In this document: positions 1 through 64,000 of the stretch, piece after piece
How positions within the stretch are numbered: the stretch's first letter is position 1
Layout of the letters: each line of letters starts with the position of its first letter
Virus record (IMG/VR): IMGVR_UViG_3300033066_001786
Span: 32,001-96,000 of that record
DNA: 64,000 nucleotides
Strand: one strand, 5' to 3'
Origin: a virus
Lineage: Duplodnaviria; Caudoviricetes
The notes under the pieces: generated by a model
Database searches by the model: none
What the model was told of the DNA's origin: nothing
What the model saw: only the letters and a program-made list of their open reading frames with translations
Translations under genes and position numbers: made by a program

Positions 1-170
1 TTCTCGATGATAAAAACACTTATACTTGTTTATCTTGGGACGATTATATAACTATGTCCGAGAATATGTCGATGATTAAAACAAACATGATACAGACAAA
101 TAAGTTACTTTGCAACTACAGAAAAGACCTAAACGAAGTCGAATGTCGCATACCTCAAAATCAAAAATAA
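1..170 (+). CDS. 3' end of a partial ORF, possibly o-spanin (Rz1-like)
   Basis: Frame 3 is open to TAA at 168-170: ...TCLSWDDYITMSENMSMIKTNMIQTNKLLCNYRK...; resembles the C-terminal helix of T4-like o-spanins; N-terminus lies outside the window. Confidence 0.35.
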   Translation, partial: LDDKNTYTCLSWDDYITMSENMSMIKTNMIQTNKLLCNYRKDLNEVECRIPQNQK

Positions 171-181
171 TTTAAATATTT

Positions 182-221
182 GATAAATAAACTTGCAATA
201 AGAATTAACCTGCTATATAAT
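182..221 (+). promoter_or_regulatory. Tandem promoters for SSB: late-type GATAAATA (182-189) and sigma70-like TTGCAA-N17-TATAAT (193-221)
   Basis: Motifs read directly from the sequence; canonical 17-bp spacing. Confidence 0.65.
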
Positions 222-301
222 TATTAATATTACGATAGCAGATTAATTTGTTGCAATCGAAAAAGTAAAACAAAAAAGAAAAACAAAAAAGGAAAATAAA
301 A

Positions 302-1294
302 ATGTCTAGTAAACTTGACGAAATCCGTCAGAAGCTCAAAGCTCTCGAAGAAAAACGCTCCCCTAATAAACCACAACCTAAAAAAACATCAGGTATTGGG
401 TATCCTTTTTGGGATATACCCATGGAAAGTACAGCTACTCTCCGTTTGTTACCAGACGGCGACCAAAACAATACCTTTTTCTGGGTTGAAGATCAAACTA
501 TTAAAATTCCATTTCCAGGTATTAAAGGCGGCGACGAAAATAAAAAAGTAACAGTGTTTGTTCCGTGTGTAGAAATGTGGGGAGATCCGTGCCCGATACA
601 TGCAGAAATTAGACCGTGGTATAAAACTGAAGACGAAGAATTAAAAAAACTTGCATCAGTATATTGGAAAAAACGTTCATACTACATGCAAGGTTTCGTA
701 CGTAAAGACCCTATGGGAGAAGCTGAACCGCCAGAGTGTCCAATTCGTAGATTTAAATTTACTCCGCAGTTGTTTAATATTGTTAAAGCTATACTGTTAG
801 ATGAACAAGTTGCAGATGAACCTACAGATTTAGAAAACGGTATCGATTTTAATATTAAGAAATCGCAAAAAGGCGGCTTTCCAGACTACACCCAAAGTCA
901 ATATTCTCGTGTAAGTTCTCCTTTAACACAAACTGAACGCGATGCTATTGAAAAATACGGATTGACAAAACTGTGCGATTATTTGCCTAAACGTCCCGGT
1001 GCAGATGAAGTCGCAGCAATGTATGATATGTTTCAAGCATCAATGGCCGGCGAATTGTACGATGTTGAAAAATGGGGAGCATATTATCGTCCTTATGGTG
1101 TACAGTTTAGTAAAACCGAGAAAGGTGAGAAATCAAAAACAGAAGACCTCGAAATAGTCGAAAGCGGAAACGATTCGATTTCTTTTGAAGAACCAAGTGT
1201 AACTGTAACAGTTGAAGAAACTATTAGCGAACCAGTTGAGCCAAAACAGTCTACACAAGATATATTGGCAATGATTCGCAATCGTAACAAATAA
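302..1294 (+). CDS. gp32-like single-stranded DNA-binding protein
   Basis: LRLLPDGD, Zn-site CVEMWGDPCPIH, YWKKRSY, G-DFNIKK..GGFPDY motifs; acidic linker; upstream of uvsX. Confidence 0.9.
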   Translation: MSSKLDEIRQKLKALEEKRSPNKPQPKKTSGIGYPFWDIPMESTATLRLLPDGDQNNTFFWVEDQTIKIPFPGIKGGDENKKVTVFVPCVEMWGDPCPIHAEIRPWYKTEDEELKKLASVYWKKRSYYMQGFVRKDPMGEAEPPECPIRRFKFTPQLFNIVKAILLDEQVADEPTDLENGIDFNIKKSQKGGFPDYTQSQYSRVSSPLTQTERDAIEKYGLTKLCDYLPKRPGADEVAAMYDMFQASMAGELYDVEKWGAYYRPYGVQFSKTEKGEKSKTEDLEIVESGNDSISFEEPSVTVTVEETISEPVEPKQSTQDILAMIRNRNK

Positions 1295-1320
1295 GATAAA
1301 ACAAAATACGGATATAATTC

Positions 1321-1339
1321 AGGGAGATAATCTCTCCCT
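1321..1339 (+). other. Intergenic stem-loop AGGGAGA-TAATC-TCTCCCT
   Basis: Perfect 7-bp stem without a U-tract; processing/stability element or weak terminator. Confidence 0.5.
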
Positions 1340-1357
1340 AGAATTAAAGGAATAATT

Positions 1358-2425
1358 ATGGCTAAACCATTAGATTTAACAAAATTTAGAAAATCAATTA
1401 CAAAATCAATCGAAGGTATATCTTTTGGGTTTAATGACCCAACTGATTGGATATCGACTGGTAACTATGCACTTAACTACCTTATTAGCGGAGATTTTAA
1501 CAAAGGTGTACCGCTCGGTAAAGTTACAGTATTTGCAGGTTCTTCCGGTGCTGGTAAATCTTATTTTGTTTCGGGTAATATTGTAAAACATGCACAAGAT
1601 ATGGGAATTTTCCCTATAGTAATTGACACAGAAAATGCACTTGACGAAACATGGTTGCATGCACTCGGTGTTGATACATCTGCTGATAAAATGCTCAAGC
1701 TGAGCTTGTGTATGATAGATGACGTTGCAAAAACTATTTCCGAGTTTATGGCGGATTATAAAACATTACCAGAAGAAGATAGACCTAAAGTTTTATTTGT
1801 CATTGATAGTTTAGGTATGTTGCTTACGCCTACAGATGTTAATCAATTTGAAGACGGTAATTTAAAAGGCGATATGGGTAGAAAACCAAAAGCATTAACA
1901 GCACTTGTTCGTAACTGTGTAAATATGTTCGGGTCATATAACGTGGGCATGGTATGTACTAATCATACATATGCAAGTCAAGATATGTTCGATCCAGATG
2001 ACAAAGTGAGTGGCGGTCAGGGTTTCATCTATGCTTCTTCTATAGTAGTAGCTATGAAAAAACTAAAACTAAAAGAAGACGACGACGGCAACAAAACAAC
2101 AGAAGTAAACGGAATAAGATCTGCTTGTAAAATAATGAAAACTAGGTATGCAAAACCGTTTGAATCTGTGCAGGTAAAAATTCCGTATTCTACAGGAATG
2201 AGCCCGTTCAGTGGATTAGTTGATTTGTTTGAAAGCGAAAGCATACTTAAAAAAGAAGGTAATAGTTTATTCTATACTTGTAGCGACGGAACAGTATTGA
2301 AATTCTTCAGAAAAGGATGGGAAGCAAACAAAGAAGGTTGTTTAGACATTGTCATGTCGGAGTTTAGTAATAAAAAAGATCTAGAAGTCAAACCAGAAAT
2401 AGAACAACTTGAAGACGAAGAATAA
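1358..2425 (+). CDS. uvsX: RecA/UvsX recombinase
   Basis: Walker A GSSGAGKS, IDTENA, VIDSLG, GDMGRK, TNHTY, SGGQG. Confidence 0.95.
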   Translation: MAKPLDLTKFRKSITKSIEGISFGFNDPTDWISTGNYALNYLISGDFNKGVPLGKVTVFAGSSGAGKSYFVSGNIVKHAQDMGIFPIVIDTENALDETWLHALGVDTSADKMLKLSLCMIDDVAKTISEFMADYKTLPEEDRPKVLFVIDSLGMLLTPTDVNQFEDGNLKGDMGRKPKALTALVRNCVNMFGSYNVGMVCTNHTYASQDMFDPDDKVSGGQGFIYASSIVVAMKKLKLKEDDDGNKTTEVNGIRSACKIMKTRYAKPFESVQVKIPYSTGMSPFSGLVDLFESESILKKEGNSLFYTCSDGTVLKFFRKGWEANKEGCLDIVMSEFSNKKDLEVKPEIEQLEDEE

Positions 2426-2436
2426 GAGAATAAACA

Positions 2437-2649
2437 ATGTCAAAAGATGTGGAATTAATAACAGATATTTGGTCGGCTATTAAACCTTATTTAAATCCTA
2501 AAGAAAAATTTGATGCAGCATTACAGCTAGTTGAAGTTTTTGATGATCACGGTTTAACTGAGTCGTTCGAAGAAGAACACGTTTCGGATCGTTCATTGCA
2601 AAAAGCATTAAACGAATATTTTGGATTAGACGAGAAGGAAGATGACTGA
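2437..2649 (+). CDS. Small acidic hypothetical protein
   Basis: ORF in operon context between uvsX and uvsY. Confidence 0.7.
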   Translation: MSKDVELITDIWSAIKPYLNPKEKFDAALQLVEVFDDHGLTESFEEEHVSDRSLQKALNEYFGLDEKEDD

Positions 2650-2923
2650 TTATATTAATAAGTTAAAAGAAACAATAAAAACAAAAGACCGGGAAGCAAC
2701 TCTAGTCGTATTAGCTGAAATGCAAGAAGAATTAAAAAATAACGAGACATTAGTTATGGAAATAACTATGCCTGCAGTTATCACAGAATTGCATATGTTG
2801 TTAGTATCAGAGATGAACATTGTACAAAGATTGTTGCAATTAAGAGCAAGGGTTGCAAATAGGCATCGTCGGGCACATTTGTTTTTACAAACTATGATGA
2901 ACGGTGTAAGGCTATCCCCGTGA
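2642..2923 (+). CDS. Hypothetical protein
   Basis: Overlapping stop/start with neighbours. Confidence 0.6.
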   Translation: MTDYINKLKETIKTKDREATLVVLAEMQEELKNNETLVMEITMPAVITELHMLLVSEMNIVQRLLQLRARVANRHRRAHLFLQTMMNGVRLSP

Positions 2924-3384
2924 GTAATTGGTTTAGAACTGTATCAAAGGATATATCTAAAATTCCAGATTGTATTGATTTTTTCGAATCAGAACTTGTA
3001 TCTGCTAGGGTCGAACTTTCAATGAAAGGTAAGACCTTAGAAAAAAACGAAGCAGAATTACCGGGTATTATGGAATATCGTTTTAGGCAACTTCAGGAAA
3101 TTGAAGCAATACTCGAATACTTAAATACTACACTGTCTAAAAAAAGATCTGATACTTTTAAGAAGATATTTGAAAAAAGCGATCGTGCTCTAACTGCAAG
3201 TGTAGCAGAAAAATATGTAAACGGAGATCAAGAAATATACGATTACATGTTACTTGTTAATGAGTTTGCATTGTTGCGTAATCAATACCTTGCAATTACA
3301 AAAGGATTAGAAAGCAAAGGCTGGTGCATGTCTAATATTGTTAGATTACGTTGTGCCGGCTTAGATGATGCTAGGATAGATTAA
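2920..3384 (+). CDS. uvsY: UvsY-like recombination mediator
   Basis: Helical protein with AEKYV.GD and KGLESKGW.MSNIVRLR.AG; located between uvsX and uvsW. Confidence 0.8.
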   Translation: MSNWFRTVSKDISKIPDCIDFFESELVSARVELSMKGKTLEKNEAELPGIMEYRFRQLQEIEAILEYLNTTLSKKRSDTFKKIFEKSDRALTASVAEKYVNGDQEIYDYMLLVNEFALLRNQYLAITKGLESKGWCMSNIVRLRCAGLDDARID

Positions 3385-4835
3385 TGAAACAATGTACGTT
3401 ACATATTTTAGACGAAGTAAATGTTAAATTTGAAGGCTTAGATGTATTAACCAGAAATAAAATGGTTAAGGATTTAAGCTTCTTCTTACCGCATGCGAAA
3501 TTTTCGGCAGCATATAAATTAGGAAGATGGGACGGTAAGATAAGTTTTTGTACTGTGGGCGGAGGTACTTATTTAAATTTATTAGATAAGGTTCTACCAA
3601 CAGTACAATCTTCAGGTTATGAAGTTGCCATAGAAGATCATAGACAGCAGTATGATTTTAGTTTCGAGTCGATTAATGTTAATAGTTATTCCCATTTAAA
3701 ATGGCCAGAGAAACATAATTTAGCAGGTCAGCCAATTATATTAAGAGACCACCAAGTAGAAGCTGTAAATTCGTATTTGCAAAATTTACAAGGGATGGGA
3801 AAGGTCTCCACAGGAAGTGGGAAGACTATTATAACAACAATATTAAGCCACAAAGTTGAAAAATATGGCCGCTCTATTTTAATTGTGCCAAATAAAGATC
3901 TAGTCACACAAACAGAAAGAGACTATAAAAACTTTGGATTAGATGTGGGCGTATTCTATGGCGATAGAAAAGAAATAAATAAAACTCATACTATTTGTAC
4001 TTGGCAAAGTTTGGAAGTTTTAGATAAAAAATCAAAAGATTTTGATTTAGATTTTACAATAGAAGATTTTATGGAAGGTGTAGTTGCTGTAATATGCGAC
4101 GAAGCACATCAAAATAAAGCGGACGTACTTAAGAAACATTTAACAACAACATTTAAAAATATCCCAATACGCTGGGGGATGACAGGTACAATACCTAAAG
4201 CAATAAACGACCAGTATTGCTTATTGCTTACAATAGGACCTGTTATATGCGAAGTTAATGCGTCCGATTTACAAGAAAAAGGTATACTGAGTAAATTACA
4301 TATAAACGTATTGCAAGTTCAAGATTTTGCAACTAATTTTTCAGATTATCAAGCCGAATTGCAGTATTTATTAAGTGACACAAACCGACTAGAAATTCTA
4401 GCAGATAAATTTCAACAAATAGCAGAGACTGGTAATACATTAATTTTAGTAGACAGGATTGAAAGCGGTCAAAAATTATGTAGTATGATAGAAGGCGCAG
4501 TTTTTATTAGTGGTCAAGATAAAGCAAAAGATAGAAAAGAACAATATTCTTCTTTTAGCGATGATGGAAAAATATTAGTTGCTTCTTATGGTATAGCCGC
4601 AGTAGGCATAGACGTTTCTAGAATTTTTAATTTAATATTACTTGAACCTGGAAAAAGTTTTGTTCGTGTTATACAATCGATAGGACGGGGGGTAAGAACA
4701 GCAGCAGATAAAGACTTTGTTAATATATATGATATTACGTCTACTGCAAAATATTCAAAAAAGCACCTAACTGAACGTAAACGTTTTTACAAAGAAGAAA
4801 AATACCCATTTACAATTGAGAAATTAAAATTATAA
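3384..4835 (+). CDS. uvsW: UvsW-like SF2 DNA helicase
   Basis: LRDHQ, STGSGKT, DEAH, GMTGT, QSIGRGVR. Confidence 0.92.
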   Translation: MKQCTLHILDEVNVKFEGLDVLTRNKMVKDLSFFLPHAKFSAAYKLGRWDGKISFCTVGGGTYLNLLDKVLPTVQSSGYEVAIEDHRQQYDFSFESINVNSYSHLKWPEKHNLAGQPIILRDHQVEAVNSYLQNLQGMGKVSTGSGKTIITTILSHKVEKYGRSILIVPNKDLVTQTERDYKNFGLDVGVFYGDRKEINKTHTICTWQSLEVLDKKSKDFDLDFTIEDFMEGVVAVICDEAHQNKADVLKKHLTTTFKNIPIRWGMTGTIPKAINDQYCLLLTIGPVICEVNASDLQEKGILSKLHINVLQVQDFATNFSDYQAELQYLLSDTNRLEILADKFQQIAETGNTLILVDRIESGQKLCSMIEGAVFISGQDKAKDRKEQYSSFSDDGKILVASYGIAAVGIDVSRIFNLILLEPGKSFVRVIQSIGRGVRTAADKDFVNIYDITSTAKYSKKHLTERKRFYKEEKYPFTIEKLKL

Positions 4836-6595
4836 TGAAAGACAAACTGTTATATATAATTAATAGTGTCGGCAACGACACTAGGGAAATTATAAAAAAA
4901 ATTAAAGAAGATTTTAATCTTTATTCTTTTCTATTGTTAGAGATAGGGGAAATAAGCGGCAAAAGTTTATATGATTATATTTACCCTGAGAAGATAAAAG
5001 TATGTACAAGCGAAAAAAATGGAGTATGTAAATATCAATGCTTTTCTGTAGGTTATAGGTTTTGTGGGCCAAGTAATAAATGCGAATGTGCAAAAAAGTC
5101 TGTCAGCGAAAAAACCAAAAATAATAAGTTAATGTATAACGAAGAAAAGAAAACGGAAATAAGAGAAAAAAGAAGGAATACGAACAAAGAAAAATACGGA
5201 GTTATCAATGTTTTTCAACTAGACTATATAAAAAACAAATCGAGAGAAACTAGCATGGAGAAATACGGTGTTAGTTCTCCTAGAAAAGCAGAAATAGTAA
5301 AACAAAAAACAAAAGAAACGTGTTTACAGAAATACGGAGTTGATAATCCGTTAAAGTCTACTAGTGTGCAGCAGAAAACGAAAGAAACATGTTTAGATAG
5401 GTACGGTGTTGAAAATCCGTTAATGCTATCTAGTATAAGAAATAAAGCAAAAGAAACATGCGTGGAAAGATATGGCGTCGAAAACCCTAATAGCGATGTA
5501 AATATAAGAAATAAAGCAAAAGAAACATGTATAGATAAGTACGGAGTTGAAAACCCTGCATATAAACATATGTCAGTTGGTCTTCTTGAAAAATTAGAAA
5601 ATAGTCACGAGATACATAAGCTAAATGAAACTAATAGTATTTTTGGTATTTCTAAACTTTATAATGTGTCCCCGAGTGCAATAGAAAAATCATTAACAAA
5701 AGGTGGATACGAAATAGTAAGACATACTAATAGTTCTCATTACGAAGACTTTATCTACAACATAGTTATTAATAACGGTGTTAATGCAATTAAGAACGAT
5801 AGGACTATTTTATCTCCAAGAGAAATCGATGTATATATACCTGAAGAAAAATTAGCAATTGAAGTAAATGGTTCGTATTATCATTGTGAAAAAGGTGGTA
5901 AGAAAACGAGCAATTACCATTTACAAAAAACATTAGACTGCGAAGAAAAAAATATCAGGCTAATACATTTTTCTTCGGTAGAAATAGACACTAAACCAAA
6001 AATTGTCGAATCTATTACGGCTACAAGCCTTGGCAAATATAAGAATAAATATTATGCTAGAAAATGCACCGTTGGACGATTAGACTATAAAGACATGGAA
6101 CTTACATCGTTTTTAAATAATACTCATCTTCAAGGGTACACCGGTTGTAAAATTGCATATGTTTTAAAAGTGGAAGATAAAATTGTATCAGCTATGACAT
6201 TTGGTAAGCCTAGATACAACAATAAGTACGATTGGGAATTAATAAGATACGCTGTAGATTTAAACACTACAATAGTCGGCGGTGCCGAAAGATTGTTTTC
6301 TTCTTTTATTAAGGACATAAAACCTGAAAATGTCATATCTTATTGCGATATATCTAAATTTAAAGGAAATGTTTATCCTAAATTGGGTTTTACTTTCTTG
6401 CATCGTTCTAAACCTAGTTATAAATATACTAAAGACTATATAGTCTTTGAAAGTAGGGTAAAATATCAAAAACATAAACTGCCTAATATTTTGAAAGAAT
6501 ACAACGAAGAAAATTCAGAATGGGAGAACATGTTAGCTAATGGATATGACCGTTATTGGGATTGTGGAAACGATGTATGGGTTTGGAAAAATTAA
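4835..6595 (+). mobile_element. Free-standing Hef/Vsr-like homing-endonuclease-type gene: Cys cluster, 23-aa YGV repeats, PD-(D/E)XK nuclease, C-terminal GNAT (Mom-like) domain
   Basis: REIDVYIPEEKLAIEVNGSYYH nuclease motif; WELIRYA...GGAERLF...ISYCD...GNVYPKLGF; inserted directly after uvsW. Confidence 0.7.
5170..5560 (+). repeat. Six in-frame 69-nt (23-aa) repeats K(T/A)KETC..(K/R)YGV(E/D)NP
   Basis: YGV codons recur every 69 nt from about 5195 to 5540. Confidence 0.9.
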
Positions 6596-6597
6596 AA

Positions 6598-6631
6598 TTG
6601 TAATAATGCTAATTTAATGTTAGTATAAATA
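6598..6631 (+). promoter_or_regulatory. Sigma70-like TTGTAA-N17-TAGTAT (extended -10 TG) overlapping a T4-type late TATAAATA (6624-6631)
   Basis: Motif spacing in the intergenic region. Confidence 0.55.
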
Positions 6632-6644
6632 AAAAGAGAATAAC

Positions 6645-7148
6645 ATGTTAATACTTACTCCCGAAAACAGATCATATGATTTAAATAAAGTACCTTCCGA
6701 AGTAGAAGATCTTAGATATTGTGTTTTAGATTGTTCTAATAAAAAAGACATTGATTATTATTATCTACCTCTTGTATTTTTAGAAAGTTACACTTCGCCT
6801 GCTATTGTTTTAGAAATAGGCGATAAAATAGTACAAATGCCACTTGATTGGTCGATACTGGTTTGCGACGAAGACTACAGCACAATCGAAATAATGTCAC
6901 TTACTAAACTAGACGAGAGAGGATTGCATACATTAGTTTATAATCCTTTTAAACATATGTTTCCTGTTCCTGCAGAAGTAAATGTAGTTAATGTGTTTGC
7001 CGAAGTAAAATGGTATTTTCCAAAATTAAAAAACGGCCACGTATTAGTAGTGCCAATTGAAGAAGGCGATACTCCTAAATGTGTGTTGTTTGTGAAGGAT
7101 TTATCTAAATTACCAGATTCGATTGATGTAGCCGAATTGTTCCAATAG
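6645..7148 (+). CDS. Hypothetical protein, probable degenerate Hint fold
   Basis: Beta-strand pattern resembles Hint blocks; catalytic Cys1 and block-B His absent. Confidence 0.5.
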   Translation: MLILTPENRSYDLNKVPSEVEDLRYCVLDCSNKKDIDYYYLPLVFLESYTSPAIVLEIGDKIVQMPLDWSILVCDEDYSTIEIMSLTKLDERGLHTLVYNPFKHMFPVPAEVNVVNVFAEVKWYFPKLKNGHVLVVPIEEGDTPKCVLFVKDLSKLPDSIDVAELFQ

Positions 7149-7339
7149 TGGTTACTAGGTTTGAAACAGATATACCTTCTACTTTTTATAACGACTATAA
7201 AAAGAAGTTAAAAGATAAGAATATAACAGTAGGTGTTAATTTCGCCAAAAAGACACTTTATTTTCTAGTTACAAACTCAAAAGAAGCAATGTTATTAAAA
7301 TTAAAAGGCAACGAAGCATTTAAAGAATGGCTAAATTAG
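7148..7339 (+). CDS. Small hypothetical protein (EAMLLKLK family)
   Basis: GTG start coupled to upstream stop; motif shared with ORFs at 38595, 39607 and 40734. Confidence 0.55.
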   Translation: MVTRFETDIPSTFYNDYKKKLKDKNITVGVNFAKKTLYFLVTNSKEAMLLKLKGNEAFKEWLN

Positions 7340-7779
7340 ATTTAAAACAAGTTTTACAAAAAGCAGATTGCAACGACTACGGCTTTTACAGTAAATTAGA
7401 AGCAGACGAAAAGAAAGAAATTTCACCTTGGGTTCTTATGCGCTTCATGAGTAGTTGTAGCGGAGTATACCCGGAGCACTATTTACTTTGTGTAAACGAT
7501 ATTGTAAATTGCGATTTTAATACATTATCAAAACATAAAGAATTACAATGGAAATTATTATCTGTGTGCGGAGTAGGTAATAAACAGTACCACCCGTGGA
7601 TTGCCCCAGGTAAAGGGCAAAAAAAGAATAAAATAGAACTATTTGTGTTAGAACTGTATCCGCATTTTAAGAACGACGATATAGAATTATTTTTGTTAAA
7701 ACACACAGTTGATGACTTGATATTGTTGGCTAAACAACACGGTTACAGTGATGATGAAATTGAAAATTTCACAAAATGA
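7327..7779 (+). CDS. Clamp loader small subunit (gp62-like)
   Basis: SPWVLMRFMS, KHKELQWKLL, HPWI, ELYPH pattern typical of gp62-like proteins in large T4-like phages. Confidence 0.65.
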   Translation: MAKLDLKQVLQKADCNDYGFYSKLEADEKKEISPWVLMRFMSSCSGVYPEHYLLCVNDIVNCDFNTLSKHKELQWKLLSVCGVGNKQYHPWIAPGKGQKKNKIELFVLELYPHFKNDDIELFLLKHTVDDLILLAKQHGYSDDEIENFTK

Positions 7780-8443
7780 GTGTAAGTTCTGTAAGAAAAC
7801 TTTTTCAACTGAGAGGACTCTTTCGGTTCATAAGTGCGTAAAGAAACAGCGATATTTAGACAAAGACACAGTTGGCAGCAAGTTAGGGTTTAGGGTATAC
7901 CAACGTTTTTATGAATTGTCAACTGTAACTAAGAACCCTAAATCTTTCCTTGATTTTATAGATAGCAAATACTACCTCTCTTTTATAAAATTTGGGCGAC
8001 ACTTAGTTGATTTAAATCCAGTTGATACAAATTCGTTTGTTGATTATGTTATTATGGAAGGTGTAAGATTAGACGACTGGTGTAAAGATAAGGTGTATTA
8101 CGCATTCCTTAAAAAGTTCATTGAGAATGAATCAGTTGATAGGGCACTTGAGCGTACAATATTAGAAATGGAAAACTGGTGTAATATAAATAACACACAG
8201 CTTGTAGATTTCTTCTCAGATATAGGCACAATAGAAGCTACTTTTTTAATAAGAAGTGGAAAAATTAGTCCATGGGTGTTATATATATCGAATACTTCTT
8301 CGAATTTATTAAACCAGATGACAACTGAACAAGGTAATATGCTAAAAGAAGTAATAGACCCATTATTCTGGGCTGACATATTTTCTAAAAAAACCAACGA
8401 TGTGCAATTTGCTAAACAAGTATTGGAAGCGGCAAAATTATGA
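7748..8443 (+). CDS. Protein with N-terminal zinc finger
   Basis: CKFCKKTF...LSVHKC. Confidence 0.7.
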   Translation: MMMKLKISQNECKFCKKTFSTERTLSVHKCVKKQRYLDKDTVGSKLGFRVYQRFYELSTVTKNPKSFLDFIDSKYYLSFIKFGRHLVDLNPVDTNSFVDYVIMEGVRLDDWCKDKVYYAFLKKFIENESVDRALERTILEMENWCNINNTQLVDFFSDIGTIEATFLIRSGKISPWVLYISNTSSNLLNQMTTEQGNMLKEVIDPLFWADIFSKKTNDVQFAKQVLEAAKL

Positions 8444-9033
8444 TATATCAAGTATACGATACTGACGTAGACATCGATATATTACATCGAGATAAGGCAT
8501 TGGAATTATTTCCAAGTGCTGTCCCATCGATGATACTAAAAGACGATAAATGCACAAAACATAATTCCGGTGTTTATTTCCAAGATATGTACGTTGACCC
8601 ATATACTAATATAAGTACGATAGACTATAAAGATGCTGAGAATTTTGGATTTTTTAAAATTGATTTCTTAACAAACACTTTCTACGAAGGCGTTAAAGAT
8701 GAAAAACATCTTGTAAAATTAATAAATGAAGAACCAGATTGGGATTTATTAATGTACGAAGAGGTTGTTAGCAACCTTTTTCAGATTAGTAATTATTACA
8801 ACTTAATAGTTCAGAAGAAGCCAAAATCAGTTGAAGAATTGGCAATGTTTATTGCATTATTACGCCCTGGAAAAGCACAGTATAAGAATTTAACCTGGGA
8901 AGAAATATCTAAAGTTATATGGGTTAAAGATAACAACGAAAAATATCATTTTAAGAAAAGCCACAGTATAGCTTATGCAACAGTTATTGTGGTTCAATTA
9001 AATTTGTTAAAAGATCTTACTTCTGCTTCTTAA
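8440..9033 (+). CDS. DnaE (Pol III alpha)-like catalytic fragment, C-terminal half of palm plus fingers
   Basis: DTDVDID, KHNSGVY, GFFKIDFL, LFQI, FIALLRPG, FKKSHSIAYA match the DnaE motifs in order. Confidence 0.85.
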   Translation: MIYQVYDTDVDIDILHRDKALELFPSAVPSMILKDDKCTKHNSGVYFQDMYVDPYTNISTIDYKDAENFGFFKIDFLTNTFYEGVKDEKHLVKLINEEPDWDLLMYEEVVSNLFQISNYYNLIVQKKPKSVEELAMFIALLRPGKAQYKNLTWEEISKVIWVKDNNEKYHFKKSHSIAYATVIVVQLNLLKDLTSAS

Positions 9034-9376
9034 CTAAGGATATGTGCCGTCTTTTTACTCTTCGCTGTAGTATATCGTTTAAAGAAGTGCAAGGACCGAC
9101 TATATCTTCTATATCCTTCCTTGGTATATTTTTAATACAATATCTAAATTTACGCATTTCTTCTCCAACGAAAATAGATATTGGTAATAAACGATTAGAT
9201 TCGTTCCACCAGTTATCGCCGTGTTTTAAAAATTCTTCTTTGTGTGAGGCTTTTACAGTTGCAAAATCGTAAAAACTTAACATTTCGTCATCTGAATTTA
9301 AAATTATACCTACTAGCTCTTCTTCTAGGTATTTAACTATGCTTAAAAATGGAAATGCGCTTAAAATATCACTCAT
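9017..9376 (-). CDS. Hypothetical late protein, apparently leaderless
   Basis: 119-aa ORF; GATAAATA lies 5 nt before the ATG. Confidence 0.75.
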   Translation of the reverse strand: MSDILSAFPFLSIVKYLEEELVGIILNSDDEMLSFYDFATVKASHKEEFLKHGDNWWNESNRLLPISIFVGEEMRKFRYCIKNIPRKDIEDIVGPCTSLNDILQRRVKRRHISLVKKQK

Positions 9377-9381
9377 ACCTT

Positions 9382-9389
9382 TATTTATC
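9382..9389 (-). promoter_or_regulatory. Late promoter motif GATAAATA
   Basis: tatttatc on the + strand, intergenic. Confidence 0.7.
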
Positions 9390-9412
9390 TTTTTAAAAAC
9401 CGATAAGCCAAT

Positions 9413-9441
9413 TTGCGGAATAAGTTATAATGTTGTATACT
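9413..9441 (+). promoter_or_regulatory. Sigma70-like promoter TTGCGG-N17-TATACT for primase
   Basis: Spacing and position. Confidence 0.5.
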
Positions 9442-9464
9442 GTGAAAAATAAGAATAATAGAAT

Positions 9465-10481
9465 GTGATAATAGACGACCTTAAAAATCATATAACTTCT
9501 CGTGTACCGGGTCTTAAAGATTCTAAGCGATGGAAAAAAGCAAATTGCCCTGTTTGTAGTTTGCGAGGGGAATCTATTGACAAAAGAAGAAGGTTCGGTG
9601 TTATTTTTCAAGATGATAAAGTAGGTCTCCATTGTTTCAATTGTAAGTTCAAAGCCAGATATACCAACGGAGAGCACATATCTAAAGATATGTGCTGGTT
9701 CTTATCCGCAGTAGGTGTTGATTTCCATGAAATAGAAAGATTGAAATTTAATTCAAATCATCAACTATATAAGAATGGTTCTGTTTTAATTAAAAGAGAT
9801 AAAAAAAATATAGCCGATGCATGGGGAGAAATTTTATTACCTGAAGGTGCTAATACTTTAGAAAATTTAGCCATATCTGATTGTCAGGATGCTAAATTTA
9901 TAGAAGTGTGTGCTTATGTGATAAATAGAAAGCTCACCTGCTTTGATAAATTAATGTGGACACCGTCCTCGGAACATAACTTAGATCGTAAATTAATGAT
10001 CCCATGTTATTATAAAGATAAGACGTGCGGATACATTGCAAGGTCTTTAACTACAACCACTAAAAACATACCTAAATATTTTAAATCTGTGCCTGATAAT
10101 TTTGTATTTAATTTAGATGCACAACAAGGTAGAAAATATTGTATTTTAAGTGAAGGTGCCCTAGATGCATTAGTAACCGAAGGCATAAGTTGCCTGGGAA
10201 ATAATATAAATCAAGATCAAGCAGACTTAATAAATTCTATGGGAGTTAGTATTATTGTTTGCCCTGACAGGGAAGAATCCGGACAAGGGTTAGTTGACAT
10301 TGCCTTAAAAAACGACTGGGCAGTAAGTTTTCCAAAGTGGGAGAACAATATAAAAGATGCTGCCGAAGCAAATGCAAAATACGGTAAACTGTATACGATA
10401 AAGAGTATACTAGACGGTGCAGAGAATAATAAATTAAAAATAAATGTATTGAGAAAATTGGAGAAGAATAGGTGGAAATAA
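9465..10481 (+). CDS. DnaG/gp61-type DNA primase
   Basis: Zn ribbon CPVC...HCFNC, GYIARS, PKY, TOPRIM EGALDAL and PDRE, KDA. Confidence 0.88.
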   Translation: MIIDDLKNHITSRVPGLKDSKRWKKANCPVCSLRGESIDKRRRFGVIFQDDKVGLHCFNCKFKARYTNGEHISKDMCWFLSAVGVDFHEIERLKFNSNHQLYKNGSVLIKRDKKNIADAWGEILLPEGANTLENLAISDCQDAKFIEVCAYVINRKLTCFDKLMWTPSSEHNLDRKLMIPCYYKDKTCGYIARSLTTTTKNIPKYFKSVPDNFVFNLDAQQGRKYCILSEGALDALVTEGISCLGNNINQDQADLINSMGVSIIVCPDREESGQGLVDIALKNDWAVSFPKWENNIKDAAEANAKYGKLYTIKSILDGAENNKLKINVLRKLEKNRWK

Positions 10482-11857
10482 AGAAATATACAAAAGAAGT
10501 GGAAGATTTATTTATACAATTTTTTATAACAGATCCTGAGATATTCGTAAGGTGTATAGGTATATTAGATAAAGATCATTTCCAAGACCCAACAAATAAA
10601 AAAACCATAGAGTTCATGAAAGAGCATTGCAAGACATACTCTAGGTTACCAACACACGAACAGATGTTTGCCATTACGGGCAAAACAGTAGAAAAAATAC
10701 AAGAGTACGACCCCTCTTACTCTGATTGGTGTTTATTGGAATTTGAAGAATTTTCACGTTACCGTCAGATGGAAAAAGTAATATATAAAGCACCGGATAT
10801 GATTGCAGAAGGAAGGTACGGCGAAGTAGAGAAGCAAATAAAGGATGCAGTGTCAATAGGTCTTGTTAAGGACTTAGGCACGGACTATTTTAGCGACCCG
10901 ATTGCCAGGTTAACAGCTATCCGCGATAATAAGTCGATGATATCCACTGGCTGGAAAACAGTTGATAAAATACTGTATGGCGGGCTTAATAGGGGAGAGC
11001 TAACTATATTTTGTGCGCAATCGGGGCACGGAAAGAGCATTTATTTGCAGAATCTAGCTGTTAACTATGCACAGCAGGGGCTGAATGTAGTTTACATTAC
11101 ACTGGAGCTTAGTGAAAACCTTTGTTCTATGCGTTTAGACGCTATGACTACTGGATATGCAACTACAGAAATTATGAGAAACATGGAAGATGTTGCCCTT
11201 AAGGTATCAAGCTTTAAGAAAAGACACGGTGGCACATTGCGCATAAAGCAGTTAAAGAATAACTGCACATCTAATGATATTAAAGCATATATCAAAGAAT
11301 ATGAAACACAAACTAAAGTTAAAGTCGATGTTATTATAGTTGATTATTTAGATTTGTGTATGCCGTCTGATATACGTATATCCCCTTCTGATTTGTTTGT
11401 TAAGGACAAGTATGTAAGTGAGAATTTAAGGGCATTAGCGATAGAGCTAAATGTCATCTTACTTACAGCGAGTCAATTAAACCGTTCTGCCGGCGAATCA
11501 ATCGAATTTGGCCAACATCACATAGCAGGTGGCAAGTCTAAGATAGATACAGCAGATAATGTAATAGCCATATTTACAACAGCAGCAATGAAAGAACAAG
11601 GCAGATATCAATTACAGTTTATTAAGACTCGTTCGAGTTCAGGTGTGGGTACGTTTTTAGATATGATATTTAATACTAAAACCCTAAGAGTTGAAGATAT
11701 GCCGGAAGGTGCACCTGGATCGGTAGCGATGCAAACTACAAATGTATTAGATACGTTAAAAAGAAACAATAATATGGTTTCTAAAACAGAAGAAAAGGAC
11801 AAAAGCCCATTAAAAGGTGCAATGGATTTGCAAAGCATACTACGTAATATTAAATAA
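10472..11857 (+). CDS. Replicative helicase (gp41/DnaB-like)
   Basis: ISTGW, AQSGHGKS, YITLEL, IVDYLDL, TASQLNR, KTRSS. Confidence 0.93.
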   Translation: MEIKKYTKEVEDLFIQFFITDPEIFVRCIGILDKDHFQDPTNKKTIEFMKEHCKTYSRLPTHEQMFAITGKTVEKIQEYDPSYSDWCLLEFEEFSRYRQMEKVIYKAPDMIAEGRYGEVEKQIKDAVSIGLVKDLGTDYFSDPIARLTAIRDNKSMISTGWKTVDKILYGGLNRGELTIFCAQSGHGKSIYLQNLAVNYAQQGLNVVYITLELSENLCSMRLDAMTTGYATTEIMRNMEDVALKVSSFKKRHGGTLRIKQLKNNCTSNDIKAYIKEYETQTKVKVDVIIVDYLDLCMPSDIRISPSDLFVKDKYVSENLRALAIELNVILLTASQLNRSAGESIEFGQHHIAGGKSKIDTADNVIAIFTTAAMKEQGRYQLQFIKTRSSSGVGTFLDMIFNTKTLRVEDMPEGAPGSVAMQTTNVLDTLKRNNNMVSKTEEKDKSPLKGAMDLQSILRNIK

Positions 11858-11863
11858 GTTTTT

Positions 11864-11871
11864 GATAAATA
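11864..11871 (+). promoter_or_regulatory. Late promoter motif GATAAATA, 4 nt before the ATG
   Basis: tttgataaatactagATG. Confidence 0.7.
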
Positions 11872-11875
11872 CTAG

Positions 11876-12484
11876 ATGCGACTACAAGACCTAATATGTG
11901 AATCTACAAATCAACCGTTAGTTATAGTTGATATACAGCCTGCTTATAGTAAATATATTGGCTTTAATATTCATCAGTTTTTTTCCTTTGTGGGCAACTA
12001 TAAGGGAAAAATTCTGTGGATGTACAATTCCGAAGAAGAAGGTTTTACCGAAGATAGTCAACATTCTATGGTTGAATGGCTATATGATAACAACCTTGAT
12101 ATACACGAACATAGTAATATTAAACTATTCTCTAAAGGGTATGGTAATTTTAGAAGTTGGATAGATTACGGTATAGACGACGATATAATAATTCAAGTTA
12201 TACGGGAATTAGTTGCCCAGAACAAAAACGATAGTAGAGAATTATTCGGCCGAGATGAAGACAAAATAGATAAATATTTCGCTGCATTAGGTATGGCAGA
12301 AGATGATATACAGATGGCAAAAGACGATGCTATTCATTTAGCTTATGTGTGTATTCCTACGTTAAAATCTTATAATAATTGTACTTTAGTTGGCGGCGGT
12401 AGAAATGAGTGCCTAGCAGAAATGGTTCTTTTGTTTGACGCACTAAGAATTAAATACAAACTTTTAAATCAATTCATATACTAA
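11876..12484 (+). CDS. Isochorismatase/nicotinamidase-like cysteine hydrolase
   Basis: LVIVDIQ (Asp), SKGYG (Lys), VGGGRNECL (Cys) triad pattern. Confidence 0.65.
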   Translation: MRLQDLICESTNQPLVIVDIQPAYSKYIGFNIHQFFSFVGNYKGKILWMYNSEEEGFTEDSQHSMVEWLYDNNLDIHEHSNIKLFSKGYGNFRSWIDYGIDDDIIIQVIRELVAQNKNDSRELFGRDEDKIDKYFAALGMAEDDIQMAKDDAIHLAYVCIPTLKSYNNCTLVGGGRNECLAEMVLLFDALRIKYKLLNQFIY

Positions 12485-12491
12485 GGCTATA

Positions 12492-12728
12492 ATGAAAGGC
12501 ACAATATTTGAAGAATTAAGTAAATATGTACCTACTAAATCGTTAAGCGATGCAGTTGAAGCTAAAGCCAACCACATTATTGTATCTGCTATTAATTTAA
12601 TAGAGTACATATATGAGAATTTCCCCGAAGAACAAGCACAGTTAATGGAAAAGCGTTTCTTTAGTAGTATTAAAGGAAAGGATCCTGCTAGATTTAAAAG
12701 GGCATCCAAATTAGATAAAGGTGAATAA
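12492..12728 (+). CDS. Hypothetical protein (late cluster)
   Basis: ORF in late operon. Confidence 0.65.
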   Translation: MKGTIFEELSKYVPTKSLSDAVEAKANHIIVSAINLIEYIYENFPEEQAQLMEKRFFSSIKGKDPARFKRASKLDKGE

Positions 12729-13049
12729 GTGGCTGAGATCTTAAACCCTAAAGTTAGAGAATTAATAAAAGGCTGGTTACTCTATTTAAAGACTAACAAC
12801 ATAGGCGAACCCGAAGATACCGATTTGAAGAAATATCTTTCGACTAAGGGATATGATGCAAAGTTATTGGATAATTTAATTGCTAAGTTACCCGAAAAGA
12901 AACCAGAAATTGGAAACGAACCTCAACCAGAAGAAAATAAAGAGGTGGAATTAAATCCTGTGCAGAAAAGTTTACTTGGCAAGTTAGATGGTTTTTTCAG
13001 AAGTCTTAAATTGGACGACTTAAAGGCTATCATGAAGGGGCTTCAATGA
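12729..13049 (+). CDS. Hypothetical protein (late cluster)
   Basis: GTG start after AAGGTG. Confidence 0.6.
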   Translation: MAEILNPKVRELIKGWLLYLKTNNIGEPEDTDLKKYLSTKGYDAKLLDNLIAKLPEKKPEIGNEPQPEENKEVELNPVQKSLLGKLDGFFRSLKLDDLKAIMKGLQ

Positions 13050-14488
13050 AAGAACATTTATTATTAATAGAACACTTTGAAGATTTAAATCGTATAGATC
13101 TTATTATAAACGAATCTTTTTTAGTAGAATATAATTCTCACACTACTTTAAATATTGCAGAAATAGAAGAGATATTCAAAGCCGCTGCCAAGTATGTTGA
13201 AAACGGTGCAGTGCAAGATGTTATTGCGGGCACTAAAGCACAATCTAAAAAAGTATACGATTCTATTAAAAATAAAATATCTCAACATAAAACAAATAAG
13301 CAAGACAAAGCTTTTTTAGTTGACTTAAAGAGAATATCTCCGGATTTAAAAAAGAAAATCGTGCAAGATGGACTGAGCGGAAATTTACCAACCATAGTGA
13401 CTAAGCTTGAAAATTTAGTAACTGCCGATGTCACACAAGCACCTATGGTTTATTCTCTTTTAAAGAGTGTAGATGCCGCATTAGAAGACGGCAACGTTGA
13501 TTATGCAAAAGATGCGCTTGTGCAAATGGCCAAAGATTACCTGGGAGAATCTGTAGTATTAAAAGAAGGGCCTGCAAGCTTGTTCCATACTTTAAAAAAG
13601 AATGTAAGGCTCAATCAAAAAAAGGCATCCTACGAACAAATTTTAAAATATTGGGAAAAAAGCGGAAGCCCAAGAGATAGTAATTCGATTATAAGTATGC
13701 TCGAAGAGTTGTTAGGATTAAGCAAAAACGAAATTGCAACGATATTTCAACGTGCAGGAAAAGTAGAAAGAAACGCCGATGCTAGATATTCTAATGTAGT
13801 AAATCGAATTAAAGATTCAGGAATTCAAAAACAAGCATACGATCTTGCAGATAAGATATTAAAAGACAAAGAGTCGGTTTTTTCTGAATCCTTAAATGAA
13901 ATGAAAATAGATAATGCAGATATTAGAAAACTATTTATTGAACTCGAACCTAACTCAACTGAATCTAAAGAACAGCTAGCAAAAGATAAAGAAAAAGCAC
14001 ATGTTGTTATGGGTAATTATGTTAAGAAGTGGAAAATTGCTTTTGATAAAATACAAGAAAAGAATCAAAAAATGCAAATGATAAAAGAAATAGTTAACTT
14101 CTTAGCAGATAGGCACGGCACTGCCGAGTGGCAAAACTATAGTAAATTTGTACAGAATTTAATAAAGCAAGAACAAACAGTAGGCGACAAAAAGGGATAC
14201 GATGCATTAAAAACTAGCCTGGGGTTAATTAATAAGATTAAGGATCCCGACGAAAGAAATAAACAGAAATCAAGGGTTATGTCTAAGATGAACTCTTTGC
14301 GGAAGTCTGCAAATTCCCAAGATGTACAATATAATGATTTTTTAAATGCTGCAATCGCATCTATTGCTGCTGGAAAATTAATGGAGTCTAAATTAGTAGT
14401 ACCTGGATCCGGTTTAGGACTAAAAGAGTTTTTTACATTATTAGTAGAATCAAGCAATAATATAAATTTAGGAAGATTTAAGAAATGA
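13046..14488 (+). CDS. Probable internal head protein
   Basis: Helical, K/E-rich; many (I/L)-x-E sites (IINES, VLKEG, SLNEM, LMES). Confidence 0.55.
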   Translation: MKEHLLLIEHFEDLNRIDLIINESFLVEYNSHTTLNIAEIEEIFKAAAKYVENGAVQDVIAGTKAQSKKVYDSIKNKISQHKTNKQDKAFLVDLKRISPDLKKKIVQDGLSGNLPTIVTKLENLVTADVTQAPMVYSLLKSVDAALEDGNVDYAKDALVQMAKDYLGESVVLKEGPASLFHTLKKNVRLNQKKASYEQILKYWEKSGSPRDSNSIISMLEELLGLSKNEIATIFQRAGKVERNADARYSNVVNRIKDSGIQKQAYDLADKILKDKESVFSESLNEMKIDNADIRKLFIELEPNSTESKEQLAKDKEKAHVVMGNYVKKWKIAFDKIQEKNQKMQMIKEIVNFLADRHGTAEWQNYSKFVQNLIKQEQTVGDKKGYDALKTSLGLINKIKDPDERNKQKSRVMSKMNSLRKSANSQDVQYNDFLNAAIASIAAGKLMESKLVVPGSGLGLKEFFTLLVESSNNINLGRFKK

Positions 14489-15357
14489 AAATGTTCGAAT
14501 CATTATTAGCAGAGTTTGAGAAAAGTTTAAAAGGCGATATTGTGAAAAGTAACCTACAAAAAGACCTTCCTAAGCCAATTAAAGAATACACAGGTTCTTT
14601 TGTAGGTCTTTATAGTAGAGCAATTAATCTTGCTGTAAGAAAAATAGAAACTGGGTTAGAAGAATACGAACGTATGTATGATGTTTCCGAGGAAGCTCTA
14701 CTAAACGATGAAGAATTTCAGCGCGATGTAGTTGACTTGACTTTAGAAGAAATTAACAAATCGTTTAGTAGCAACGATTGGTTTAATTATGACGATTTTA
14801 AAGAAGAAGTAATAGCCAAAGTTAAACAGGATCTTGGGATTATAGTCGAAGATCTAGCCCAGATGCCTAATAATGCATTAACGTCTTGGGTAGTAAATAA
14901 CATAGTAAAGGAAATTAAAACATACCATAACCCAAGTAACAGTTTAGTAGGTTTATTAAAATCTGACAAATTTAAAAATGATGTATTTTACCCATGGATA
15001 GAAGAAGCATTAAAAAAGCCACATCGGAGTAATCCAGCTTTTTGTAACGAAGTTATGGGAGAAGTACAGAAAAAACTTGGGTTAACAGAGGGATACGGTC
15101 GCCCTTCTAATATATACGGCAATTTTTTCAAAGACATTATTCATTTGCCTGCAGTTGCAAAAGTAGTTAAAGATCATGCAACGTCAAACGGGCATGCCTT
15201 TTTAGTTAGAACTAAAGACGGTAATGCATACGAGATAACAGTGACGCCTGCTGCATATGCTAAATATTTTGCCGATGCAAGAAAAGAAGAACAATATAAG
15301 AAAAGAAAAGAAGAAGAAAAACAAAAAGGTACTTTTTTTGGAAAAAATGATAAATAA
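14485..15357 (+). CDS. Probable internal head protein
   Basis: MKMFESLLAE N-terminus; IKE, IVE and LTE sites between modules. Confidence 0.55.
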   Translation: MKMFESLLAEFEKSLKGDIVKSNLQKDLPKPIKEYTGSFVGLYSRAINLAVRKIETGLEEYERMYDVSEEALLNDEEFQRDVVDLTLEEINKSFSSNDWFNYDDFKEEVIAKVKQDLGIIVEDLAQMPNNALTSWVVNNIVKEIKTYHNPSNSLVGLLKSDKFKNDVFYPWIEEALKKPHRSNPAFCNEVMGEVQKKLGLTEGYGRPSNIYGNFFKDIIHLPAVAKVVKDHATSNGHAFLVRTKDGNAYEITVTPAAYAKYFADARKEEQYKKRKEEEKQKGTFFGKNDK

Positions 15358-15379
15358 ATATGTAATCGGAAAAACCGAT
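15349..15379 (+). promoter_or_regulatory. Late promoter GATAAATA (15349-15356) followed by a small 5' hairpin ATCGG-AAAAA-CCGAT
   Basis: Read directly; strong AGGAG SD follows. Confidence 0.65.
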
Positions 15380-15402
15380 ATAAAGTTTAGGAGAATATAA
15401 AA

Positions 15403-15750
15403 ATGGCATCAGCTACAAAAGCAACTTGGGCAGTCCCACAGGATTTGGCCGGTTCTATCGATCACTTGGTTATTACTGTTACTGGCGGCACCGGCGACAT
15501 GACTACTTCTGCAGATTTAGGCGCAGTATTGCGTATTATTCAACAACGTGCTACTACTGTTTTAGCTTATTCACCGTCTGCTTTAATTTTGTATGTAGGC
15601 TTAGAAAATGCAGGCAACCATGCTTGGTTGGTAACTGCAGACGCTGGCGGCGCACACACCGATTCTGGTTCTTTAGCTAACCAAATCAAAGGCGCAATGA
15701 CTGGTTCTTCTGCTGTTACAGTTGTACGCGGTAACTACAAAGTAGCATAA
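15403..15750 (+). CDS. Small Ala/Gly/Thr-rich virion structural protein
   Basis: Own late promoter, strong SD and terminator; composition. Confidence 0.6.
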   Translation: MASATKATWAVPQDLAGSIDHLVITVTGGTGDMTTSADLGAVLRIIQQRATTVLAYSPSALILYVGLENAGNHAWLVTADAGGAHTDSGSLANQIKGAMTGSSAVTVVRGNYKVA

Positions 15751-15761
15751 TAACTACTTTA

Positions 15762-15789
15762 AAGAAAAGGCGCATATGCGCCTTTTCTT
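15762..15789. terminator. Bidirectional intrinsic terminator
   Basis: Perfect 28-bp palindrome AAGAAAAGGCGCATATGCGCCTTTTCTT. Confidence 0.85.
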
Positions 15790-15835
15790 ATGACTTAAGA
15801 ATCAGATAAATAGTACAAACTTAGAATTAAAGCAT

Positions 15836-16303
15836 ATGTTTAATGTTTGTAAATCAGAATCATTTCAGACCCTGTCTAACGATGTTGAAAGTTATATTGT
15901 TTATACAGTGTGTAGGGGAATATTAAATAAAGACTTTGCAAAATCAGGTGTAGACATCGGAGTCACAGGTAACATCAGAGACACATCGCAAAAGAATTTT
16001 GAAATATTAATACAGTCTGTTGGACTAAGAGCAATGCCTGTTGCAATGACAGATCCGATCATTACTAGTGATTTAGCAATGGCCGGATCTAAGTCGTTTA
16101 ACGGCGAAGGTTATGTATGGAAATTTTCAGTTGACCAAAAAGAAGTTTTTGTGTCAGAAGACAATAATGTGATAAATAATGTTGGGCTTCTAATTGAAGA
16201 AATAAACGGTATAGTTTTAGCAGACGGGACTGTACTTTCAACTAAAGGCAAGTCTAAAAACATCGAGTTTAGAAAATTGGAGGTTAATAGTGGGAATCAA
16301 TGA
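15836..16303 (+). CDS. Late hypothetical/virion protein
   Basis: GATAAATA at 15805-15812 upstream. Confidence 0.65.
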   Translation: MFNVCKSESFQTLSNDVESYIVYTVCRGILNKDFAKSGVDIGVTGNIRDTSQKNFEILIQSVGLRAMPVAMTDPIITSDLAMAGSKSFNGEGYVWKFSVDQKEVFVSEDNNVINNVGLLIEEINGIVLADGTVLSTKGKSKNIEFRKLEVNSGNQ

Positions 16304-16847
16304 AGGTTTAACACAGATGATACCGAAGCAAGAAAACGAGTTAATGTCTAGATTGACTTTAATGTTCGGTGTACCTGAAGAAAAAATAAGAAAGCTAGTA
16401 TCTTATTTAGATTTCTCTGATTATATAGAACTTGCAAATGCAGTAGAAGCAGAAGACAAAAAGAAAGTATTACGCATATTAGGTGTCGGTGAAAAAATAC
16501 AAGAAATAAGTGCAGACCCGTACCAAAAAGTAGACACTACGCCGCAAAAAACATCAGATAATACAACTACCGACAAAAAACAAGAACAACCTAACTCGAA
16601 TAGTGAGAGTAACGGTGACTTAACTATTAAAGCAGACAAACTTGCAGGTTTAAACCCAGATGAAAAGAAAGAGTTAGAAGATATTAAAAAACTCGCTGGT
16701 CTTCCAACAGACGAAGTAAACGAGACAGCAACAATGGGTGCTATAACACACGGTGCAATGTCCGGTGCAGTAATGCCATTGAACAAACTAAAGAGATTAA
16801 CACATGTCGACAAAAAACCTGGACCAAAAACAGGAAATAAAAAATAA
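16290..16847 (+). CDS. Probable virion protein
   Basis: GGAGG SD; IKKLAGL and VNET motifs. Confidence 0.55.
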   Translation: MGINEGLTQMIPKQENELMSRLTLMFGVPEEKIRKLVSYLDFSDYIELANAVEAEDKKKVLRILGVGEKIQEISADPYQKVDTTPQKTSDNTTTDKKQEQPNSNSESNGDLTIKADKLAGLNPDEKKELEDIKKLAGLPTDEVNETATMGAITHGAMSGAVMPLNKLKRLTHVDKKPGPKTGNKK

Positions 16848-17229
16848 ACTATTAAAGTCTTTTGATGATTCAATCGATACAGTAATACGCGGTGTTTTTT
16901 CTTTTAAAGAAGGAAAAATAGAAAACAAAGATTATAAAGTTGTTAAAAAGAAAGGGTACTATTTAGTATATTACTGCGGGACAACACATTACGGTATAAT
17001 ATACAGTAAATGTTTTGCAGAAAAATTAGTATCTGTTTTAAAAAGCGGTAAACGTGGCAAATTAAACGACCTTAATAAGTTAGGTAAAGACCTTAATAAG
17101 CACTATTTAGATATAGTTTTTTACAATCACAGGATTAGTAAAAAAGAAGATGCTGCTATATTCGAAACTAGAAAGGTAGAATCTATGCTACATATACAAG
17201 AAATCGAAGAAAGACTAAAATATTTCTAA
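16804..17229 (+). CDS. Hypothetical protein
   Basis: 141-aa ORF. Confidence 0.6.
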   Translation: MSTKNLDQKQEIKNKLLKSFDDSIDTVIRGVFSFKEGKIENKDYKVVKKKGYYLVYYCGTTHYGIIYSKCFAEKLVSVLKSGKRGKLNDLNKLGKDLNKHYLDIVFYNHRISKKEDAAIFETRKVESMLHIQEIEERLKYF

Positions 17230-17268
17230 ATTTGATAAATAATATAATAAAGTATCGTAAGGGCCAAG

Positions 17269-18702
17269 ATGCTATTAAATGACATTACTATAACTAATGA
17301 ACATAAAGTTGCGAAGATAAATACCTTTCTTAAGGAAAAGTATGGGTTTTCCTTACCAACTAATGCAAGTGTAGATAAACTTGAAGAAGCATATGATTAT
17401 TTAAAAAATAGTCTAGTTGACATGAAAAGAAGAAAAATGTCACCTAATGACCCAGATTATATTAAGGGCCTGCTTGTATTTGAAGGTGTACAAGTTCTAC
17501 TTGATAGGGAATATGTTAATAGCAACATACCTAATCGCACTTTTAGAAAAGTGATTACAGATTTAGTAGATAAAGGCATAAACTTAATACGCCTAGGCGA
17601 TACATTCAAAGAAGCCATGAATAGCTTAATGCGAGATTACAGATCGAGTATATATCGTTACAATGATTCCACTATCGAATCTGAAGTATCAAACGGATTA
17701 AAGGGTTTTTTTAAAAAAGAATTAGCAGAAATGGAAGCTGAACATATGCAAACAACAAATAATGAAATTTTAGAAAATGAATTACAATGCGGCGCAGAAG
17801 TCCAGCCCATATTAAACGACGAAGAACGCGATCAATTAATTGCAAATGACTATGTAATACACGATGTGTGTGTATTAGTTAAATTACTTGATTATTATAG
17901 CGACGAAATTAGCAGCTCAGGTATTGACGCAGCTGACACTGACGCCCTTATCGATTGTGTAAGAAGTTACTTAGCAAGAGATATCGGCGGGATGGAACAA
18001 GAAGCATATGATTACAGAAAAGAAGCACCGGTTAATAGAAAAGACAGAGAAGAGATATCCAGAGAAGTAAGAGATGCAGCCTCAGTATATTTAAAAAATA
18101 AAGATAGCAAGTTAAGTGTTATGGGTTTAGAACCAAAAACAGATGACGGACGTCAAACTTTTATACACCCTAAATTCATCAAGAAAGAAAGTATCGATGA
18201 ATCATATATTAAGAGAGTGCGCTCTTTACTTGAAAGCGAAGTGGGCCAAGCAGAAGTTTTAATGGCAGCAAAAGGCTTTGCTAAAGATTTGCAAGAAATG
18301 ATAGAAAAATTAGGAAGACTAGTTAACGAAGATTTAGGCCCGGTAGTTGATCAAATGAGAGAAACATACGGCATGGATGTTGCGGAACATTTTTCAGATA
18401 CTATGAGAAGCGATATGGACAGTGCTTTAGATTTGTTACTTTCGTTAAAAGACAATATTGAATTATCTGTACATAACATTGCAGACGGAGAATACAATTC
18501 CCAAGAAAACGACATGGATGTTATGCCTAGCAACGACAAAACAGATTTGAGTGTAGATTTAGGTGCTAACGCAGAGTTTGGCGATGATTTCGGCGATGTT
18601 TCAACTGAAGAACCATTAGGAAGACCAACTAAAGAATCAGTTGAACACTTAAGAGCACAAATTACCGAAATGAAAAATGCACTCAAAAAAGTCAAGAAAT
18701 AA
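17269..18702 (+). CDS. Probable head core/scaffold-like protein
   Basis: GATAAATA at 17234-17241; acidic coiled coil; LLESE, KESIDES and PLGRPTKES. Confidence 0.55.
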   Translation: MLLNDITITNEHKVAKINTFLKEKYGFSLPTNASVDKLEEAYDYLKNSLVDMKRRKMSPNDPDYIKGLLVFEGVQVLLDREYVNSNIPNRTFRKVITDLVDKGINLIRLGDTFKEAMNSLMRDYRSSIYRYNDSTIESEVSNGLKGFFKKELAEMEAEHMQTTNNEILENELQCGAEVQPILNDEERDQLIANDYVIHDVCVLVKLLDYYSDEISSSGIDAADTDALIDCVRSYLARDIGGMEQEAYDYRKEAPVNRKDREEISREVRDAASVYLKNKDSKLSVMGLEPKTDDGRQTFIHPKFIKKESIDESYIKRVRSLLESEVGQAEVLMAAKGFAKDLQEMIEKLGRLVNEDLGPVVDQMRETYGMDVAEHFSDTMRSDMDSALDLLLSLKDNIELSVHNIADGEYNSQENDMDVMPSNDKTDLSVDLGANAEFGDDFGDVSTEEPLGRPTKESVEHLRAQITEMKNALKKVKK

Positions 18703-19031
18703 TGAGACTATACGAGATCGATTCAGGTTATGATGTGTCTACTTTAAAAGTAGACACTGAATCGCTTCTTATGAACTTATTAGCGGATGGCGTTACAAAA
18801 GTTGATACTGCCAAAGTAGTAAATTATTTAAACCAATTAGGTAATACTGTTACTACTGATTCGATTCAATCTATATTACATGCAATACCTAATGTAGTAG
18901 AATCTAATAGCGAATATATTACGTTAGGTAACGACGAAGCAACTGGATCCGACGAAAATACCAAAGATGATAATGCAGATGCTGTAGAAAAGATGGCAAT
19001 AGATTCTGCAGAAAAGAGTATAAACAAATGA
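18702..19031 (+). CDS. Probable virion protein (MRLYEI N-terminus)
   Basis: Late operon; acidic. Confidence 0.6.
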   Translation: MRLYEIDSGYDVSTLKVDTESLLMNLLADGVTKVDTAKVVNYLNQLGNTVTTDSIQSILHAIPNVVESNSEYITLGNDEATGSDENTKDDNADAVEKMAIDSAEKSINK

Positions 19032-19363
19032 GTTGCGAATCAAAAGGTTTTTTAACAGCAGTAGATGCACGTAGTTCATCTAGAGACTATCAGACAATTT
19101 TTTCTGAAATATGCACAATAGAGCATGCGATTTTAGATTCTGTTGATTCTAAGCTTTTTAGTGCATTAGTTGACCATAATAGTGCTTCTATTATGACTAC
19201 TGACGAAGCGTACTATAATTCCTATAATAAAATTTCTGTTAGTAGAGAAATCGACGACCAAATTCAATATGTTAGCAGCTATTTTACTTCACTCGGTTAC
19301 ACTTTTAGAATACAAACAGACCCAAGCACAACAAATACACTTCAATGGTATATCTCCTGGTAA
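19028..19363 (+). CDS. Probable virion protein
   Basis: Late operon; ends LGY...TLQWYISW. Confidence 0.55.
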   Translation: MSCESKGFLTAVDARSSSRDYQTIFSEICTIEHAILDSVDSKLFSALVDHNSASIMTTDEAYYNSYNKISVSREIDDQIQYVSSYFTSLGYTFRIQTDPSTTNTLQWYISW

Positions 19364-19428
19364 TTTAGAAATTTGCTTGTTTTATTTTGTTTAAACTGTA
19401 TAATTTATACAAATAAGAAGAAAAACAA

Positions 19429-20109
19429 ATGCAAATCTCGAATACATACACTTTCCCCGTTTTAAATAGAATAGATTCGGATTCCGGAAGAAAATACGTA
19501 ACCCCGGAAGGTGAACACTTACCTTCTGTTACTACTATACTTTCCGCAACAAAAGAAAATGAAATAGGTTTAATAAAGTGGAGAGAAAGGGTAGGGGAAG
19601 ACGAAGCAAACCGAATTGTTAAAGAATCGACAGATATAGGTACAGCACTACATAGTAACTTAGAGAATCATTTATTAACTAATACACCGCCTACAGGGTC
19701 TGTATTAGTTAAATTAATGACAAAGTTAGTCATAGACAAAGGCCTAACAAATGTGTCAACAGTGTGGGGTTTAGAATCACCGTTATACGCTAAGGGATTA
19801 TTTGCAGGAACAACTGACTTGATTGCAACATATAAAGGTAATTTGGCAATTGTCGACTATAAGAATAGTAAAACAATTAAAAAAGAAGAATATGTTTTAG
19901 ATTATTATACTCAACTTTGTGCATATTCGATGGCATTCAACGAAATGTTCAACGAGAACATTAAAGTTGGTTATATTTTAATGGCATCGAGAGATTTAAA
20001 ATTTAAAGAATATGAATTATCCGGTAGTAACTTTATAAAACATAAAAGCATTTGGGACAGTAAACTAGAGAAGTTCTACGGTTCAGATAAATACAATAAT
20101 AAGATTTGA
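19429..20109 (+). CDS. PD-(D/E)XK exonuclease
   Basis: PSVTTIL, GTALH, AGTTDL, IVDYK, QLCAY; sigma70-like TTGTTT-N16-TATAAT at 19377-19404. Confidence 0.85.
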   Translation: MQISNTYTFPVLNRIDSDSGRKYVTPEGEHLPSVTTILSATKENEIGLIKWRERVGEDEANRIVKESTDIGTALHSNLENHLLTNTPPTGSVLVKLMTKLVIDKGLTNVSTVWGLESPLYAKGLFAGTTDLIATYKGNLAIVDYKNSKTIKKEEYVLDYYTQLCAYSMAFNEMFNENIKVGYILMASRDLKFKEYELSGSNFIKHKSIWDSKLEKFYGSDKYNNKI

Positions 20110-20116
20110 GGATAAT

Positions 20117-21610
20117 ATGCCATCTGACCAATTTGGGAATAGAATTTATTCGCGTATGTTAAATAGGCGCGGTAATCGTGTTAATTTACCGCAACCTTTA
20201 GAACCCGCCGAATTAGGTTGGGCAACTGATGTTAAGAAGTTATATATCGGTTTAGATGATGCCAATGCTCTTCCTATAATTGATTTGTATGAAGGCGTAG
20301 GGCTATTAGCAGAAGCTGAAAACAACATTAACAATAAGATGTTAGAATTTAATACTGTACCTTTTAGATTGTCTACAGTGTCTAATATTTCAGTAACAGG
20401 TTTGGGTATATTTAGCGAAGAAGGGTTAGTTGATAAATTAGACGAAATACCGTCGTCGTTAATGATATCTGAGAATAATAGACAGCCGTTAAATAATATA
20501 GAAAACAATTTGATGTTTTTTGGCGCAGCAAAATCAACAATGAATGATTTGTTAGCAGAATACGGCCAACATCAGTATGTTTATGCATACGATTGGGCTA
20601 AATTACCTAATGTGACAGCTACAGCGTCGGCCTCTATTCTCTTTGGAAATCTTGTATCTGTTAATATTATCGATTATGGTTTAGGTTATTATTCAACAGT
20701 TCCAAATATTACTATAACAGGCGATGGATCAAATGCCGCTGCATCTGCAACTATATCAAATGGAAGATTATCAGGTATTAATATAGATAATTCTGGTTCA
20801 GGTTATACTACACTTTCTATTACGATTGATCCTCCAGAGTTGCCCGGTATAGGGGAATCTGCATTAAATTACATCTTCACTTTTCATATGGGTATTTTAG
20901 ATTTAAACGACGGCACAGAAATAACAAATGCAAATCTTAAAAGTATTCAAGACGGAATAATAGCATCTGATATTTTTTACGATTGCGGTGTAGTAGGTGT
21001 TAACGCATATTCGGGTTTAGATACTTACCAAAAAAGCTATGCTTTCGTTGACAACGTAATGACGTTGTTATCAACGCCAAGGGCTACTGCAAATATAGCA
21101 GGTATTATAAATAGATTATCTGCAGATTCGTATATTAGCGGATTAGTCAACGTTAGACAGAATGTTGAAATTTTAACTAGTTTATCAGGAGTAGGAGGCG
21201 CAACTACAGATGAAGTTGTACTTACCTTTGTTTTAGCACCTAGTGCAGTGTTAGTTGATATTTATAGTGTAGAAAATGGTTATTTAGCATGGGATACTGC
21301 TGTAACTGAAAATCAAGTAGTTGAGTATGCATTGGGTTTCGAGGATTCGTTTTGTAGAACCGGACGTTTAAATGTTTCAACATTAAACGCATCGTTAAGT
21401 AGTGGTATAGTAGGTGACGATTATGTAGACAGTCGAGACGGAGTTTTACCGGTAGATATCGGTGGCCCAGATTTTAATTTTTATGCACACCATGACACTG
21501 GAGACGGTTTTGTGTATTTGCGATACTGTCATGATTTTCCAGACGTAGTTACTTTAAGAGTGCATGTCGAATTAGAATGGCAAGCGTTCCCTTTTGAAGG
21601 TCCAATCTAA
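20117..21610 (+). CDS. Virion structural protein (tail/baseplate-associated)
   Basis: RRG..LPQPL.PAELGWATD..LYIG N-terminus; G.GY...P.ITITG.G..A.A repeats; GATAAATA at 20086-20093. Confidence 0.65.
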   Translation: MPSDQFGNRIYSRMLNRRGNRVNLPQPLEPAELGWATDVKKLYIGLDDANALPIIDLYEGVGLLAEAENNINNKMLEFNTVPFRLSTVSNISVTGLGIFSEEGLVDKLDEIPSSLMISENNRQPLNNIENNLMFFGAAKSTMNDLLAEYGQHQYVYAYDWAKLPNVTATASASILFGNLVSVNIIDYGLGYYSTVPNITITGDGSNAAASATISNGRLSGINIDNSGSGYTTLSITIDPPELPGIGESALNYIFTFHMGILDLNDGTEITNANLKSIQDGIIASDIFYDCGVVGVNAYSGLDTYQKSYAFVDNVMTLLSTPRATANIAGIINRLSADSYISGLVNVRQNVEILTSLSGVGGATTDEVVLTFVLAPSAVLVDIYSVENGYLAWDTAVTENQVVEYALGFEDSFCRTGRLNVSTLNASLSSGIVGDDYVDSRDGVLPVDIGGPDFNFYAHHDTGDGFVYLRYCHDFPDVVTLRVHVELEWQAFPFEGPI

Positions 21611-21632
21611 CTAGTAAGAAAAAGGCAGATTA

Positions 21633-22049
21633 TTGATGCAGTGGAACAATAGTACCTTGCAGTCTAAAATATTAGACTGGCGAGTTTTTAGAAGTAATTT
21701 AGAAGCATTAACATTAGAAGAACAACTAAGAAGAATTGCAGAATATTTCTCAACTATACCTACTACTAGTAGATTATTAGATTACTACGATTCTTCCACT
21801 TGGCCGACGCCTTGGGAAATATTGGATTATTCTGTATTAGATGCAAATTATGTGTCTCTTCTAATGTATCACACTTTAAAGTTGATAAATGTTAGTTCTG
21901 AATTACATCTAATAGAGTCGCCCGATAATAAATACATCGTATTATTAGTTGAACAAAAATATCTGTTAAATTACATTCACAAAGAAGTTGTTAATTTAAA
22001 CGATTACGTCAGAGAAATAAAATTTTTAGAAAAGCATACTGGAGTATAA
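21633..22049 (+). CDS. Hypothetical protein (WPTPWEIL motif)
   Basis: ORF directly upstream of nrdA. Confidence 0.6.
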   Translation: MMQWNNSTLQSKILDWRVFRSNLEALTLEEQLRRIAEYFSTIPTTSRLLDYYDSSTWPTPWEILDYSVLDANYVSLLMYHTLKLINVSSELHLIESPDNKYIVLLVEQKYLLNYIHKEVVNLNDYVREIKFLEKHTGV

Positions 22050-24503
22050 ATGCGAGCAATATTAATTAAAAAAAGAGACGGAAGTAAAGAAGAATTTGAT
22101 GCTGAAAAAATTCATAAAATATTATTTTGGGCGACAGAAGGTATTGCAGGTGTTTCAGTTTCCCAGATAGAAATGAAATCACAGCTTCAAATGTATGCAG
22201 GCATTAAATCTACAGATATACATGAAATTTTGATTGCGGCAGCCCACGAACTTATATGCGAAGATACTCCGAATTATCAATGGGTTGCGGCCCGATTAAG
22301 ATTGTTTCAGATACGTAAAGAAGCAATAGGTCAATATGAGCCGATCCCGCTTTTAGATTTAGTTAAAAGAAATGTTAAATTAGAATATTATACAGGTGAA
22401 TTGCTTAGTTGGTACACTGAAGAAGAATGGGAAACAATTGATAGTTTCATTCAGCACGACAGGGATTATTCCTATGCATATGCAGGCATTGAACAAATTA
22501 GAGGAAAATATTTAGTACAGAACAGAGTTTCGAAAACTGTATATGAAACTCCTCAATATATGAATGTGTTAATTGCAGCAACAGTTTTTAATAATTATCC
22601 AAAATCTACAAGATTACATTTCGTTAAAGAGTTTTATGATTCTTTAAGTAAAATGCAAATATCCTTACCTACACCTATCATGTCAGGTTTGAGGACAAAA
22701 GTTAAACAGTTTTCTTCTTGTGTTTTAATTGAATCCGATGATAGTTTGCAGTCGATAAATGCAACGACTAGTTCTATTGTTAATTACATAAGTCAGAAAG
22801 CCGGCATCGGCATAGAAGCAAGTAAAATTAGGGCAGTTAATTCTCCTATTAGAAACGGAGATGCAAAGCATACAGGTGTTACACCGTTTTTCAGATTGTT
22901 TCAAGCTGCTGTTAAAAGCTGTAGCCAAGGCGGAGTCAGAGGTGGAGCCGCAGTATTAAATTCTGTTTTTTGGCATTTGGAAATTGAGAACATACTCCAG
23001 TTGAAAAACAACAAAGGCACCGAAGAAAATTCCGCAAGGCAACTTGATTACTGTGTTTTATTCAATGGCTTTGCATATGAGCGTTTATTGTCGGGCGGAG
23101 ATTTAACTTTATTTAATCCTTCCGAAGTAAAAGATTTACATGCAGCTTTTTATTCCGATCAGGCAAAATTTAAAGAATTATACGAGAAATACGAAAAGAC
23201 TCCAGGATTAATGAAAAAGACTATTCCTGCTAGGGATTTATTTTCGTTGTTTCATACTGAGAGAAAAGAAACTGGACGAATTTATAAATTAAATATTGAC
23301 CATGCAAACAGTCACGGCGCATTTAATCCTGAGGTTGCCCCAATTAAAATGTCAAACCTCTGTTTGGAGGTCATACTTCCAACTAATCCAGTTAATGATA
23401 TTAATGGGGGATTTGAAAAAACATACATAAAAGTACCGTATGAAAAGTTAGATGATTATTTTGTCTGGAAGGCATTAAATAAAGAATGTGTGTTACGTTC
23501 CGGTCTTAATAAATATTTCTTTGATGCTATGGGCGAAGAAGGAAAAGAGTCAATTGAATATGTATATTTTAATGAATTAGTTGAAATTGAGAAAGCACCG
23601 GAAATTGCACTTTGTACATTAGCCGCAATCAATATGGGACAAATAAAAGAGTCGATCGATTTTAAAAAGCCCACAGAATTACTTGTCCGTGCATTAAATG
23701 AAATATTAGATTATCAAGATTATCCAGTTGACGCTGCTAAAATTGCAACTATGAAACGTAGACCGTTAGGTGTAGGTTTTATTAATATTGCATACTGGCT
23801 GGCTAAAAACGGTTTTACTTATAGTGGAATGGAAGGTCTTTCTAGATGGCACGAAATGACAGAAGCTTTCCAATATTATTTAATTTCTGCAAGTGTAGAA
23901 GTAGCAAAAGAAAAAGGAATGCCGTGTGCGGCATTTTCCGAAACAAAATATTCAAAGGGTATATTGCCAATTGATACTTACAAGAAGACGATCGATTCCG
24001 AAATTGGCAAGATTGATTTAAAGCTCAATTGGGAAAGATTAAGACAAGATGTATTGACTTACGGTATGTATAATAGTACATTATCTGCAGGGATGCCGTC
24101 GGAAGCAAGTTCGCTAGTAAGTAATGCAACAAACGGATTTGAAGCACCTAGGAGTTATGTTAGTGTTAAAGGCTCAGGAGAAGGCAGATTAAAACAAGTT
24201 GTGCCAGGTTTCCCAAAGCTAAAATCTAAATACGAATTAATGTGGGATCAGAAAGATTGTAGGGGATATTTGCGAATTTGTGCAATTGCACAAAAATTCT
24301 TCGATCAGACTATTTCCACTAATACGTTTTATAATCCTGACTTCTATGGCGGAGACGTGCCAATGTCAGAATTAATTAAAGATGACATTTATGCATACAA
24401 GCTTGGGTTAGCAACATTGTATTACTGTAATACATATGATGGTCAATCAGACGAAGTAAACGACAAAGACGATGATTGCGCAGGCGGCGCATGTAAAATA
24501 TAA
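22050..24503 (+). CDS. nrdA: Class Ia ribonucleotide reductase alpha subunit
   Basis: ATP cone, SSCVL, QGGVRGG, SNLCLE, EIALCTL, TLYY, C-terminal CAGGAC. Confidence 0.97.
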   Translation: MRAILIKKRDGSKEEFDAEKIHKILFWATEGIAGVSVSQIEMKSQLQMYAGIKSTDIHEILIAAAHELICEDTPNYQWVAARLRLFQIRKEAIGQYEPIPLLDLVKRNVKLEYYTGELLSWYTEEEWETIDSFIQHDRDYSYAYAGIEQIRGKYLVQNRVSKTVYETPQYMNVLIAATVFNNYPKSTRLHFVKEFYDSLSKMQISLPTPIMSGLRTKVKQFSSCVLIESDDSLQSINATTSSIVNYISQKAGIGIEASKIRAVNSPIRNGDAKHTGVTPFFRLFQAAVKSCSQGGVRGGAAVLNSVFWHLEIENILQLKNNKGTEENSARQLDYCVLFNGFAYERLLSGGDLTLFNPSEVKDLHAAFYSDQAKFKELYEKYEKTPGLMKKTIPARDLFSLFHTERKETGRIYKLNIDHANSHGAFNPEVAPIKMSNLCLEVILPTNPVNDINGGFEKTYIKVPYEKLDDYFVWKALNKECVLRSGLNKYFFDAMGEEGKESIEYVYFNELVEIEKAPEIALCTLAAINMGQIKESIDFKKPTELLVRALNEILDYQDYPVDAAKIATMKRRPLGVGFINIAYWLAKNGFTYSGMEGLSRWHEMTEAFQYYLISASVEVAKEKGMPCAAFSETKYSKGILPIDTYKKTIDSEIGKIDLKLNWERLRQDVLTYGMYNSTLSAGMPSEASSLVSNATNGFEAPRSYVSVKGSGEGRLKQVVPGFPKLKSKYELMWDQKDCRGYLRICAIAQKFFDQTISTNTFYNPDFYGGDVPMSELIKDDIYAYKLGLATLYYCNTYDGQSDEVNDKDDDCAGGACKI

Positions 24504-24515
24504 TGGAAGAAAATA

Positions 24516-25652
24516 ATGAAGTATAAGACTTTTGAAACAGAAAAAAATGATATTTTAAAAGAGCCGATGTTCTTTGGTAATCCAATTAACATTTCTAGGT
24601 TCGATAAACAAAAATATCCATTTTTCGAAAAGCAAACAAAAAAACAATTAAGTTTCTTTTGGATACCCGAGGAAATTAGTTTAGATCAAGATTCGTCTAA
24701 TTTTCATAAGAATCTTGATGCAGCTAGTCAGCACATATTTACGTCTAATTTGAAGTATCAGATTATACTAGATTCTGTCCAAGGCAGGGCACCTAATATT
24801 GCCCTTCTTCCTCACACTTCTTTGCCTGAGCTTGAATCTTTTATTGAAACTTGGACAATGTTTGAGAATTTACATTCTCGTTCTTATACTCACTTAATTA
24901 AAAATATATACCCAGATCCGGGTAAAATATTAGACGATGTAGTTGATGTAAAAGAAATAGTAGAACGTGCGCAAGCAGTTACTAGTTATTATGATAGTTT
25001 TATTGAATATGCTAACTGGTATAATATGTTAGGTTATGGCAAACATATTGTTAACGGTGAGGAAATATACATAAATGAAGTAGAATTGCATAAGAAGTTA
25101 TTCCTTATGTTAGTTGCAATTAACATCCTCGAAGGTGTTCGTTTTTATGTGAGTTTTGCATGTACTTGGGGATTCTCCGAAGCACTCGGTTTAATGAATA
25201 AAAGTGCAAAGATAATTAAAATGATATGCAGAGATGAAAATTTGCATCTTGCAGTTACTTCTACTATAATTAAAAAATTCTTAGATGGCAGCGAAGGCGA
25301 GTTGATTAAGAGAGTTGCAAACGATTGTAAAGAAGAAGTTTACAATATGTATTCAATTGCAGTAGAACAAGAGAAAGAATGGGCAGATTATTTATTTAAA
25401 GATGGGTCTATAATAGGGCTAAATGCAGAAATTCTTAAAGATTATGTAGAATATATTGCAGACCGGCGTTTAAAAGGAATTGGACTAGAACCAATGTTTA
25501 AGCAAACTAGTAATCCGTTACCTTGGACAGAGCACTGGATCGGGTCAAAAGAAACACAAGTTGCCCCGCAAGAAGAAGAAATAACTTCGTATCTTGTAGG
25601 TGGTATTAAAAATGATCTCGGCGATGATAGTTTCGCCGGACTAAGTTTATAA
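24516..25652 (+). CDS. nrdB: Class Ia ribonucleotide reductase beta subunit
   Basis: FFWIPEE, DSVQGR, ENLHSRSY, EGVRFY, RDENLH, APQEEEITSY. Confidence 0.97.
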   Translation: MKYKTFETEKNDILKEPMFFGNPINISRFDKQKYPFFEKQTKKQLSFFWIPEEISLDQDSSNFHKNLDAASQHIFTSNLKYQIILDSVQGRAPNIALLPHTSLPELESFIETWTMFENLHSRSYTHLIKNIYPDPGKILDDVVDVKEIVERAQAVTSYYDSFIEYANWYNMLGYGKHIVNGEEIYINEVELHKKLFLMLVAINILEGVRFYVSFACTWGFSEALGLMNKSAKIIKMICRDENLHLAVTSTIIKKFLDGSEGELIKRVANDCKEEVYNMYSIAVEQEKEWADYLFKDGSIIGLNAEILKDYVEYIADRRLKGIGLEPMFKQTSNPLPWTEHWIGSKETQVAPQEEEITSYLVGGIKNDLGDDSFAGLSL

Positions 25653-25662
25653 GGTACATATA

Positions 25663-25950
25663 ATGTTACAAGAAATAAAAACTAACAACGTAAAAGGGTT
25701 TGTTTTTTCAAATGGGTTAGAATCTATTTGTAAAATAATAGAAGAAACAGAATCTACATATGTTGTAGAATGCTTGCGTTTAATAATTATGAACCCAGTT
25801 GGGGAATTGGCACTTAAACCTTTCCCGAATACAATTAACGATAATGAAAAACTAACAGTATACAAGAACGGTTTAACGATGGAATTTGATCCCGAATCGA
25901 ACATTGTTAAACAGTATAGTCAATTAACTACTACTATCGCCTTAATCTAA
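25663..25950 (+). CDS. Small beta-rich hypothetical protein (Sm-like pattern)
   Basis: FSNG.E.IC.I pattern. Confidence 0.5.
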   Translation: MLQEIKTNNVKGFVFSNGLESICKIIEETESTYVVECLRLIIMNPVGELALKPFPNTINDNEKLTVYKNGLTMEFDPESNIVKQYSQLTTTIALI

Positions 25951-26339
25951 TGCATTACGACCTAAGTAGGAATCTATGTGAGATTCTAGAGGAGTCTGAC
26001 TCCGTTAAGCATCTGATAAAATACAATAGCGATTTTGCAGGCGAATTATATTCTTCATTGTGTAATATTGAGTGGGTAGATTTAGAAGCTAAATTACCAG
26101 AAGGTGTTGATGCAATGGTTGATAAACTTAACGGAGTTACATACAATACTACATGGTCGTGTTCCTGGCGAGCAGCAGGTGGCATAGTAGCCGATCTTAG
26201 AAATAAGTACCTAAAAGCAAACGAAGATTACATGGACTGGTATTGTCGTGGAAACGAAGGTTATGTTAGCGATTTAGTTTTACACACTCTTGCACAGCAT
26301 GGTTTTAAACCGAGGGAAATATCTTGCGAAACTATTTAA
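25950..26339 (+). CDS. Hypothetical protein
   Basis: WSCSWRAAGGIVADLR...YMDWYC.GNEG. Confidence 0.65.
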   Translation: MHYDLSRNLCEILEESDSVKHLIKYNSDFAGELYSSLCNIEWVDLEAKLPEGVDAMVDKLNGVTYNTTWSCSWRAAGGIVADLRNKYLKANEDYMDWYCRGNEGYVSDLVLHTLAQHGFKPREISCETI

Positions 26340-27178
26340 ATTTATTAAGTGAAATATTAGAAGAAGGTACAGATTATGATGATCGTACTGGAGTAGGTTC
26401 TAAAAGTATTTTTGGTTCGACTATGAGGTGGGATTTATCTAAAGGTTTCCCAATTATAACAACTCGCAAAGTACCCTTTAGGTTTGCATTTGAAGAAACT
26501 ATGTTATTTTTGCGCGGACAAACAGATACTAAAATACTAGAAGAAAAAAACATCAACATATGGCAAGGCAACACCTCCCGAGAATTTTTAGACAGTAGAG
26601 GACTATTTGATTTAGAAGACGGTTCGCTAGGATTAGGTTACTCGCACCAATGGCGTAATTTCGGGGGAGAATTAAATATTGAAGGGTCAGGGGTTGACCA
26701 AATTAAGAATTTACTTAACGGTTTAAAAAACAACCCAAACGATAGAAGACACATTGTAACAGCATGGAACCCAACCCAGCTTAGTGGCACACCGTTGCCT
26801 CCCTGCCATTTAATGAACATGTATGCAGTAGAGAACGGCAAACTTAATAGCTGTTGGATACAAAGGTCCTGCGATACTGTCTATGGCATCCCAATGAACA
26901 TAATGTGTTATGCATTCTTAAATATTGCATTTTCTAAGATATTAGGATTAGAACCCGGTAAGCTAGTGTTTTTTGGGTGGAACGTACACATATATAATAA
27001 TCAGATAAGTATAGCTTCTGATCAAATTACACGTAAACCTTTTAGTTTGCCAACTCTTAATATTGCAAAAGATTTAACTTGTTTAGAAGATTTATTGCTG
27101 TTACAATATGAAGATATAAAAATAGAAAACTATATTTCTCACCCTGATTATCCAAATAAACCTAAAATGGCAACTTGA
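26324..27178 (+). CDS. thyA: Thymidylate synthase
   Basis: DRTGVG, DRRHIV, LPPCH, QRSCD, GIPMN, HIY. Confidence 0.96.
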   Translation: MRNYLNLLSEILEEGTDYDDRTGVGSKSIFGSTMRWDLSKGFPIITTRKVPFRFAFEETMLFLRGQTDTKILEEKNINIWQGNTSREFLDSRGLFDLEDGSLGLGYSHQWRNFGGELNIEGSGVDQIKNLLNGLKNNPNDRRHIVTAWNPTQLSGTPLPPCHLMNMYAVENGKLNSCWIQRSCDTVYGIPMNIMCYAFLNIAFSKILGLEPGKLVFFGWNVHIYNNQISIASDQITRKPFSLPTLNIAKDLTCLEDLLLLQYEDIKIENYISHPDYPNKPKMAT

Positions 27179-27179
27179 T

Positions 27180-27566
27180 ATGCTCGACGAAGTCACAGTT
27201 AGTAAATTAGATGAGGCAATATCTTATCTGCTATATTTGCATTCTACTCAAGATTGCCAGACATTCTTAATGGCTAAGAAATTAGAAACTGGCGTTAATA
27301 CTAACGTTACTATTTTTAATTCTATTTTAGCAAGACTTGATGCAACAGAAGATGCAATAATAGATTGCGAAGCCAACGTAGATAGTTGTAGAAAAGATGT
27401 TTCTAGTTTAGATGATTTAGTAGACGATGCAAATAAGTTTGCCATGCAGTTAGAATCGAAAATAGAAGATGTGTCGGATAATATAGATTTGGCAGAAAGA
27501 GAATTAAAAGAAATCGAAAAAAGAATTAGTAGCTTAGAATATGATGTAAGTAGGATAGAGACATGA
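27180..27566 (+). CDS. Acidic coiled-coil protein
   Basis: Heptad pattern. Confidence 0.6.
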   Translation: MLDEVTVSKLDEAISYLLYLHSTQDCQTFLMAKKLETGVNTNVTIFNSILARLDATEDAIIDCEANVDSCRKDVSSLDDLVDDANKFAMQLESKIEDVSDNIDLAERELKEIEKRISSLEYDVSRIET

Positions 27567-28096
27567 TAAGCCAAAAATACGCAGGTAGTTTTAAAACTAG
27601 TAGCTTATATCCGCCATTTGAGGAAATTGCAAATATATTTGGTGAATTTTTATTTTATTACAGCCAATACAAAAACGAATTCGCTCAAGACATCAATAGT
27701 ATTGCAGACTTACTGTTATTTGCTCAGAATATTGAAAAATACAAAACAGTAGGAAAGTTAAAACACGGTTTTGTCCCATATCCGAATATATGGTATCTAC
27801 AAGAGGAATTACGTGCTGGTCTGCCAGCATATGTAGATATGAGATTTAACGATTTTGTTATTGAAATAAATAATTTGTTAGGTAAATCTCATTTAAATGA
27901 TCAACGTATAACTAATCAACAAGTTGAAATTCAACGTCTTAAGGTTCAACTTGAAGATAGTGATAGAAAAATGGAAGAATTACAAAACCAGATAAATAGC
28001 ATTGTAAGCAACAACGATAGGTTGCATACTTTTCAAAAACGAGTAAGGAGAACAGCAATTAAACGTTCGCATCCTCCTATAAAAAATAAAACATGA
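27563..28096 (+). CDS. Hypothetical protein with C-terminal coiled coil
   Basis: Coupled ORF. Confidence 0.6.
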   Translation: MISQKYAGSFKTSSLYPPFEEIANIFGEFLFYYSQYKNEFAQDINSIADLLLFAQNIEKYKTVGKLKHGFVPYPNIWYLQEELRAGLPAYVDMRFNDFVIEINNLLGKSHLNDQRITNQQVEIQRLKVQLEDSDRKMEELQNQINSIVSNNDRLHTFQKRVRRTAIKRSHPPIKNKT

Positions 28097-28106
28097 GGAA
28101 ATATAA

Positions 28107-28802
28107 ATGTCATTTAATAAAACAAAAACTGACCCAGAGTTAGGAAGAAAAGTTCACGCACATTTAAGATCTTTGGGATTAGAAACCCCAGTAATAGACA
28201 GCAAATTAAATGTTGATGCAAAAGATAAAATCGAAAGCATCGAGAAACATATGACTAAAATTTTAGAAACTATGGGTATGGATTTATCCGACGATTCGTT
28301 AATCGAAACACCTAAGCGTGTTGCAAAGATGATGGTGTTAGAACAAGGGTGGGGATTAAAACCTGAGAATTTCCCGAAATGTACTGTAGTTGATAATAAA
28401 ATGAACTACGACGAGATGGTAGTCGAGAAGTGCTCAGTAAACTCAATCTGCGAACATCATTGGATTTTCTTCGGTTCCATACATAGTCCGGAATTGGGCG
28501 CGTGGATAGCGTATATCCCTAAGAAAAAAGTAGTAGGATTAAGTAAGCTAGGTAGGGTCATGGAGTATTTCTCTGCAAGGCCGCAAATACAAGAAAGACT
28601 TACTCAGCAAGTATTAGAAACTTTAAAATTTATTTTAGAAACAGAAGATGTTGCCGTTGTTATAAAAGCCCAGCATTTTTGTGTTCTTACTCGCGGAGTT
28701 GAAGACGCACAAGCAAACACTATTACAAGTGCGTTATCGGGCTCGTTTAAAACAGATTTACAAACTAGGTCAGAGTTTATGGCCCACATACGGAAAGGCT
28801 AA
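28107..28802 (+). CDS. folE: GTP cyclohydrolase I
   Basis: ETPKRVAKM, SICEHH, GLSKLGR, RPQIQERLT, HFCVLTRGV. Confidence 0.95.
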   Translation: MSFNKTKTDPELGRKVHAHLRSLGLETPVIDSKLNVDAKDKIESIEKHMTKILETMGMDLSDDSLIETPKRVAKMMVLEQGWGLKPENFPKCTVVDNKMNYDEMVVEKCSVNSICEHHWIFFGSIHSPELGAWIAYIPKKKVVGLSKLGRVMEYFSARPQIQERLTQQVLETLKFILETEDVAVVIKAQHFCVLTRGVEDAQANTITSALSGSFKTDLQTRSEFMAHIRKG

Positions 28803-29986
28803 TGTTTTTCGGTATACTTACACTTTTAACATCGTTGCTGTTAGCTCTGGTATCGGGTTGGTTCTCGATAGCAGGGCTGATGGCTATCTTCTCCGGTATA
28901 AAAGTTGCAGGTCTTGCAGCAGGTGTAGTGTGCGAAATTGGTAAGTTAGCAGGTGTAAGTTGGCTGTACCGCACATGGTCTGATAAAGTTTGGTTTAGAT
29001 ACCCATTACTTCTTGTTACTATTGTGGCAATGTTTGTTACTAGCTTCGGTGTTTTCGGGTATCTATCTAAAGCACACAATGACCAAGGTGCACCAGTTGC
29101 TAATAGTTACGCTATGATTAAAAACATAGACGAAAAGATAAACCGAGAAAAATCTAAAATAATCGATTATCAGCGAAATCTAGATATATTAGATCAACAG
29201 TTGCAAGTGTTAATCGAATCTAAGAAAGTAAACGATACAGGTAAAAAGAAAGGCGTACTATCTGTTAAACAAGATCAACAAAACGAAAGAGATCAGTTAT
29301 CTGCCAGTATTAAACAATCTAGAGAAATAACTGATTCGCTCGAAAATGAGAAATTAAAAATCAGCCAAACTATACGTGATTTTGAAATAGACGTAGGTCC
29401 AGTTTTATATATTGCTCAGCTTTTTTATGACAACCCAAAAGATAATTTAGAAAAAGCAGTTAAGATAGTAGTGTTGTTAATAGTAATAACATTAGACCCT
29501 ATGGCAATATTACTACTTATGGGTGCAAATCATATATTCCTTCGAAGGAATGCAAATCTTGTGCAAAATACTACCGAAATAGTAGAAGAAAATAGCAAAA
29601 AAACAGAAGAAGATTTACATTCTCAAATCAGCGAAGAAGAGTTAAACGAATCTGCCATTGCATCGTCGTTGAGTATCGAAGAACAATTTCTTGCAGATGC
29701 AGAGTTAGGCAATGAAGTAATAGCAGATTCTTTTGATTATAATATTGCCGTAAAACCGTATACTAGAGATATTAGTGATTTGGAAGGGTTATGGGCAGTC
29801 GATCAAAAAACTGACGAAAAAATAATAGCCGAAAATAAAGAGCAAGAACCTATTCAGATAAATACACATACTAGTAGATATGGTTCTCAAAGAAACCACG
29901 ACGAAAAGATTGCAGAGGCCCGGCAGAAAATAAGCCAGAGCCCTAAAAATTGGATAAATAGTTTAACAAGACCCAACAATGAGTAA
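28802..29986 (+). CDS. Membrane protein with coiled coil
   Basis: Three N-terminal hydrophobic segments, GYLSKAH, VGP..YIA, a fourth TM with DPMA. Confidence 0.7.
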   Translation: MFFGILTLLTSLLLALVSGWFSIAGLMAIFSGIKVAGLAAGVVCEIGKLAGVSWLYRTWSDKVWFRYPLLLVTIVAMFVTSFGVFGYLSKAHNDQGAPVANSYAMIKNIDEKINREKSKIIDYQRNLDILDQQLQVLIESKKVNDTGKKKGVLSVKQDQQNERDQLSASIKQSREITDSLENEKLKISQTIRDFEIDVGPVLYIAQLFYDNPKDNLEKAVKIVVLLIVITLDPMAILLLMGANHIFLRRNANLVQNTTEIVEENSKKTEEDLHSQISEEELNESAIASSLSIEEQFLADAELGNEVIADSFDYNIAVKPYTRDISDLEGLWAVDQKTDEKIIAENKEQEPIQINTHTSRYGSQRNHDEKIAEARQKISQSPKNWINSLTRPNNE

Positions 29987-29991
29987 CTTGC

Positions 29992-31209
29992 ATGGCTGCA
30001 CCTATAACTTGCACATTTTGTTCTAAAGGTAAAAAAGAAGTAAAAAAATTATTTGCAGGTCCTACTCTAAATAAGGTAAAGATATATATCTGCAACGAAT
30101 GTATAAATTCAGCATATCAATGTGTAAATGAAATAAAACCCAAAGAAAAAAGTACAGATATTGGCGAAATAACACCCGAAACAATAAAAGCCCACTTAGA
30201 TGAATATGTGATAGGCCAGGAATCTGCAAAAAAAGTATTAAGTGTTGCAGTGTATAATCATTATAAAAGAATAAATAACCCTTCGTATAACGGGGTAGAG
30301 TTAGATAAATCAAATATTATAATGGTTGGCCCAAGTGGCACTGGAAAGACTTTATTAGTATCGACCATAGCAAAGATTTTAAACTTACCGTACGTTGTTG
30401 TAAATTCTACTTCCCTTACTGAATCGGGTTACTCCGGTAAAGATGTAGAATCTATATTTGAAAGATTATATATTTCGGCAGGTAGCGATTTAGAATTAGC
30501 ACAAAAAGGTATAGTCTTTATAGACGAGATTGACAAGAAAAGTAAGAAAGTTGTGCATGGTTCTGATTCTAGGGATGTATCCGGCGAAGGTGTACAACAA
30601 GCATTGTTACGTTTAGTCGAAGGAGAATTAGTACAAATTGAACATTCCGAATCTATGTTCGAGAATGATACTATTGATTTTAATACTAAAGATGTTTTGT
30701 TTATCGCGAGCGGGGCATTTATAGGCATAGATGAAATCATACAAAAAAGAGTACACACTGGAAATTCGATAGGTTTTGGTTCGAATTTAAAAAGTAATAA
30801 GATGTTAAATGTGTTAGAATACATCGATGCAGAAGATTTACACGAATACGGAATGATTCGAGAATTCGTAGGAAGATTTCCAATCATTGCCCCGTTGCAT
30901 GATCTAGATGTGAATTTATTATCTCAAGTTTTAACTGAAACTAAAAATTGTCTAACATTACAGTATGCGAGTTTGTTCTCGATGGACGGTGTTGATTTGA
31001 CATTTGATAAGGATTTTATTGGTAGCGTATCGCGGCAATGTATATCTAAAAAAGTAGGCGCAAGGGGTTTAAGATCTATAATGGAAAAAGTGTTACAACC
31101 TGTACAATATGAGTTACCATCCCTGAAAAAGAAAGGCATTAAAAAAATACATATAAATTCAACCGGCGAAGCAATTTGCCAAAATCAAGTAAAGGAAAAT
31201 AAGAAGTGA
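29992..31209 (+). CDS. clpX: ClpX ATPase
   Basis: Zn domain CTFC/ICNEC, GPSGTGKT, IDEIDK, RDVSGEGVQQALL, IGF loop, GARGLR. Confidence 0.96.
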   Translation: MAAPITCTFCSKGKKEVKKLFAGPTLNKVKIYICNECINSAYQCVNEIKPKEKSTDIGEITPETIKAHLDEYVIGQESAKKVLSVAVYNHYKRINNPSYNGVELDKSNIIMVGPSGTGKTLLVSTIAKILNLPYVVVNSTSLTESGYSGKDVESIFERLYISAGSDLELAQKGIVFIDEIDKKSKKVVHGSDSRDVSGEGVQQALLRLVEGELVQIEHSESMFENDTIDFNTKDVLFIASGAFIGIDEIIQKRVHTGNSIGFGSNLKSNKMLNVLEYIDAEDLHEYGMIREFVGRFPIIAPLHDLDVNLLSQVLTETKNCLTLQYASLFSMDGVDLTFDKDFIGSVSRQCISKKVGARGLRSIMEKVLQPVQYELPSLKKKGIKKIHINSTGEAICQNQVKENKK

Positions 31210-31451
31210 GTAGCGAATTTAGAAAAATGCCAGTTAGAATTTCTGGTTTAGCAGTTGAAGTAAAAAACGGTAACGTTGATAAAGCTTTGCGTTTGCTAAG
31301 TAAAAAAGTTCAAAGTTCGGGTATTTTACGCGAATACAGAGAAAGACAAGAATACGAAAAGCCCTCGGTTAAAAAAAGAAAAGCAAAAAAAGCTGCAATT
31401 AAAAAGTATGCAAAAATGCTCGAGGAAGCAAAGAATCCTACTTACGATTAA
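31206..31451 (+). CDS. rpsU: Ribosomal protein bS21
   Basis: VEVKNGNVDKALR...GILREYRERQEYEKPSVKKR. Confidence 0.88.
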   Translation: MSSEFRKMPVRISGLAVEVKNGNVDKALRLLSKKVQSSGILREYRERQEYEKPSVKKRKAKKAAIKKYAKMLEEAKNPTYD

Positions 31452-31457
31452 AACTTA

Positions 31458-31521
31458 CTTGTTATTTTATGCAAAAAAACAATAAATACTATACGGTATA
31501 TTGTTTTTGCATAAAGACAAG
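31458..31521 (+). promoter_or_regulatory. Long imperfect inverted repeat reaching the SD, enclosing late-like AATAAATA (31481-31488)
   Basis: CTTGT..TTTATGCAAAAA..CAATA pairs with TATTGTTTTTGCATAAAGACAAG. Confidence 0.7.
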
Positions 31522-31523
31522 GG

Positions 31524-31961
31524 GTGTTAGTGAGAAGAATGCTATCTTTAAATACCAAAAAAGGTATCATATCTGTAGTTACAGTATTCGTGACTGTGAT
31601 CATTCCTACCCTTTTTTTAAAGGTTCCTATGCCTGCTACCCAGAAAGATATACAAGTAGTGGAAGATAAACATGCAAAGTTATCTAAAAGGGTAGACGAA
31701 TTAAACGGCGACACTGCAAGAATATACATGATAGAAAAAGACGGTCTTACGAGACTTAGGGATTTCTATGTTGCCCAAAAAATAACAACCACAAAAGCCA
31801 TGGATAAAATTGTAAAATCTGGTGCAGATTTACCAGACGTATATCCAACTGAACTTTCCAGGATAGATAAAAATATAAAAGAAATAGATGATACTATAGT
31901 ATTTATTAATACTAATATCGAAAATATTACAATAAAGAAATTTGAAGAAAAAGATAAATAA
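31524..31961 (+). CDS. Single-TM coiled-coil protein (start may be 31530 or 31539)
   Basis: Hydrophobic IISVVTVFVTVIIPTLFL followed by coiled coil. Confidence 0.65.
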   Translation: MLVRRMLSLNTKKGIISVVTVFVTVIIPTLFLKVPMPATQKDIQVVEDKHAKLSKRVDELNGDTARIYMIEKDGLTRLRDFYVAQKITTTKAMDKIVKSGADLPDVYPTELSRIDKNIKEIDDTIVFINTNIENITIKKFEEKDK

Positions 31962-32037
31962 ATTTAAGTATTCCCAATGGCGGGAATACTTAAACTGGCA
32001 ATGGTGCCAACAAAACTCGCTTAACAAGGAGAAAAGC
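31953..32037 (+). promoter_or_regulatory. hsp20 5' UTR: GATAAATA plus a three-hairpin ROSE-like RNA thermometer
   Basis: 13-bp hairpin 31963-31994, 5-bp hairpin 31996-32009, CUC-G-CUU/AAGGAG SD hairpin 32016-32031. Confidence 0.7.
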
Positions 32038-32451
32038 ATGAGTAACAATCTACCATCTGGTCTTTCCAGATTCGCAATCGGTTTCGAACCTATATTCAGA
32101 GACATGGAACGTCTAATTAATACTAGTACGTATCCTCCCCATAACATAATTAAAATATCAGAAGACAATGTTAAAATACAAATTGCAATAGCAGGGTTTG
32201 ATAAATCGAACGTAGCTGTTATATTCGAAGAAGGTAAATTAATTGTATCTGCGGATAAACAAACAGAAGAAACAGAGGGAACGTTTGTTCATCACGGTAT
32301 TTCTACTAGGGCATTTACTAAAGAATTTAGTATTTCGGATAAGTTTGAAATTGTAGACGCAGTGATGGTTAATGGTTTACTTGACATTAACCTAAAGAAA
32401 AAAGTACCAGATCACTTAAAACGTAAAGTAATTGAAATTTCGGATTTTTAA
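32038..32451 (+). CDS. Small heat-shock protein Hsp20 (IbpA-like); true start 32038
   Basis: IGFE, YPPHNII, IAIAGF, HHGISTRAF, A.MVNGLL.I; AAGGAG SD before ATG 32038. Confidence 0.93.
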   Translation: MSNNLPSGLSRFAIGFEPIFRDMERLINTSTYPPHNIIKISEDNVKIQIAIAGFDKSNVAVIFEEGKLIVSADKQTEETEGTFVHHGISTRAFTKEFSISDKFEIVDAVMVNGLLDINLKKKVPDHLKRKVIEISDF

Positions 32452-32466
32452 GGTACAAAACAATAC

Positions 32467-32520
32467 TTGACAAATACCCTACATGGCATTATGCTGTCTA
32501 CAGTTATTTCCATGTAGGGT
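32467..32520 (+). promoter_or_regulatory. Sigma70-like promoter TTGACA-N17-TATGCT interleaved with an 11-bp perfect inverted repeat covering the clpS SD
   Basis: ACCCTACATGG (32476-32486) / CCATGTAGGGT (32510-32520). Confidence 0.75.
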
Positions 32521-32526
32521 TAAATT

Positions 32527-32838
32527 ATGTCAGCTAATTCCGATGTCGCCGAAATTGTTGCAACCAAGAAACAACAAAAAGTTAAAAAACCATCAATGTA
32601 TAATGTTATTTTACATAACGACGACAAAACTTCTTTTGAGTTTGTTATTGGAATACTAACATATGTGTTTCATAAAGACATCGAAGAAGCAGCTGAAATT
32701 ACAACTAATGTTCATATTAATGGCCAAGGTGTAGCAGGCACTTATACTCAAGAGATAGCCGAGCAAAAAGTGCAAGAAACTGTTAGTCTTGCAAAAGCAA
32801 ACGGTTTCCCGTTAGTTGCAACATGCGAGCCTAACTAA
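32527..32838 (+). CDS. clpS: ClpS N-degron adaptor
   Basis: PSMYNVILHNDDKTSFEFV...VH..G.GVAG.Y..EIAEQK...FPL. Confidence 0.95.
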   Translation: MSANSDVAEIVATKKQQKVKKPSMYNVILHNDDKTSFEFVIGILTYVFHKDIEEAAEITTNVHINGQGVAGTYTQEIAEQKVQETVSLAKANGFPLVATCEPN

Positions 32839-32845
32839 ACCAATA

Positions 32846-32918
32846 ATATAAACTCCTGTTGTTTTTGATAAATATCTGTAGTTGTTCTTCTGGTATTTAA
32901 AAACGAAGGAGTTTGTAT
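32846..32918 (+). promoter_or_regulatory. SD/AUG-sequestering hairpin with late promoter GATAAATA (32867-32874) in its 5' arm
   Basis: ATATAAACTCCT/AGGAGTTTGTAT, GTTTTT/AAAAAC and AAATATC/GGTATTT pairings. Confidence 0.75.
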
Positions 32919-33204
32919 GAGAAGGAAGTCGCACTTTAAAAATTGTAAAGAGTTTCCATCTTACCATTATGCTGTTAAATTAGGACTGCAATTAAAGGAA
33001 TTAGCAAAACAACAAGGTTTTAATCCGAAGTGCATTAAGATATTAAGTAAAGAAGAAGTGCTCGAACACGGTACTGGCCCGGCAGATGCACAGCTCATAT
33101 TCGTTGATATGCCAGACGATTGGTTAACAGAAGTGCATCTGTTGCAAGATAGTGAAATTTCTGTTATTATAGACAATAAAATTATATCGGTATTTAATGT
33201 ATGA
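32917..33204 (+). CDS. Hypothetical late protein
   Basis: AGGAG SD, late promoter. Confidence 0.65.
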   Translation: MRRKSHFKNCKEFPSYHYAVKLGLQLKELAKQQGFNPKCIKILSKEEVLEHGTGPADAQLIFVDMPDDWLTEVHLLQDSEISVIIDNKIISVFNV

Positions 33205-33503
33205 TAAATTTAAATAATTTTGGCGTAATGTATAATGCACACGATAAGACAACTGGCAATAGTGTTTCGATAAACGTGATTTATTTAGATGAAATTTTAA
33301 TGGCTTGCAACAAACACGAAGATTTTAAAAAAGGTAACTTAGATACTTTCCCGGACTGTTTTACTAAGTTAGATGTTCCTAGCCCATGTCACGTTACTTA
33401 TTATCGCAGTAAAAATCAAAGCGAGAACGAATTAATATCCGAAGCAATATCTCAGGCAATTATAGAAAAAAACAATTATGTCTTAATAGACAACATGGAT
33501 TAA
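33201..33503 (+). CDS. Hypothetical protein
   Basis: ATGA overlap. Confidence 0.6.
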   Translation: MINLNNFGVMYNAHDKTTGNSVSINVIYLDEILMACNKHEDFKKGNLDTFPDCFTKLDVPSPCHVTYYRSKNQSENELISEAISQAIIEKNNYVLIDNMD

Positions 33504-33504
33504 A

Positions 33505-35280
33505 ATGTTAGATAAAAATAATGGTATATTTTTTCTTTTAATGGTAATTTTAGTTGCTGTATTATCAAATTTTGCATCGTATTCTTTTAAATTAACTAAA
33601 CCTAAAGATACATCGTATGTTGTGTTTTTAGACGATTTAAAAAGCGCCAATATAAAAAGCGCCAACATGGTCGGTACAGAACATGTAGTTGAGTATGTTG
33701 ATAAATTCGACATTTCTAGACGTGTAGTTTTGCCAAAAGAGTCTAAAGATTACATTGATCGATTTGTAGAAAAAAGCATACCTGTAATTTTAGAAGAACC
33801 TAGTAGTAACTTAACATCTTCATTCTTTTTTAATATTTTTGCATCGTGCGTTCCTGTTATTCTTTTAGTGGGTTGTCTTTTATGGATGGCTAGAAAAAAT
33901 AGAAGTGAGCCTGGTTTTGCAAATCAATTTAGCAAATCGAAAGCAAGATTATATAAACCTGACGAATTAAAAGTGACATTAAATGATGTTGCAGGTTGTC
34001 AAGAAGATATAACAGAAATAGTTGAAATTATCGATTTCCTAAAAAATCCTAACGACTACAAAAATGCAAATGCCGAAATCCCACACGGTATTTTATTATC
34101 TGGTCCGCCGGGTGTAGGTAAAACACATATCTGTAAAGCAATTGCAGCAGAAGTAGGTGTACCTTTTTATTACGTTTCCGGTTCTGATTTTAATGAAATG
34201 TTTGTAGGTACAGGTGCAAGCAGAGTAAGGGATATGTTTGAAGATGCAAGACATAATACGCCTTGCATAATTTTTATAGATGAAATAGATTCTATCGGAT
34301 CTAAAAGGGGTACTAGTGCAAACAATAAAGAGAACGATAATACATTGAACCAGCTTTTAGTGCAAATGGATGGCTTTTCGGAATCAGAAGGTATTATAGT
34401 AATGGGTGCTACAAACAGAGTTGACACATTAGATTCTGCATTACTAAGACCTGGTAGATTTGATAGATTGATAAATGTTAGCTTGCCGGATTTTGAAGCC
34501 AGAAGAAAAATATTCGATTTGTTACTTACTAAAAAAACAATAGCAAAAAATGTAAATGTTGAAAAGTTAGCAAAAGGCACGCCTGGTTTTTCAGGAGCAG
34601 AAATATCAAATTTAGTAAATGAGGCTGCAATATTTGCAGCAAGAGAAAAAAGATCAACAATCACATCAGATGATTTAGAAAATGCAAAAGATAAAGTTGT
34701 AATGGGAATAGAAAGCCCAAAGACACTAAGCGAAAAAGAAATTACATTAACTGCGTACCACGAGTGCGGGCATGCCATAGTCGGATATCTATCACCCGAA
34801 CATGATAATGTATATAAAGTAAGCATTATTCCTAGGTCGAATTCTTTAGGTGTTACTATGTTCCTACCTGAAGAAATATCATATAGTAATAGTAAGGCTA
34901 AGTTATTAAGTGAAATTTCAGCTTTATTAGGTGGACGAGCTGCAGAAGAAATAATGTTCGGTGAAGATAAAGTAACAACTGGTGCAAGCAACGATATAGA
35001 AAGAGCAACAGCAATTGCATATTCCATGGTTACAAAATGGGGTTTAAGTGATATAGGTATTGGTTTCTTTGGAAAAATATCAAGATACGGAGAATACGAA
35101 GTGTCATCTGATATGTCTAAAAAAATAGACGAAGAAGTACAAAAGATTTTAAATATGTGTTATAATAATGCAAAAGAATTACTAAATGCTAATAAAAACA
35201 AATTAATGGAAATGTCTACTTTGCTAATAGCTAAAGAGACCTTAGTAGAAGAAGATATAAACCAATTAATGACTAATTAA
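33505..35280 (+). CDS. ftsH: FtsH membrane AAA+ metalloprotease
   Basis: Two TMs, GPPGVGKT, IDEID, ALLRPGRFDR, HECGH, GGRAAEE, TTGASND. Confidence 0.96.
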   Translation: MLDKNNGIFFLLMVILVAVLSNFASYSFKLTKPKDTSYVVFLDDLKSANIKSANMVGTEHVVEYVDKFDISRRVVLPKESKDYIDRFVEKSIPVILEEPSSNLTSSFFFNIFASCVPVILLVGCLLWMARKNRSEPGFANQFSKSKARLYKPDELKVTLNDVAGCQEDITEIVEIIDFLKNPNDYKNANAEIPHGILLSGPPGVGKTHICKAIAAEVGVPFYYVSGSDFNEMFVGTGASRVRDMFEDARHNTPCIIFIDEIDSIGSKRGTSANNKENDNTLNQLLVQMDGFSESEGIIVMGATNRVDTLDSALLRPGRFDRLINVSLPDFEARRKIFDLLLTKKTIAKNVNVEKLAKGTPGFSGAEISNLVNEAAIFAAREKRSTITSDDLENAKDKVVMGIESPKTLSEKEITLTAYHECGHAIVGYLSPEHDNVYKVSIIPRSNSLGVTMFLPEEISYSNSKAKLLSEISALLGGRAAEEIMFGEDKVTTGASNDIERATAIAYSMVTKWGLSDIGIGFFGKISRYGEYEVSSDMSKKIDEEVQKILNMCYNNAKELLNANKNKLMEMSTLLIAKETLVEEDINQLMTN

Positions 35281-35281
35281 T

Positions 35282-35545
35282 ATGCTGCCAAAAACTCCAA
35301 TTCTAGTAATAGGGGAATCTTCCTTTTATCACAGTAGGACTTATTATTTAAAAACGAACGGGACTTATTCTTTGCAAGAAATGTACCAATATACCGGTAG
35401 CAAAGTAATAGGTATTTACCCACTTAAAGAAGATTTCTTAGAAGATGCTGATGCATTAAGCAATATAATGGATTATGTAGACGAAACCGGTTGCTTCCCA
35501 AAAGGAACAACTTTATACGAAAAGCAAACAGGCGAAAAAACATGA
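35282..35545 (+). CDS. Hypothetical protein
   Basis: Coupled ORF. Confidence 0.6.
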   Translation: MLPKTPILVIGESSFYHSRTYYLKTNGTYSLQEMYQYTGSKVIGIYPLKEDFLEDADALSNIMDYVDETGCFPKGTTLYEKQTGEKT

Positions 35546-36321
35546 AGAATATTATAGTATTAGATACAGAAACAACAAATAAAGATAAAAATTTAGCAGA
35601 AGTAATAGAATTAGGAGTAGTTTACTACGACGACAACGAAATAAAAAGTTTTAATAAATTGTATAAACCAAAAGACATAATTTCACCAGAAGTTTCGGCA
35701 GTTACAAACATAACTAATAAAATGGTCGAAGATTGCGAATATTTTGAAAACTGCGTTGATGACTTAGTTCCTTTTTTACAGTTAGTAGATGCTACTAAAG
35801 GTGCAATTGTTGCACATAATTCTGCGTATGATTCTGTAGTGCTGTCCCATTACCAATTAGGTTACGATTGCAATGCACCGTGGGTATGTACAATGAGGTT
35901 TGCAAAAACACTCTTTATCAACGACGAAACGGTAACACAGTATAATTTACCATATTTGCGATATAGATTTGACTTAGACATCCCTGAAAACCTAGAACAC
36001 CATAGAGCTTCATCTGATGCATATATTACTTTGAAACTTTTTGAATATTTAGTTTCTGTTGCAATCGAAAGAAAAGTGTTAACTGCTGACGATACACTTT
36101 TAGATCAGATCGTTTCTCTTACAAGCAAACCACTGTATATGCCACGTATGCCATTTGGAAAACACGCCAACCAAACATGGGATATTATACCGCCTAGTTA
36201 TATAAAATGGGCACTAAATACTCTTGATTGTTTAAAAGACAATGACCCGTTGTACGATGTTGATTTGTCGCACACAATAGAAGTAGTAGCAACAAAATTA
36301 ATAGAGGAAGGGAAGCTTTGA
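35542..36321 (+). CDS. DEDDh 3'-5' exonuclease (ExoX/DnaQ-like); likely start 35542
   Basis: LDTETT, AHNSAYD, HRASSDA, C-terminal MPFGKH module. Confidence 0.88.
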   Translation: MKNIIVLDTETTNKDKNLAEVIELGVVYYDDNEIKSFNKLYKPKDIISPEVSAVTNITNKMVEDCEYFENCVDDLVPFLQLVDATKGAIVAHNSAYDSVVLSHYQLGYDCNAPWVCTMRFAKTLFINDETVTQYNLPYLRYRFDLDIPENLEHHRASSDAYITLKLFEYLVSVAIERKVLTADDTLLDQIVSLTSKPLYMPRMPFGKHANQTWDIIPPSYIKWALNTLDCLKDNDPLYDVDLSHTIEVVATKLIEEGKL

Positions 36322-36482
36322 AAATAAAGTATAGGATGAGATATGCGTATTTTCCAATCCGTATTTCAGGGGAATGGGTTTGGCAAATGCACTATTATGT
36401 TAGTGAAGACGGCGAGAAAATAAATCATGCACAATTCGATTTGGATGTCATACATGGAAAAGCTGAACTTATACAAGATTAA
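36318..36482 (+). CDS. Small 54-aa ORF not in the track
   Basis: TTG start overlapping the upstream TGA; MKIKYRMRYAYFPIRISGEWVWQMHYY...; fills the gap. Confidence 0.5.
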   Translation: MKIKYRMRYAYFPIRISGEWVWQMHYYVSEDGEKINHAQFDLDVIHGKAELIQD

Positions 36483-36514
36483 CCAATATGCTTTTTTATT
36501 AGAAGCACACTATG

Positions 36515-36787
36515 TTATTTTTGTTTATCAATTATGCCTGCTCTTACTTTAACATCTTGTAAGGAACGATAACCCGGTGATCCCTCTTCATATGATTTTG
36601 GAACCACTGTAAACTTATCTTTTTGTGGTGCGGGCTTTAAAAAAACAGAGGTCGAATTTGGATCTAATTTTTTGTATCTTTTTCTTTCGTTGTTAATCAT
36701 ATTGCTCAATTCTGGATTATACACATCTTCTGGTCCAAAATCGCCAAATATGTTATCGTCTTTGTATATGAATTCAAATAGTCGCAT
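36515..36787 (-). CDS. Late, apparently leaderless probable virion protein (MRLFEF)
   Basis: GATAAATA at 36793-36800 on the - strand, 5 nt before the ATG. Confidence 0.7.
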   Translation of the reverse strand: MRLFEFIYKDDNIFGDFGPEDVYNPELSNMINNERKRYKKLDPNSTSVFLKPAPQKDKFTVVPKSYEEGSPGYRSLQDVKVRAGIIDKQK

Positions 36788-36805
36788 ATTATTATTTATC
36801 AGATG

Positions 36806-36834
36806 TTGACAATATTGTTAAAATGCTATATTAT
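36806..36834 (+). promoter_or_regulatory. Sigma70-like promoter TTGACA-N17-TATTAT for clpP, back-to-back with the late promoter
   Basis: Read directly. Confidence 0.65.
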
Positions 36835-36868
36835 TAACATACTTTTGTAACTTCCCAAGGAGAAGTAT

Positions 36869-37462
36869 ATGACGTTAGTACCTATGGTAGTAGAAAACAC
36901 CGCAAGAGGAGAAAGGTCGTATGACTTGTACTCCAGAATGCTTAAAGAACGGATTATTTTCCTTAACGGCGAAGTAAACGAATCAATGGCAAATATCATA
37001 GTTGCCCAGCTTTTGTTTTTAGAATCCGAATCTGCAGAAAAAGATATTAGCATGTATATTAATTCGCCCGGCGGATCAGTAATGGACGGACTTGCAATAT
37101 ATAATGCAATGGAGTATATTTCTTGCGATGTTGCTACTTTTGTTACTGGACAAGCAATGTCTATGGGTTCTTTCCTTGCATCGTCGGGTGCAGCCGGTAA
37201 GCGGTATGTTATGTCCGAAAGTACAACAATGATTCACTCTGTTTCTTCTGGAAGTCGAGGCACAGTACATGACCAAATTATTCAACTTGAGGAAGCAAAA
37301 AGACTCAATACAAGATTAATGGAATTGTATGTCCGACATAATTCGAAAGGTAAAACCTTCGACGAACTTAACAGTGCAACTATGCGAGATAATTTCTTAA
37401 CTGCACAAGGTGCTGTTGATTTTGGTTTAGCAGATACAGTAGTATATAAAAGAAATAAATAA
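36869..37462 (+). CDS. clpP: ClpP protease
   Basis: [27 protein letters not shown] (Ser), MIH (His), RD (Asp). Confidence 0.96.
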
Positions 37463-37481
37463 AAATGAGGACACACAGCTC

Positions 37482-37730
37482 ATGGATGAGCTTTATTTAA
37501 TTAAGAACAATAATGGTCTTTTTTCCACAGGTGGTTATCACCCTACCTTTTCTAAAAAAGCAAAAGTGTATAATATTGGATCTTTGCGTCAACACCTAGC
37601 AAATATTATATCTACTGGCAAATGGCCATATGACGATTGTAATATAGTCGCATACCGCGAAAGCAGGGAAGATAATGCAGAGTTTGAAAAGTACAAGAAA
37701 AAACTTATGATGAAGAAGTTAAAACAATAG
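37482..37730 (+). CDS. Hypothetical protein
   Basis: GAGG SD; GLFSTGG..P.F motif. Confidence 0.6.
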   Translation: MDELYLIKNNNGLFSTGGYHPTFSKKAKVYNIGSLRQHLANIISTGKWPYDDCNIVAYRESREDNAEFEKYKKKLMMKKLKQ

Positions 37731-38198
37731 ATGGATGTATTAGGCGAAAAATGGTGTAGACGATTCATGAATATTGCACTTGAATCTGCTACTTGGTCAA
37801 AAGACCCTCACACTAAAACAGGCGCAGCAATAGTAACACTTGAAGGCGACCCCGTGTCTTGGGGTTTTAACGGTATACCTAAGAAAGTAGAAGACCGCGA
37901 AGAAAGATACCAACGACCTGAAAAATATAAATGGATACAGCATGCTGAACGTAATGCAATAGATTTATCAAAGTATGACTTGAAAAATTGTGTTATTTTT
38001 TGTACCCACTTCCCATGTCACGAATGTGCTAAATCTATCATACAAAAAGGTATAGTTGCAGTAGTTGTTGATTCTAAACATTTTCAAAATTCCAATTCCG
38101 GTTTTTCAGAAAGATGGGCAGAATCATTAGAAATATCAAAACAAATGCTTGAAGAAGCAAATATAAAAATAATTAAAATAGGGACAAACGATGAGTGA
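37731..38198 (+). CDS. dCMP deaminase
   Basis: SKDP.TK.GA, GFNG, HAERNAI, PCHEC. Confidence 0.93.
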   Translation: MDVLGEKWCRRFMNIALESATWSKDPHTKTGAAIVTLEGDPVSWGFNGIPKKVEDREERYQRPEKYKWIQHAERNAIDLSKYDLKNCVIFCTHFPCHECAKSIIQKGIVAVVVDSKHFQNSNSGFSERWAESLEISKQMLEEANIKIIKIGTNDE

Positions 38199-38595
38199 TT
38201 TAAATAATAAATATAATGATTTTGTAAACGGTTTACTTAGTAATGAAAGTGTAGATTTTGATTCTTTTATTTCGCGTTTAGTAGAATTAAAAAACGCAAA
38301 ATGTCAAATTAATACATTATTAACAGGTGCGGTCGGTATGTCAGCCGAATCTGGCGAATTTATGGAAATTGTTAAAAAAGTAATATTCCAAGGTAAGCCG
38401 TGGGACGAAGCAAACCAAATACATTTGAAAAAAGAATTATCAGATATTATGTTTTATGTAATGTCGTCTTGCATCGGTTTAGGTATTTCGTTAGACGACG
38501 TAATACAAACAAACATTGATAAACTTGAAGCAAGATACCCGGGTGGTAAATTTGACGCACATTATAGCGAAAATAGAAAAAAAGGAGATCTGTAA
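38191..38595 (+). CDS. mazG: MazG-like NTP pyrophosphatase
   Basis: AESGEFMEIVKK, KELSDIMFY, NIDKLEARYP. Confidence 0.9.
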   Translation: MSDLNNKYNDFVNGLLSNESVDFDSFISRLVELKNAKCQINTLLTGAVGMSAESGEFMEIVKKVIFQGKPWDEANQIHLKKELSDIMFYVMSSCIGLGISLDDVIQTNIDKLEARYPGGKFDAHYSENRKKGDL

Positions 38596-39056
38596 TGGCT
38601 TCAATTAATACTACAACAGGTACAACGCCAACAACACATCTGGGGCAGTTGCCAAATCCAAATTACGGTTTTTATGGCGGGTCCTACGTGAATGCAGAGG
38701 CTAATAAAATTAAAAAATACATTGCCACTTCTAAAACTAAAATTAAATTCATTGAAACAGTCGAAGGTAGCATTTTTAAAATATCTGATTTTAATATGGC
38801 ATATAGCAAATTACCAGATACTACAGAAGGTATGGTTTTAAAGCTTAAAGGTGAAATAAACTCATCTATACATTTAATACTACAACACGAAGACGATTCC
38901 TTACATCTAGTTGATTTAACTTCTAATTTTTACCAAACCCAAATACATAAAGCCGAAGTAACAGTTGAGTACGTTAATATTTCACTCTATTCGCCATCTG
39001 TTATTGCATATAACCCAGACGATGTTAAATATGTAATTTTAAATTCTATTTATTGA
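38595..39056 (+). CDS. Hypothetical protein
   Basis: AGGAG SD, coupled. Confidence 0.6.
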   Translation: MASINTTTGTTPTTHLGQLPNPNYGFYGGSYVNAEANKIKKYIATSKTKIKFIETVEGSIFKISDFNMAYSKLPDTTEGMVLKLKGEINSSIHLILQHEDDSLHLVDLTSNFYQTQIHKAEVTVEYVNISLYSPSVIAYNPDDVKYVILNSIY

Positions 39057-39058
39057 TG

Positions 39059-39087
39059 TTGCATATTGTACAGAATGATAGTATAGT
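39059..39087 (+). promoter_or_regulatory. Sigma70-like promoter TTGCAT-N17-TATAGT
   Basis: Intergenic, canonical spacing. Confidence 0.6.
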
Positions 39088-39116
39088 CTACATATTAATA
39101 TAGTGCGGGGTTTTTC

Positions 39117-39341
39117 ATGGCCGAAGACAGTACATTCGTAGTTAACATTAGAGATGTTGATCATTTCTATAAGGTTACTAAATTGTTAACCAGTAACTTT
39201 GGTCACGACAAATGGAAAGGTTCTCGGAGAATAGTAAAAAAACTTCAAAAGGGCGGTCCTGCTATATTTACAGTGACAGTGATAGGCGAAGTCGATGTTA
39301 ATAAATGCAAAAATGCCCAACTTATGGCGACATTATTATGA
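39117..39341 (+). CDS. Small hypothetical protein, paralog of the next ORF
   Basis: VNIRDVDHF vs LNIRSKDHY. Confidence 0.6.
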   Translation: MAEDSTFVVNIRDVDHFYKVTKLLTSNFGHDKWKGSRRIVKKLQKGGPAIFTVTVIGEVDVNKCKNAQLMATLL

Positions 39342-39610
39342 AGTTAGAAAATAGCCCTAAATATGGGAATTATTATCGTCTTACTTTGAATATTCGAAGT
39401 AAAGATCATTATGTTAGAATTATTAAATACTTAGAAAAAACTTACGGTTGTGTTTCTAACCCGTATTTGTTTGCAACGGAGACGAGAGTTTTATCTGAAT
39501 TAAACGGAACAGATAAACCCGTAGTTGCAGTTTTTAGATTGTATGAGAAATTCATAAATGATAGAAATATCTCTATTAATAATCTGTCGGTTTATTTGAG
39601 TTTATTATGA
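39338..39610 (+). CDS. Small hypothetical protein (likely start 39338)
   Basis: ATGA overlap; paralog of 39117. Confidence 0.6.
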   Translation: MKLENSPKYGNYYRLTLNIRSKDHYVRIIKYLEKTYGCVSNPYLFATETRVLSELNGTDKPVVAVFRLYEKFINDRNISINNLSVYLSLL

Positions 39611-39939
39611 CTACAGAAGTAAACGTTGAAAAGGAAAAACTTTATACTTGTCTAAATAGGCACGGTATATCTTGCCCTTCGTTGTCTCCCCCCGGCAATC
39701 AGTTTGTTTTTACAAAAGTGTACGATGTTAGTTTATATACTTTCTTAGGGTCTGGTTTAAAATATTACGTGCACCTTAACGGCGTGGACGAGTCAGTTTT
39801 TGAGAATTCAATATCTAGTATTAGAAAAAAATATAAATCAATTGGCAGTATTTTCTACGATAGTAGACGCATTGTATTTTTCGACGAGAAAGAGTCAATG
39901 ATGATTAAGTTTAAATACGGCGAATTCTTAGAGATTTAA
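39607..39939 (+). CDS. Hypothetical protein
   Basis: FFDEKESMMIKFKY motif. Confidence 0.6.
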   Translation: MTTEVNVEKEKLYTCLNRHGISCPSLSPPGNQFVFTKVYDVSLYTFLGSGLKYYVHLNGVDESVFENSISSIRKKYKSIGSIFYDSRRIVFFDEKESMMIKFKYGEFLEI

Positions 39940-39940
39940 A

Positions 39941-40357
39941 ATGCCAACTTCTGACAAAATTAAGTTATTTCGTGAAATATTTAGTAACAGTAATTTTGTA
40001 TCCTTTCTCTTCGTTATTTGCACATTGGCGCAAGTTTGGTTTCTCAATACGTTTGCACTGAATATGTTAATGGTAGATTTAATATACATTACGGGTTCAT
40101 TACAATTATTTAATATAGTATTGTATACAGTGTGTAACATAGGTAACCCGTTAAAGCCTTTTAAGAATCACATAATTGATGTAGTTTTTCTAGTAGCAAG
40201 AACATCTATGTTTTGGCTTTTTTGTATACCTGCAGCATTAGTTATTATGGTTTGCGAATCTTATATTTTCGACGAAGCAATAAAAAATAACTATATTATA
40301 CCAACTAGAAAAAATAAAATCAAGCATATGTATTCTAAATTGGCAGGTGACATGTGA
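39941..40357 (+). CDS. Membrane protein, paralog of 40354
   Basis: Hydrophobic segments; PTRKNK motif. Confidence 0.65.
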   Translation: MPTSDKIKLFREIFSNSNFVSFLFVICTLAQVWFLNTFALNMLMVDLIYITGSLQLFNIVLYTVCNIGNPLKPFKNHIIDVVFLVARTSMFWLFCIPAALVIMVCESYIFDEAIKNNYIIPTRKNKIKHMYSKLAGDM

Positions 40358-40737
40358 ACAAATTTTTAACTATGAGTACATTTTTGGCTCGGTTAGTTCT
40401 AGTGTTTTTTATTATGGCTAACTTCCTACCTTATTTTATATTAAATGGTGATTTGTTTTTCTATTTCCTATTGTTTAATATTTTTTCTTATTTAATAATT
40501 ATGTTTATTGCTTTAGCCGATAGAAGTCAAAGTAGCGATGCATTGGAATTTATTTCATTAGTATCTTTTTGTCTAGCTGTTAACATGTACTTTGTTCCGA
40601 TTTATTATATTTGTGAAAAGATAATTTATAAGGAAAAAGGAATACTTGAAAAGTATTACAAACGAGGTTATTTCTTACCAACTAGAAAAAACAAGAAAAA
40701 CCAAATGATGCACATTTTAAAAGGCAACCTAGGATGA
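40354..40737 (+). CDS. Membrane protein, paralog of 39941
   Basis: Hydrophobic segments; PTRKNK motif. Confidence 0.65.
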   Translation: MNKFLTMSTFLARLVLVFFIMANFLPYFILNGDLFFYFLLFNIFSYLIIMFIALADRSQSSDALEFISLVSFCLAVNMYFVPIYYICEKIIYKEKGILEKYYKRGYFLPTRKNKKNQMMHILKGNLG

Positions 40738-41036
40738 AACATAATTTGTTTTTAAATCATAACATCGAAAACGACGATGTTACAATGGTTGTTGTTGAGC
40801 TGCCTTGCAAAGGTGCCGAGTACACTTATTTTGTAAGGGAATTAAAAAACAATACTAGTGGATCATTTTATATATATCGAACTACTACATACGCTATATC
40901 CGATGTAGAAAAATTATATGTAGGTTTTGAAAATGAAAAAGATGCAATGTTCTTACGTTTAAGGTATGATGTTAAAGTTATAAACAGCTGGAACAAAGAT
41001 ATTCGTTTTTCCTATTTTAAATATGTTGACAACTGA
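40734..41036 (+). CDS. Hypothetical protein
   Basis: GFENEKDAMFLRLRY motif. Confidence 0.6.
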   Translation: MKHNLFLNHNIENDDVTMVVVELPCKGAEYTYFVRELKNNTSGSFYIYRTTTYAISDVEKLYVGFENEKDAMFLRLRYDVKVINSWNKDIRFSYFKYVDN

Positions 41037-41053
41037 GCAAAATAATGTATAAT
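41026..41053 (+). promoter_or_regulatory. Consensus sigma70 promoter TTGACA-N16-TATAAT
   Basis: Read directly. Confidence 0.75.
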
Positions 41054-41077
41054 AGCACAATAAATTAGGAAATAGAA

Positions 41078-41581
41078 ATGATTACGCATAGAATTGGGAA
41101 TCTACTTGAAACAGTAACTGAAGGCCATATATTGCACGGATGTAATGCGCAGGGTGTAATGGGTTCGGGTTTTGCAAAACAAGTAAAACTTAAATACCCT
41201 CATGTGTTCGAAACATATAAAATTGCACATTCTAAGAAATTTAGTAATACAGGTTTAGTTCTTGGTAATGTTATTGGCGCACAAGCAACAGTTACACCAA
41301 CAAATAACCTATATGTGTGGAATATGATTACACAGGAATTCTACGGTTATAACGGTAAAAGACAAGTAGATTATAATGCTGTTCGATTGTGTATGAAGAA
41401 ATTTAACAAAGTTATGCTTGATGGTTTTTATGATGCATACAGTAAAGAAGTTCATTTTCCATTGATAGGTTGTGGATTAGGAGGCGGATCTTGGAAAGTT
41501 ATATCTGCCATAATAGACGAAGAAATTACTTGTACAGAAGACAAGTACCTCTGGACCTTAACTAGCGACATTAGGAGCTAA
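41078..41581 (+). CDS. Macro-domain (ADP-ribose-processing) protein
   Basis: GNLL, HGCNAQGVMGSGFAKQV, FPLIGCGLGGGSW. Confidence 0.9.
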   Translation: MITHRIGNLLETVTEGHILHGCNAQGVMGSGFAKQVKLKYPHVFETYKIAHSKKFSNTGLVLGNVIGAQATVTPTNNLYVWNMITQEFYGYNGKRQVDYNAVRLCMKKFNKVMLDGFYDAYSKEVHFPLIGCGLGGGSWKVISAIIDEEITCTEDKYLWTLTSDIRS

Positions 41582-41583
41582 AT

Positions 41584-42039
41584 ATGAGCAATCAAGCAGA
41601 ATCAGTAGTTGTAACAGTTACTAAACGTAAGAAACTGTGGGGGCGAGTTAAAGCAATAGTGGCCCAAGTTAAATTCGAAAAACCTTATTTGTTGCTATGG
41701 CGATACAATATGTTTTTAAACCTGTGCTTTTTTGCGCAGGGCTTGATTGGGTTATTAACCTTAGGCGCATATATGCCGTGGTGGACAGGAAAAGCATCGA
41801 AATTGGTTTCTATTGCTAAATCCGACATTACACAGTACGAGAAAGCAAAAACAGAATCAAAACAAGAAGTTGAAAAAGAAACACAAAAACAAGAAGAAGT
41901 TAAGGATGTTTCTAAATCGGAAATGATTAGGCGAATGGTTGAAGAAATGGCAACTAAACGCGAATATGATATGTTCGGTAATGTGATATCTATTAACGGC
42001 GAGCTTGTTAAAAAGGAGACTGACAAAAAGGATGTTTGA
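41584..42039 (+). CDS. Hypothetical membrane-associated protein
   Basis: AGGAG SD; hydrophobic GLIGLLTLG segment. Confidence 0.6.
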   Translation: MSNQAESVVVTVTKRKKLWGRVKAIVAQVKFEKPYLLLWRYNMFLNLCFFAQGLIGLLTLGAYMPWWTGKASKLVSIAKSDITQYEKAKTESKQEVEKETQKQEEVKDVSKSEMIRRMVEEMATKREYDMFGNVISINGELVKKETDKKDV

Positions 42040-42316
42040 ATTAAGTGATATGAAGCTCCTCACGGACGAGGAGTTATTTAACAGAATAATGAAATTAAGA
42101 AGATATTTATTCCAGTCCCAAAATCATCCAGAAATGATGTATAGTATTGAGATAACACTTGCTGTGCTCGAAGAGGAAAAAGAATATAGGGATTTAAGAA
42201 AAATAAATACAGAAACAGAAAAAAGAAATAAGAAAAATAAAAACACAGATATGTATCCTATTAACTTCGGTAAAGTTAATAGTTTGGAAGACGACAATGA
42301 GAAACCAAAAGAATAG
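42032..42316 (+). CDS. Hypothetical protein (likely start 42032)
   Basis: L.DEEL..RI..L helical hairpin pattern. Confidence 0.6.
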   Translation: MFELSDMKLLTDEELFNRIMKLRRYLFQSQNHPEMMYSIEITLAVLEEEKEYRDLRKINTETEKRNKKNKNTDMYPINFGKVNSLEDDNEKPKE

Positions 42317-42968
42317 TAGAACAGACATGACGCTTAAACATACGTTTAAGGGATGCCGATTTCACCCACATAAAATGAATATTGTAGAATGGAATCTACG
42401 TGTGTACTTAGTAGGAAGACCACCTAAAGACAACGAAGGCGACGAATTTAAACAATCCGTTTCTTTTGCATTCCATAAACTTCATGGTTGGCTCGAATAC
42501 TTTATTAATGATGTAATCGTAGTTGATTTTAATAATAAAGACCAATATTTCTCTGCATTAGATTTGCAAGTAGAAAACCAAATAATTCTAACTCCTACTA
42601 TTGCATCTGACGATGTCCTTGCACAATTATTCCATGCTAAAATGCGTTCTATTGTAAACGGTGATATATCGGTCGAGGCAGTAGAACTAGAATCGTCAGA
42701 TTGTAATGTCGTTTACACTTATACTAATTTAGACGGAAAATACGATCTGCCCTCGCAGGAAGAATTCGTCGGCAAAAAATCGCTTTTTGATAAACCTTGG
42801 TGGGAAAGGAACGATTGCGATACGTATGATTTTGAATTGCCTAAAGGCGAAAATAAAAAAGAACTAATTAAGGATTTAGATACATCTAAATTCTTCGACG
42901 AGTTAAAATCGACGTTATTTGGCGAAGAACCCGAAGCAGATATTATAGAGATCAAATGGAAAAAATAA
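42297..42968 (+). CDS. Hypothetical protein, possible degenerate QueD-like T-fold
   Basis: Secondary-structure/motif pattern; overlaps the DnaE N-fragment gene. Confidence 0.5.
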   Translation: MRNQKNSRTDMTLKHTFKGCRFHPHKMNIVEWNLRVYLVGRPPKDNEGDEFKQSVSFAFHKLHGWLEYFINDVIVVDFNNKDQYFSALDLQVENQIILTPTIASDDVLAQLFHAKMRSIVNGDISVEAVELESSDCNVVYTYTNLDGKYDLPSQEEFVGKKSLFDKPWWERNDCDTYDFELPKGENKKELIKDLDTSKFFDELKSTLFGEEPEADIIEIKWKK

Positions 42969-43453
42969 ACGGTATTGTTCCTACTGTAGATGCAAATGAA
43001 TATATAGAATTGCTACTTAACGGTGCTAATGTTAAGTCTTTATGTTTGTCTGATAATATTGCCTTAGAAGAATATAACAAAATTGCAGATTATTTTGAAA
43101 CTAAAAAATTACCACAAATTGACGATTTAAGTGCTAATATTTTAGAAAAAGCATCAACATGGAATATACCTGATTATTTTTTAAATTTAGACGTTGAAGA
43201 ATACATAACATCATTATGTTTAACAGACGAAGAGAAGAATAGGATAAATAAAGAACTGGTGCTATATAAAGAGAAGAATTTGTTTAGGTTGTTGCAATGT
43301 TTAATTTATATAGTCGACACGTTTAGAAAGAATAATGTAGTATGGGGTGTCGGGAGAGGATCAAGTGTATCGTCGTATTGTTTATTTTTAATAGGTGTAC
43401 ATAAGATTGATTCCATAAAATATGGATTAGAAATTGAAGAATTTTTAAAATAG
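42956..43453 (+). CDS. DnaE (Pol III alpha)-like fragment, N-terminal half of palm
   Basis: RINKEL...WGVGRGSSVSSYCLFLIGVHKIDSIKYGLEIEEFL matches DnaE GPGRGSxxGSLVAYxLGITxxDPxxxxLLFERFL. Confidence 0.85.
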   Translation: MEKINGIVPTVDANEYIELLLNGANVKSLCLSDNIALEEYNKIADYFETKKLPQIDDLSANILEKASTWNIPDYFLNLDVEEYITSLCLTDEEKNRINKELVLYKEKNLFRLLQCLIYIVDTFRKNNVVWGVGRGSSVSSYCLFLIGVHKIDSIKYGLEIEEFLK

Positions 43454-43463
43454 GAAAATAAAA

Positions 43464-43724
43464 ATGAATGATTTTGAGAAACTGTGCAAAGATGTAGATG
43501 AAAAATTTGCAGATAAAATAAAAAGTGGAAAATTCGAGTCTTTAGGTGTTAATACATCGGACGGTCTTAAAGAACAATTTGATGCGGTAGTTGGTAAATG
43601 CGGCGTAGTTAACATATGTTATATGGACTATAAAGTTAACGATGAAGACACCAGTAAATATACCCTGCAAATACTTACACAAAGATTTGACTCGGATGGC
43701 ATGATAATTGAGAAAGGAGAATAA
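43464..43724 (+). CDS. Hypothetical protein
   Basis: AGGA SD. Confidence 0.6.
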   Translation: MNDFEKLCKDVDEKFADKIKSGKFESLGVNTSDGLKEQFDAVVGKCGVVNICYMDYKVNDEDTSKYTLQILTQRFDSDGMIIEKGE

Positions 43725-43725
43725 A

Positions 43726-44097
43726 ATGATTAGAAGCACAAGAGGCGGTGTCCCAATTGATACCGACCGTATTAAAATGAAAAACGAAAATAAAGTCGCG
43801 GTCGGCAACATGAACGTTAATGCAAGAGGTGACGTTTTAGGCAGAGGCGGAAAAATAATAAAACCGGTTGTACAACGTGTAAACGAAGTGCAAAATGTTA
43901 ATAGAGTAGAACAAGTTTCAATTAAAGGTAAAATGGCACAGGAAGCAACTTTAAATGAAGATCAGATTAAGAAAGAAACACCAGAAGAAACTTCAATCGA
44001 ACAGAAGAAGAGTAATAGCAACAAGAAAGCAGTAAAAAAACTACCAAACGAAATTGAACTTCCGGATGGTTCTATACAGGTAATAGACGATGAATAA
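43726..44097 (+). CDS. Hypothetical protein (AVGNMNVNARGD motif); likely start 43726
   Basis: AAGGAG SD before ATG 43726. Confidence 0.7.
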   Translation: MIRSTRGGVPIDTDRIKMKNENKVAVGNMNVNARGDVLGRGGKIIKPVVQRVNEVQNVNRVEQVSIKGKMAQEATLNEDQIKKETPEETSIEQKKSNSNKKAVKKLPNEIELPDGSIQVIDDE

Positions 44098-44557
44098 TAA
44101 ACAAGAATTAATAAACGACGATGTGTTAGTGGCATATGTTGATTGTGGCGTTTTGCCTCCGCACCTAAAGAAAGAAAAATTAGAACAATATACAGCAGAT
44201 TATCTCCCCGAACTAGAAAAAACGGGGAAAAGAGTTATTATTTTCCCCGACGATATTAAGTTGGAAAGAATGAGTTTAAATAAAAACGACATCGTAATTG
44301 CAACGATGAAGGATACGTTACTGCCGCCAAAAAAACTAGAAGAGTATTCTAGTGTTCTAAGGGACAATTTAAGTAGATTCTTTCCGGATAATAAAGTTTT
44401 AGTAAAAGGGAACCCTTTAACATTAGAAACTACTACGGAAGTAGAACTTGTTTGTACAGGAGAACGTAATCAATACGTAATAGATATCGGTGATTTAGAC
44501 CCAGGTGTTTTCCAAGAGTACATTGAAAAGTTTATGCAAGAGAAGAGAAATAAGTAA
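44090..44557 (+). CDS. Protein with internal repeats resembling the gp20 portal clip motif
   Basis: YVDCGVLPP, DTLLPPKKLEEY, YVIDIGDLDP..FQEYI. Confidence 0.55.
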   Translation: MNNKQELINDDVLVAYVDCGVLPPHLKKEKLEQYTADYLPELEKTGKRVIIFPDDIKLERMSLNKNDIVIATMKDTLLPPKKLEEYSSVLRDNLSRFFPDNKVLVKGNPLTLETTTEVELVCTGERNQYVIDIGDLDPGVFQEYIEKFMQEKRNK

Positions 44558-44800
44558 GTGGAAGAAATAATAATTTACTACAAAGAGAAAAATAACATCC
44601 TAAATAACTGTATTGTTCTTTGTGAAACATACGAATATAATCATGTTGCAAAAAAGATAGGTTTTGATGTTTCCCCTAATTTATTTGAAGATAAGGAATA
44701 CTATTATCCGGCAGTATTTCTAGGGGAAAAATATATAGGAAGCTTATTGCAGTTATCTAAATACTTAGAAGAGTGGGACAGAGTGCATGGCACAGATTAA
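44558..44800 (+). CDS. Glutaredoxin-like small protein (atypical)
   Basis: YPAVFLGEKYIGSLLQL resembles the Grx cis-Pro/GG region; no CxxC. Confidence 0.4.
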   Translation: MEEIIIYYKEKNNILNNCIVLCETYEYNHVAKKIGFDVSPNLFEDKEYYYPAVFLGEKYIGSLLQLSKYLEEWDRVHGTD

Positions 44801-45116
44801 TGTAAAAATGCTCAACGGTAAAGTTTTAGTACATGAAATGAAACGTGGCACTAGAATGATAGGCGGTATTATATTGTTAAACGATGACGGTAAAGAACAT
44901 GGCATACGCCCAAGATGGGCAAAAGTATATGCTGTAGGTGAAGATGTAACTGATTTAAAAGTGGGCGATTGGATATTAATTAAACACGGACGTTGGACAC
45001 GAGGCTTTAAAATCGACCAAGACGGAGAATACCTCTGGGCAGCAGAATATCCTGAAGGTGTACTGGGTGTGTCAGACGGAGAACCAGAAGATAATTTAGT
45101 TAAAGATAACAGGTAA
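44787..45116 (+). CDS. groES: GroES-like co-chaperonin
   Basis: KVLV, GGIIL, AKVYAVG, LKVGDWIL. Confidence 0.85.
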   Translation: MAQINVKMLNGKVLVHEMKRGTRMIGGIILLNDDGKEHGIRPRWAKVYAVGEDVTDLKVGDWILIKHGRWTRGFKIDQDGEYLWAAEYPEGVLGVSDGEPEDNLVKDNR

Positions 45117-45121
45117 CAATC

Positions 45122-46042
45122 ATGTCATTATGGACAGAAAAGTACAGGCCTAAAAATGTATCTGAATATGTTTTTATGGATCCAAAACAAAAAGAAAAAG
45201 TAGAGCAGTGGATCAAGGAAGGAAAGGTTCCAAATGTAATATTTGCCGGCCCTGCAGGTACAGGTAAAACTTCCCTTGCTAAGATGTTGCTTAAAGAACT
45301 GAAAGTACACGATGCTGACATTAAAGTAATTAATGCTTCTAAGGATAACGGCGTAGATTATATTAGAGAAACAGTAGATGGGTTTTGTAGTGTAATGCCT
45401 TATGGCGACAGGAGATATATTCTTCTAGACGAAAGCGACTTTTTAAGTCTGAATTCACAAGCTGCATTGCGTAATCCGATGGAAGCATGCAGCGATACTG
45501 TTAGTTTCATATTAACATGTAATTTTCCAAATAGGATAATGCCTGCATTGCATAGTAGATGTCAATCGATGCACATTGAAAAAATGGATAAAGTTGAATT
45601 CACAGCAAGGATGGCAACAATTTTAATAGAAGAAAATGTGCAATTTGAAATAGACGATTTGGATATTTTTGTAAATGCTGCATACCCAGATTTGAGAAAA
45701 TGTATTAATAATTGCGAACTTAATACGAACAACGGCATATTAACTCTCCCTACTCAAAATGCGTCCGACTCTTCCGATTACAGACTTAATGCAGTTGCAT
45801 TGTTTAGAGACAGAAAGTACGAAGAAGCAAGAAAATTAATATGTAAGCAAATAGCCCAAGAAGAATACGAAGATTTTTATAGATTTATGTATGAAAATAC
45901 AGATCTTTGGGCAGCAGACGAATCACAAACTAAACAAGTTATACTTGCAATACGAGATGGACTTGTTAAAGATTCGTGCGTTGCAGACAGAGAGATAAAT
46001 TTAGCAGCAACACTTATAAACTTAGAACTAATTGGAATGTAA
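45122..46042 (+). CDS. Clamp loader large subunit (gp44/RFC-like)
   Basis: LWTEKYRP, GPAGTGKT, INAS, LDESD, QAALR, SRC, PDLRK. Confidence 0.93.
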   Translation: MSLWTEKYRPKNVSEYVFMDPKQKEKVEQWIKEGKVPNVIFAGPAGTGKTSLAKMLLKELKVHDADIKVINASKDNGVDYIRETVDGFCSVMPYGDRRYILLDESDFLSLNSQAALRNPMEACSDTVSFILTCNFPNRIMPALHSRCQSMHIEKMDKVEFTARMATILIEENVQFEIDDLDIFVNAAYPDLRKCINNCELNTNNGILTLPTQNASDSSDYRLNAVALFRDRKYEEARKLICKQIAQEEYEDFYRFMYENTDLWAADESQTKQVILAIRDGLVKDSCVADREINLAATLINLELIGM

Positions 46043-46396
46043 ATGATTAAAAATGCCTATGTAATACTAACCCATATATATCGACCTGCTGCCGAAAAAG
46101 ACAAATGGCAAGTAATAGAAGAAATATCATTTGTTGACAAAATAAATAAAACACAGAATAAAGAAGCATCTGTTATTATCGATGTAATGCGGGAAAAATT
46201 AAGTAAGTGCCGCTTCCCAGATTTCGAATATCAATATTACATTGATTATTTAATCAAACAGTATCCGCAGAATTACAAATTATTACTTGAATTATTAGAA
46301 AGAGAATTACCGCAAGAACTCATTGATAAAATTGCCGAAATTGAGAATCCGCCAGAGGTGGAAAATGAAAGCGAAGGAAAAGTTAATACTAACTGA
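46043..46396 (+). CDS. Hypothetical protein
   Basis: Coupled ORF. Confidence 0.6.
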   Translation: MIKNAYVILTHIYRPAAEKDKWQVIEEISFVDKINKTQNKEASVIIDVMREKLSKCRFPDFEYQYYIDYLIKQYPQNYKLLLELLERELPQELIDKIAEIENPPEVENESEGKVNTN

Positions 46397-46967
46397 TGTA
46401 GACGGTACTATTTTATCTTGGAATGATAGTTTTTCTAAATACATGGCATTAAAAGGTCATGCGGAAAATTTATATTTTCAAGACAAATATTCTTTAGATA
46501 AAAGATACGGACTAGATAGAAATGTAATGCACGGTTATATTGAGGATTTTAATAAATCTGATTATATTAGTTGTTTACCCGCATTAGCAGATGCAGAATT
46601 TTATGTTAAGAAACTTGCAAGTTTAGATTTTCGATTTATAGCAATCACAAGTTTCGGCGACGACAAGGATGCATATGCTAAACGTCTATGCAATTTAAAA
46701 AATATATTCGGCGATGTATTTGATGAATTAATATGTTTGCCAGTAGGGCGTGACAAATATGAGGCACTAGATCGTTGGTATAACAGGGAGTTGTTTTGGA
46801 TCGAAGATAAATTCTCTAATGCACTAATAGGTCATGCTGCCGGGCTAAATGCAGTATTAATTGATTCAGATCATAATAGAGATTTAATTACATCGCGCTT
46901 CCCAAGGGTGTCTTCTAAAACACCCTGGAAAGAGATATACGATTTAATTATTGCTGATTATTTTTAA
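46365..46967 (+). CDS. HAD-family nucleotidase (T4 30.2-like); likely start 46365
   Basis: LTDVDGTIL, AITS, K, WIEDK; GAGGTG SD. Confidence 0.85.
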   Translation: MKAKEKLILTDVDGTILSWNDSFSKYMALKGHAENLYFQDKYSLDKRYGLDRNVMHGYIEDFNKSDYISCLPALADAEFYVKKLASLDFRFIAITSFGDDKDAYAKRLCNLKNIFGDVFDELICLPVGRDKYEALDRWYNRELFWIEDKFSNALIGHAAGLNAVLIDSDHNRDLITSRFPRVSSKTPWKEIYDLIIADYF

Positions 46968-47692
46968 TCTTCGCCGTAAATTGTTAGTATTTTTGTTACA
47001 ATCGGATCACGTTCTACGTGTGCTTTTGTAAAGTAGCACACTGCGATCTCTCGATAGCTTCGTCCTTCTATGCGGCCCAAGAAATCCTCTAAACCGTTCA
47101 CACCCCTTCTGTCAGTCTGTCTCATATCGCCAGTAACAAACACTCTACTATTGCTACCCATTCTAGTTAATAAAACTTTAAGTTGCTCAACGGTGGAGTT
47201 CTGGCATTCGTCTGCTATGATTGCACAGTTGTGGAAAGTTCTTCCTCGCAAAAATGCAAAAGGGCATATTTCTATATATTTGTCATATACCATACGCTGT
47301 ATTTCAGCCGTAGACCAATACTCTTCGAAAACATCAAATATAGGTTTAGTCCATGGTTCTAATTTTGCATTTATATCTCCCGGTAAGAAACCAAATTTCT
47401 CATCGTCAACCGTAACTGTTGGTCTAGTTATTACGATTTTGTCGATGTTACCTTCTTTAAAGTCTTTAATTGCTTGCAAAACAGCTAACATAGTTTTACC
47501 TGTGCCAGCAGATCCAACTGCAAATATGATTCTTTTTTGTGGATTAGATAGGTAAGTGAAATATTCTTCTTGAGCTACGTTTTTGGGGATTATTTGGACT
47601 TTTGTTTTCTTACTGCGGTATGCACCGCCGCTTTCGTTTTTAACATCTTCTACTATATCTTTGAAAGTTTTCTTTCCGCTTTTTTTATGCAC
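46964..47692 (-). CDS. phoH: PhoH family ATPase (likely GTG start 47692)
   Basis: GSAGTGKT, ITRP, GFLPGD, LRGRTF, DECQN, TGD..QTD; AGGAG SD; late-like GCTAAATA at 47723-47730. Confidence 0.95.
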   Translation of the reverse strand: MHKKSGKKTFKDIVEDVKNESGGAYRSKKTKVQIIPKNVAQEEYFTYLSNPQKRIIFAVGSAGTGKTMLAVLQAIKDFKEGNIDKIVITRPTVTVDDEKFGFLPGDINAKLEPWTKPIFDVFEEYWSTAEIQRMVYDKYIEICPFAFLRGRTFHNCAIIADECQNSTVEQLKVLLTRMGSNSRVFVTGDMRQTDRRGVNGLEDFLGRIEGRSYREIAVCYFTKAHVERDPIVTKILTIYGED

Positions 47693-47815
47693 AGTAAGGA
47701 CTCCTAAAATTACGTACAATAGTATTTAGCAAAAGTTAACCTAATTTAAAACATATGTGCAAATTTTTTAAATTGTCTAAAATTTGATAAATAATAGAAA
47801 AGACGAGTTATACAG

Positions 47816-48313
47816 ATGCCAATTGAACAAGATAGTGTAAAGGATATATTAGTTAGGGTATCAAACGATGTTACTGCTATGGATCTTTTGCTCGAATTTG
47901 AACGTTCCCTTGAGAACGCATGTATCTATGCCTATGAAAATTGGGAATACGGCGAAATAGTTGCTGGCCCAGAAATAAGCCGTTATTGGATAACAGTAAC
48001 ATTGATGTTCCCGGAAACATTGAAACCAGACCTTAATGCGCTAAAAAGACTAGAAAAGTACGGATGCATAATCGATTTAAAAACAGACATTTTTAAATAT
48101 CCTATGCGAGTTAAAGGACCACAGTCATATCGTGACACTAAATCTAAAAAGACAAGATTAGTAGATGTTAATGTGCAATTGATAAAAATAGATATGCCAA
48201 GAAGGTATATAGATGAGCGTATAACTGATCGACTATCTTCTAATACTACAACAGTTGACACAAGCGAACTAGATAGTGCATATACATCGCAAATGCCAAC
48301 GGATAACGGTTAA
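47816..48313 (+). CDS. Late hypothetical protein
   Basis: GATAAATA at 47786-47793. Confidence 0.7.
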   Translation: MPIEQDSVKDILVRVSNDVTAMDLLLEFERSLENACIYAYENWEYGEIVAGPEISRYWITVTLMFPETLKPDLNALKRLEKYGCIIDLKTDIFKYPMRVKGPQSYRDTKSKKTRLVDVNVQLIKIDMPRRYIDERITDRLSSNTTTVDTSELDSAYTSQMPTDNG

Positions 48314-49167
48314 TGTTTTACGATTTGTATTTAATTAAAGACTATATTAATTTGTTATATCAAAACAACGAAGGTTGTAAATGTGTGGAGTTAGATAACA
48401 GGAATATGAATTTAAAAAACGTGAAGCTTCATAAAGGTGTAGACCAAGTAGTTAGGTTCAAAGTATTTGATACTGATAGAAGGGTAGTGTCGATAGACCC
48501 TATGCGAGTCATTGCAACTCTAATAGACAATAATAGTAGAGAACGTGTATTAGTAAAAGAGGCGTATTGTACCTCTACTAAAGGCGTAATAGAGCTACAA
48601 GTAACTGAGGGCGACTTAATGAACATATCAACAGGTTACTATACTATGTCGATTGTTGCGCAAGAATATTCTATTCCAGAAGTAGAACAATACACTGTGT
48701 CGACACCTTTTTACACGAATGCAGCAGGCGATATTAATTTAAATGTTGAAGTATTTGATAGCGTTGATAAAACACCGGTGCCAACGATTGAAATAGCAGA
48801 TAGTAATTGGAACCTAATAATCGAAGGTGTAGATAACCATGCAGTATATTACACTGGGCCGTACATGGCTAATTTGTTAAAAAATTATACATCGGGACTG
48901 CACACTATAGCATTGCAAACAAACGACTATAGTGGCAAATTTGAAGTATTAGGTTCGTTAGAAAGCACACCGTCTTTAAATGCAGTTGATTATTTTGCGG
49001 TTAATTTTGCAAACGGTGAAGATAATGTAGTGTTCGACCATTACACTGGAATAGTATCGTATACGTTTAATGCTAACATAATGTGGTTAATGTTTAAACA
49101 TACACCCGATGCACTATTATTACCCGAAGACCAAGGAAATATCGCAAAAGTACAGTTGAGATCATGA
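48313..49167 (+). CDS. Beta-rich virion/baseplate-type protein
   Basis: Ig-like strand pattern; GLHTIAL....YSG shared with 53474. Confidence 0.6.
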   Translation: MFYDLYLIKDYINLLYQNNEGCKCVELDNRNMNLKNVKLHKGVDQVVRFKVFDTDRRVVSIDPMRVIATLIDNNSRERVLVKEAYCTSTKGVIELQVTEGDLMNISTGYYTMSIVAQEYSIPEVEQYTVSTPFYTNAAGDINLNVEVFDSVDKTPVPTIEIADSNWNLIIEGVDNHAVYYTGPYMANLLKNYTSGLHTIALQTNDYSGKFEVLGSLESTPSLNAVDYFAVNFANGEDNVVFDHYTGIVSYTFNANIMWLMFKHTPDALLLPEDQGNIAKVQLRS

Positions 49168-49168
49168 T

Positions 49169-49909
49169 ATGTTAAAAAGATTTGATTTAAAAAATACAGT
49201 TCTCCCAAAAATATCGATTGACGAGTTCGAACCAAAGACCGGGAAAGTAGAAGAAGTTATAGTTGTTGCATTTTACACAATTGATCAAGACCCTGCCAAT
49301 GATTTGTCTGAATTTTTAGATAAGTCGTTTTTGCCAATATTAGATGTAGAACCAAGCCCAAACCCAAATGATAAAGGTGAATTCTTAGTATTTGTTGAAT
49401 TTAGGAGAAATACTAATTTTAATAATGTTTTTGAATCGTTGATTGCAGAGGTTGAAAATTTAACAAACGAGATGCGTTGGAAAGTAATGCCATATTTAGC
49501 CAAGCACACATATGATTTTAAATCGGGAGAATGGGCTAGATTTGTTATTGTTGAACCTTCTAAATATGTAAGTAGGAAGGAATTCTTACTGGGAATGAGA
49601 GACGGTATTAATATACAAGCTAAAGATTTTTTTAAAAACGAAGAAATTAAGGTAGACGAGAATAAAAGCAGCATATCGCTTACCCGCGGCAATCGTACTA
49701 TTGTATTAGAAAAATACTACTATGAAAAAGAATCAATATTATCCGAAGACGAAAAGTTCACATCTACTCCTATGATATTTGAAGGTAACTACGATGTGTC
49801 TGTACTTAGTGGCTTACTAGGCCCGAACTGGCTAGTTATACAGCACGGTCAAAATTTAATCATTAAAGAAAACAACAACGATATTATACTTTACGCAACC
49901 TTTCAATAA
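49169..49909 (+). CDS. Hypothetical protein
   Basis: ISIDEFEPKTG...PANDL..F...YLVFVE-type pattern. Confidence 0.65.
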   Translation: MLKRFDLKNTVLPKISIDEFEPKTGKVEEVIVVAFYTIDQDPANDLSEFLDKSFLPILDVEPSPNPNDKGEFLVFVEFRRNTNFNNVFESLIAEVENLTNEMRWKVMPYLAKHTYDFKSGEWARFVIVEPSKYVSRKEFLLGMRDGINIQAKDFFKNEEIKVDENKSSISLTRGNRTIVLEKYYYEKESILSEDEKFTSTPMIFEGNYDVSVLSGLLGPNWLVIQHGQNLIIKENNNDIILYATFQ

Positions 49910-50610
49910 TGGACTTATATTCAATACTCGGGTTAGCATACCCATCTTCTGAAAATGAAATAAAAATATCATATAGGAAACTTGTAAACAGGTATCACCC
50001 TGACAAAAAAAATGGAAATGAAGAAAAATTTAAAGAAATACAAAATGCGTATGATACTCTTAGTAATAGAGTTAAGAAAGAAAAATACGATAATGTCACA
50101 TATAAAACTAGCAAGTATACTAATTATGGCAATTTCGGGTATAGCAGTGGAAAATATTATAACACGGATTATGATTATCGACTCGCAATAACACTTGAAG
50201 ATGCATTTGTTGGGTCTACGTTCGACACAGGGCAAGGACTATTAAAAATTAAAAAAGGTGCAAAAACAGGAGATAGGTATTCTCTTGGAAAGTTCACTGT
50301 AGAAATAATAGTCGAAGATCATACTCTGTTTAGTAGGACTAATAATGATTTATTAGTTAAAATAGACATAGATTATATTAGTGCAATATTTGGTAAAAAA
50401 CATACATTAATGATGTTAGATGGGAAATATATTGACGTAACTATACCAGAAATGGTATCTTATGATCAAGTAATAGTGTTAGAAAATAAAGGTATGTTTT
50501 GCGAAGACAAAAACAAATACGGAGACCTGTTTATTCAACTTAAATTGGTTCCTCCTACATACTTGACAAACCGACATAAGAGTGCTATATTGTCTGTACT
50601 TAATCAGTAG
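49909..50610 (+). CDS. dnaJ: DnaJ-class chaperone (J domain plus C-terminal domain, no Zn finger)
   Basis: YHPDK, FKEIQNAYDTL, ITLEDAF.G, KGM...GDL. Confidence 0.88.
   Translation: MDLYSILGLAYPSSENEIKISYRKLVNRYHPDKKNGNEEKFKEIQNAYDTLSNRVKKEKYDNVTYKTSKYTNYGNFGYSSGKYYNTDYDYRLAITLEDAFVGSTFDTGQGLLKIKKGAKTGDRYSLGKFTVEIIVEDHTLFSRTNNDLLVKIDIDYISAIFGKKHTLMMLDGKYIDVTIPEMVSYDQVIVLENKGMFCEDKNKYGDLFIQLKLVPPTYLTNRHKSAILSVLNQ
50563..50591 (+). promoter_or_regulatory. Sigma70-like promoter TTGACA-N17-TATATT (extended -10) for clpA
   Basis: Read directly. Confidence 0.7.
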
Positions 50611-50619
50611 GAGTGTGTT

Positions 50620-52833
50620 ATGTCTTCAGATAAAGAGCGTGTATCCAAGGTACTTGAAAAAGCAGTAGGTACAGCAAAAGCAAACAATCACGAATATCTA
50701 ACAGTCGATCATATCGCTGTTGCTCTTTTATGCGACACAGGGATTATAGATTTAATTAATGAAATTGGTGTAAACCCAAGTCAAGTTGAAAAAGATTTAA
50801 TCGGATACATTTCTACTTACGAAAGAATGATACGTCCAACTGATCCAAAAAGAACAAATGCACTTGAAAATCTACTTCGGATGTCAAAAGTATATGCGTC
50901 CATATCTGGCAAAGATATGTCGCCAGAGACACTTCTAATTTGTATTTTAGGAGAACCAAGTGTTGCTAATTCAGGTGCATGCTACGTTTTTGACAAGCAT
51001 GGTATCGTAAAAGACGAAGTAGTCGAAATACTGAAAAAGAAAACAGTAGGCAGCGAAGAAGGCACGTTACTCGACCAATTTTGCCGAAACTTAAACGAAG
51101 ATGCACAAAACGATCTTGTCGATCCAGTTATTGGGCGAGAAAAAGAAGTCCAGGACACTATTGAGATTCTTGCAAAACGTAAGAAAAATAACGTAGTGTA
51201 CGTCGGTGCGCCAGGTACGGGTAAATCTGCACTTGCTGAAGGTCTTGCAAAAAAGATCATTAATAAGGAAGTGCCCGCTGCAATACAAGAAAAAGTAGTG
51301 TACAGTTTAGATGTTCCTGCAATGTTAGCCGGGACAAAATATCGCGGCGAATTCGAAGAAAGATTTAAAGGTGTCCTTAAGGAAATTAAAAAGAAAGGAA
51401 ACGTAATCCTGTTCATTGACGAAATACACATGATTATGGGTGCAGGTTCGTCATCTGGCCAGCCAATGGATGCAGCAAATATGCTGAAACCGATGTTAGC
51501 TAAAGGCGAACTGTGTTGTGTAGGTGCTACTACATATGACGAATATTCTTCGCATATGGAGAAAGACAAAGCACTTATGCGTAGATTTCAAAAAATCGAC
51601 GTTGAACCAACATCAGTCGAAGATACTAAGAAAATACTGCATTCCGTAAAAGGTTACTATGAGAATTTCCATAAAGTAACATACGAAGAAGGTGCTCTTG
51701 ATTTAGCTGTTGAATTAGCAGACAAGTACATTAAAGGTAAGTTCTTCCCAGACAAAGCATTTGACGTTATCGATTCTGCAGGCGCTAAAGCAAAACTTGA
51801 AGAGAACCCAATTGTGGATTCTAAGTTAATAATGGAGAGGGTATCTAAGATTAGTCGTGTACCTATGTCAATGATCGACGTAGATGAAAGTTCGTCGCTT
51901 GAAAACCTTGACGTGAGATTGAAGGCTAAAGTTTTTGGCCAAGAAAAAGCAATAGACGAAATGGTTTCTGCAATTGCAATTTCAAAAGCAGGTTTGCGAG
52001 ATAAAAACAAACCGATTGGTTCTTACTTGTGCGTTGGATCAACAGGCACAGGCAAAACTTTTCTTGCTAAACAGTTAGCAGAGATGCTTGGTTCCAAGCT
52101 TGTACGCTTTGATATGTCTGAGTATCAAGAAAAGCATAGTGTTTCTAAATTGATTGGTGCACCCCCAGGGTACGTAGGTTACGGTGTCGGCGAAGCAGGT
52201 TCTGGCCAGCTTATTGCAGAAATTGAAAAAAATCCTAACTGTGTACTGTTGTTAGACGAAGTAGAAAAAGCTGCACCGGAAGTAATGACAGTATTGCTTC
52301 AAGTAATGGACGATGGTCGTCTAACGTCTAATACTGGTAAGGTTGTAGATTTTAGTAATGTTATATTAATCATGACGAGCAACTTAGGTGCACGTGATGC
52401 TGAAAAAAATAGCATTGGCTTTATGAAAGAAGCCGGTAACCCGACTGCTTCAGACGATGCAATTAAAACTTTCTTTGCACCTGAGTTTAGAAACAGACTT
52501 GACGGTGTAATTAAGTTTAATAAGCTAACACATAACGAGATTGACATGATTGTTAATCGGACTGTTAAAGAGCTTGAATTGCTAGTCCAAGAAAAGAATA
52601 TTAAAATTAACGTGTCGATTACTGCACGTAAGTGGCTTGCCGAAAAAGGATTTGATGCAGAATTTGGTGCAAGACCTCTTGCACGTATTATTCAGGAAAA
52701 TATTAAAAAGCCACTTAGTAAAGAAATGCTGTATGGCAATCTCAGAAACGGCGGCAATACTATTATTGATGTTGAAGATGATCAAATAGTATTGCGTTCT
52801 ACTAAAATCGAAGTTAAGTCGGAAGTAATCTAA
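50620..52833 (+). CDS. clpA: ClpA AAA+ chaperone
   Basis: Two AAA modules (GAPGTGKS, GSTGTGKT), DMSEYQEKHSVS, IGF loop, no M-domain. Confidence 0.94.
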   Translation: MSSDKERVSKVLEKAVGTAKANNHEYLTVDHIAVALLCDTGIIDLINEIGVNPSQVEKDLIGYISTYERMIRPTDPKRTNALENLLRMSKVYASISGKDMSPETLLICILGEPSVANSGACYVFDKHGIVKDEVVEILKKKTVGSEEGTLLDQFCRNLNEDAQNDLVDPVIGREKEVQDTIEILAKRKKNNVVYVGAPGTGKSALAEGLAKKIINKEVPAAIQEKVVYSLDVPAMLAGTKYRGEFEERFKGVLKEIKKKGNVILFIDEIHMIMGAGSSSGQPMDAANMLKPMLAKGELCCVGATTYDEYSSHMEKDKALMRRFQKIDVEPTSVEDTKKILHSVKGYYENFHKVTYEEGALDLAVELADKYIKGKFFPDKAFDVIDSAGAKAKLEENPIVDSKLIMERVSKISRVPMSMIDVDESSSLENLDVRLKAKVFGQEKAIDEMVSAIAISKAGLRDKNKPIGSYLCVGSTGTGKTFLAKQLAEMLGSKLVRFDMSEYQEKHSVSKLIGAPPGYVGYGVGEAGSGQLIAEIEKNPNCVLLLDEVEKAAPEVMTVLLQVMDDGRLTSNTGKVVDFSNVILIMTSNLGARDAEKNSIGFMKEAGNPTASDDAIKTFFAPEFRNRLDGVIKFNKLTHNEIDMIVNRTVKELELLVQEKNIKINVSITARKWLAEKGFDAEFGARPLARIIQENIKKPLSKEMLYGNLRNGGNTIIDVEDDQIVLRSTKIEVKSEVI

Positions 52834-53210
52834 TGGCACACCATAATAGTGTTGAACTATTATCGGATTTGCAGATAAATGATACTTTATTTTATAGAGG
52901 GGATAAAGTATCAATTTATCGCATAACAGACGATAACGGAATACTATTGTCTAATGGTGTGTGGGTTTGCAGGTCCGATTTATACGAAGTTGTGCCTTCG
53001 ATTAATTCTGTATCTAACGATGCAAAGATTCGATTCATGGAAAAGTATGTTGCTTCGTACTTGGCTGCAGAAATGGCAAACTATCCAAAACACCGTGACC
53101 CACATGTTTTTGCTGAAAATAACCAGCCGGTTGAAGATGCAGAATGTTGTGCAGAAATGGCGTGGGATTTATTAAACAAACATTGCTCAAAAAGAGATTA
53201 TTTTAAATAG
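52833..53210 (+). CDS. Hypothetical protein
   Basis: Coupled ORF. Confidence 0.6.
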   Translation: MAHHNSVELLSDLQINDTLFYRGDKVSIYRITDDNGILLSNGVWVCRSDLYEVVPSINSVSNDAKIRFMEKYVASYLAAEMANYPKHRDPHVFAENNQPVEDAECCAEMAWDLLNKHCSKRDYFK

Positions 53211-53219
53211 GCAAAGAAC

Positions 53220-53438
53220 ATGACTAAAAAACTAGAAACATTAGAGGAATTTAACAAAAGAAAAATGCAAACACATTTGCATATTAAGAACGGAGGAAGC
53301 ATCGGTAACGGTATTGCATGCCCTTGCTGTGGCAATGAGCTTTGTGACAGTAATCACACTACTATCTTAACTAGTTACCCTCCGCAAATTAGAGTCGAGT
53401 GTAAGCATTGCAATCATAAAGGGACAAGAGTTCTTTAA
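53220..53438 (+). CDS. Small Zn-ribbon protein
   Basis: CPCCG...ECKHCNH. Confidence 0.7.
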   Translation: MTKKLETLEEFNKRKMQTHLHIKNGGSIGNGIACPCCGNELCDSNHTTILTSYPPQIRVECKHCNHKGTRVL

Positions 53439-53473
53439 AGTTTTGATAAATATACAAAACAAGGAATAGTTTC

Positions 53474-53860
53474 ATGGCAATCCAAAGAACAGTAGTAATG
53501 ATGACTAACACTTCTGGGCAGTACACTGTAACCGGAGATAAATATCGCGCCGATAGTTGGTGGGGATATACTGACGGTCTGCATACGATACAAGTTAAGT
53601 ATAGTAACCTTGACGGTTCTTTTGGTGTTGACGGTACACTATCTTTGTCGCCAAGTGAAAACGATTGGTTTCCTATACCACTTAGCGATTCGGCTGACAC
53701 TATTTTGTTTGATGTAGAATCTGGTACAAAAGCATATACTTTTACGGGCAATTATACTTATTTAAGGGCAAAATTAATTAGACCTGAAGTGGTAACATTA
53801 CCTACTCAAATGGAAATAGAAGCAATGGGTTCAATTGATAAAGTAATATTGGCAATGTAA
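53474..53860 (+). CDS. Late virion protein
   Basis: GATAAATA at 53445-53452; DGLHT...GTL...P...DWF...YTFTGNY.YLRA. Confidence 0.65.
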   Translation: MAIQRTVVMMTNTSGQYTVTGDKYRADSWWGYTDGLHTIQVKYSNLDGSFGVDGTLSLSPSENDWFPIPLSDSADTILFDVESGTKAYTFTGNYTYLRAKLIRPEVVTLPTQMEIEAMGSIDKVILAM

Positions 53861-53869
53861 CTTATTTCT

Positions 53870-53917
53870 ACCTTACGATGTAAGGTTTATATTCTACCCC
53901 GCAGTTGCGGGGTTTTT
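53870..53917 (+). terminator. Tandem hairpins; the second is an intrinsic terminator
   Basis: ACCTTAC-GAT-GTAAGGT then ACCCCGC-AGTT-GCGGGGT-TTTT. Confidence 0.8.
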
Positions 53918-53965
53918 AATGACTAAAATTTGATAAATATAAGAAAGACTGCCTGCAGGAAAAAT

Positions 53966-56900
53966 ATGGCCACATTTTTAAGTTTAGATGATACCTCGAA
54001 CACCCCCATACCAAATGGTTATCTACGTTGGAACAGTGCAGGCGATAACATTTTATATGAAACGTCTGTATCTGCTTTAAACGTAACAGGGTTAGCCACT
54101 GTTGCTACTAGCGGGGATATAGGGGATTTAGCTAACGTTGATGTTACAGGCGTAGTAGATAACTATATTTTGACATATAATGCAACTACTAGTAAATGGG
54201 AAGCAAAAGTCAACGATGGTGGCATGCTATCTTCTTTTTCATTATCTGATATAAGTGATGTCATTATATCAACACCTATTGCAGGTAAAATTCTATATTT
54301 TGACGGTACGGACTGGGTAGACCATAGATTGAATTATGCAACTGATATAGACGGTATACCATCAAACAATACATATTCTTTTATTGGTTTAAGTGACACA
54401 AATAATGCATCAGTTGGAAACGGTTATTTAAAATGGTCAAGTGGCGGCACTGCTATAGAATATGTAACTTCTATACCTTCTAGTGCAATAACTGGTTTGG
54501 CAGATGTGGCAACTTCAGGTGATTATGTCGATCTAATTAACCCACCTACTATTTACACACAATTAAATGATTTGGAAGATGTGGATGTTTTGTCGTTAGC
54601 CGACCAAGATGTTTTACTCTGGAATGCAACTTCTAGCAAATGGACATCGCAATCATGGACTACTAGCTCGCCTACTTCTTTTATATCTTTAACAGATACA
54701 GTTAATACAATTGTGCCAGACGGGTATTTACGTTGGAATAGTGTAGGTTCTGCAATAGTGTACCAAACAGCAATAGCTTCGTCGGACATTACCGGTTTAG
54801 CAGATGTTGCAACTTCAGGTGATTACACTGATTTAATTAATAAGCCCGATTATACATTTGCTACGTTAGGTGACACCGCAGGTGCAGGTACTGCAGATTA
54901 TTTCTTAAGATGGGACGGGTTAGGACTTCAAGTAGCTTACCAACAATATATTGATGCAACAACTGATATTTCTAATTTAGCAGATGTTGCAACTTCAGGT
55001 GATTACACTGATTTAATTAATAAGCCTGCTAATACTTTATTAGGTTTAAGCGATACATCTAATAGCTCTCCTGCAGACGGTGCATATGTTATGTGGTCTA
55101 CTGGGTCGGGCGAATTTGTCTACACAACCGGCATTACTGTTGATGTGTTAGACGTTACGTCACTACAACAAGTTGCAATAGATGGCTGGTTAGATAGTTT
55201 AAACGATGTAGTTATTGATTCGCCCTTTGATAAGCAAATACTGCAATACGACGGTACGGACTGGGTAAACACATATCTTGATAATTCTAGAACGTGGACT
55301 GTTGTGTCTGCATCTTTTTCTGCAACAAAAAATAGGTCATATATTGTAGATACTTCCTCAGCTGTAGTAACTATAACTTTACCAAGTTCGCCTGTTGCAA
55401 ATGATTATATACGTATAGCAGATTATGCTGGTACTTTTGAATTGCACTCGTGCATCATTGCAAACAACTCAGATAAGATTCTAGGCGAAGTAAAAGATTA
55501 TATATTAGCAACTAATAATGCCTGTGTTGAATTAACCTATGTTGACTCAACATACGGATGGAGAATAACATCTGGAAACGGCGAAAAATATAATTGGCAG
55601 GAAATTAGCGGTGATTACACTGCAGATCCAAACGAGGGTTTATTGTTAGATACTACAGTTGACGGACCTATAACAATAACGTTGCCGCCTATTACAATTA
55701 CTAGACTATACGATACAGTTAAGATTGTAGACTTAGTCGGAAATTTTAACGTAAACTCTTGTATTGTTGCACGTAACCTTTCGGACGCATCGCCTGCTAA
55801 AATAATGGGAGATACAGACAACTTAGTAGTTACAGCAAAAAATATATCGCTTGAATTAACGTATGTTGGCGGAACAACAGGTTGGGTAATTACAGACGGT
55901 CTTGCTGAAATAGAATTTGAAAATACTGACATTTTAGTAGATACTACTCTATATGTCGACATTTCGGGCGACGATGTTTTAGGAACAGGTACAATCTTAG
56001 CACCATATGCAACCCTTGCGGGTGCATTAAGTGCAGTAGATAAAAGATACATTGCAAACGATGTATTTTTAACTATAGATGTTGGTGCTGCAAACTACGG
56101 TGCTAACGTACCGACAATAATATCTCACCCGCAAGGAGATCGTATTAAAATAGAAGGCGCAGCACCGACTGTAACTGCTAACATAACAAGTGTAAACGGA
56201 ACTCCAACATCAACTTCTTTCTCGATTAACGTGTCTAGTGTTGCAGGTATATCCACTGGCCAATTTGTTAAAATTAAAAATACCTCGGGAACAGGATACC
56301 ATACTTTAATACGCGGTATATATTCTATTATCGATACTGGTCCAACATATATAACTGTTGATTTAAATTACCAAGGAGAAGTTTCTGATTTAGAAGGTAT
56401 TGTATTAACTGGCGGAGATATTGAAATACAAAAAACCATATTAACATACGGCGGAGTATCTGGTATTGTATTAAACGGCAGTAAAATTAATTCAATTAAT
56501 AATATTACAATTGTGGGCGATAATACAGTAAATACATATGGTGTTTTGTGCGGACAAGACGACAACGACATGGGAAGTACATCTAACACTGGAGGGTCTA
56601 TATCCTTTGGTTCAAACGTAAACATATATTTGTTTGGCGGCAGTGCAGTTTATTGTTCGTATAATAGTTTTGTTTCGGCTAGCTATGCTTACATGACTAG
56701 AAACAAAAACGGATTGTATGCATCTTACAACGGTGTAATCCGTTCGGCAGAATCTATAATTACTAATACACCCGAAGTTGCAGCAAAAGCATCATATGGC
56801 GGCGTAATAGATTTAAAAGATGAAGAAATTTATGGAACTGGCAAACAAGCATTTAAAGCAGTTAATCGAGGAACTATAAAGTCAGATTCAACTGGAGTAA

Positions 56901-57052
56901 CAGACAGGAACGATTTAACAAGTTCTGGCCAGATTGTATATGCATCGGGTATGTCGGCTATATTTATGGCGGATTTTTCCGGCAGCGGAGTATCTTATAG
57001 TCCAACATATAATAGTGTTGGCAATGGCAATTCTTTTATTGGCGCAATCTAA
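53966..57052 (+). CDS. Tail fibre/spike protein (likely start 53966)
   Basis: GATAAATA at 53932-53939, AGGA SD; LADVATSGDY.DL repeats, L.Y....KW repeats, TITLP modules, beta-helix-like C-terminus. Confidence 0.85.
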   Translation: MATFLSLDDTSNTPIPNGYLRWNSAGDNILYETSVSALNVTGLATVATSGDIGDLANVDVTGVVDNYILTYNATTSKWEAKVNDGGMLSSFSLSDISDVIISTPIAGKILYFDGTDWVDHRLNYATDIDGIPSNNTYSFIGLSDTNNASVGNGYLKWSSGGTAIEYVTSIPSSAITGLADVATSGDYVDLINPPTIYTQLNDLEDVDVLSLADQDVLLWNATSSKWTSQSWTTSSPTSFISLTDTVNTIVPDGYLRWNSVGSAIVYQTAIASSDITGLADVATSGDYTDLINKPDYTFATLGDTAGAGTADYFLRWDGLGLQVAYQQYIDATTDISNLADVATSGDYTDLINKPANTLLGLSDTSNSSPADGAYVMWSTGSGEFVYTTGITVDVLDVTSLQQVAIDGWLDSLNDVVIDSPFDKQILQYDGTDWVNTYLDNSRTWTVVSASFSATKNRSYIVDTSSAVVTITLPSSPVANDYIRIADYAGTFELHSCIIANNSDKILGEVKDYILATNNACVELTYVDSTYGWRITSGNGEKYNWQEISGDYTADPNEGLLLDTTVDGPITITLPPITITRLYDTVKIVDLVGNFNVNSCIVARNLSDASPAKIMGDTDNLVVTAKNISLELTYVGGTTGWVITDGLAEIEFENTDILVDTTLYVDISGDDVLGTGTILAPYATLAGALSAVDKRYIANDVFLTIDVGAANYGANVPTIISHPQGDRIKIEGAAPTVTANITSVNGTPTSTSFSINVSSVAGISTGQFVKIKNTSGTGYHTLIRGIYSIIDTGPTYITVDLNYQGEVSDLEGIVLTGGDIEIQKTILTYGGVSGIVLNGSKINSINNITIVGDNTVNTYGVLCGQDDNDMGSTSNTGGSISFGSNVNIYLFGGSAVYCSYNSFVSASYAYMTRNKNGLYASYNGVIRSAESIITNTPEVAAKASYGGVIDLKDEEIYGTGKQAFKAVNRGTIKSDSTGVTDRNDLTSSGQIVYASGMSAIFMADFSGSGVSYSPTYNSVGNGNSFIGAI
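54796..55026 (+). repeat. Exact 51-bp direct repeat (54796-54846 and 54976-55026)
   Basis: TTTAGCAGATGTTGCAACTTCAGGTGATTACACTGATTTAATTAATAAGCC twice, 180 nt apart. Confidence 0.95.
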
Positions 57053-57126
57053 AAAATATTTAAAAAGTATTGTTTCTATGTGATTTTTCCTTTATTATTA
57101 CTGAATAAAATAATAAGGGAAAACAT

Positions 57127-57396
57127 ATGGAAAATCCTAATTCAAAAACCTATTCCTCTGAAGATGTACGTCGACTAAAAGAGATAGTTAACGAAGGTAT
57201 GGCTGTTCTCCAAGAAATCGAAACCTTAAACGAAGGTTTAAGAGAAACAGTTAAATCAGTAGCAGAAGAAGTCGGAATTAAACCTGCACAATTATCAAAA
57301 GCAATTCGCATTGCACACAAAGCTTCACTTGGCGACGAAAGAGAAAAATTCGACCAAATTGAAGAAATTTTAGAAATCGTAGGTAAAGCTGTATGA
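57127..57396 (+). CDS. DsbA(T4)/GapR-like dsDNA-binding protein
   Basis: EIETL.EGLRETVK.VAEE.GIKP..L.KAIRIAHK; promoter TTGTTT-N17-TATTAT at 57070-57098. Confidence 0.7.
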   Translation: MENPNSKTYSSEDVRRLKEIVNEGMAVLQEIETLNEGLRETVKSVAEEVGIKPAQLSKAIRIAHKASLGDEREKFDQIEEILEIVGKAV

Positions 57397-57770
57397 ACAA
57401 GCTTAATTATAAAAATGATCTAACAACTAAGTTTTTAGATGAAACAGGTACAGTGTTAAAAGAGGGATCGTCAGTGTACGATTTGCTCTTAGCATCAGAT
57501 GTTCCGTCTTCTATAAAAAACGAATTGCTTTGTTTTTTATCTGGTGTAGAATCTGCAATAATTGGAATGGTAACTACTGATCACTATGCTACTGTTGCAG
57601 CGATCAGTAATAATTCTGATCGATTTCAAAAAGGTAGTAATAAAGTAGTAGAAATATTTCAAGAATATTGTGCATATATTCCAGTGGAAAATTATATTAC
57701 TATTACCGGAAAAGAATTCAACGGAAGTAAAATGAATGGCGGTTTAGATACTTATACAGGTGACGAATGA
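57393..57770 (+). CDS. Hypothetical protein
   Basis: Coupled ORF. Confidence 0.6.
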   Translation: MNKLNYKNDLTTKFLDETGTVLKEGSSVYDLLLASDVPSSIKNELLCFLSGVESAIIGMVTTDHYATVAAISNNSDRFQKGSNKVVEIFQEYCAYIPVENYITITGKEFNGSKMNGGLDTYTGDE

Positions 57771-58375
57771 GCAAAGATTTAATTCTTAAAAGTACAAAAG
57801 CATTTCACAAATTACCCGTTGCACATATGCAATGGTTTGATACTGATGCAAGCGGAGAACCATGTACAGGGCCTTGTGCAAAATGGCACGGTTATGACCG
57901 ATCTGTTATTTTTGAATTCTGCGGTACACCTGACGAACACGGTTGGATTGTTCCTTTTGGTAATCTGAAAGATGTTAGAAAATTCGTCGAATATTATTTT
58001 GATCATACTGCTGTTGCACCTGCTGATGACCCACGTATGAAAGACATTTTAGAAGCAGATGCAAAAGGCTTGGTAGATTTACGTGTTCTACCTTACGGCG
58101 TTTCGATGGAAATGAGTTCATTGTTTATATGGGAACAAGTAAACCCATATATCCAAAAAGTTACAAACGGCAGATGCTGGGTATCTAGAGTTGAATGTCG
58201 GGAACACGATTCTAATAGTGCATTCTTAGAAATACCAGAACATTTAGGCAGAAAAAAGATTGTATTAAACGAAAGCGAAATGTTACAAATGCGCAAAATA
58301 TGGCCAGTTTGCTCGCCCGCAGACGTACTACACAAATACAGTGTAATATCTTTATTCCCGGATAAAAAATTATGA
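57767..58375 (+). CDS. queD: 6-carboxytetrahydropterin synthase (QueD)
   Basis: AHMQW, CAKWHGY, FDHT, SMEM, EHDSNSA. Confidence 0.88.
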   Translation: MSKDLILKSTKAFHKLPVAHMQWFDTDASGEPCTGPCAKWHGYDRSVIFEFCGTPDEHGWIVPFGNLKDVRKFVEYYFDHTAVAPADDPRMKDILEADAKGLVDLRVLPYGVSMEMSSLFIWEQVNPYIQKVTNGRCWVSRVECREHDSNSAFLEIPEHLGRKKIVLNESEMLQMRKIWPVCSPADVLHKYSVISLFPDKKL

Positions 58376-58605
58376 TGCTTCTGGAAATATTCGAAGCAAC
58401 AGGTACTTTCTTTGGTATATTAGGTTGTATTATTTTAAATATTTTATCTGCAAATCCGCCTATTTTGTTAATAAACAGTTTGTATATTATTAGTTCTATA
58501 TTGCTTGCATATACTTCTTATAAGAGAAATGCAAAATCAATTATGTGGTTGATGATATTCTACGGTGTAATGGGCATGTACGGCATACATAACCTTGGAG
58601 GTTAA
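58372..58605 (+). CDS. Small three-TM membrane protein
   Basis: Three hydrophobic segments. Confidence 0.65.
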   Translation: MMLLEIFEATGTFFGILGCIILNILSANPPILLINSLYIISSILLAYTSYKRNAKSIMWLMIFYGVMGMYGIHNLGG

Positions 58606-58606
58606 T

Positions 58607-59035
58607 ATGGATAATTTTTATATTGCAAGAGAACAACAAAAAACAATATTTCATAATTTGAAAACACTTTATGTGAAAGGTGTTGATTTCGATCCAAACG
58701 AAATTAGAAGTTTAGCACATGTTAATAATTGTGAGCACGTATATTTAGGTGCAGATCGTTCTCTTGCAACTTCCGAATATATGCATTATTTCCAATTTCT
58801 AGAAGATACTATCGAGTATTTAATCAGAAACAAAAATTGTGTCTCCCTTGAGATTCCGCATAAATACTATGCAAAATTTTTAGAAAACTCAAAACACACT
58901 GATAATGATTTTTTCAACTTAGTATTAACTGTTGAAGTTAACGATATACCTAGAACTAAAAATGTAACATTTGGAATTGTAGCAGGCAACAATGTTGTTC
59001 ATTCTGTATCTTTCCAAGAAGGAAAAAATATATGA
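58607..59035 (+). CDS. Truncated paralog of the next ORF (likely start 58607)
   Basis: GGAGG SD; TLYVKG...NCEHVYLGA. Confidence 0.65.
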   Translation: MDNFYIAREQQKTIFHNLKTLYVKGVDFDPNEIRSLAHVNNCEHVYLGADRSLATSEYMHYFQFLEDTIEYLIRNKNCVSLEIPHKYYAKFLENSKHTDNDFFNLVLTVEVNDIPRTKNVTFGIVAGNNVVHSVSFQEGKNI

Positions 59036-59574
59036 AACGGGATTACACTACTGGCGAAAAACAAGATATTATATTTTTCGTCGGAAAGGAAATCGAACCT
59101 TCCTCTTTTTATATGATGCAGACATTGTTTGTAGTTGGGTTACAGTCTACAGATAAAATAGTAGAACTGGCTAAATTACATAATTGCGAACATGTATATC
59201 TAGGTGCAAATAAATCTAATATTTTACAATTACTAAATACTGGTCTCTTAGATACTGCTATTAAGGATTTAGAAGAACAAGTTGGCAAATTAATAGATAA
59301 TAATCTAAAAGTGACAATTGATACATCTCATAGTAATTATGGAACATTTTTAAATTATTTTAAATATATTGATTCTGAGAACTTTAATTTAATGTTATCA
59401 GTTGAAATGCCAAATATTAAGAAATTTAAAAATGTATCTGTTAAAATAGATGACACCGGATTCAAAGAAACAAACGACAATATAGTAGTTTATAGTTTTA
59501 AAGATGGCATTCAAAAAATGTCAAAAGTAGTAAGCTGGGACGAATACAGTCAGGATTTAATTATAAAGGAATAA
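59032..59574 (+). CDS. Hypothetical protein next to queD and the polymerase
   Basis: TLFVVG...NCEHVYLGAN...KIDD.GF..TN...W.EY. Confidence 0.7.
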   Translation: MKRDYTTGEKQDIIFFVGKEIEPSSFYMMQTLFVVGLQSTDKIVELAKLHNCEHVYLGANKSNILQLLNTGLLDTAIKDLEEQVGKLIDNNLKVTIDTSHSNYGTFLNYFKYIDSENFNLMLSVEMPNIKKFKNVSVKIDDTGFKETNDNIVVYSFKDGIQKMSKVVSWDEYSQDLIIKE

Positions 59575-59575
59575 C

Positions 59576-62497
59576 ATGTACATTGATGCACTATATGATA
59601 GAGAAAAAGAAATAATAAAAGTAGTAGAAAGAGTTAACGGAAAAAGAAATTATATAAATTACCCAGTAGATCATCATTTCTATGTAGACGATCCTAGAGG
59701 AACACACAGGACAATATACAATACGCCCGTTGCAAAAATAACACCGAAAACTGCAATGGAAAAAAATAAATTAATAAAAATGAATAACGGCAAAACTTGG
59801 GAATCAGACATTAACCCAGTTTTACGTTGCCTAGAACAAAATTATAAAGATTCGCCTTTACCTAATCCCCAAGTTGCATTTTTCGACATAGAAGTTGACT
59901 TTGACCCTGTAATAGGGTATTCGTCTGCACAAGAAGCAGCTAATCCTATCACGGCAATTGCAGTTCATTTGCAATGGCTAAATCAAACTGTGTGTTTAGC
60001 TATACCTCCTAAGACAATCACAATGGAAGAAGCAGAAGAAGCAGCTAAACGTGTGGGCAATGTTCTTCTGTTTGAATGCGAAGGAGAATTACTGCAAACG
60101 TTTCTAACGTTGATTGAAGATGCAGATATTTTAAGTGGGTGGAACAGCGACTTTTTCGATATAGTTTACACAACAAATAGAATAATTAGATTGTACGACG
60201 AAAACGAAACCAGAAAACTTTGTCTGTGGAATTTAAAACCTAAAAAGAAAGAAATTGAACGCGGCGGAGAAGTAACAATATCGTATGAGTTGTTAGGCCG
60301 TATTCATTTAGATTACATGGATTTATATAAAAAATATAGATTAGAAGAAAGACAAAGCTATTCACTCGATAACATATCGTCTATTGAATTAGGAGATAGC
60401 AAAGTACCATATGAAGGTACACTTGATCATTTATATAAATATGACTTTGAAAAGTTTTTAAGATATAACATACAAGATACAGAGCTTTTAGGAAGATTAG
60501 ACGACAAGTTAAGATATATATCTCTTGCAAATTCTGTTGCACATACCGCACCTGTTAGAATACAAGATACTATGGGCACAGTAACAACAACTGAAACATC
60601 CATTGTTGTACAAGCACATGCCGAAGGATTAATCGTGCCGGATAAAAAACGTGGCGAGCACGGTAAAAAAGCTGCAGGCGGGTGGGTATCAGAACCCAAA
60701 ACAGGTCTTAAAAAGTGGATAGGGGTATCAGATATAAATTCTCTGTATCCGTCTACTATACGTGCATTAAATATGTCACCTGAAACGATAATCGGTCAAA
60801 TCAGAACAGACGAAACAGATAGTGCAATTGAAAATTTTATAGCTGCATCTAAGAAGAATTCGTTTGCACTATGGTGGAACGATAGATTCTCAACATTAGA
60901 AATGGAAAATTATTTTTCAGATAACATTTCTAACAAACTAATACTAGATATGGAAGACGGTAAATCTTATACGGTTACGGGTGCAGATTTAAGAGCATTA
61001 ATATTAGAATCTGGTAAACCTTGGGCAATATCTGCAAATGGTACAATATTTAGTTTTGAGAAAGAAGGTATTATCCCTAAACTTTTAGCTACGTGGTATT
61101 TCGGAAGAAAGATCATGCAAGCATACGAGGGCGGGTACGAATATCTAATTGACACAAACGGAATAGAACTTCCATCTAATTTAAAAGGTAAAATATCTAA
61201 ATTGGATATCCCTTGTACTGCAGATGGCAAAAATGAAAAAACATGTTTCGATAAAAAACAGTTAGAAACTTTATTTAACGATGTTGTGGCGACAACTGAA
61301 TATTTAAAGTTACACGGTTTAACTGTAGTAAACGATAAGATTGTTGCGATTGATCAGAAATTAAATCGAGAATACATAGGGTACTGGAATCAACAGCAAC
61401 AAACGCGGAAAATTTTGTTAAATGCTTTATATGGTGGTTTGTTGAACGAGCACCACCGATTCTACGATCAACGATTAGGCCAAAGCACTACGTTAACAGG
61501 TAGATGTATTACTAGGCATATGGTTTCTAAAACAAACGAATTAATCACAGGCGAATACGACCATTATGGTAGTGCAGCAATATATTCGGATACGGATTCA
61601 AGTTTCTTTACTGCATACGAACAGTTAAAACCGCAAATCGAAAGCGGAGAAATAGAATGGACAAAAGAATCCGTTATTAAACTGTATGACGAAATTGCAA
61701 ACCTTGCATGTGATTCTTTCCCTGCGTTTTTAAATAGTACATTTAATGTACCTTTGGAAAAAGGCGCAATTATAAAATCATCTAGGGAGGTTGTTGCTAC
61801 AACCGGTATATTCATTAAGAAGAAAAGATATGCTCTTATGGTGTATGACAAGGAAGGAAAACGTCAAGACGTTAAAGGTTTACCCGGTAAACACAAAGTA
61901 ACTGGTTTAGATTTAAAGCGTTCTGACACGCCTAAACGTGTACAAGCATTCTTGTCGGGCATATTAAACGATGTGCTTACAGACGTAGCACAGGACGATA
62001 TAATAGCCAAAATAAGAGACTTCAAGGAAGAATATTATAATTTAGATCCTTGGTTGATGGGTGTGCCAAAATCTGTAAACGGGTTATCATCGTACAAACT
62101 TAAATTAGAAGCATATATGGCCGATAAGATGAAATATAGTAACGTTGCAAAACCAACTATACCGGGCCATGTAAACGGTTCTTTGAATTGGAACCATATG
62201 GTTGAAATCAACAACGATCGACATACGACTAAGGTATTAAACGGTTCAAAGATTGTAGTTTGCCAACTTAAAGAAACCGACACAAATAAAATGTCAAGTA
62301 TTGCATATCCGACAGATGAAAAACACTTGCCTGATTGGTTTACAAGTTTACCCTTCGATAAAGATATAATGCTTGAATCTGTAGTCGATGGCAAAATACA
62401 AAATTTACTCGGTGTATTAAAATGGGATCTGTCAAGGACAGATAAAAAAGCAGTATTGAGAGAAAGTTTATTTGATTTTTCAAAGATAAACGTTTGA
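59576..62497 (+). CDS. Family B DNA polymerase
   Basis: FDIE, GWNS..FD, YN..D, DINSLYPS, KILLNALYG, YSDTDS, KKRY, GL..KRSD. Confidence 0.96.
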   Translation: MYIDALYDREKEIIKVVERVNGKRNYINYPVDHHFYVDDPRGTHRTIYNTPVAKITPKTAMEKNKLIKMNNGKTWESDINPVLRCLEQNYKDSPLPNPQVAFFDIEVDFDPVIGYSSAQEAANPITAIAVHLQWLNQTVCLAIPPKTITMEEAEEAAKRVGNVLLFECEGELLQTFLTLIEDADILSGWNSDFFDIVYTTNRIIRLYDENETRKLCLWNLKPKKKEIERGGEVTISYELLGRIHLDYMDLYKKYRLEERQSYSLDNISSIELGDSKVPYEGTLDHLYKYDFEKFLRYNIQDTELLGRLDDKLRYISLANSVAHTAPVRIQDTMGTVTTTETSIVVQAHAEGLIVPDKKRGEHGKKAAGGWVSEPKTGLKKWIGVSDINSLYPSTIRALNMSPETIIGQIRTDETDSAIENFIAASKKNSFALWWNDRFSTLEMENYFSDNISNKLILDMEDGKSYTVTGADLRALILESGKPWAISANGTIFSFEKEGIIPKLLATWYFGRKIMQAYEGGYEYLIDTNGIELPSNLKGKISKLDIPCTADGKNEKTCFDKKQLETLFNDVVATTEYLKLHGLTVVNDKIVAIDQKLNREYIGYWNQQQQTRKILLNALYGGLLNEHHRFYDQRLGQSTTLTGRCITRHMVSKTNELITGEYDHYGSAAIYSDTDSSFFTAYEQLKPQIESGEIEWTKESVIKLYDEIANLACDSFPAFLNSTFNVPLEKGAIIKSSREVVATTGIFIKKKRYALMVYDKEGKRQDVKGLPGKHKVTGLDLKRSDTPKRVQAFLSGILNDVLTDVAQDDIIAKIRDFKEEYYNLDPWLMGVPKSVNGLSSYKLKLEAYMADKMKYSNVAKPTIPGHVNGSLNWNHMVEINNDRHTTKVLNGSKIVVCQLKETDTNKMSSIAYPTDEKHLPDWFTSLPFDKDIMLESVVDGKIQNLLGVLKWDLSRTDKKAVLRESLFDFSKINV

Positions 62498-62550
62498 AAA
62501 CTATAATTTATTAGTATATAATTATCTACATAAAAATAAGGAGTTACAAG

Positions 62551-63291
62551 GTGTTATACGACAATTTAAAAGATATTTTAAAGCACACAAGGGGATTCTT
62601 CGAATCTGTAAAAATTAGTAATGTTGAAGGTTCTACTTTAGTAGAAGCTATCAACGAAAAGAAAACAGTAGTGTTGAGTTCAAAGCTTGTTAATACAATT
62701 ACTGAAATCGAAGGCTGCATCGGTTTTACAAGAATGGATATTATTAATGGCTTATTAAACTTTCCTGCTTTTACAGAAAAGACAGCTAAGATTGAATTTG
62801 TAAAAGAAGAAAAAGGCGGCGAAACTGTAATGTCGGAAATTAATTTCGACTCAGGTGTAGGTCATAATGCAGTATATCGTTTCATGCCAAATAAAATTGC
62901 AGAAAGACAAATTCAAGTGCCGCCATTTAAAGGTGTTACATGGGATGTTATTGTTGAGCCGACTAAAAAGAACTTATCAGATTTGTCATATTTTTATGGA
63001 ATCTTAGGTGCGATCGAAAGTGATTTTGCCGTAAGTGCAAAAAATGGCAAATTAGATTTTAAAATTGGAGGCTTAGGTGCAGATAGATCAGTTGTGCCTA
63101 TTGCAACCGGTATCACTGGTTCTTTGAGCTCCGAATGGTCGTGGCCGTTTAAAGATGTAATTGATATTTTAAAACTTGGCGAAACATCAAGTAGCAAACT
63201 GTATATTTCAAATCAGGGTGCTTTGAAAATCGAAATCAATTCCGGTTTAGGTGTATACGAATATATTTTACCTGCATCGTCTAGGAAGTAA
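62551..63291 (+). CDS. Sliding clamp (gp45-like)
   Basis: Size, two-lobed beta/alpha pattern, ISNQGAL.I...Y.YILPA end; follows the polymerase; promoter TTGAAA-N17-TATAAT at 62494-62522. Confidence 0.75.
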   Translation: MLYDNLKDILKHTRGFFESVKISNVEGSTLVEAINEKKTVVLSSKLVNTITEIEGCIGFTRMDIINGLLNFPAFTEKTAKIEFVKEEKGGETVMSEINFDSGVGHNAVYRFMPNKIAERQIQVPPFKGVTWDVIVEPTKKNLSDLSYFYGILGAIESDFAVSAKNGKLDFKIGGLGADRSVVPIATGITGSLSSEWSWPFKDVIDILKLGETSSSKLYISNQGALKIEINSGLGVYEYILPASSRK

Positions 63292-63292
63292 G

Positions 63293-64000
63293 ATGAGAGA
63301 TCTGAGCGGACTAAATCAAAAGAATGATTGGGCAACTTTTTTGCCTGCCATTTCAAGTTTCTATACTTCTACACTTGGTAGACAAAAAATAAATAGCAAT
63401 TATCATGCACAAAGTAGAATACCTTCTGGTTTTGAGAACGGGTTAGAAGGTATGAATTTCTTCAACGAAGACAAAGGATACTTTTATTACGATTCCGCTC
63501 TGTATTCTGCAGGACATGCTGTATTAGACTTAAATAAAAATCAAGATTTAGATTATATGATTTATAGTAGGTCTAAAGGAAAAACTGCATTAGTAGGCGA
63601 TTCCGGTGGGTTCCAAATAGGTAAAGGTGTAATTAAGTTCGATTGGGAAAACTTCTTCGAAAAGAAAGGCGATGCAAATTACAAAGGCAAAGCAGATCAG
63701 ACGCGCCTTAGTATTCTTAGATGGCTCGAAGCTACAGCAGATTGGTCAATGACGCTCGATGTTCCTGGTTGGGCATGCGAAGGTAAGAATAGGGAAATGA
63801 CAGGTTTAAACTCATTTGACGAATGTATGAAAGCTACAATACACAACAATGAGTTTTTCGAAAACAATCGTGTGCCTGGCAAAACTAAATTTTTAAATGT
63901 TTTGCAAGGTTCAAATGACGAAAATGCAGACATCTGGTACGAGGCTGTAAAAAATCATAATTTTGAAGGCTGGGCACTTGGTGGCGCGCATACTACTGAT
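63293..64000 (+). CDS. dpdA: TGT-fold DNA 7-deazaguanine transglycosylase (DpdA-like), truncated by the window end, absent from the ORF track
   Basis: Open from ATG 63293 to the end: FLPAIS...LYSAGHA...GDSGGFQIGKG...MTLDVP...FLNVLQG...GWALGG. Confidence 0.8.
   Translation, partial: MRDLSGLNQKNDWATFLPAISSFYTSTLGRQKINSNYHAQSRIPSGFENGLEGMNFFNEDKGYFYYDSALYSAGHAVLDLNKNQDLDYMIYSRSKGKTALVGDSGGFQIGKGVIKFDWENFFEKKGDANYKGKADQTRLSILRWLEATADWSMTLDVPGWACEGKNREMTGLNSFDECMKATIHNNEFFENNRVPGKTKFLNVLQGSNDENADIWYEAVKNHNFEGWALGGAHTTD

Follow-up and report, generated by a model that had tools for sequence, protein, structure and literature searches.

The closest described relatives of the locus studied here are the jumbo phages of group 2.2 (RaK2/GAP32/PA5oct-like), whose split, minimal DNA polymerase III (Pol III) alpha subunit was described computationally in 2021 by Iyer et al. 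(PMC7824862). Examples are GAP32 YP_006987428/YP_006987387, PA5oct gp288/gp220, and RaK2 ORF162, and the available text of that paper proposes a role in repair and also raises synthesis of one strand. DnaE is also made from two genes in the intein-split cyanobacterial enzymes and in other phages, P0282 being an example of a larger, PHP-bearing two-gene phage type. In Bacillus subtilis, a full-length DnaE extends primers and hands off to PolC (PMC3664799). We found no functional study of the split phage enzyme in the literature, nor any biochemical or genetic data on it.

We analyzed a 64,000-nucleotide stretch of DNA (the window) from a jumbo phage whose two polymerase genes are orthologous to, and syntenic with, those of RaK2, GAP32, and PA5oct. 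As in these phages, the half that binds NTP (N-terminal) and the half that binds Mg and template (C-terminal) lie at distant loci, with the same neighbors, a co-resident family B polymerase (PolB), and 40 to 50% identity. The T4-type PolB, gp32, DnaB/gp41, and UvsW genes of group 2.2 are likewise co-resident. The phage is a new uncultured riverine member, at most about 55% identical to the listed relatives, and the window's own genes are ordinary representatives of the family already described. The initial annotation of the window therefore overstated the novelty of the split, which the available text of Iyer et al. describes explicitly. New here are a single-chain fusion of the halves, their co-occurrence and purifying selection, and a map of conserved and lost residues; the available text of Iyer et al. 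mentions neither the fusion nor a residue-level map, nor any assay.

Anatomy of the two half-genes

In the river phage, a reduced DNA polymerase of bacterial type is encoded by two plus-strand genes 34 kb apart, the N-half (42956-43453; 165 aa) and the C-half (8440-9033; 197 aa). The initial annotation had read these same ORFs as a two-gene DnaE core, and both prove to be real. The N-half matches Pfam DNA_pol3_alpha above the cut-off (E = 1.9e-9) and also PHROG 11127, while the C-half matches PHROG 11778 (E = 4.6e-71) and, weakly, DNA_pol3_finger. A structure search with the AF2 model of the C-half returned only family C polymerases as top matches (VIA Z 9.7-6.3; next 3.8). A contig from another run, possibly the source of this DNA, covers the N-half locus without a break, and one contig of a second study spans the N gene with two substitutions. 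These results confirm that the two genes together encode a minimal Pol III alpha (DnaE) core, one its N-half and the other its C-half.

Alignment with Escherichia coli DnaE locates the cut between the halves at residue ~393. The N-half comprises an unassigned N-terminus of ~70 aa and an N-terminal palm equivalent to E. coli ~277-393, in which the GS nucleotide-binding motif R134-G135-S136 lies at R362/G363/S364, and it ends with F163-L164-K165 at F391-L392-N393. The C-half begins 8 residues ahead of DxD and carries D401 onward: D9/D11/D13 correspond to D401/D403/D405, H41 to H511, K73/D75 to K553/D555, R142/P143 to R639/P640, and F171-H175 to F756-H760. This mapping shows that the halves abut almost to the residue, as first proposed, and in most relatives with the motif scored the N-half stops 1-2 residues past the FL motif. 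The catalytic Asp triad of family C polymerases, D401/D403/D555 (PMC3919608), is retained as D9/D11/D75, again as first noted, and in 100% of 119 homologues. Neither half has an intein Pfam match or intein-like ends, which bears out another early observation. In contrast to the intein-split and other two-gene DnaEs, the genes are not intein halves, and together they encode a minimal core rather than a full replicase.

With bacterial DnaE (E. coli DnaE1, Thermus aquaticus, Mycobacterium tuberculosis DnaE1) and PolC, the split core shares the palm fold, D401/D403/D405/D555, the GS motif, H511, K553, R639-P640, and Y754/F756/K758/H760. The predicted models have the Pol-beta-type palm fold of DnaE/PolC (C-half Z 9.7; fusion Z 22.2). 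Unlike bacterial DnaE, the core is about one third of the length, consists of two chains, and has Glu in place of R390 (E162 of the N-half). Little of the thumb and fingers remains. The thumb is cut down to a beta-hairpin bearing H41, and the index finger with R709/R710, the clamp-binding region, HhH, OB, and CTD are deleted from the C-half, whose nucleotide pocket (Y169/F171/K173/H175) includes the steric gate. PHP, the clamp-binding motif, and OB, all losses first reported, are absent from both ORFs, as is (HhH)2. Relative to a full replicative DnaE, the core thus lacks the architecture domains together with R390, R396, R709, and R710.

Conservation and a natural single-chain fusion

R134, G135, and S136 are conserved in 100% of 150 N-half representatives, as are D9, D11, D13, H41, K73, D75, R142, P143, and H175 in 119 C-halves. 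(HKIDSIKY looks invariant in alignment A2 only as a search-seed artefact, and a less biased representative set was used instead.) Residues for the metal, primer, template, and dNTP steric gate are near-invariant, and the Y754-equivalent selectivity residue is also kept. In E. coli, neither R362A nor K553A retains activity, the rNTP steric gate is H760, and Y754 stacks on the incoming base (bioRxiv 10.64898/2026.06.29.735100). The basic residues with which DnaE contacts the dNTP are lost: 99% of N-halves have E/D at the R390 position, R396 coincides with the break, and R709/R710/K714/K715 belong to the deleted index finger. R390A alone carries a 27-fold cost in E. coli. K145 and K172 are invariant and may substitute for the lost triphosphate arginines.

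The loss of R390/R396/R709/R710 and the distance between the genes would fit a scaffold or decoy without catalytic activity, for instance a mimic sequestering parts of the host replisome, or two fragments acting independently. We consider this highly improbable, since no metal ligand or GS-motif residue varies, the surfaces for host interaction (clamp motif, tau-binding CTD, PHP) are precisely the missing parts, and a natural fusion of the halves exists.

Each of seven near-complete IMG/VR genomes carries one copy of each half and PolB. In GenBank phages, the C-half matches 96 records and the N-half 92, with near-identical genus tallies, and a query with the fused sequence finds 187 matching places, distributed over 96 records. 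The N-half profile matches 976 clusters (50% identity) with E no higher than 1e-10, a total that may take in some DnaEs of full length. Across 8 pairs of N-halves and 16 pairs of C-halves, dN/dS has medians of 0.16 and 0.09, respectively, compared with 0.085 for the primase. Both halves are under purifying selection, so the early expectation that functional halves would co-occur across relatives and not evolve neutrally is borne out. The N- and C-half distances are also correlated across 16 genomes (Mantel r 0.46, p 0.0003), which shows co-inheritance only and was rejected as a sign of co-evolution.

Related phages encode a natural fusion of the halves, 376 aa long, in DnaE order, with a ~10-residue linker. 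Eight contigs drawn from several samples encode it under table 11; all belong to one lineage, which our tree places with moderate support as sister to the split forms. The AF2 model of the fusion (pLDDT 89.9, pTM 0.88; C-half alone, pTM 0.71) aligns to M. tuberculosis DnaE1 with Z 22.2 and rmsd 3.7 Å over 330 residues, and its best match outside family C reaches only Z 4.8. Resemblance to DnaE structures already solved may account for part of the model's good score, and the underlying alignment had unpaired N and C rows. The fusion is modeled as a single DnaE fold, and its existence supports the halves forming one enzyme. It was found through the N-half search; a C-half search (369 aa and up) gave only two distant DnaE fragments, and IMG/VR, JGI metagenomes, and GenBank phages yielded no more fused members. 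Other apparent fusions were rejected. A T-fold plus N-half fusion (P0277) needs TGA read as W and an N-half fusion to a 43708-like protein (P0274) needs TAG read as Q, marking both as read-through gene calls, and P0273 and P0278-P0280 look like assembly chimeras.

We regard it as likely that the split pair is an active, template-directed heterodimeric DNA polymerase, and we infer that its halves associate and act with low processivity.

Gene neighborhoods and alternative roles

The PolB gene is complete, as first described (59576-62497, plus strand; 973 aa, with ExoI and motifs A, B, and C intact), and PolB occurs with intact motifs in 7/7 near-complete relatives. It is presumed to be the main replicase. 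The C-half lies in a plus-strand cluster with gp32 SSB, UvsX, UvsY, and UvsW recombination genes upstream (302-4835) and a DnaG/TOPRIM-type primase (9465-10481; EGxxD and PDxD kept in relatives, PDxE here) and a DnaB/gp41-like helicase (10472-11857). Among 81 C-half loci, often truncated, the primase is found in 65 and the helicase in 50.

Such a cluster, with gp32, UvsX, UvsY, and UvsW together, would also suit an active heterodimer devoted to recombination or repair synthesis: filling of short gaps, extension of D-loop 3' ends with UvsX/Y/W, or DnaE2-like low-fidelity lesion bypass, in place of routine extension of primers. The missing proofreading domain and the deletion of the index finger, which closes over the nascent base pair, fit this role, which the available text of Iyer et al. 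also proposes (PMC7824862). It is possible but unlikely, as universal retention in a large phage group and a primase-like dN/dS suit a core rather than a conditional function, and the Y754- and H760-equivalent selectivity residues are retained.

Three further genes accompany the C-half. A conserved Zn-finger protein (C-x2-C...H-x-C; 7748-8443, plus strand; 66/81 loci) overlaps its start and is a candidate partner; identification as T4 gp59 lacked sequence-profile support. A conserved helical protein (7327-7779, plus strand) is present at 61 of the 81 loci. A convergent minus-strand gene (9017-9376; 119 aa) is conserved at 79/81 loci and also adjoins the fused gene; judging by a late-promoter-like motif in its relatives, it probably belongs to the late genes rather than encoding a subunit. 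This motif, which precedes structural genes, is rare before the halves (1/76 and 1/61), and late expression of the halves was rejected for want of a proximal copy.

Upstream of the N-half, a member of a ~77-aa helical family (42005-42316, plus strand; E 2e-8 to the family HMM) belongs to a group found there in 78/80 loci and is a candidate partner. A QueD/PTPS-like T-fold gene (42297-42968, plus strand) overlaps the N-half start; present at only 16 of the 80 loci and missing between the same neighbors in RaK2 and GAP32, it is an optional neighbor, not an obligatory partner. Downstream lies an RFC/gp44-like clamp-loader ATPase (45122-46042, plus strand; 56/80 loci). The initial annotation had split the clamp loader over both loci; the ATPase stands, whereas the proposed small subunit at 7327 is unconfirmed: a sequence-level comparison of its profile with the single T4 gp62, PHROGs, and PDB sequences gave no detectable resemblance to gp62 or to any family of clamp loaders.

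The T-fold neighbor could point to a template-independent, ribonucleotide, or modified-nucleotide transferase (tagging, de novo priming), possibly tied to the 7-deazaguanine pathway. A minimal core of Pol-beta fold, a changed triphosphate pocket (R390E, new lysines), and the presence of FolE and QueD genes in the window, with a QueD-like gene overlapping the N-half, fit such an activity. It is nonetheless improbable: the H175 gate, K73 primer contact, and R142/P143 template contacts are 100% conserved, the T-fold gene is sporadic, and an intact-looking primase is encoded alongside. The early proposal holds in part. Co-occurrence, selection, invariant catalytic residues, PolB, and the fusion support a two-gene minimal DnaE core that reassembles and has a job other than bulk replication, and nucleotide tagging and RNA primer synthesis, two of the jobs suggested, are disfavored by the invariance of the K553, R639/P640, and H760 equivalents.

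Conserved small neighbors at both loci and a clamp-loader ATPase near the N-half could instead indicate a processive, strand-specific replicase (e.g., for the lagging strand), with the 7748 protein, the 42005 family, the 7327 protein, or a clamp replacing the missing domains; Iyer et al. (PMC7824862) also raise one-strand synthesis. This reading is very improbable, given that PolB is intact everywhere checked, neither half has a visible clamp-binding motif, and seven near-complete relatives contain no HhH_6 or PHP genes; the phage's own contig, only ~32% complete, likewise has no HhH_6.

Primer extension as a possible role

In our preferred model, the two small proteins would join non-covalently into one family C polymerase core of ~360 residues. 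The N-half would give the GS motif binding the dNTP sugar and phosphates, and the C-half the three metal-binding Asp, the primer- and template-contacting residues, and the His steric gate. Because it lacks the helical thumb, clamp-binding motif, HhH, OB, and PHP, the core would be distributive and non-proofreading, adding only short dNTP tracts to a primed template. [quoted passage not shown]

The proposed analogy is to B. subtilis DnaE as a second, non-main family C polymerase beside primase and helicase, except that PolC is the partner there and phage PolB would be here (PMC3664799). This primer-extension and hand-over role, the least supported part of the model, has in our view a little under an even chance of being correct. 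The primase/helicase/SSB/UvsXYW setting of the C-half speaks for it and the lost dNTP-contacting basic residues against it; since UvsX/Y/W share the cluster, the neighborhood does not tell priming apart from recombination or repair. RNA primers are normally extended by T4-type PolB without help, which leaves the need for a hand-off unexplained.

More tentatively, the pair could be a replisome-essential hand-off polymerase between the DnaG-type primase and PolB, a viral, family C analogue of eukaryotic Pol alpha, with a triphosphate pocket rebuilt around K145/K172 in place of R390/R709/R710 and with split forms descended from a single-chain minimal enzyme that persists in a sister phage lineage. 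If this is true, few working family C polymerases would be smaller. The fusion puts both halves in one 376-aa chain for biochemical and structural work, making two-chain reconstitution unnecessary. In a very large group of phages, the two genes of the split enzyme form a core pair. The enzyme bears on whether a family C palm without thumb, index finger, and triphosphate arginines can polymerize, and on why a phage with PolB retains a second polymerase.

Anatomy and setting of the split DnaE

The initial annotation described a minimal DnaE core encoded in two ORFs alongside a complete PolB, and both descriptions held. The N-half (42956-43453, + strand; 165 aa) and the C-half (8440-9033, +; 197 aa) are present and match DnaE families in Pfam and PHROG, with Pol III alpha subunits as the top PDB sequence matches of each. 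Aligned to E. coli DnaE, the N-half covers residues ~277 to 393, while the C-half begins at ~393 and ends near 775, with the helical thumb and residues ~645 to 750 deleted within it. The top structural matches of a C-half AF2 model (pLDDT 89.7, pTM 0.71) are all family C polymerases. Every exonuclease and polymerase motif was found in PolB (59576-62497, +). Clamp-loader subunits had been assigned to two loci; 45122-46042 (+) was borne out, and a search for gp62 similarity in 7327-7779 (+) gave no signal. The split DnaE is genuine and was read correctly; it adds a new member to the family described in 2021.

The source contig is linear (113 kb, 35% G+C, an estimated ~32% complete), with matches in riverine and wastewater metagenomes. 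The phage has a T4-like gene set (gp32, UvsX/Y/W, primase, a gp41-like helicase, a gp44-like clamp loader, and PolB), and it resembles PA5oct, GAP32, and RaK2 in gene order around both halves.

Conserved residues and co-occurrence

We scored how well positions are conserved across 150 representatives of the N-half and 119 C-halves, with residue roles taken from a cryo-EM preprint on E. coli Pol III (2026; bioRxiv 10.64898/2026.06.29.735100). The GS motif (R362/G363/S364), metal ligands D401/D403/D555, D405, thumb-strand H511, primer contact K553, template contacts R639/P640, pocket residues Y754/F756/K758, and rNTP steric gate H760 are invariant or nearly so. These retained residues point to template-directed, primer-dependent, dNTP-specific synthesis. 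Among the jobs first listed for the enzyme, tagging and RNA priming are opposed by the conserved primer and template contacts and the steric gate. The R390 position is replaced by E (91%) or D (8%), R396 and R709/R710/K714/K715 are missing, and two new invariant lysines, K145 and K172, may rebuild the triphosphate pocket. Because the helical thumb, clamp, HhH, OB, and PHP elements are missing, established DnaE anatomy would predict low processivity and no proofreading. A stand-alone DEDD exonuclease (35491-36321; PHROG 192, DNA polymerase exonuclease subunit) is a possible trans proofreader, and in GAP32 an epsilon-like gene lies within the C-half cluster.

All near-complete genomes tested (7/7) carry both halves in single copy together with an intact PolB, and PHP or HhH genes, also sought there, were found in none of the seven. 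Among GenBank phages, the C-half matches 96 records versus 92 for the N-half. Neutral evolution was not seen: median dN/dS is 0.16 for the N-half and 0.09 for the C-half, with primase at 0.085 and the clamp loader at 0.04 in the same analysis. In a 517-kb phage (L007:5791-10119), the two loci lie 3.2 kb apart on the same strand in N-to-C order; their neighbor genes are interleaved. One C-half (L127:6001-6558) is broken into ORFs of 75 and 100 aa, possibly by sequencing error. Another contig (L172:6001-12932) carries a different kind of two-gene phage DnaE, with a 601-aa PHP+palm protein and a 536-aa fingers+HhH protein encoded 3.5 kb apart.

Gene neighborhoods and possible role

The C-half sits among primase, helicase, SSB, and UvsX/Y/W genes. 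Neighbors of the N-half are a 77-aa helical gene (78/80 loci), a 43708-like gene (76/80), and GroES (75/80); a clamp-loader ATPase lies near it in 56 of the 80 loci, and an optional T-fold gene beside it in 16. By analogy with B. subtilis DnaE, a model for primer extension with hand-off (PMC3664799), we tentatively favor a split DnaE that would extend primers and then hand off to PolB, at slightly under an even chance. Service in recombination or repair synthesis is somewhat less likely, and these data do not separate the two roles. Iyer et al. 2021 (PMC7824862) proposed that the split enzyme helps synthesize one strand or acts in repair. Our literature search found no experimental study of a split minimal Pol III. 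The PA5oct annotation does not flag either half as detected in virions.

Around the C-half, the translationally coupled gene 7748-8443 (+) encodes a conserved phage protein with an N-terminal eukaryote-like C2H2/C2HC zinc finger. The primase (9465-10481, +) has the TOPRIM motif PDxE, versus PDxD in 61/64 relatives, and an inserted 586-aa homing endonuclease (4835-6595) separates UvsW from the 6645 gene. The highly conserved antisense gene 9017-9376 (-; 119 aa, WWxESNR motif, dN/dS 0.08) has no match in PDB or Pfam. A late-promoter-like GATAAATA-like motif precedes genes of its family in 69/71 relatives; the motif marks structural genes and this family, and both DnaE halves are without it.

Around the N-half, the ~77-aa helical family usually ends in an acidic-hydrophobic tail, DLDxLIxV, somewhat like the C-terminal clamp-binding tails of PolB and possibly an interaction peptide; the window copy (42005-42316, +) is without it. 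The T-fold protein (42297-42968, +) is a second QueD-like fold, apparently His-less. FolE and QueD genes occur in the window (28107-28802 and 57767-58375); inspection by eye adds a QueE-like radical SAM gene farther down the contig and, from 63251 onward, a possible gene of TGT/DpdA-like type. Together, these could form a 7-deazaguanine DNA-modification set.

A natural single-chain homolog

A search for long N-half homologs found a 376-aa protein in which the N-half is followed by the C-half across a ~10-residue linker (L168:10001-11131; also L165:519-1649 and L169:4048-5178). The gene translates under table 11. Three sequences sharing 89 to 97% identity represent it on eight contigs from ENA/Logan, and synonymous changes span the N/C junction. 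Downstream of it, as downstream of the split C-half, lies the 119-aa antisense gene; its contig also has homologs of gp32 and 7748. Other apparent fusions were artifacts of stop read-through. Against GenBank phages, the fused query matches 187 places across 96 records. The fused model (pLDDT 89.9, pTM 0.88) superposes on DnaE1 with a Z of 22.2 and an rmsd of 3.7 A over 330 residues, and resemblance to solved structures may inflate the score. With longer DnaEs as the root, a phylogeny places the fusion as the sister of the whole set of 15 split pairs; support is non-decisive (89/89) and comes with a long-branch warning. This placement is compatible with an unsplit ancestor. No mention of a single-chain fusion was found in the passages of Iyer et al. 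2021 consulted. The fused homolog eases a functional test of the split DnaE.
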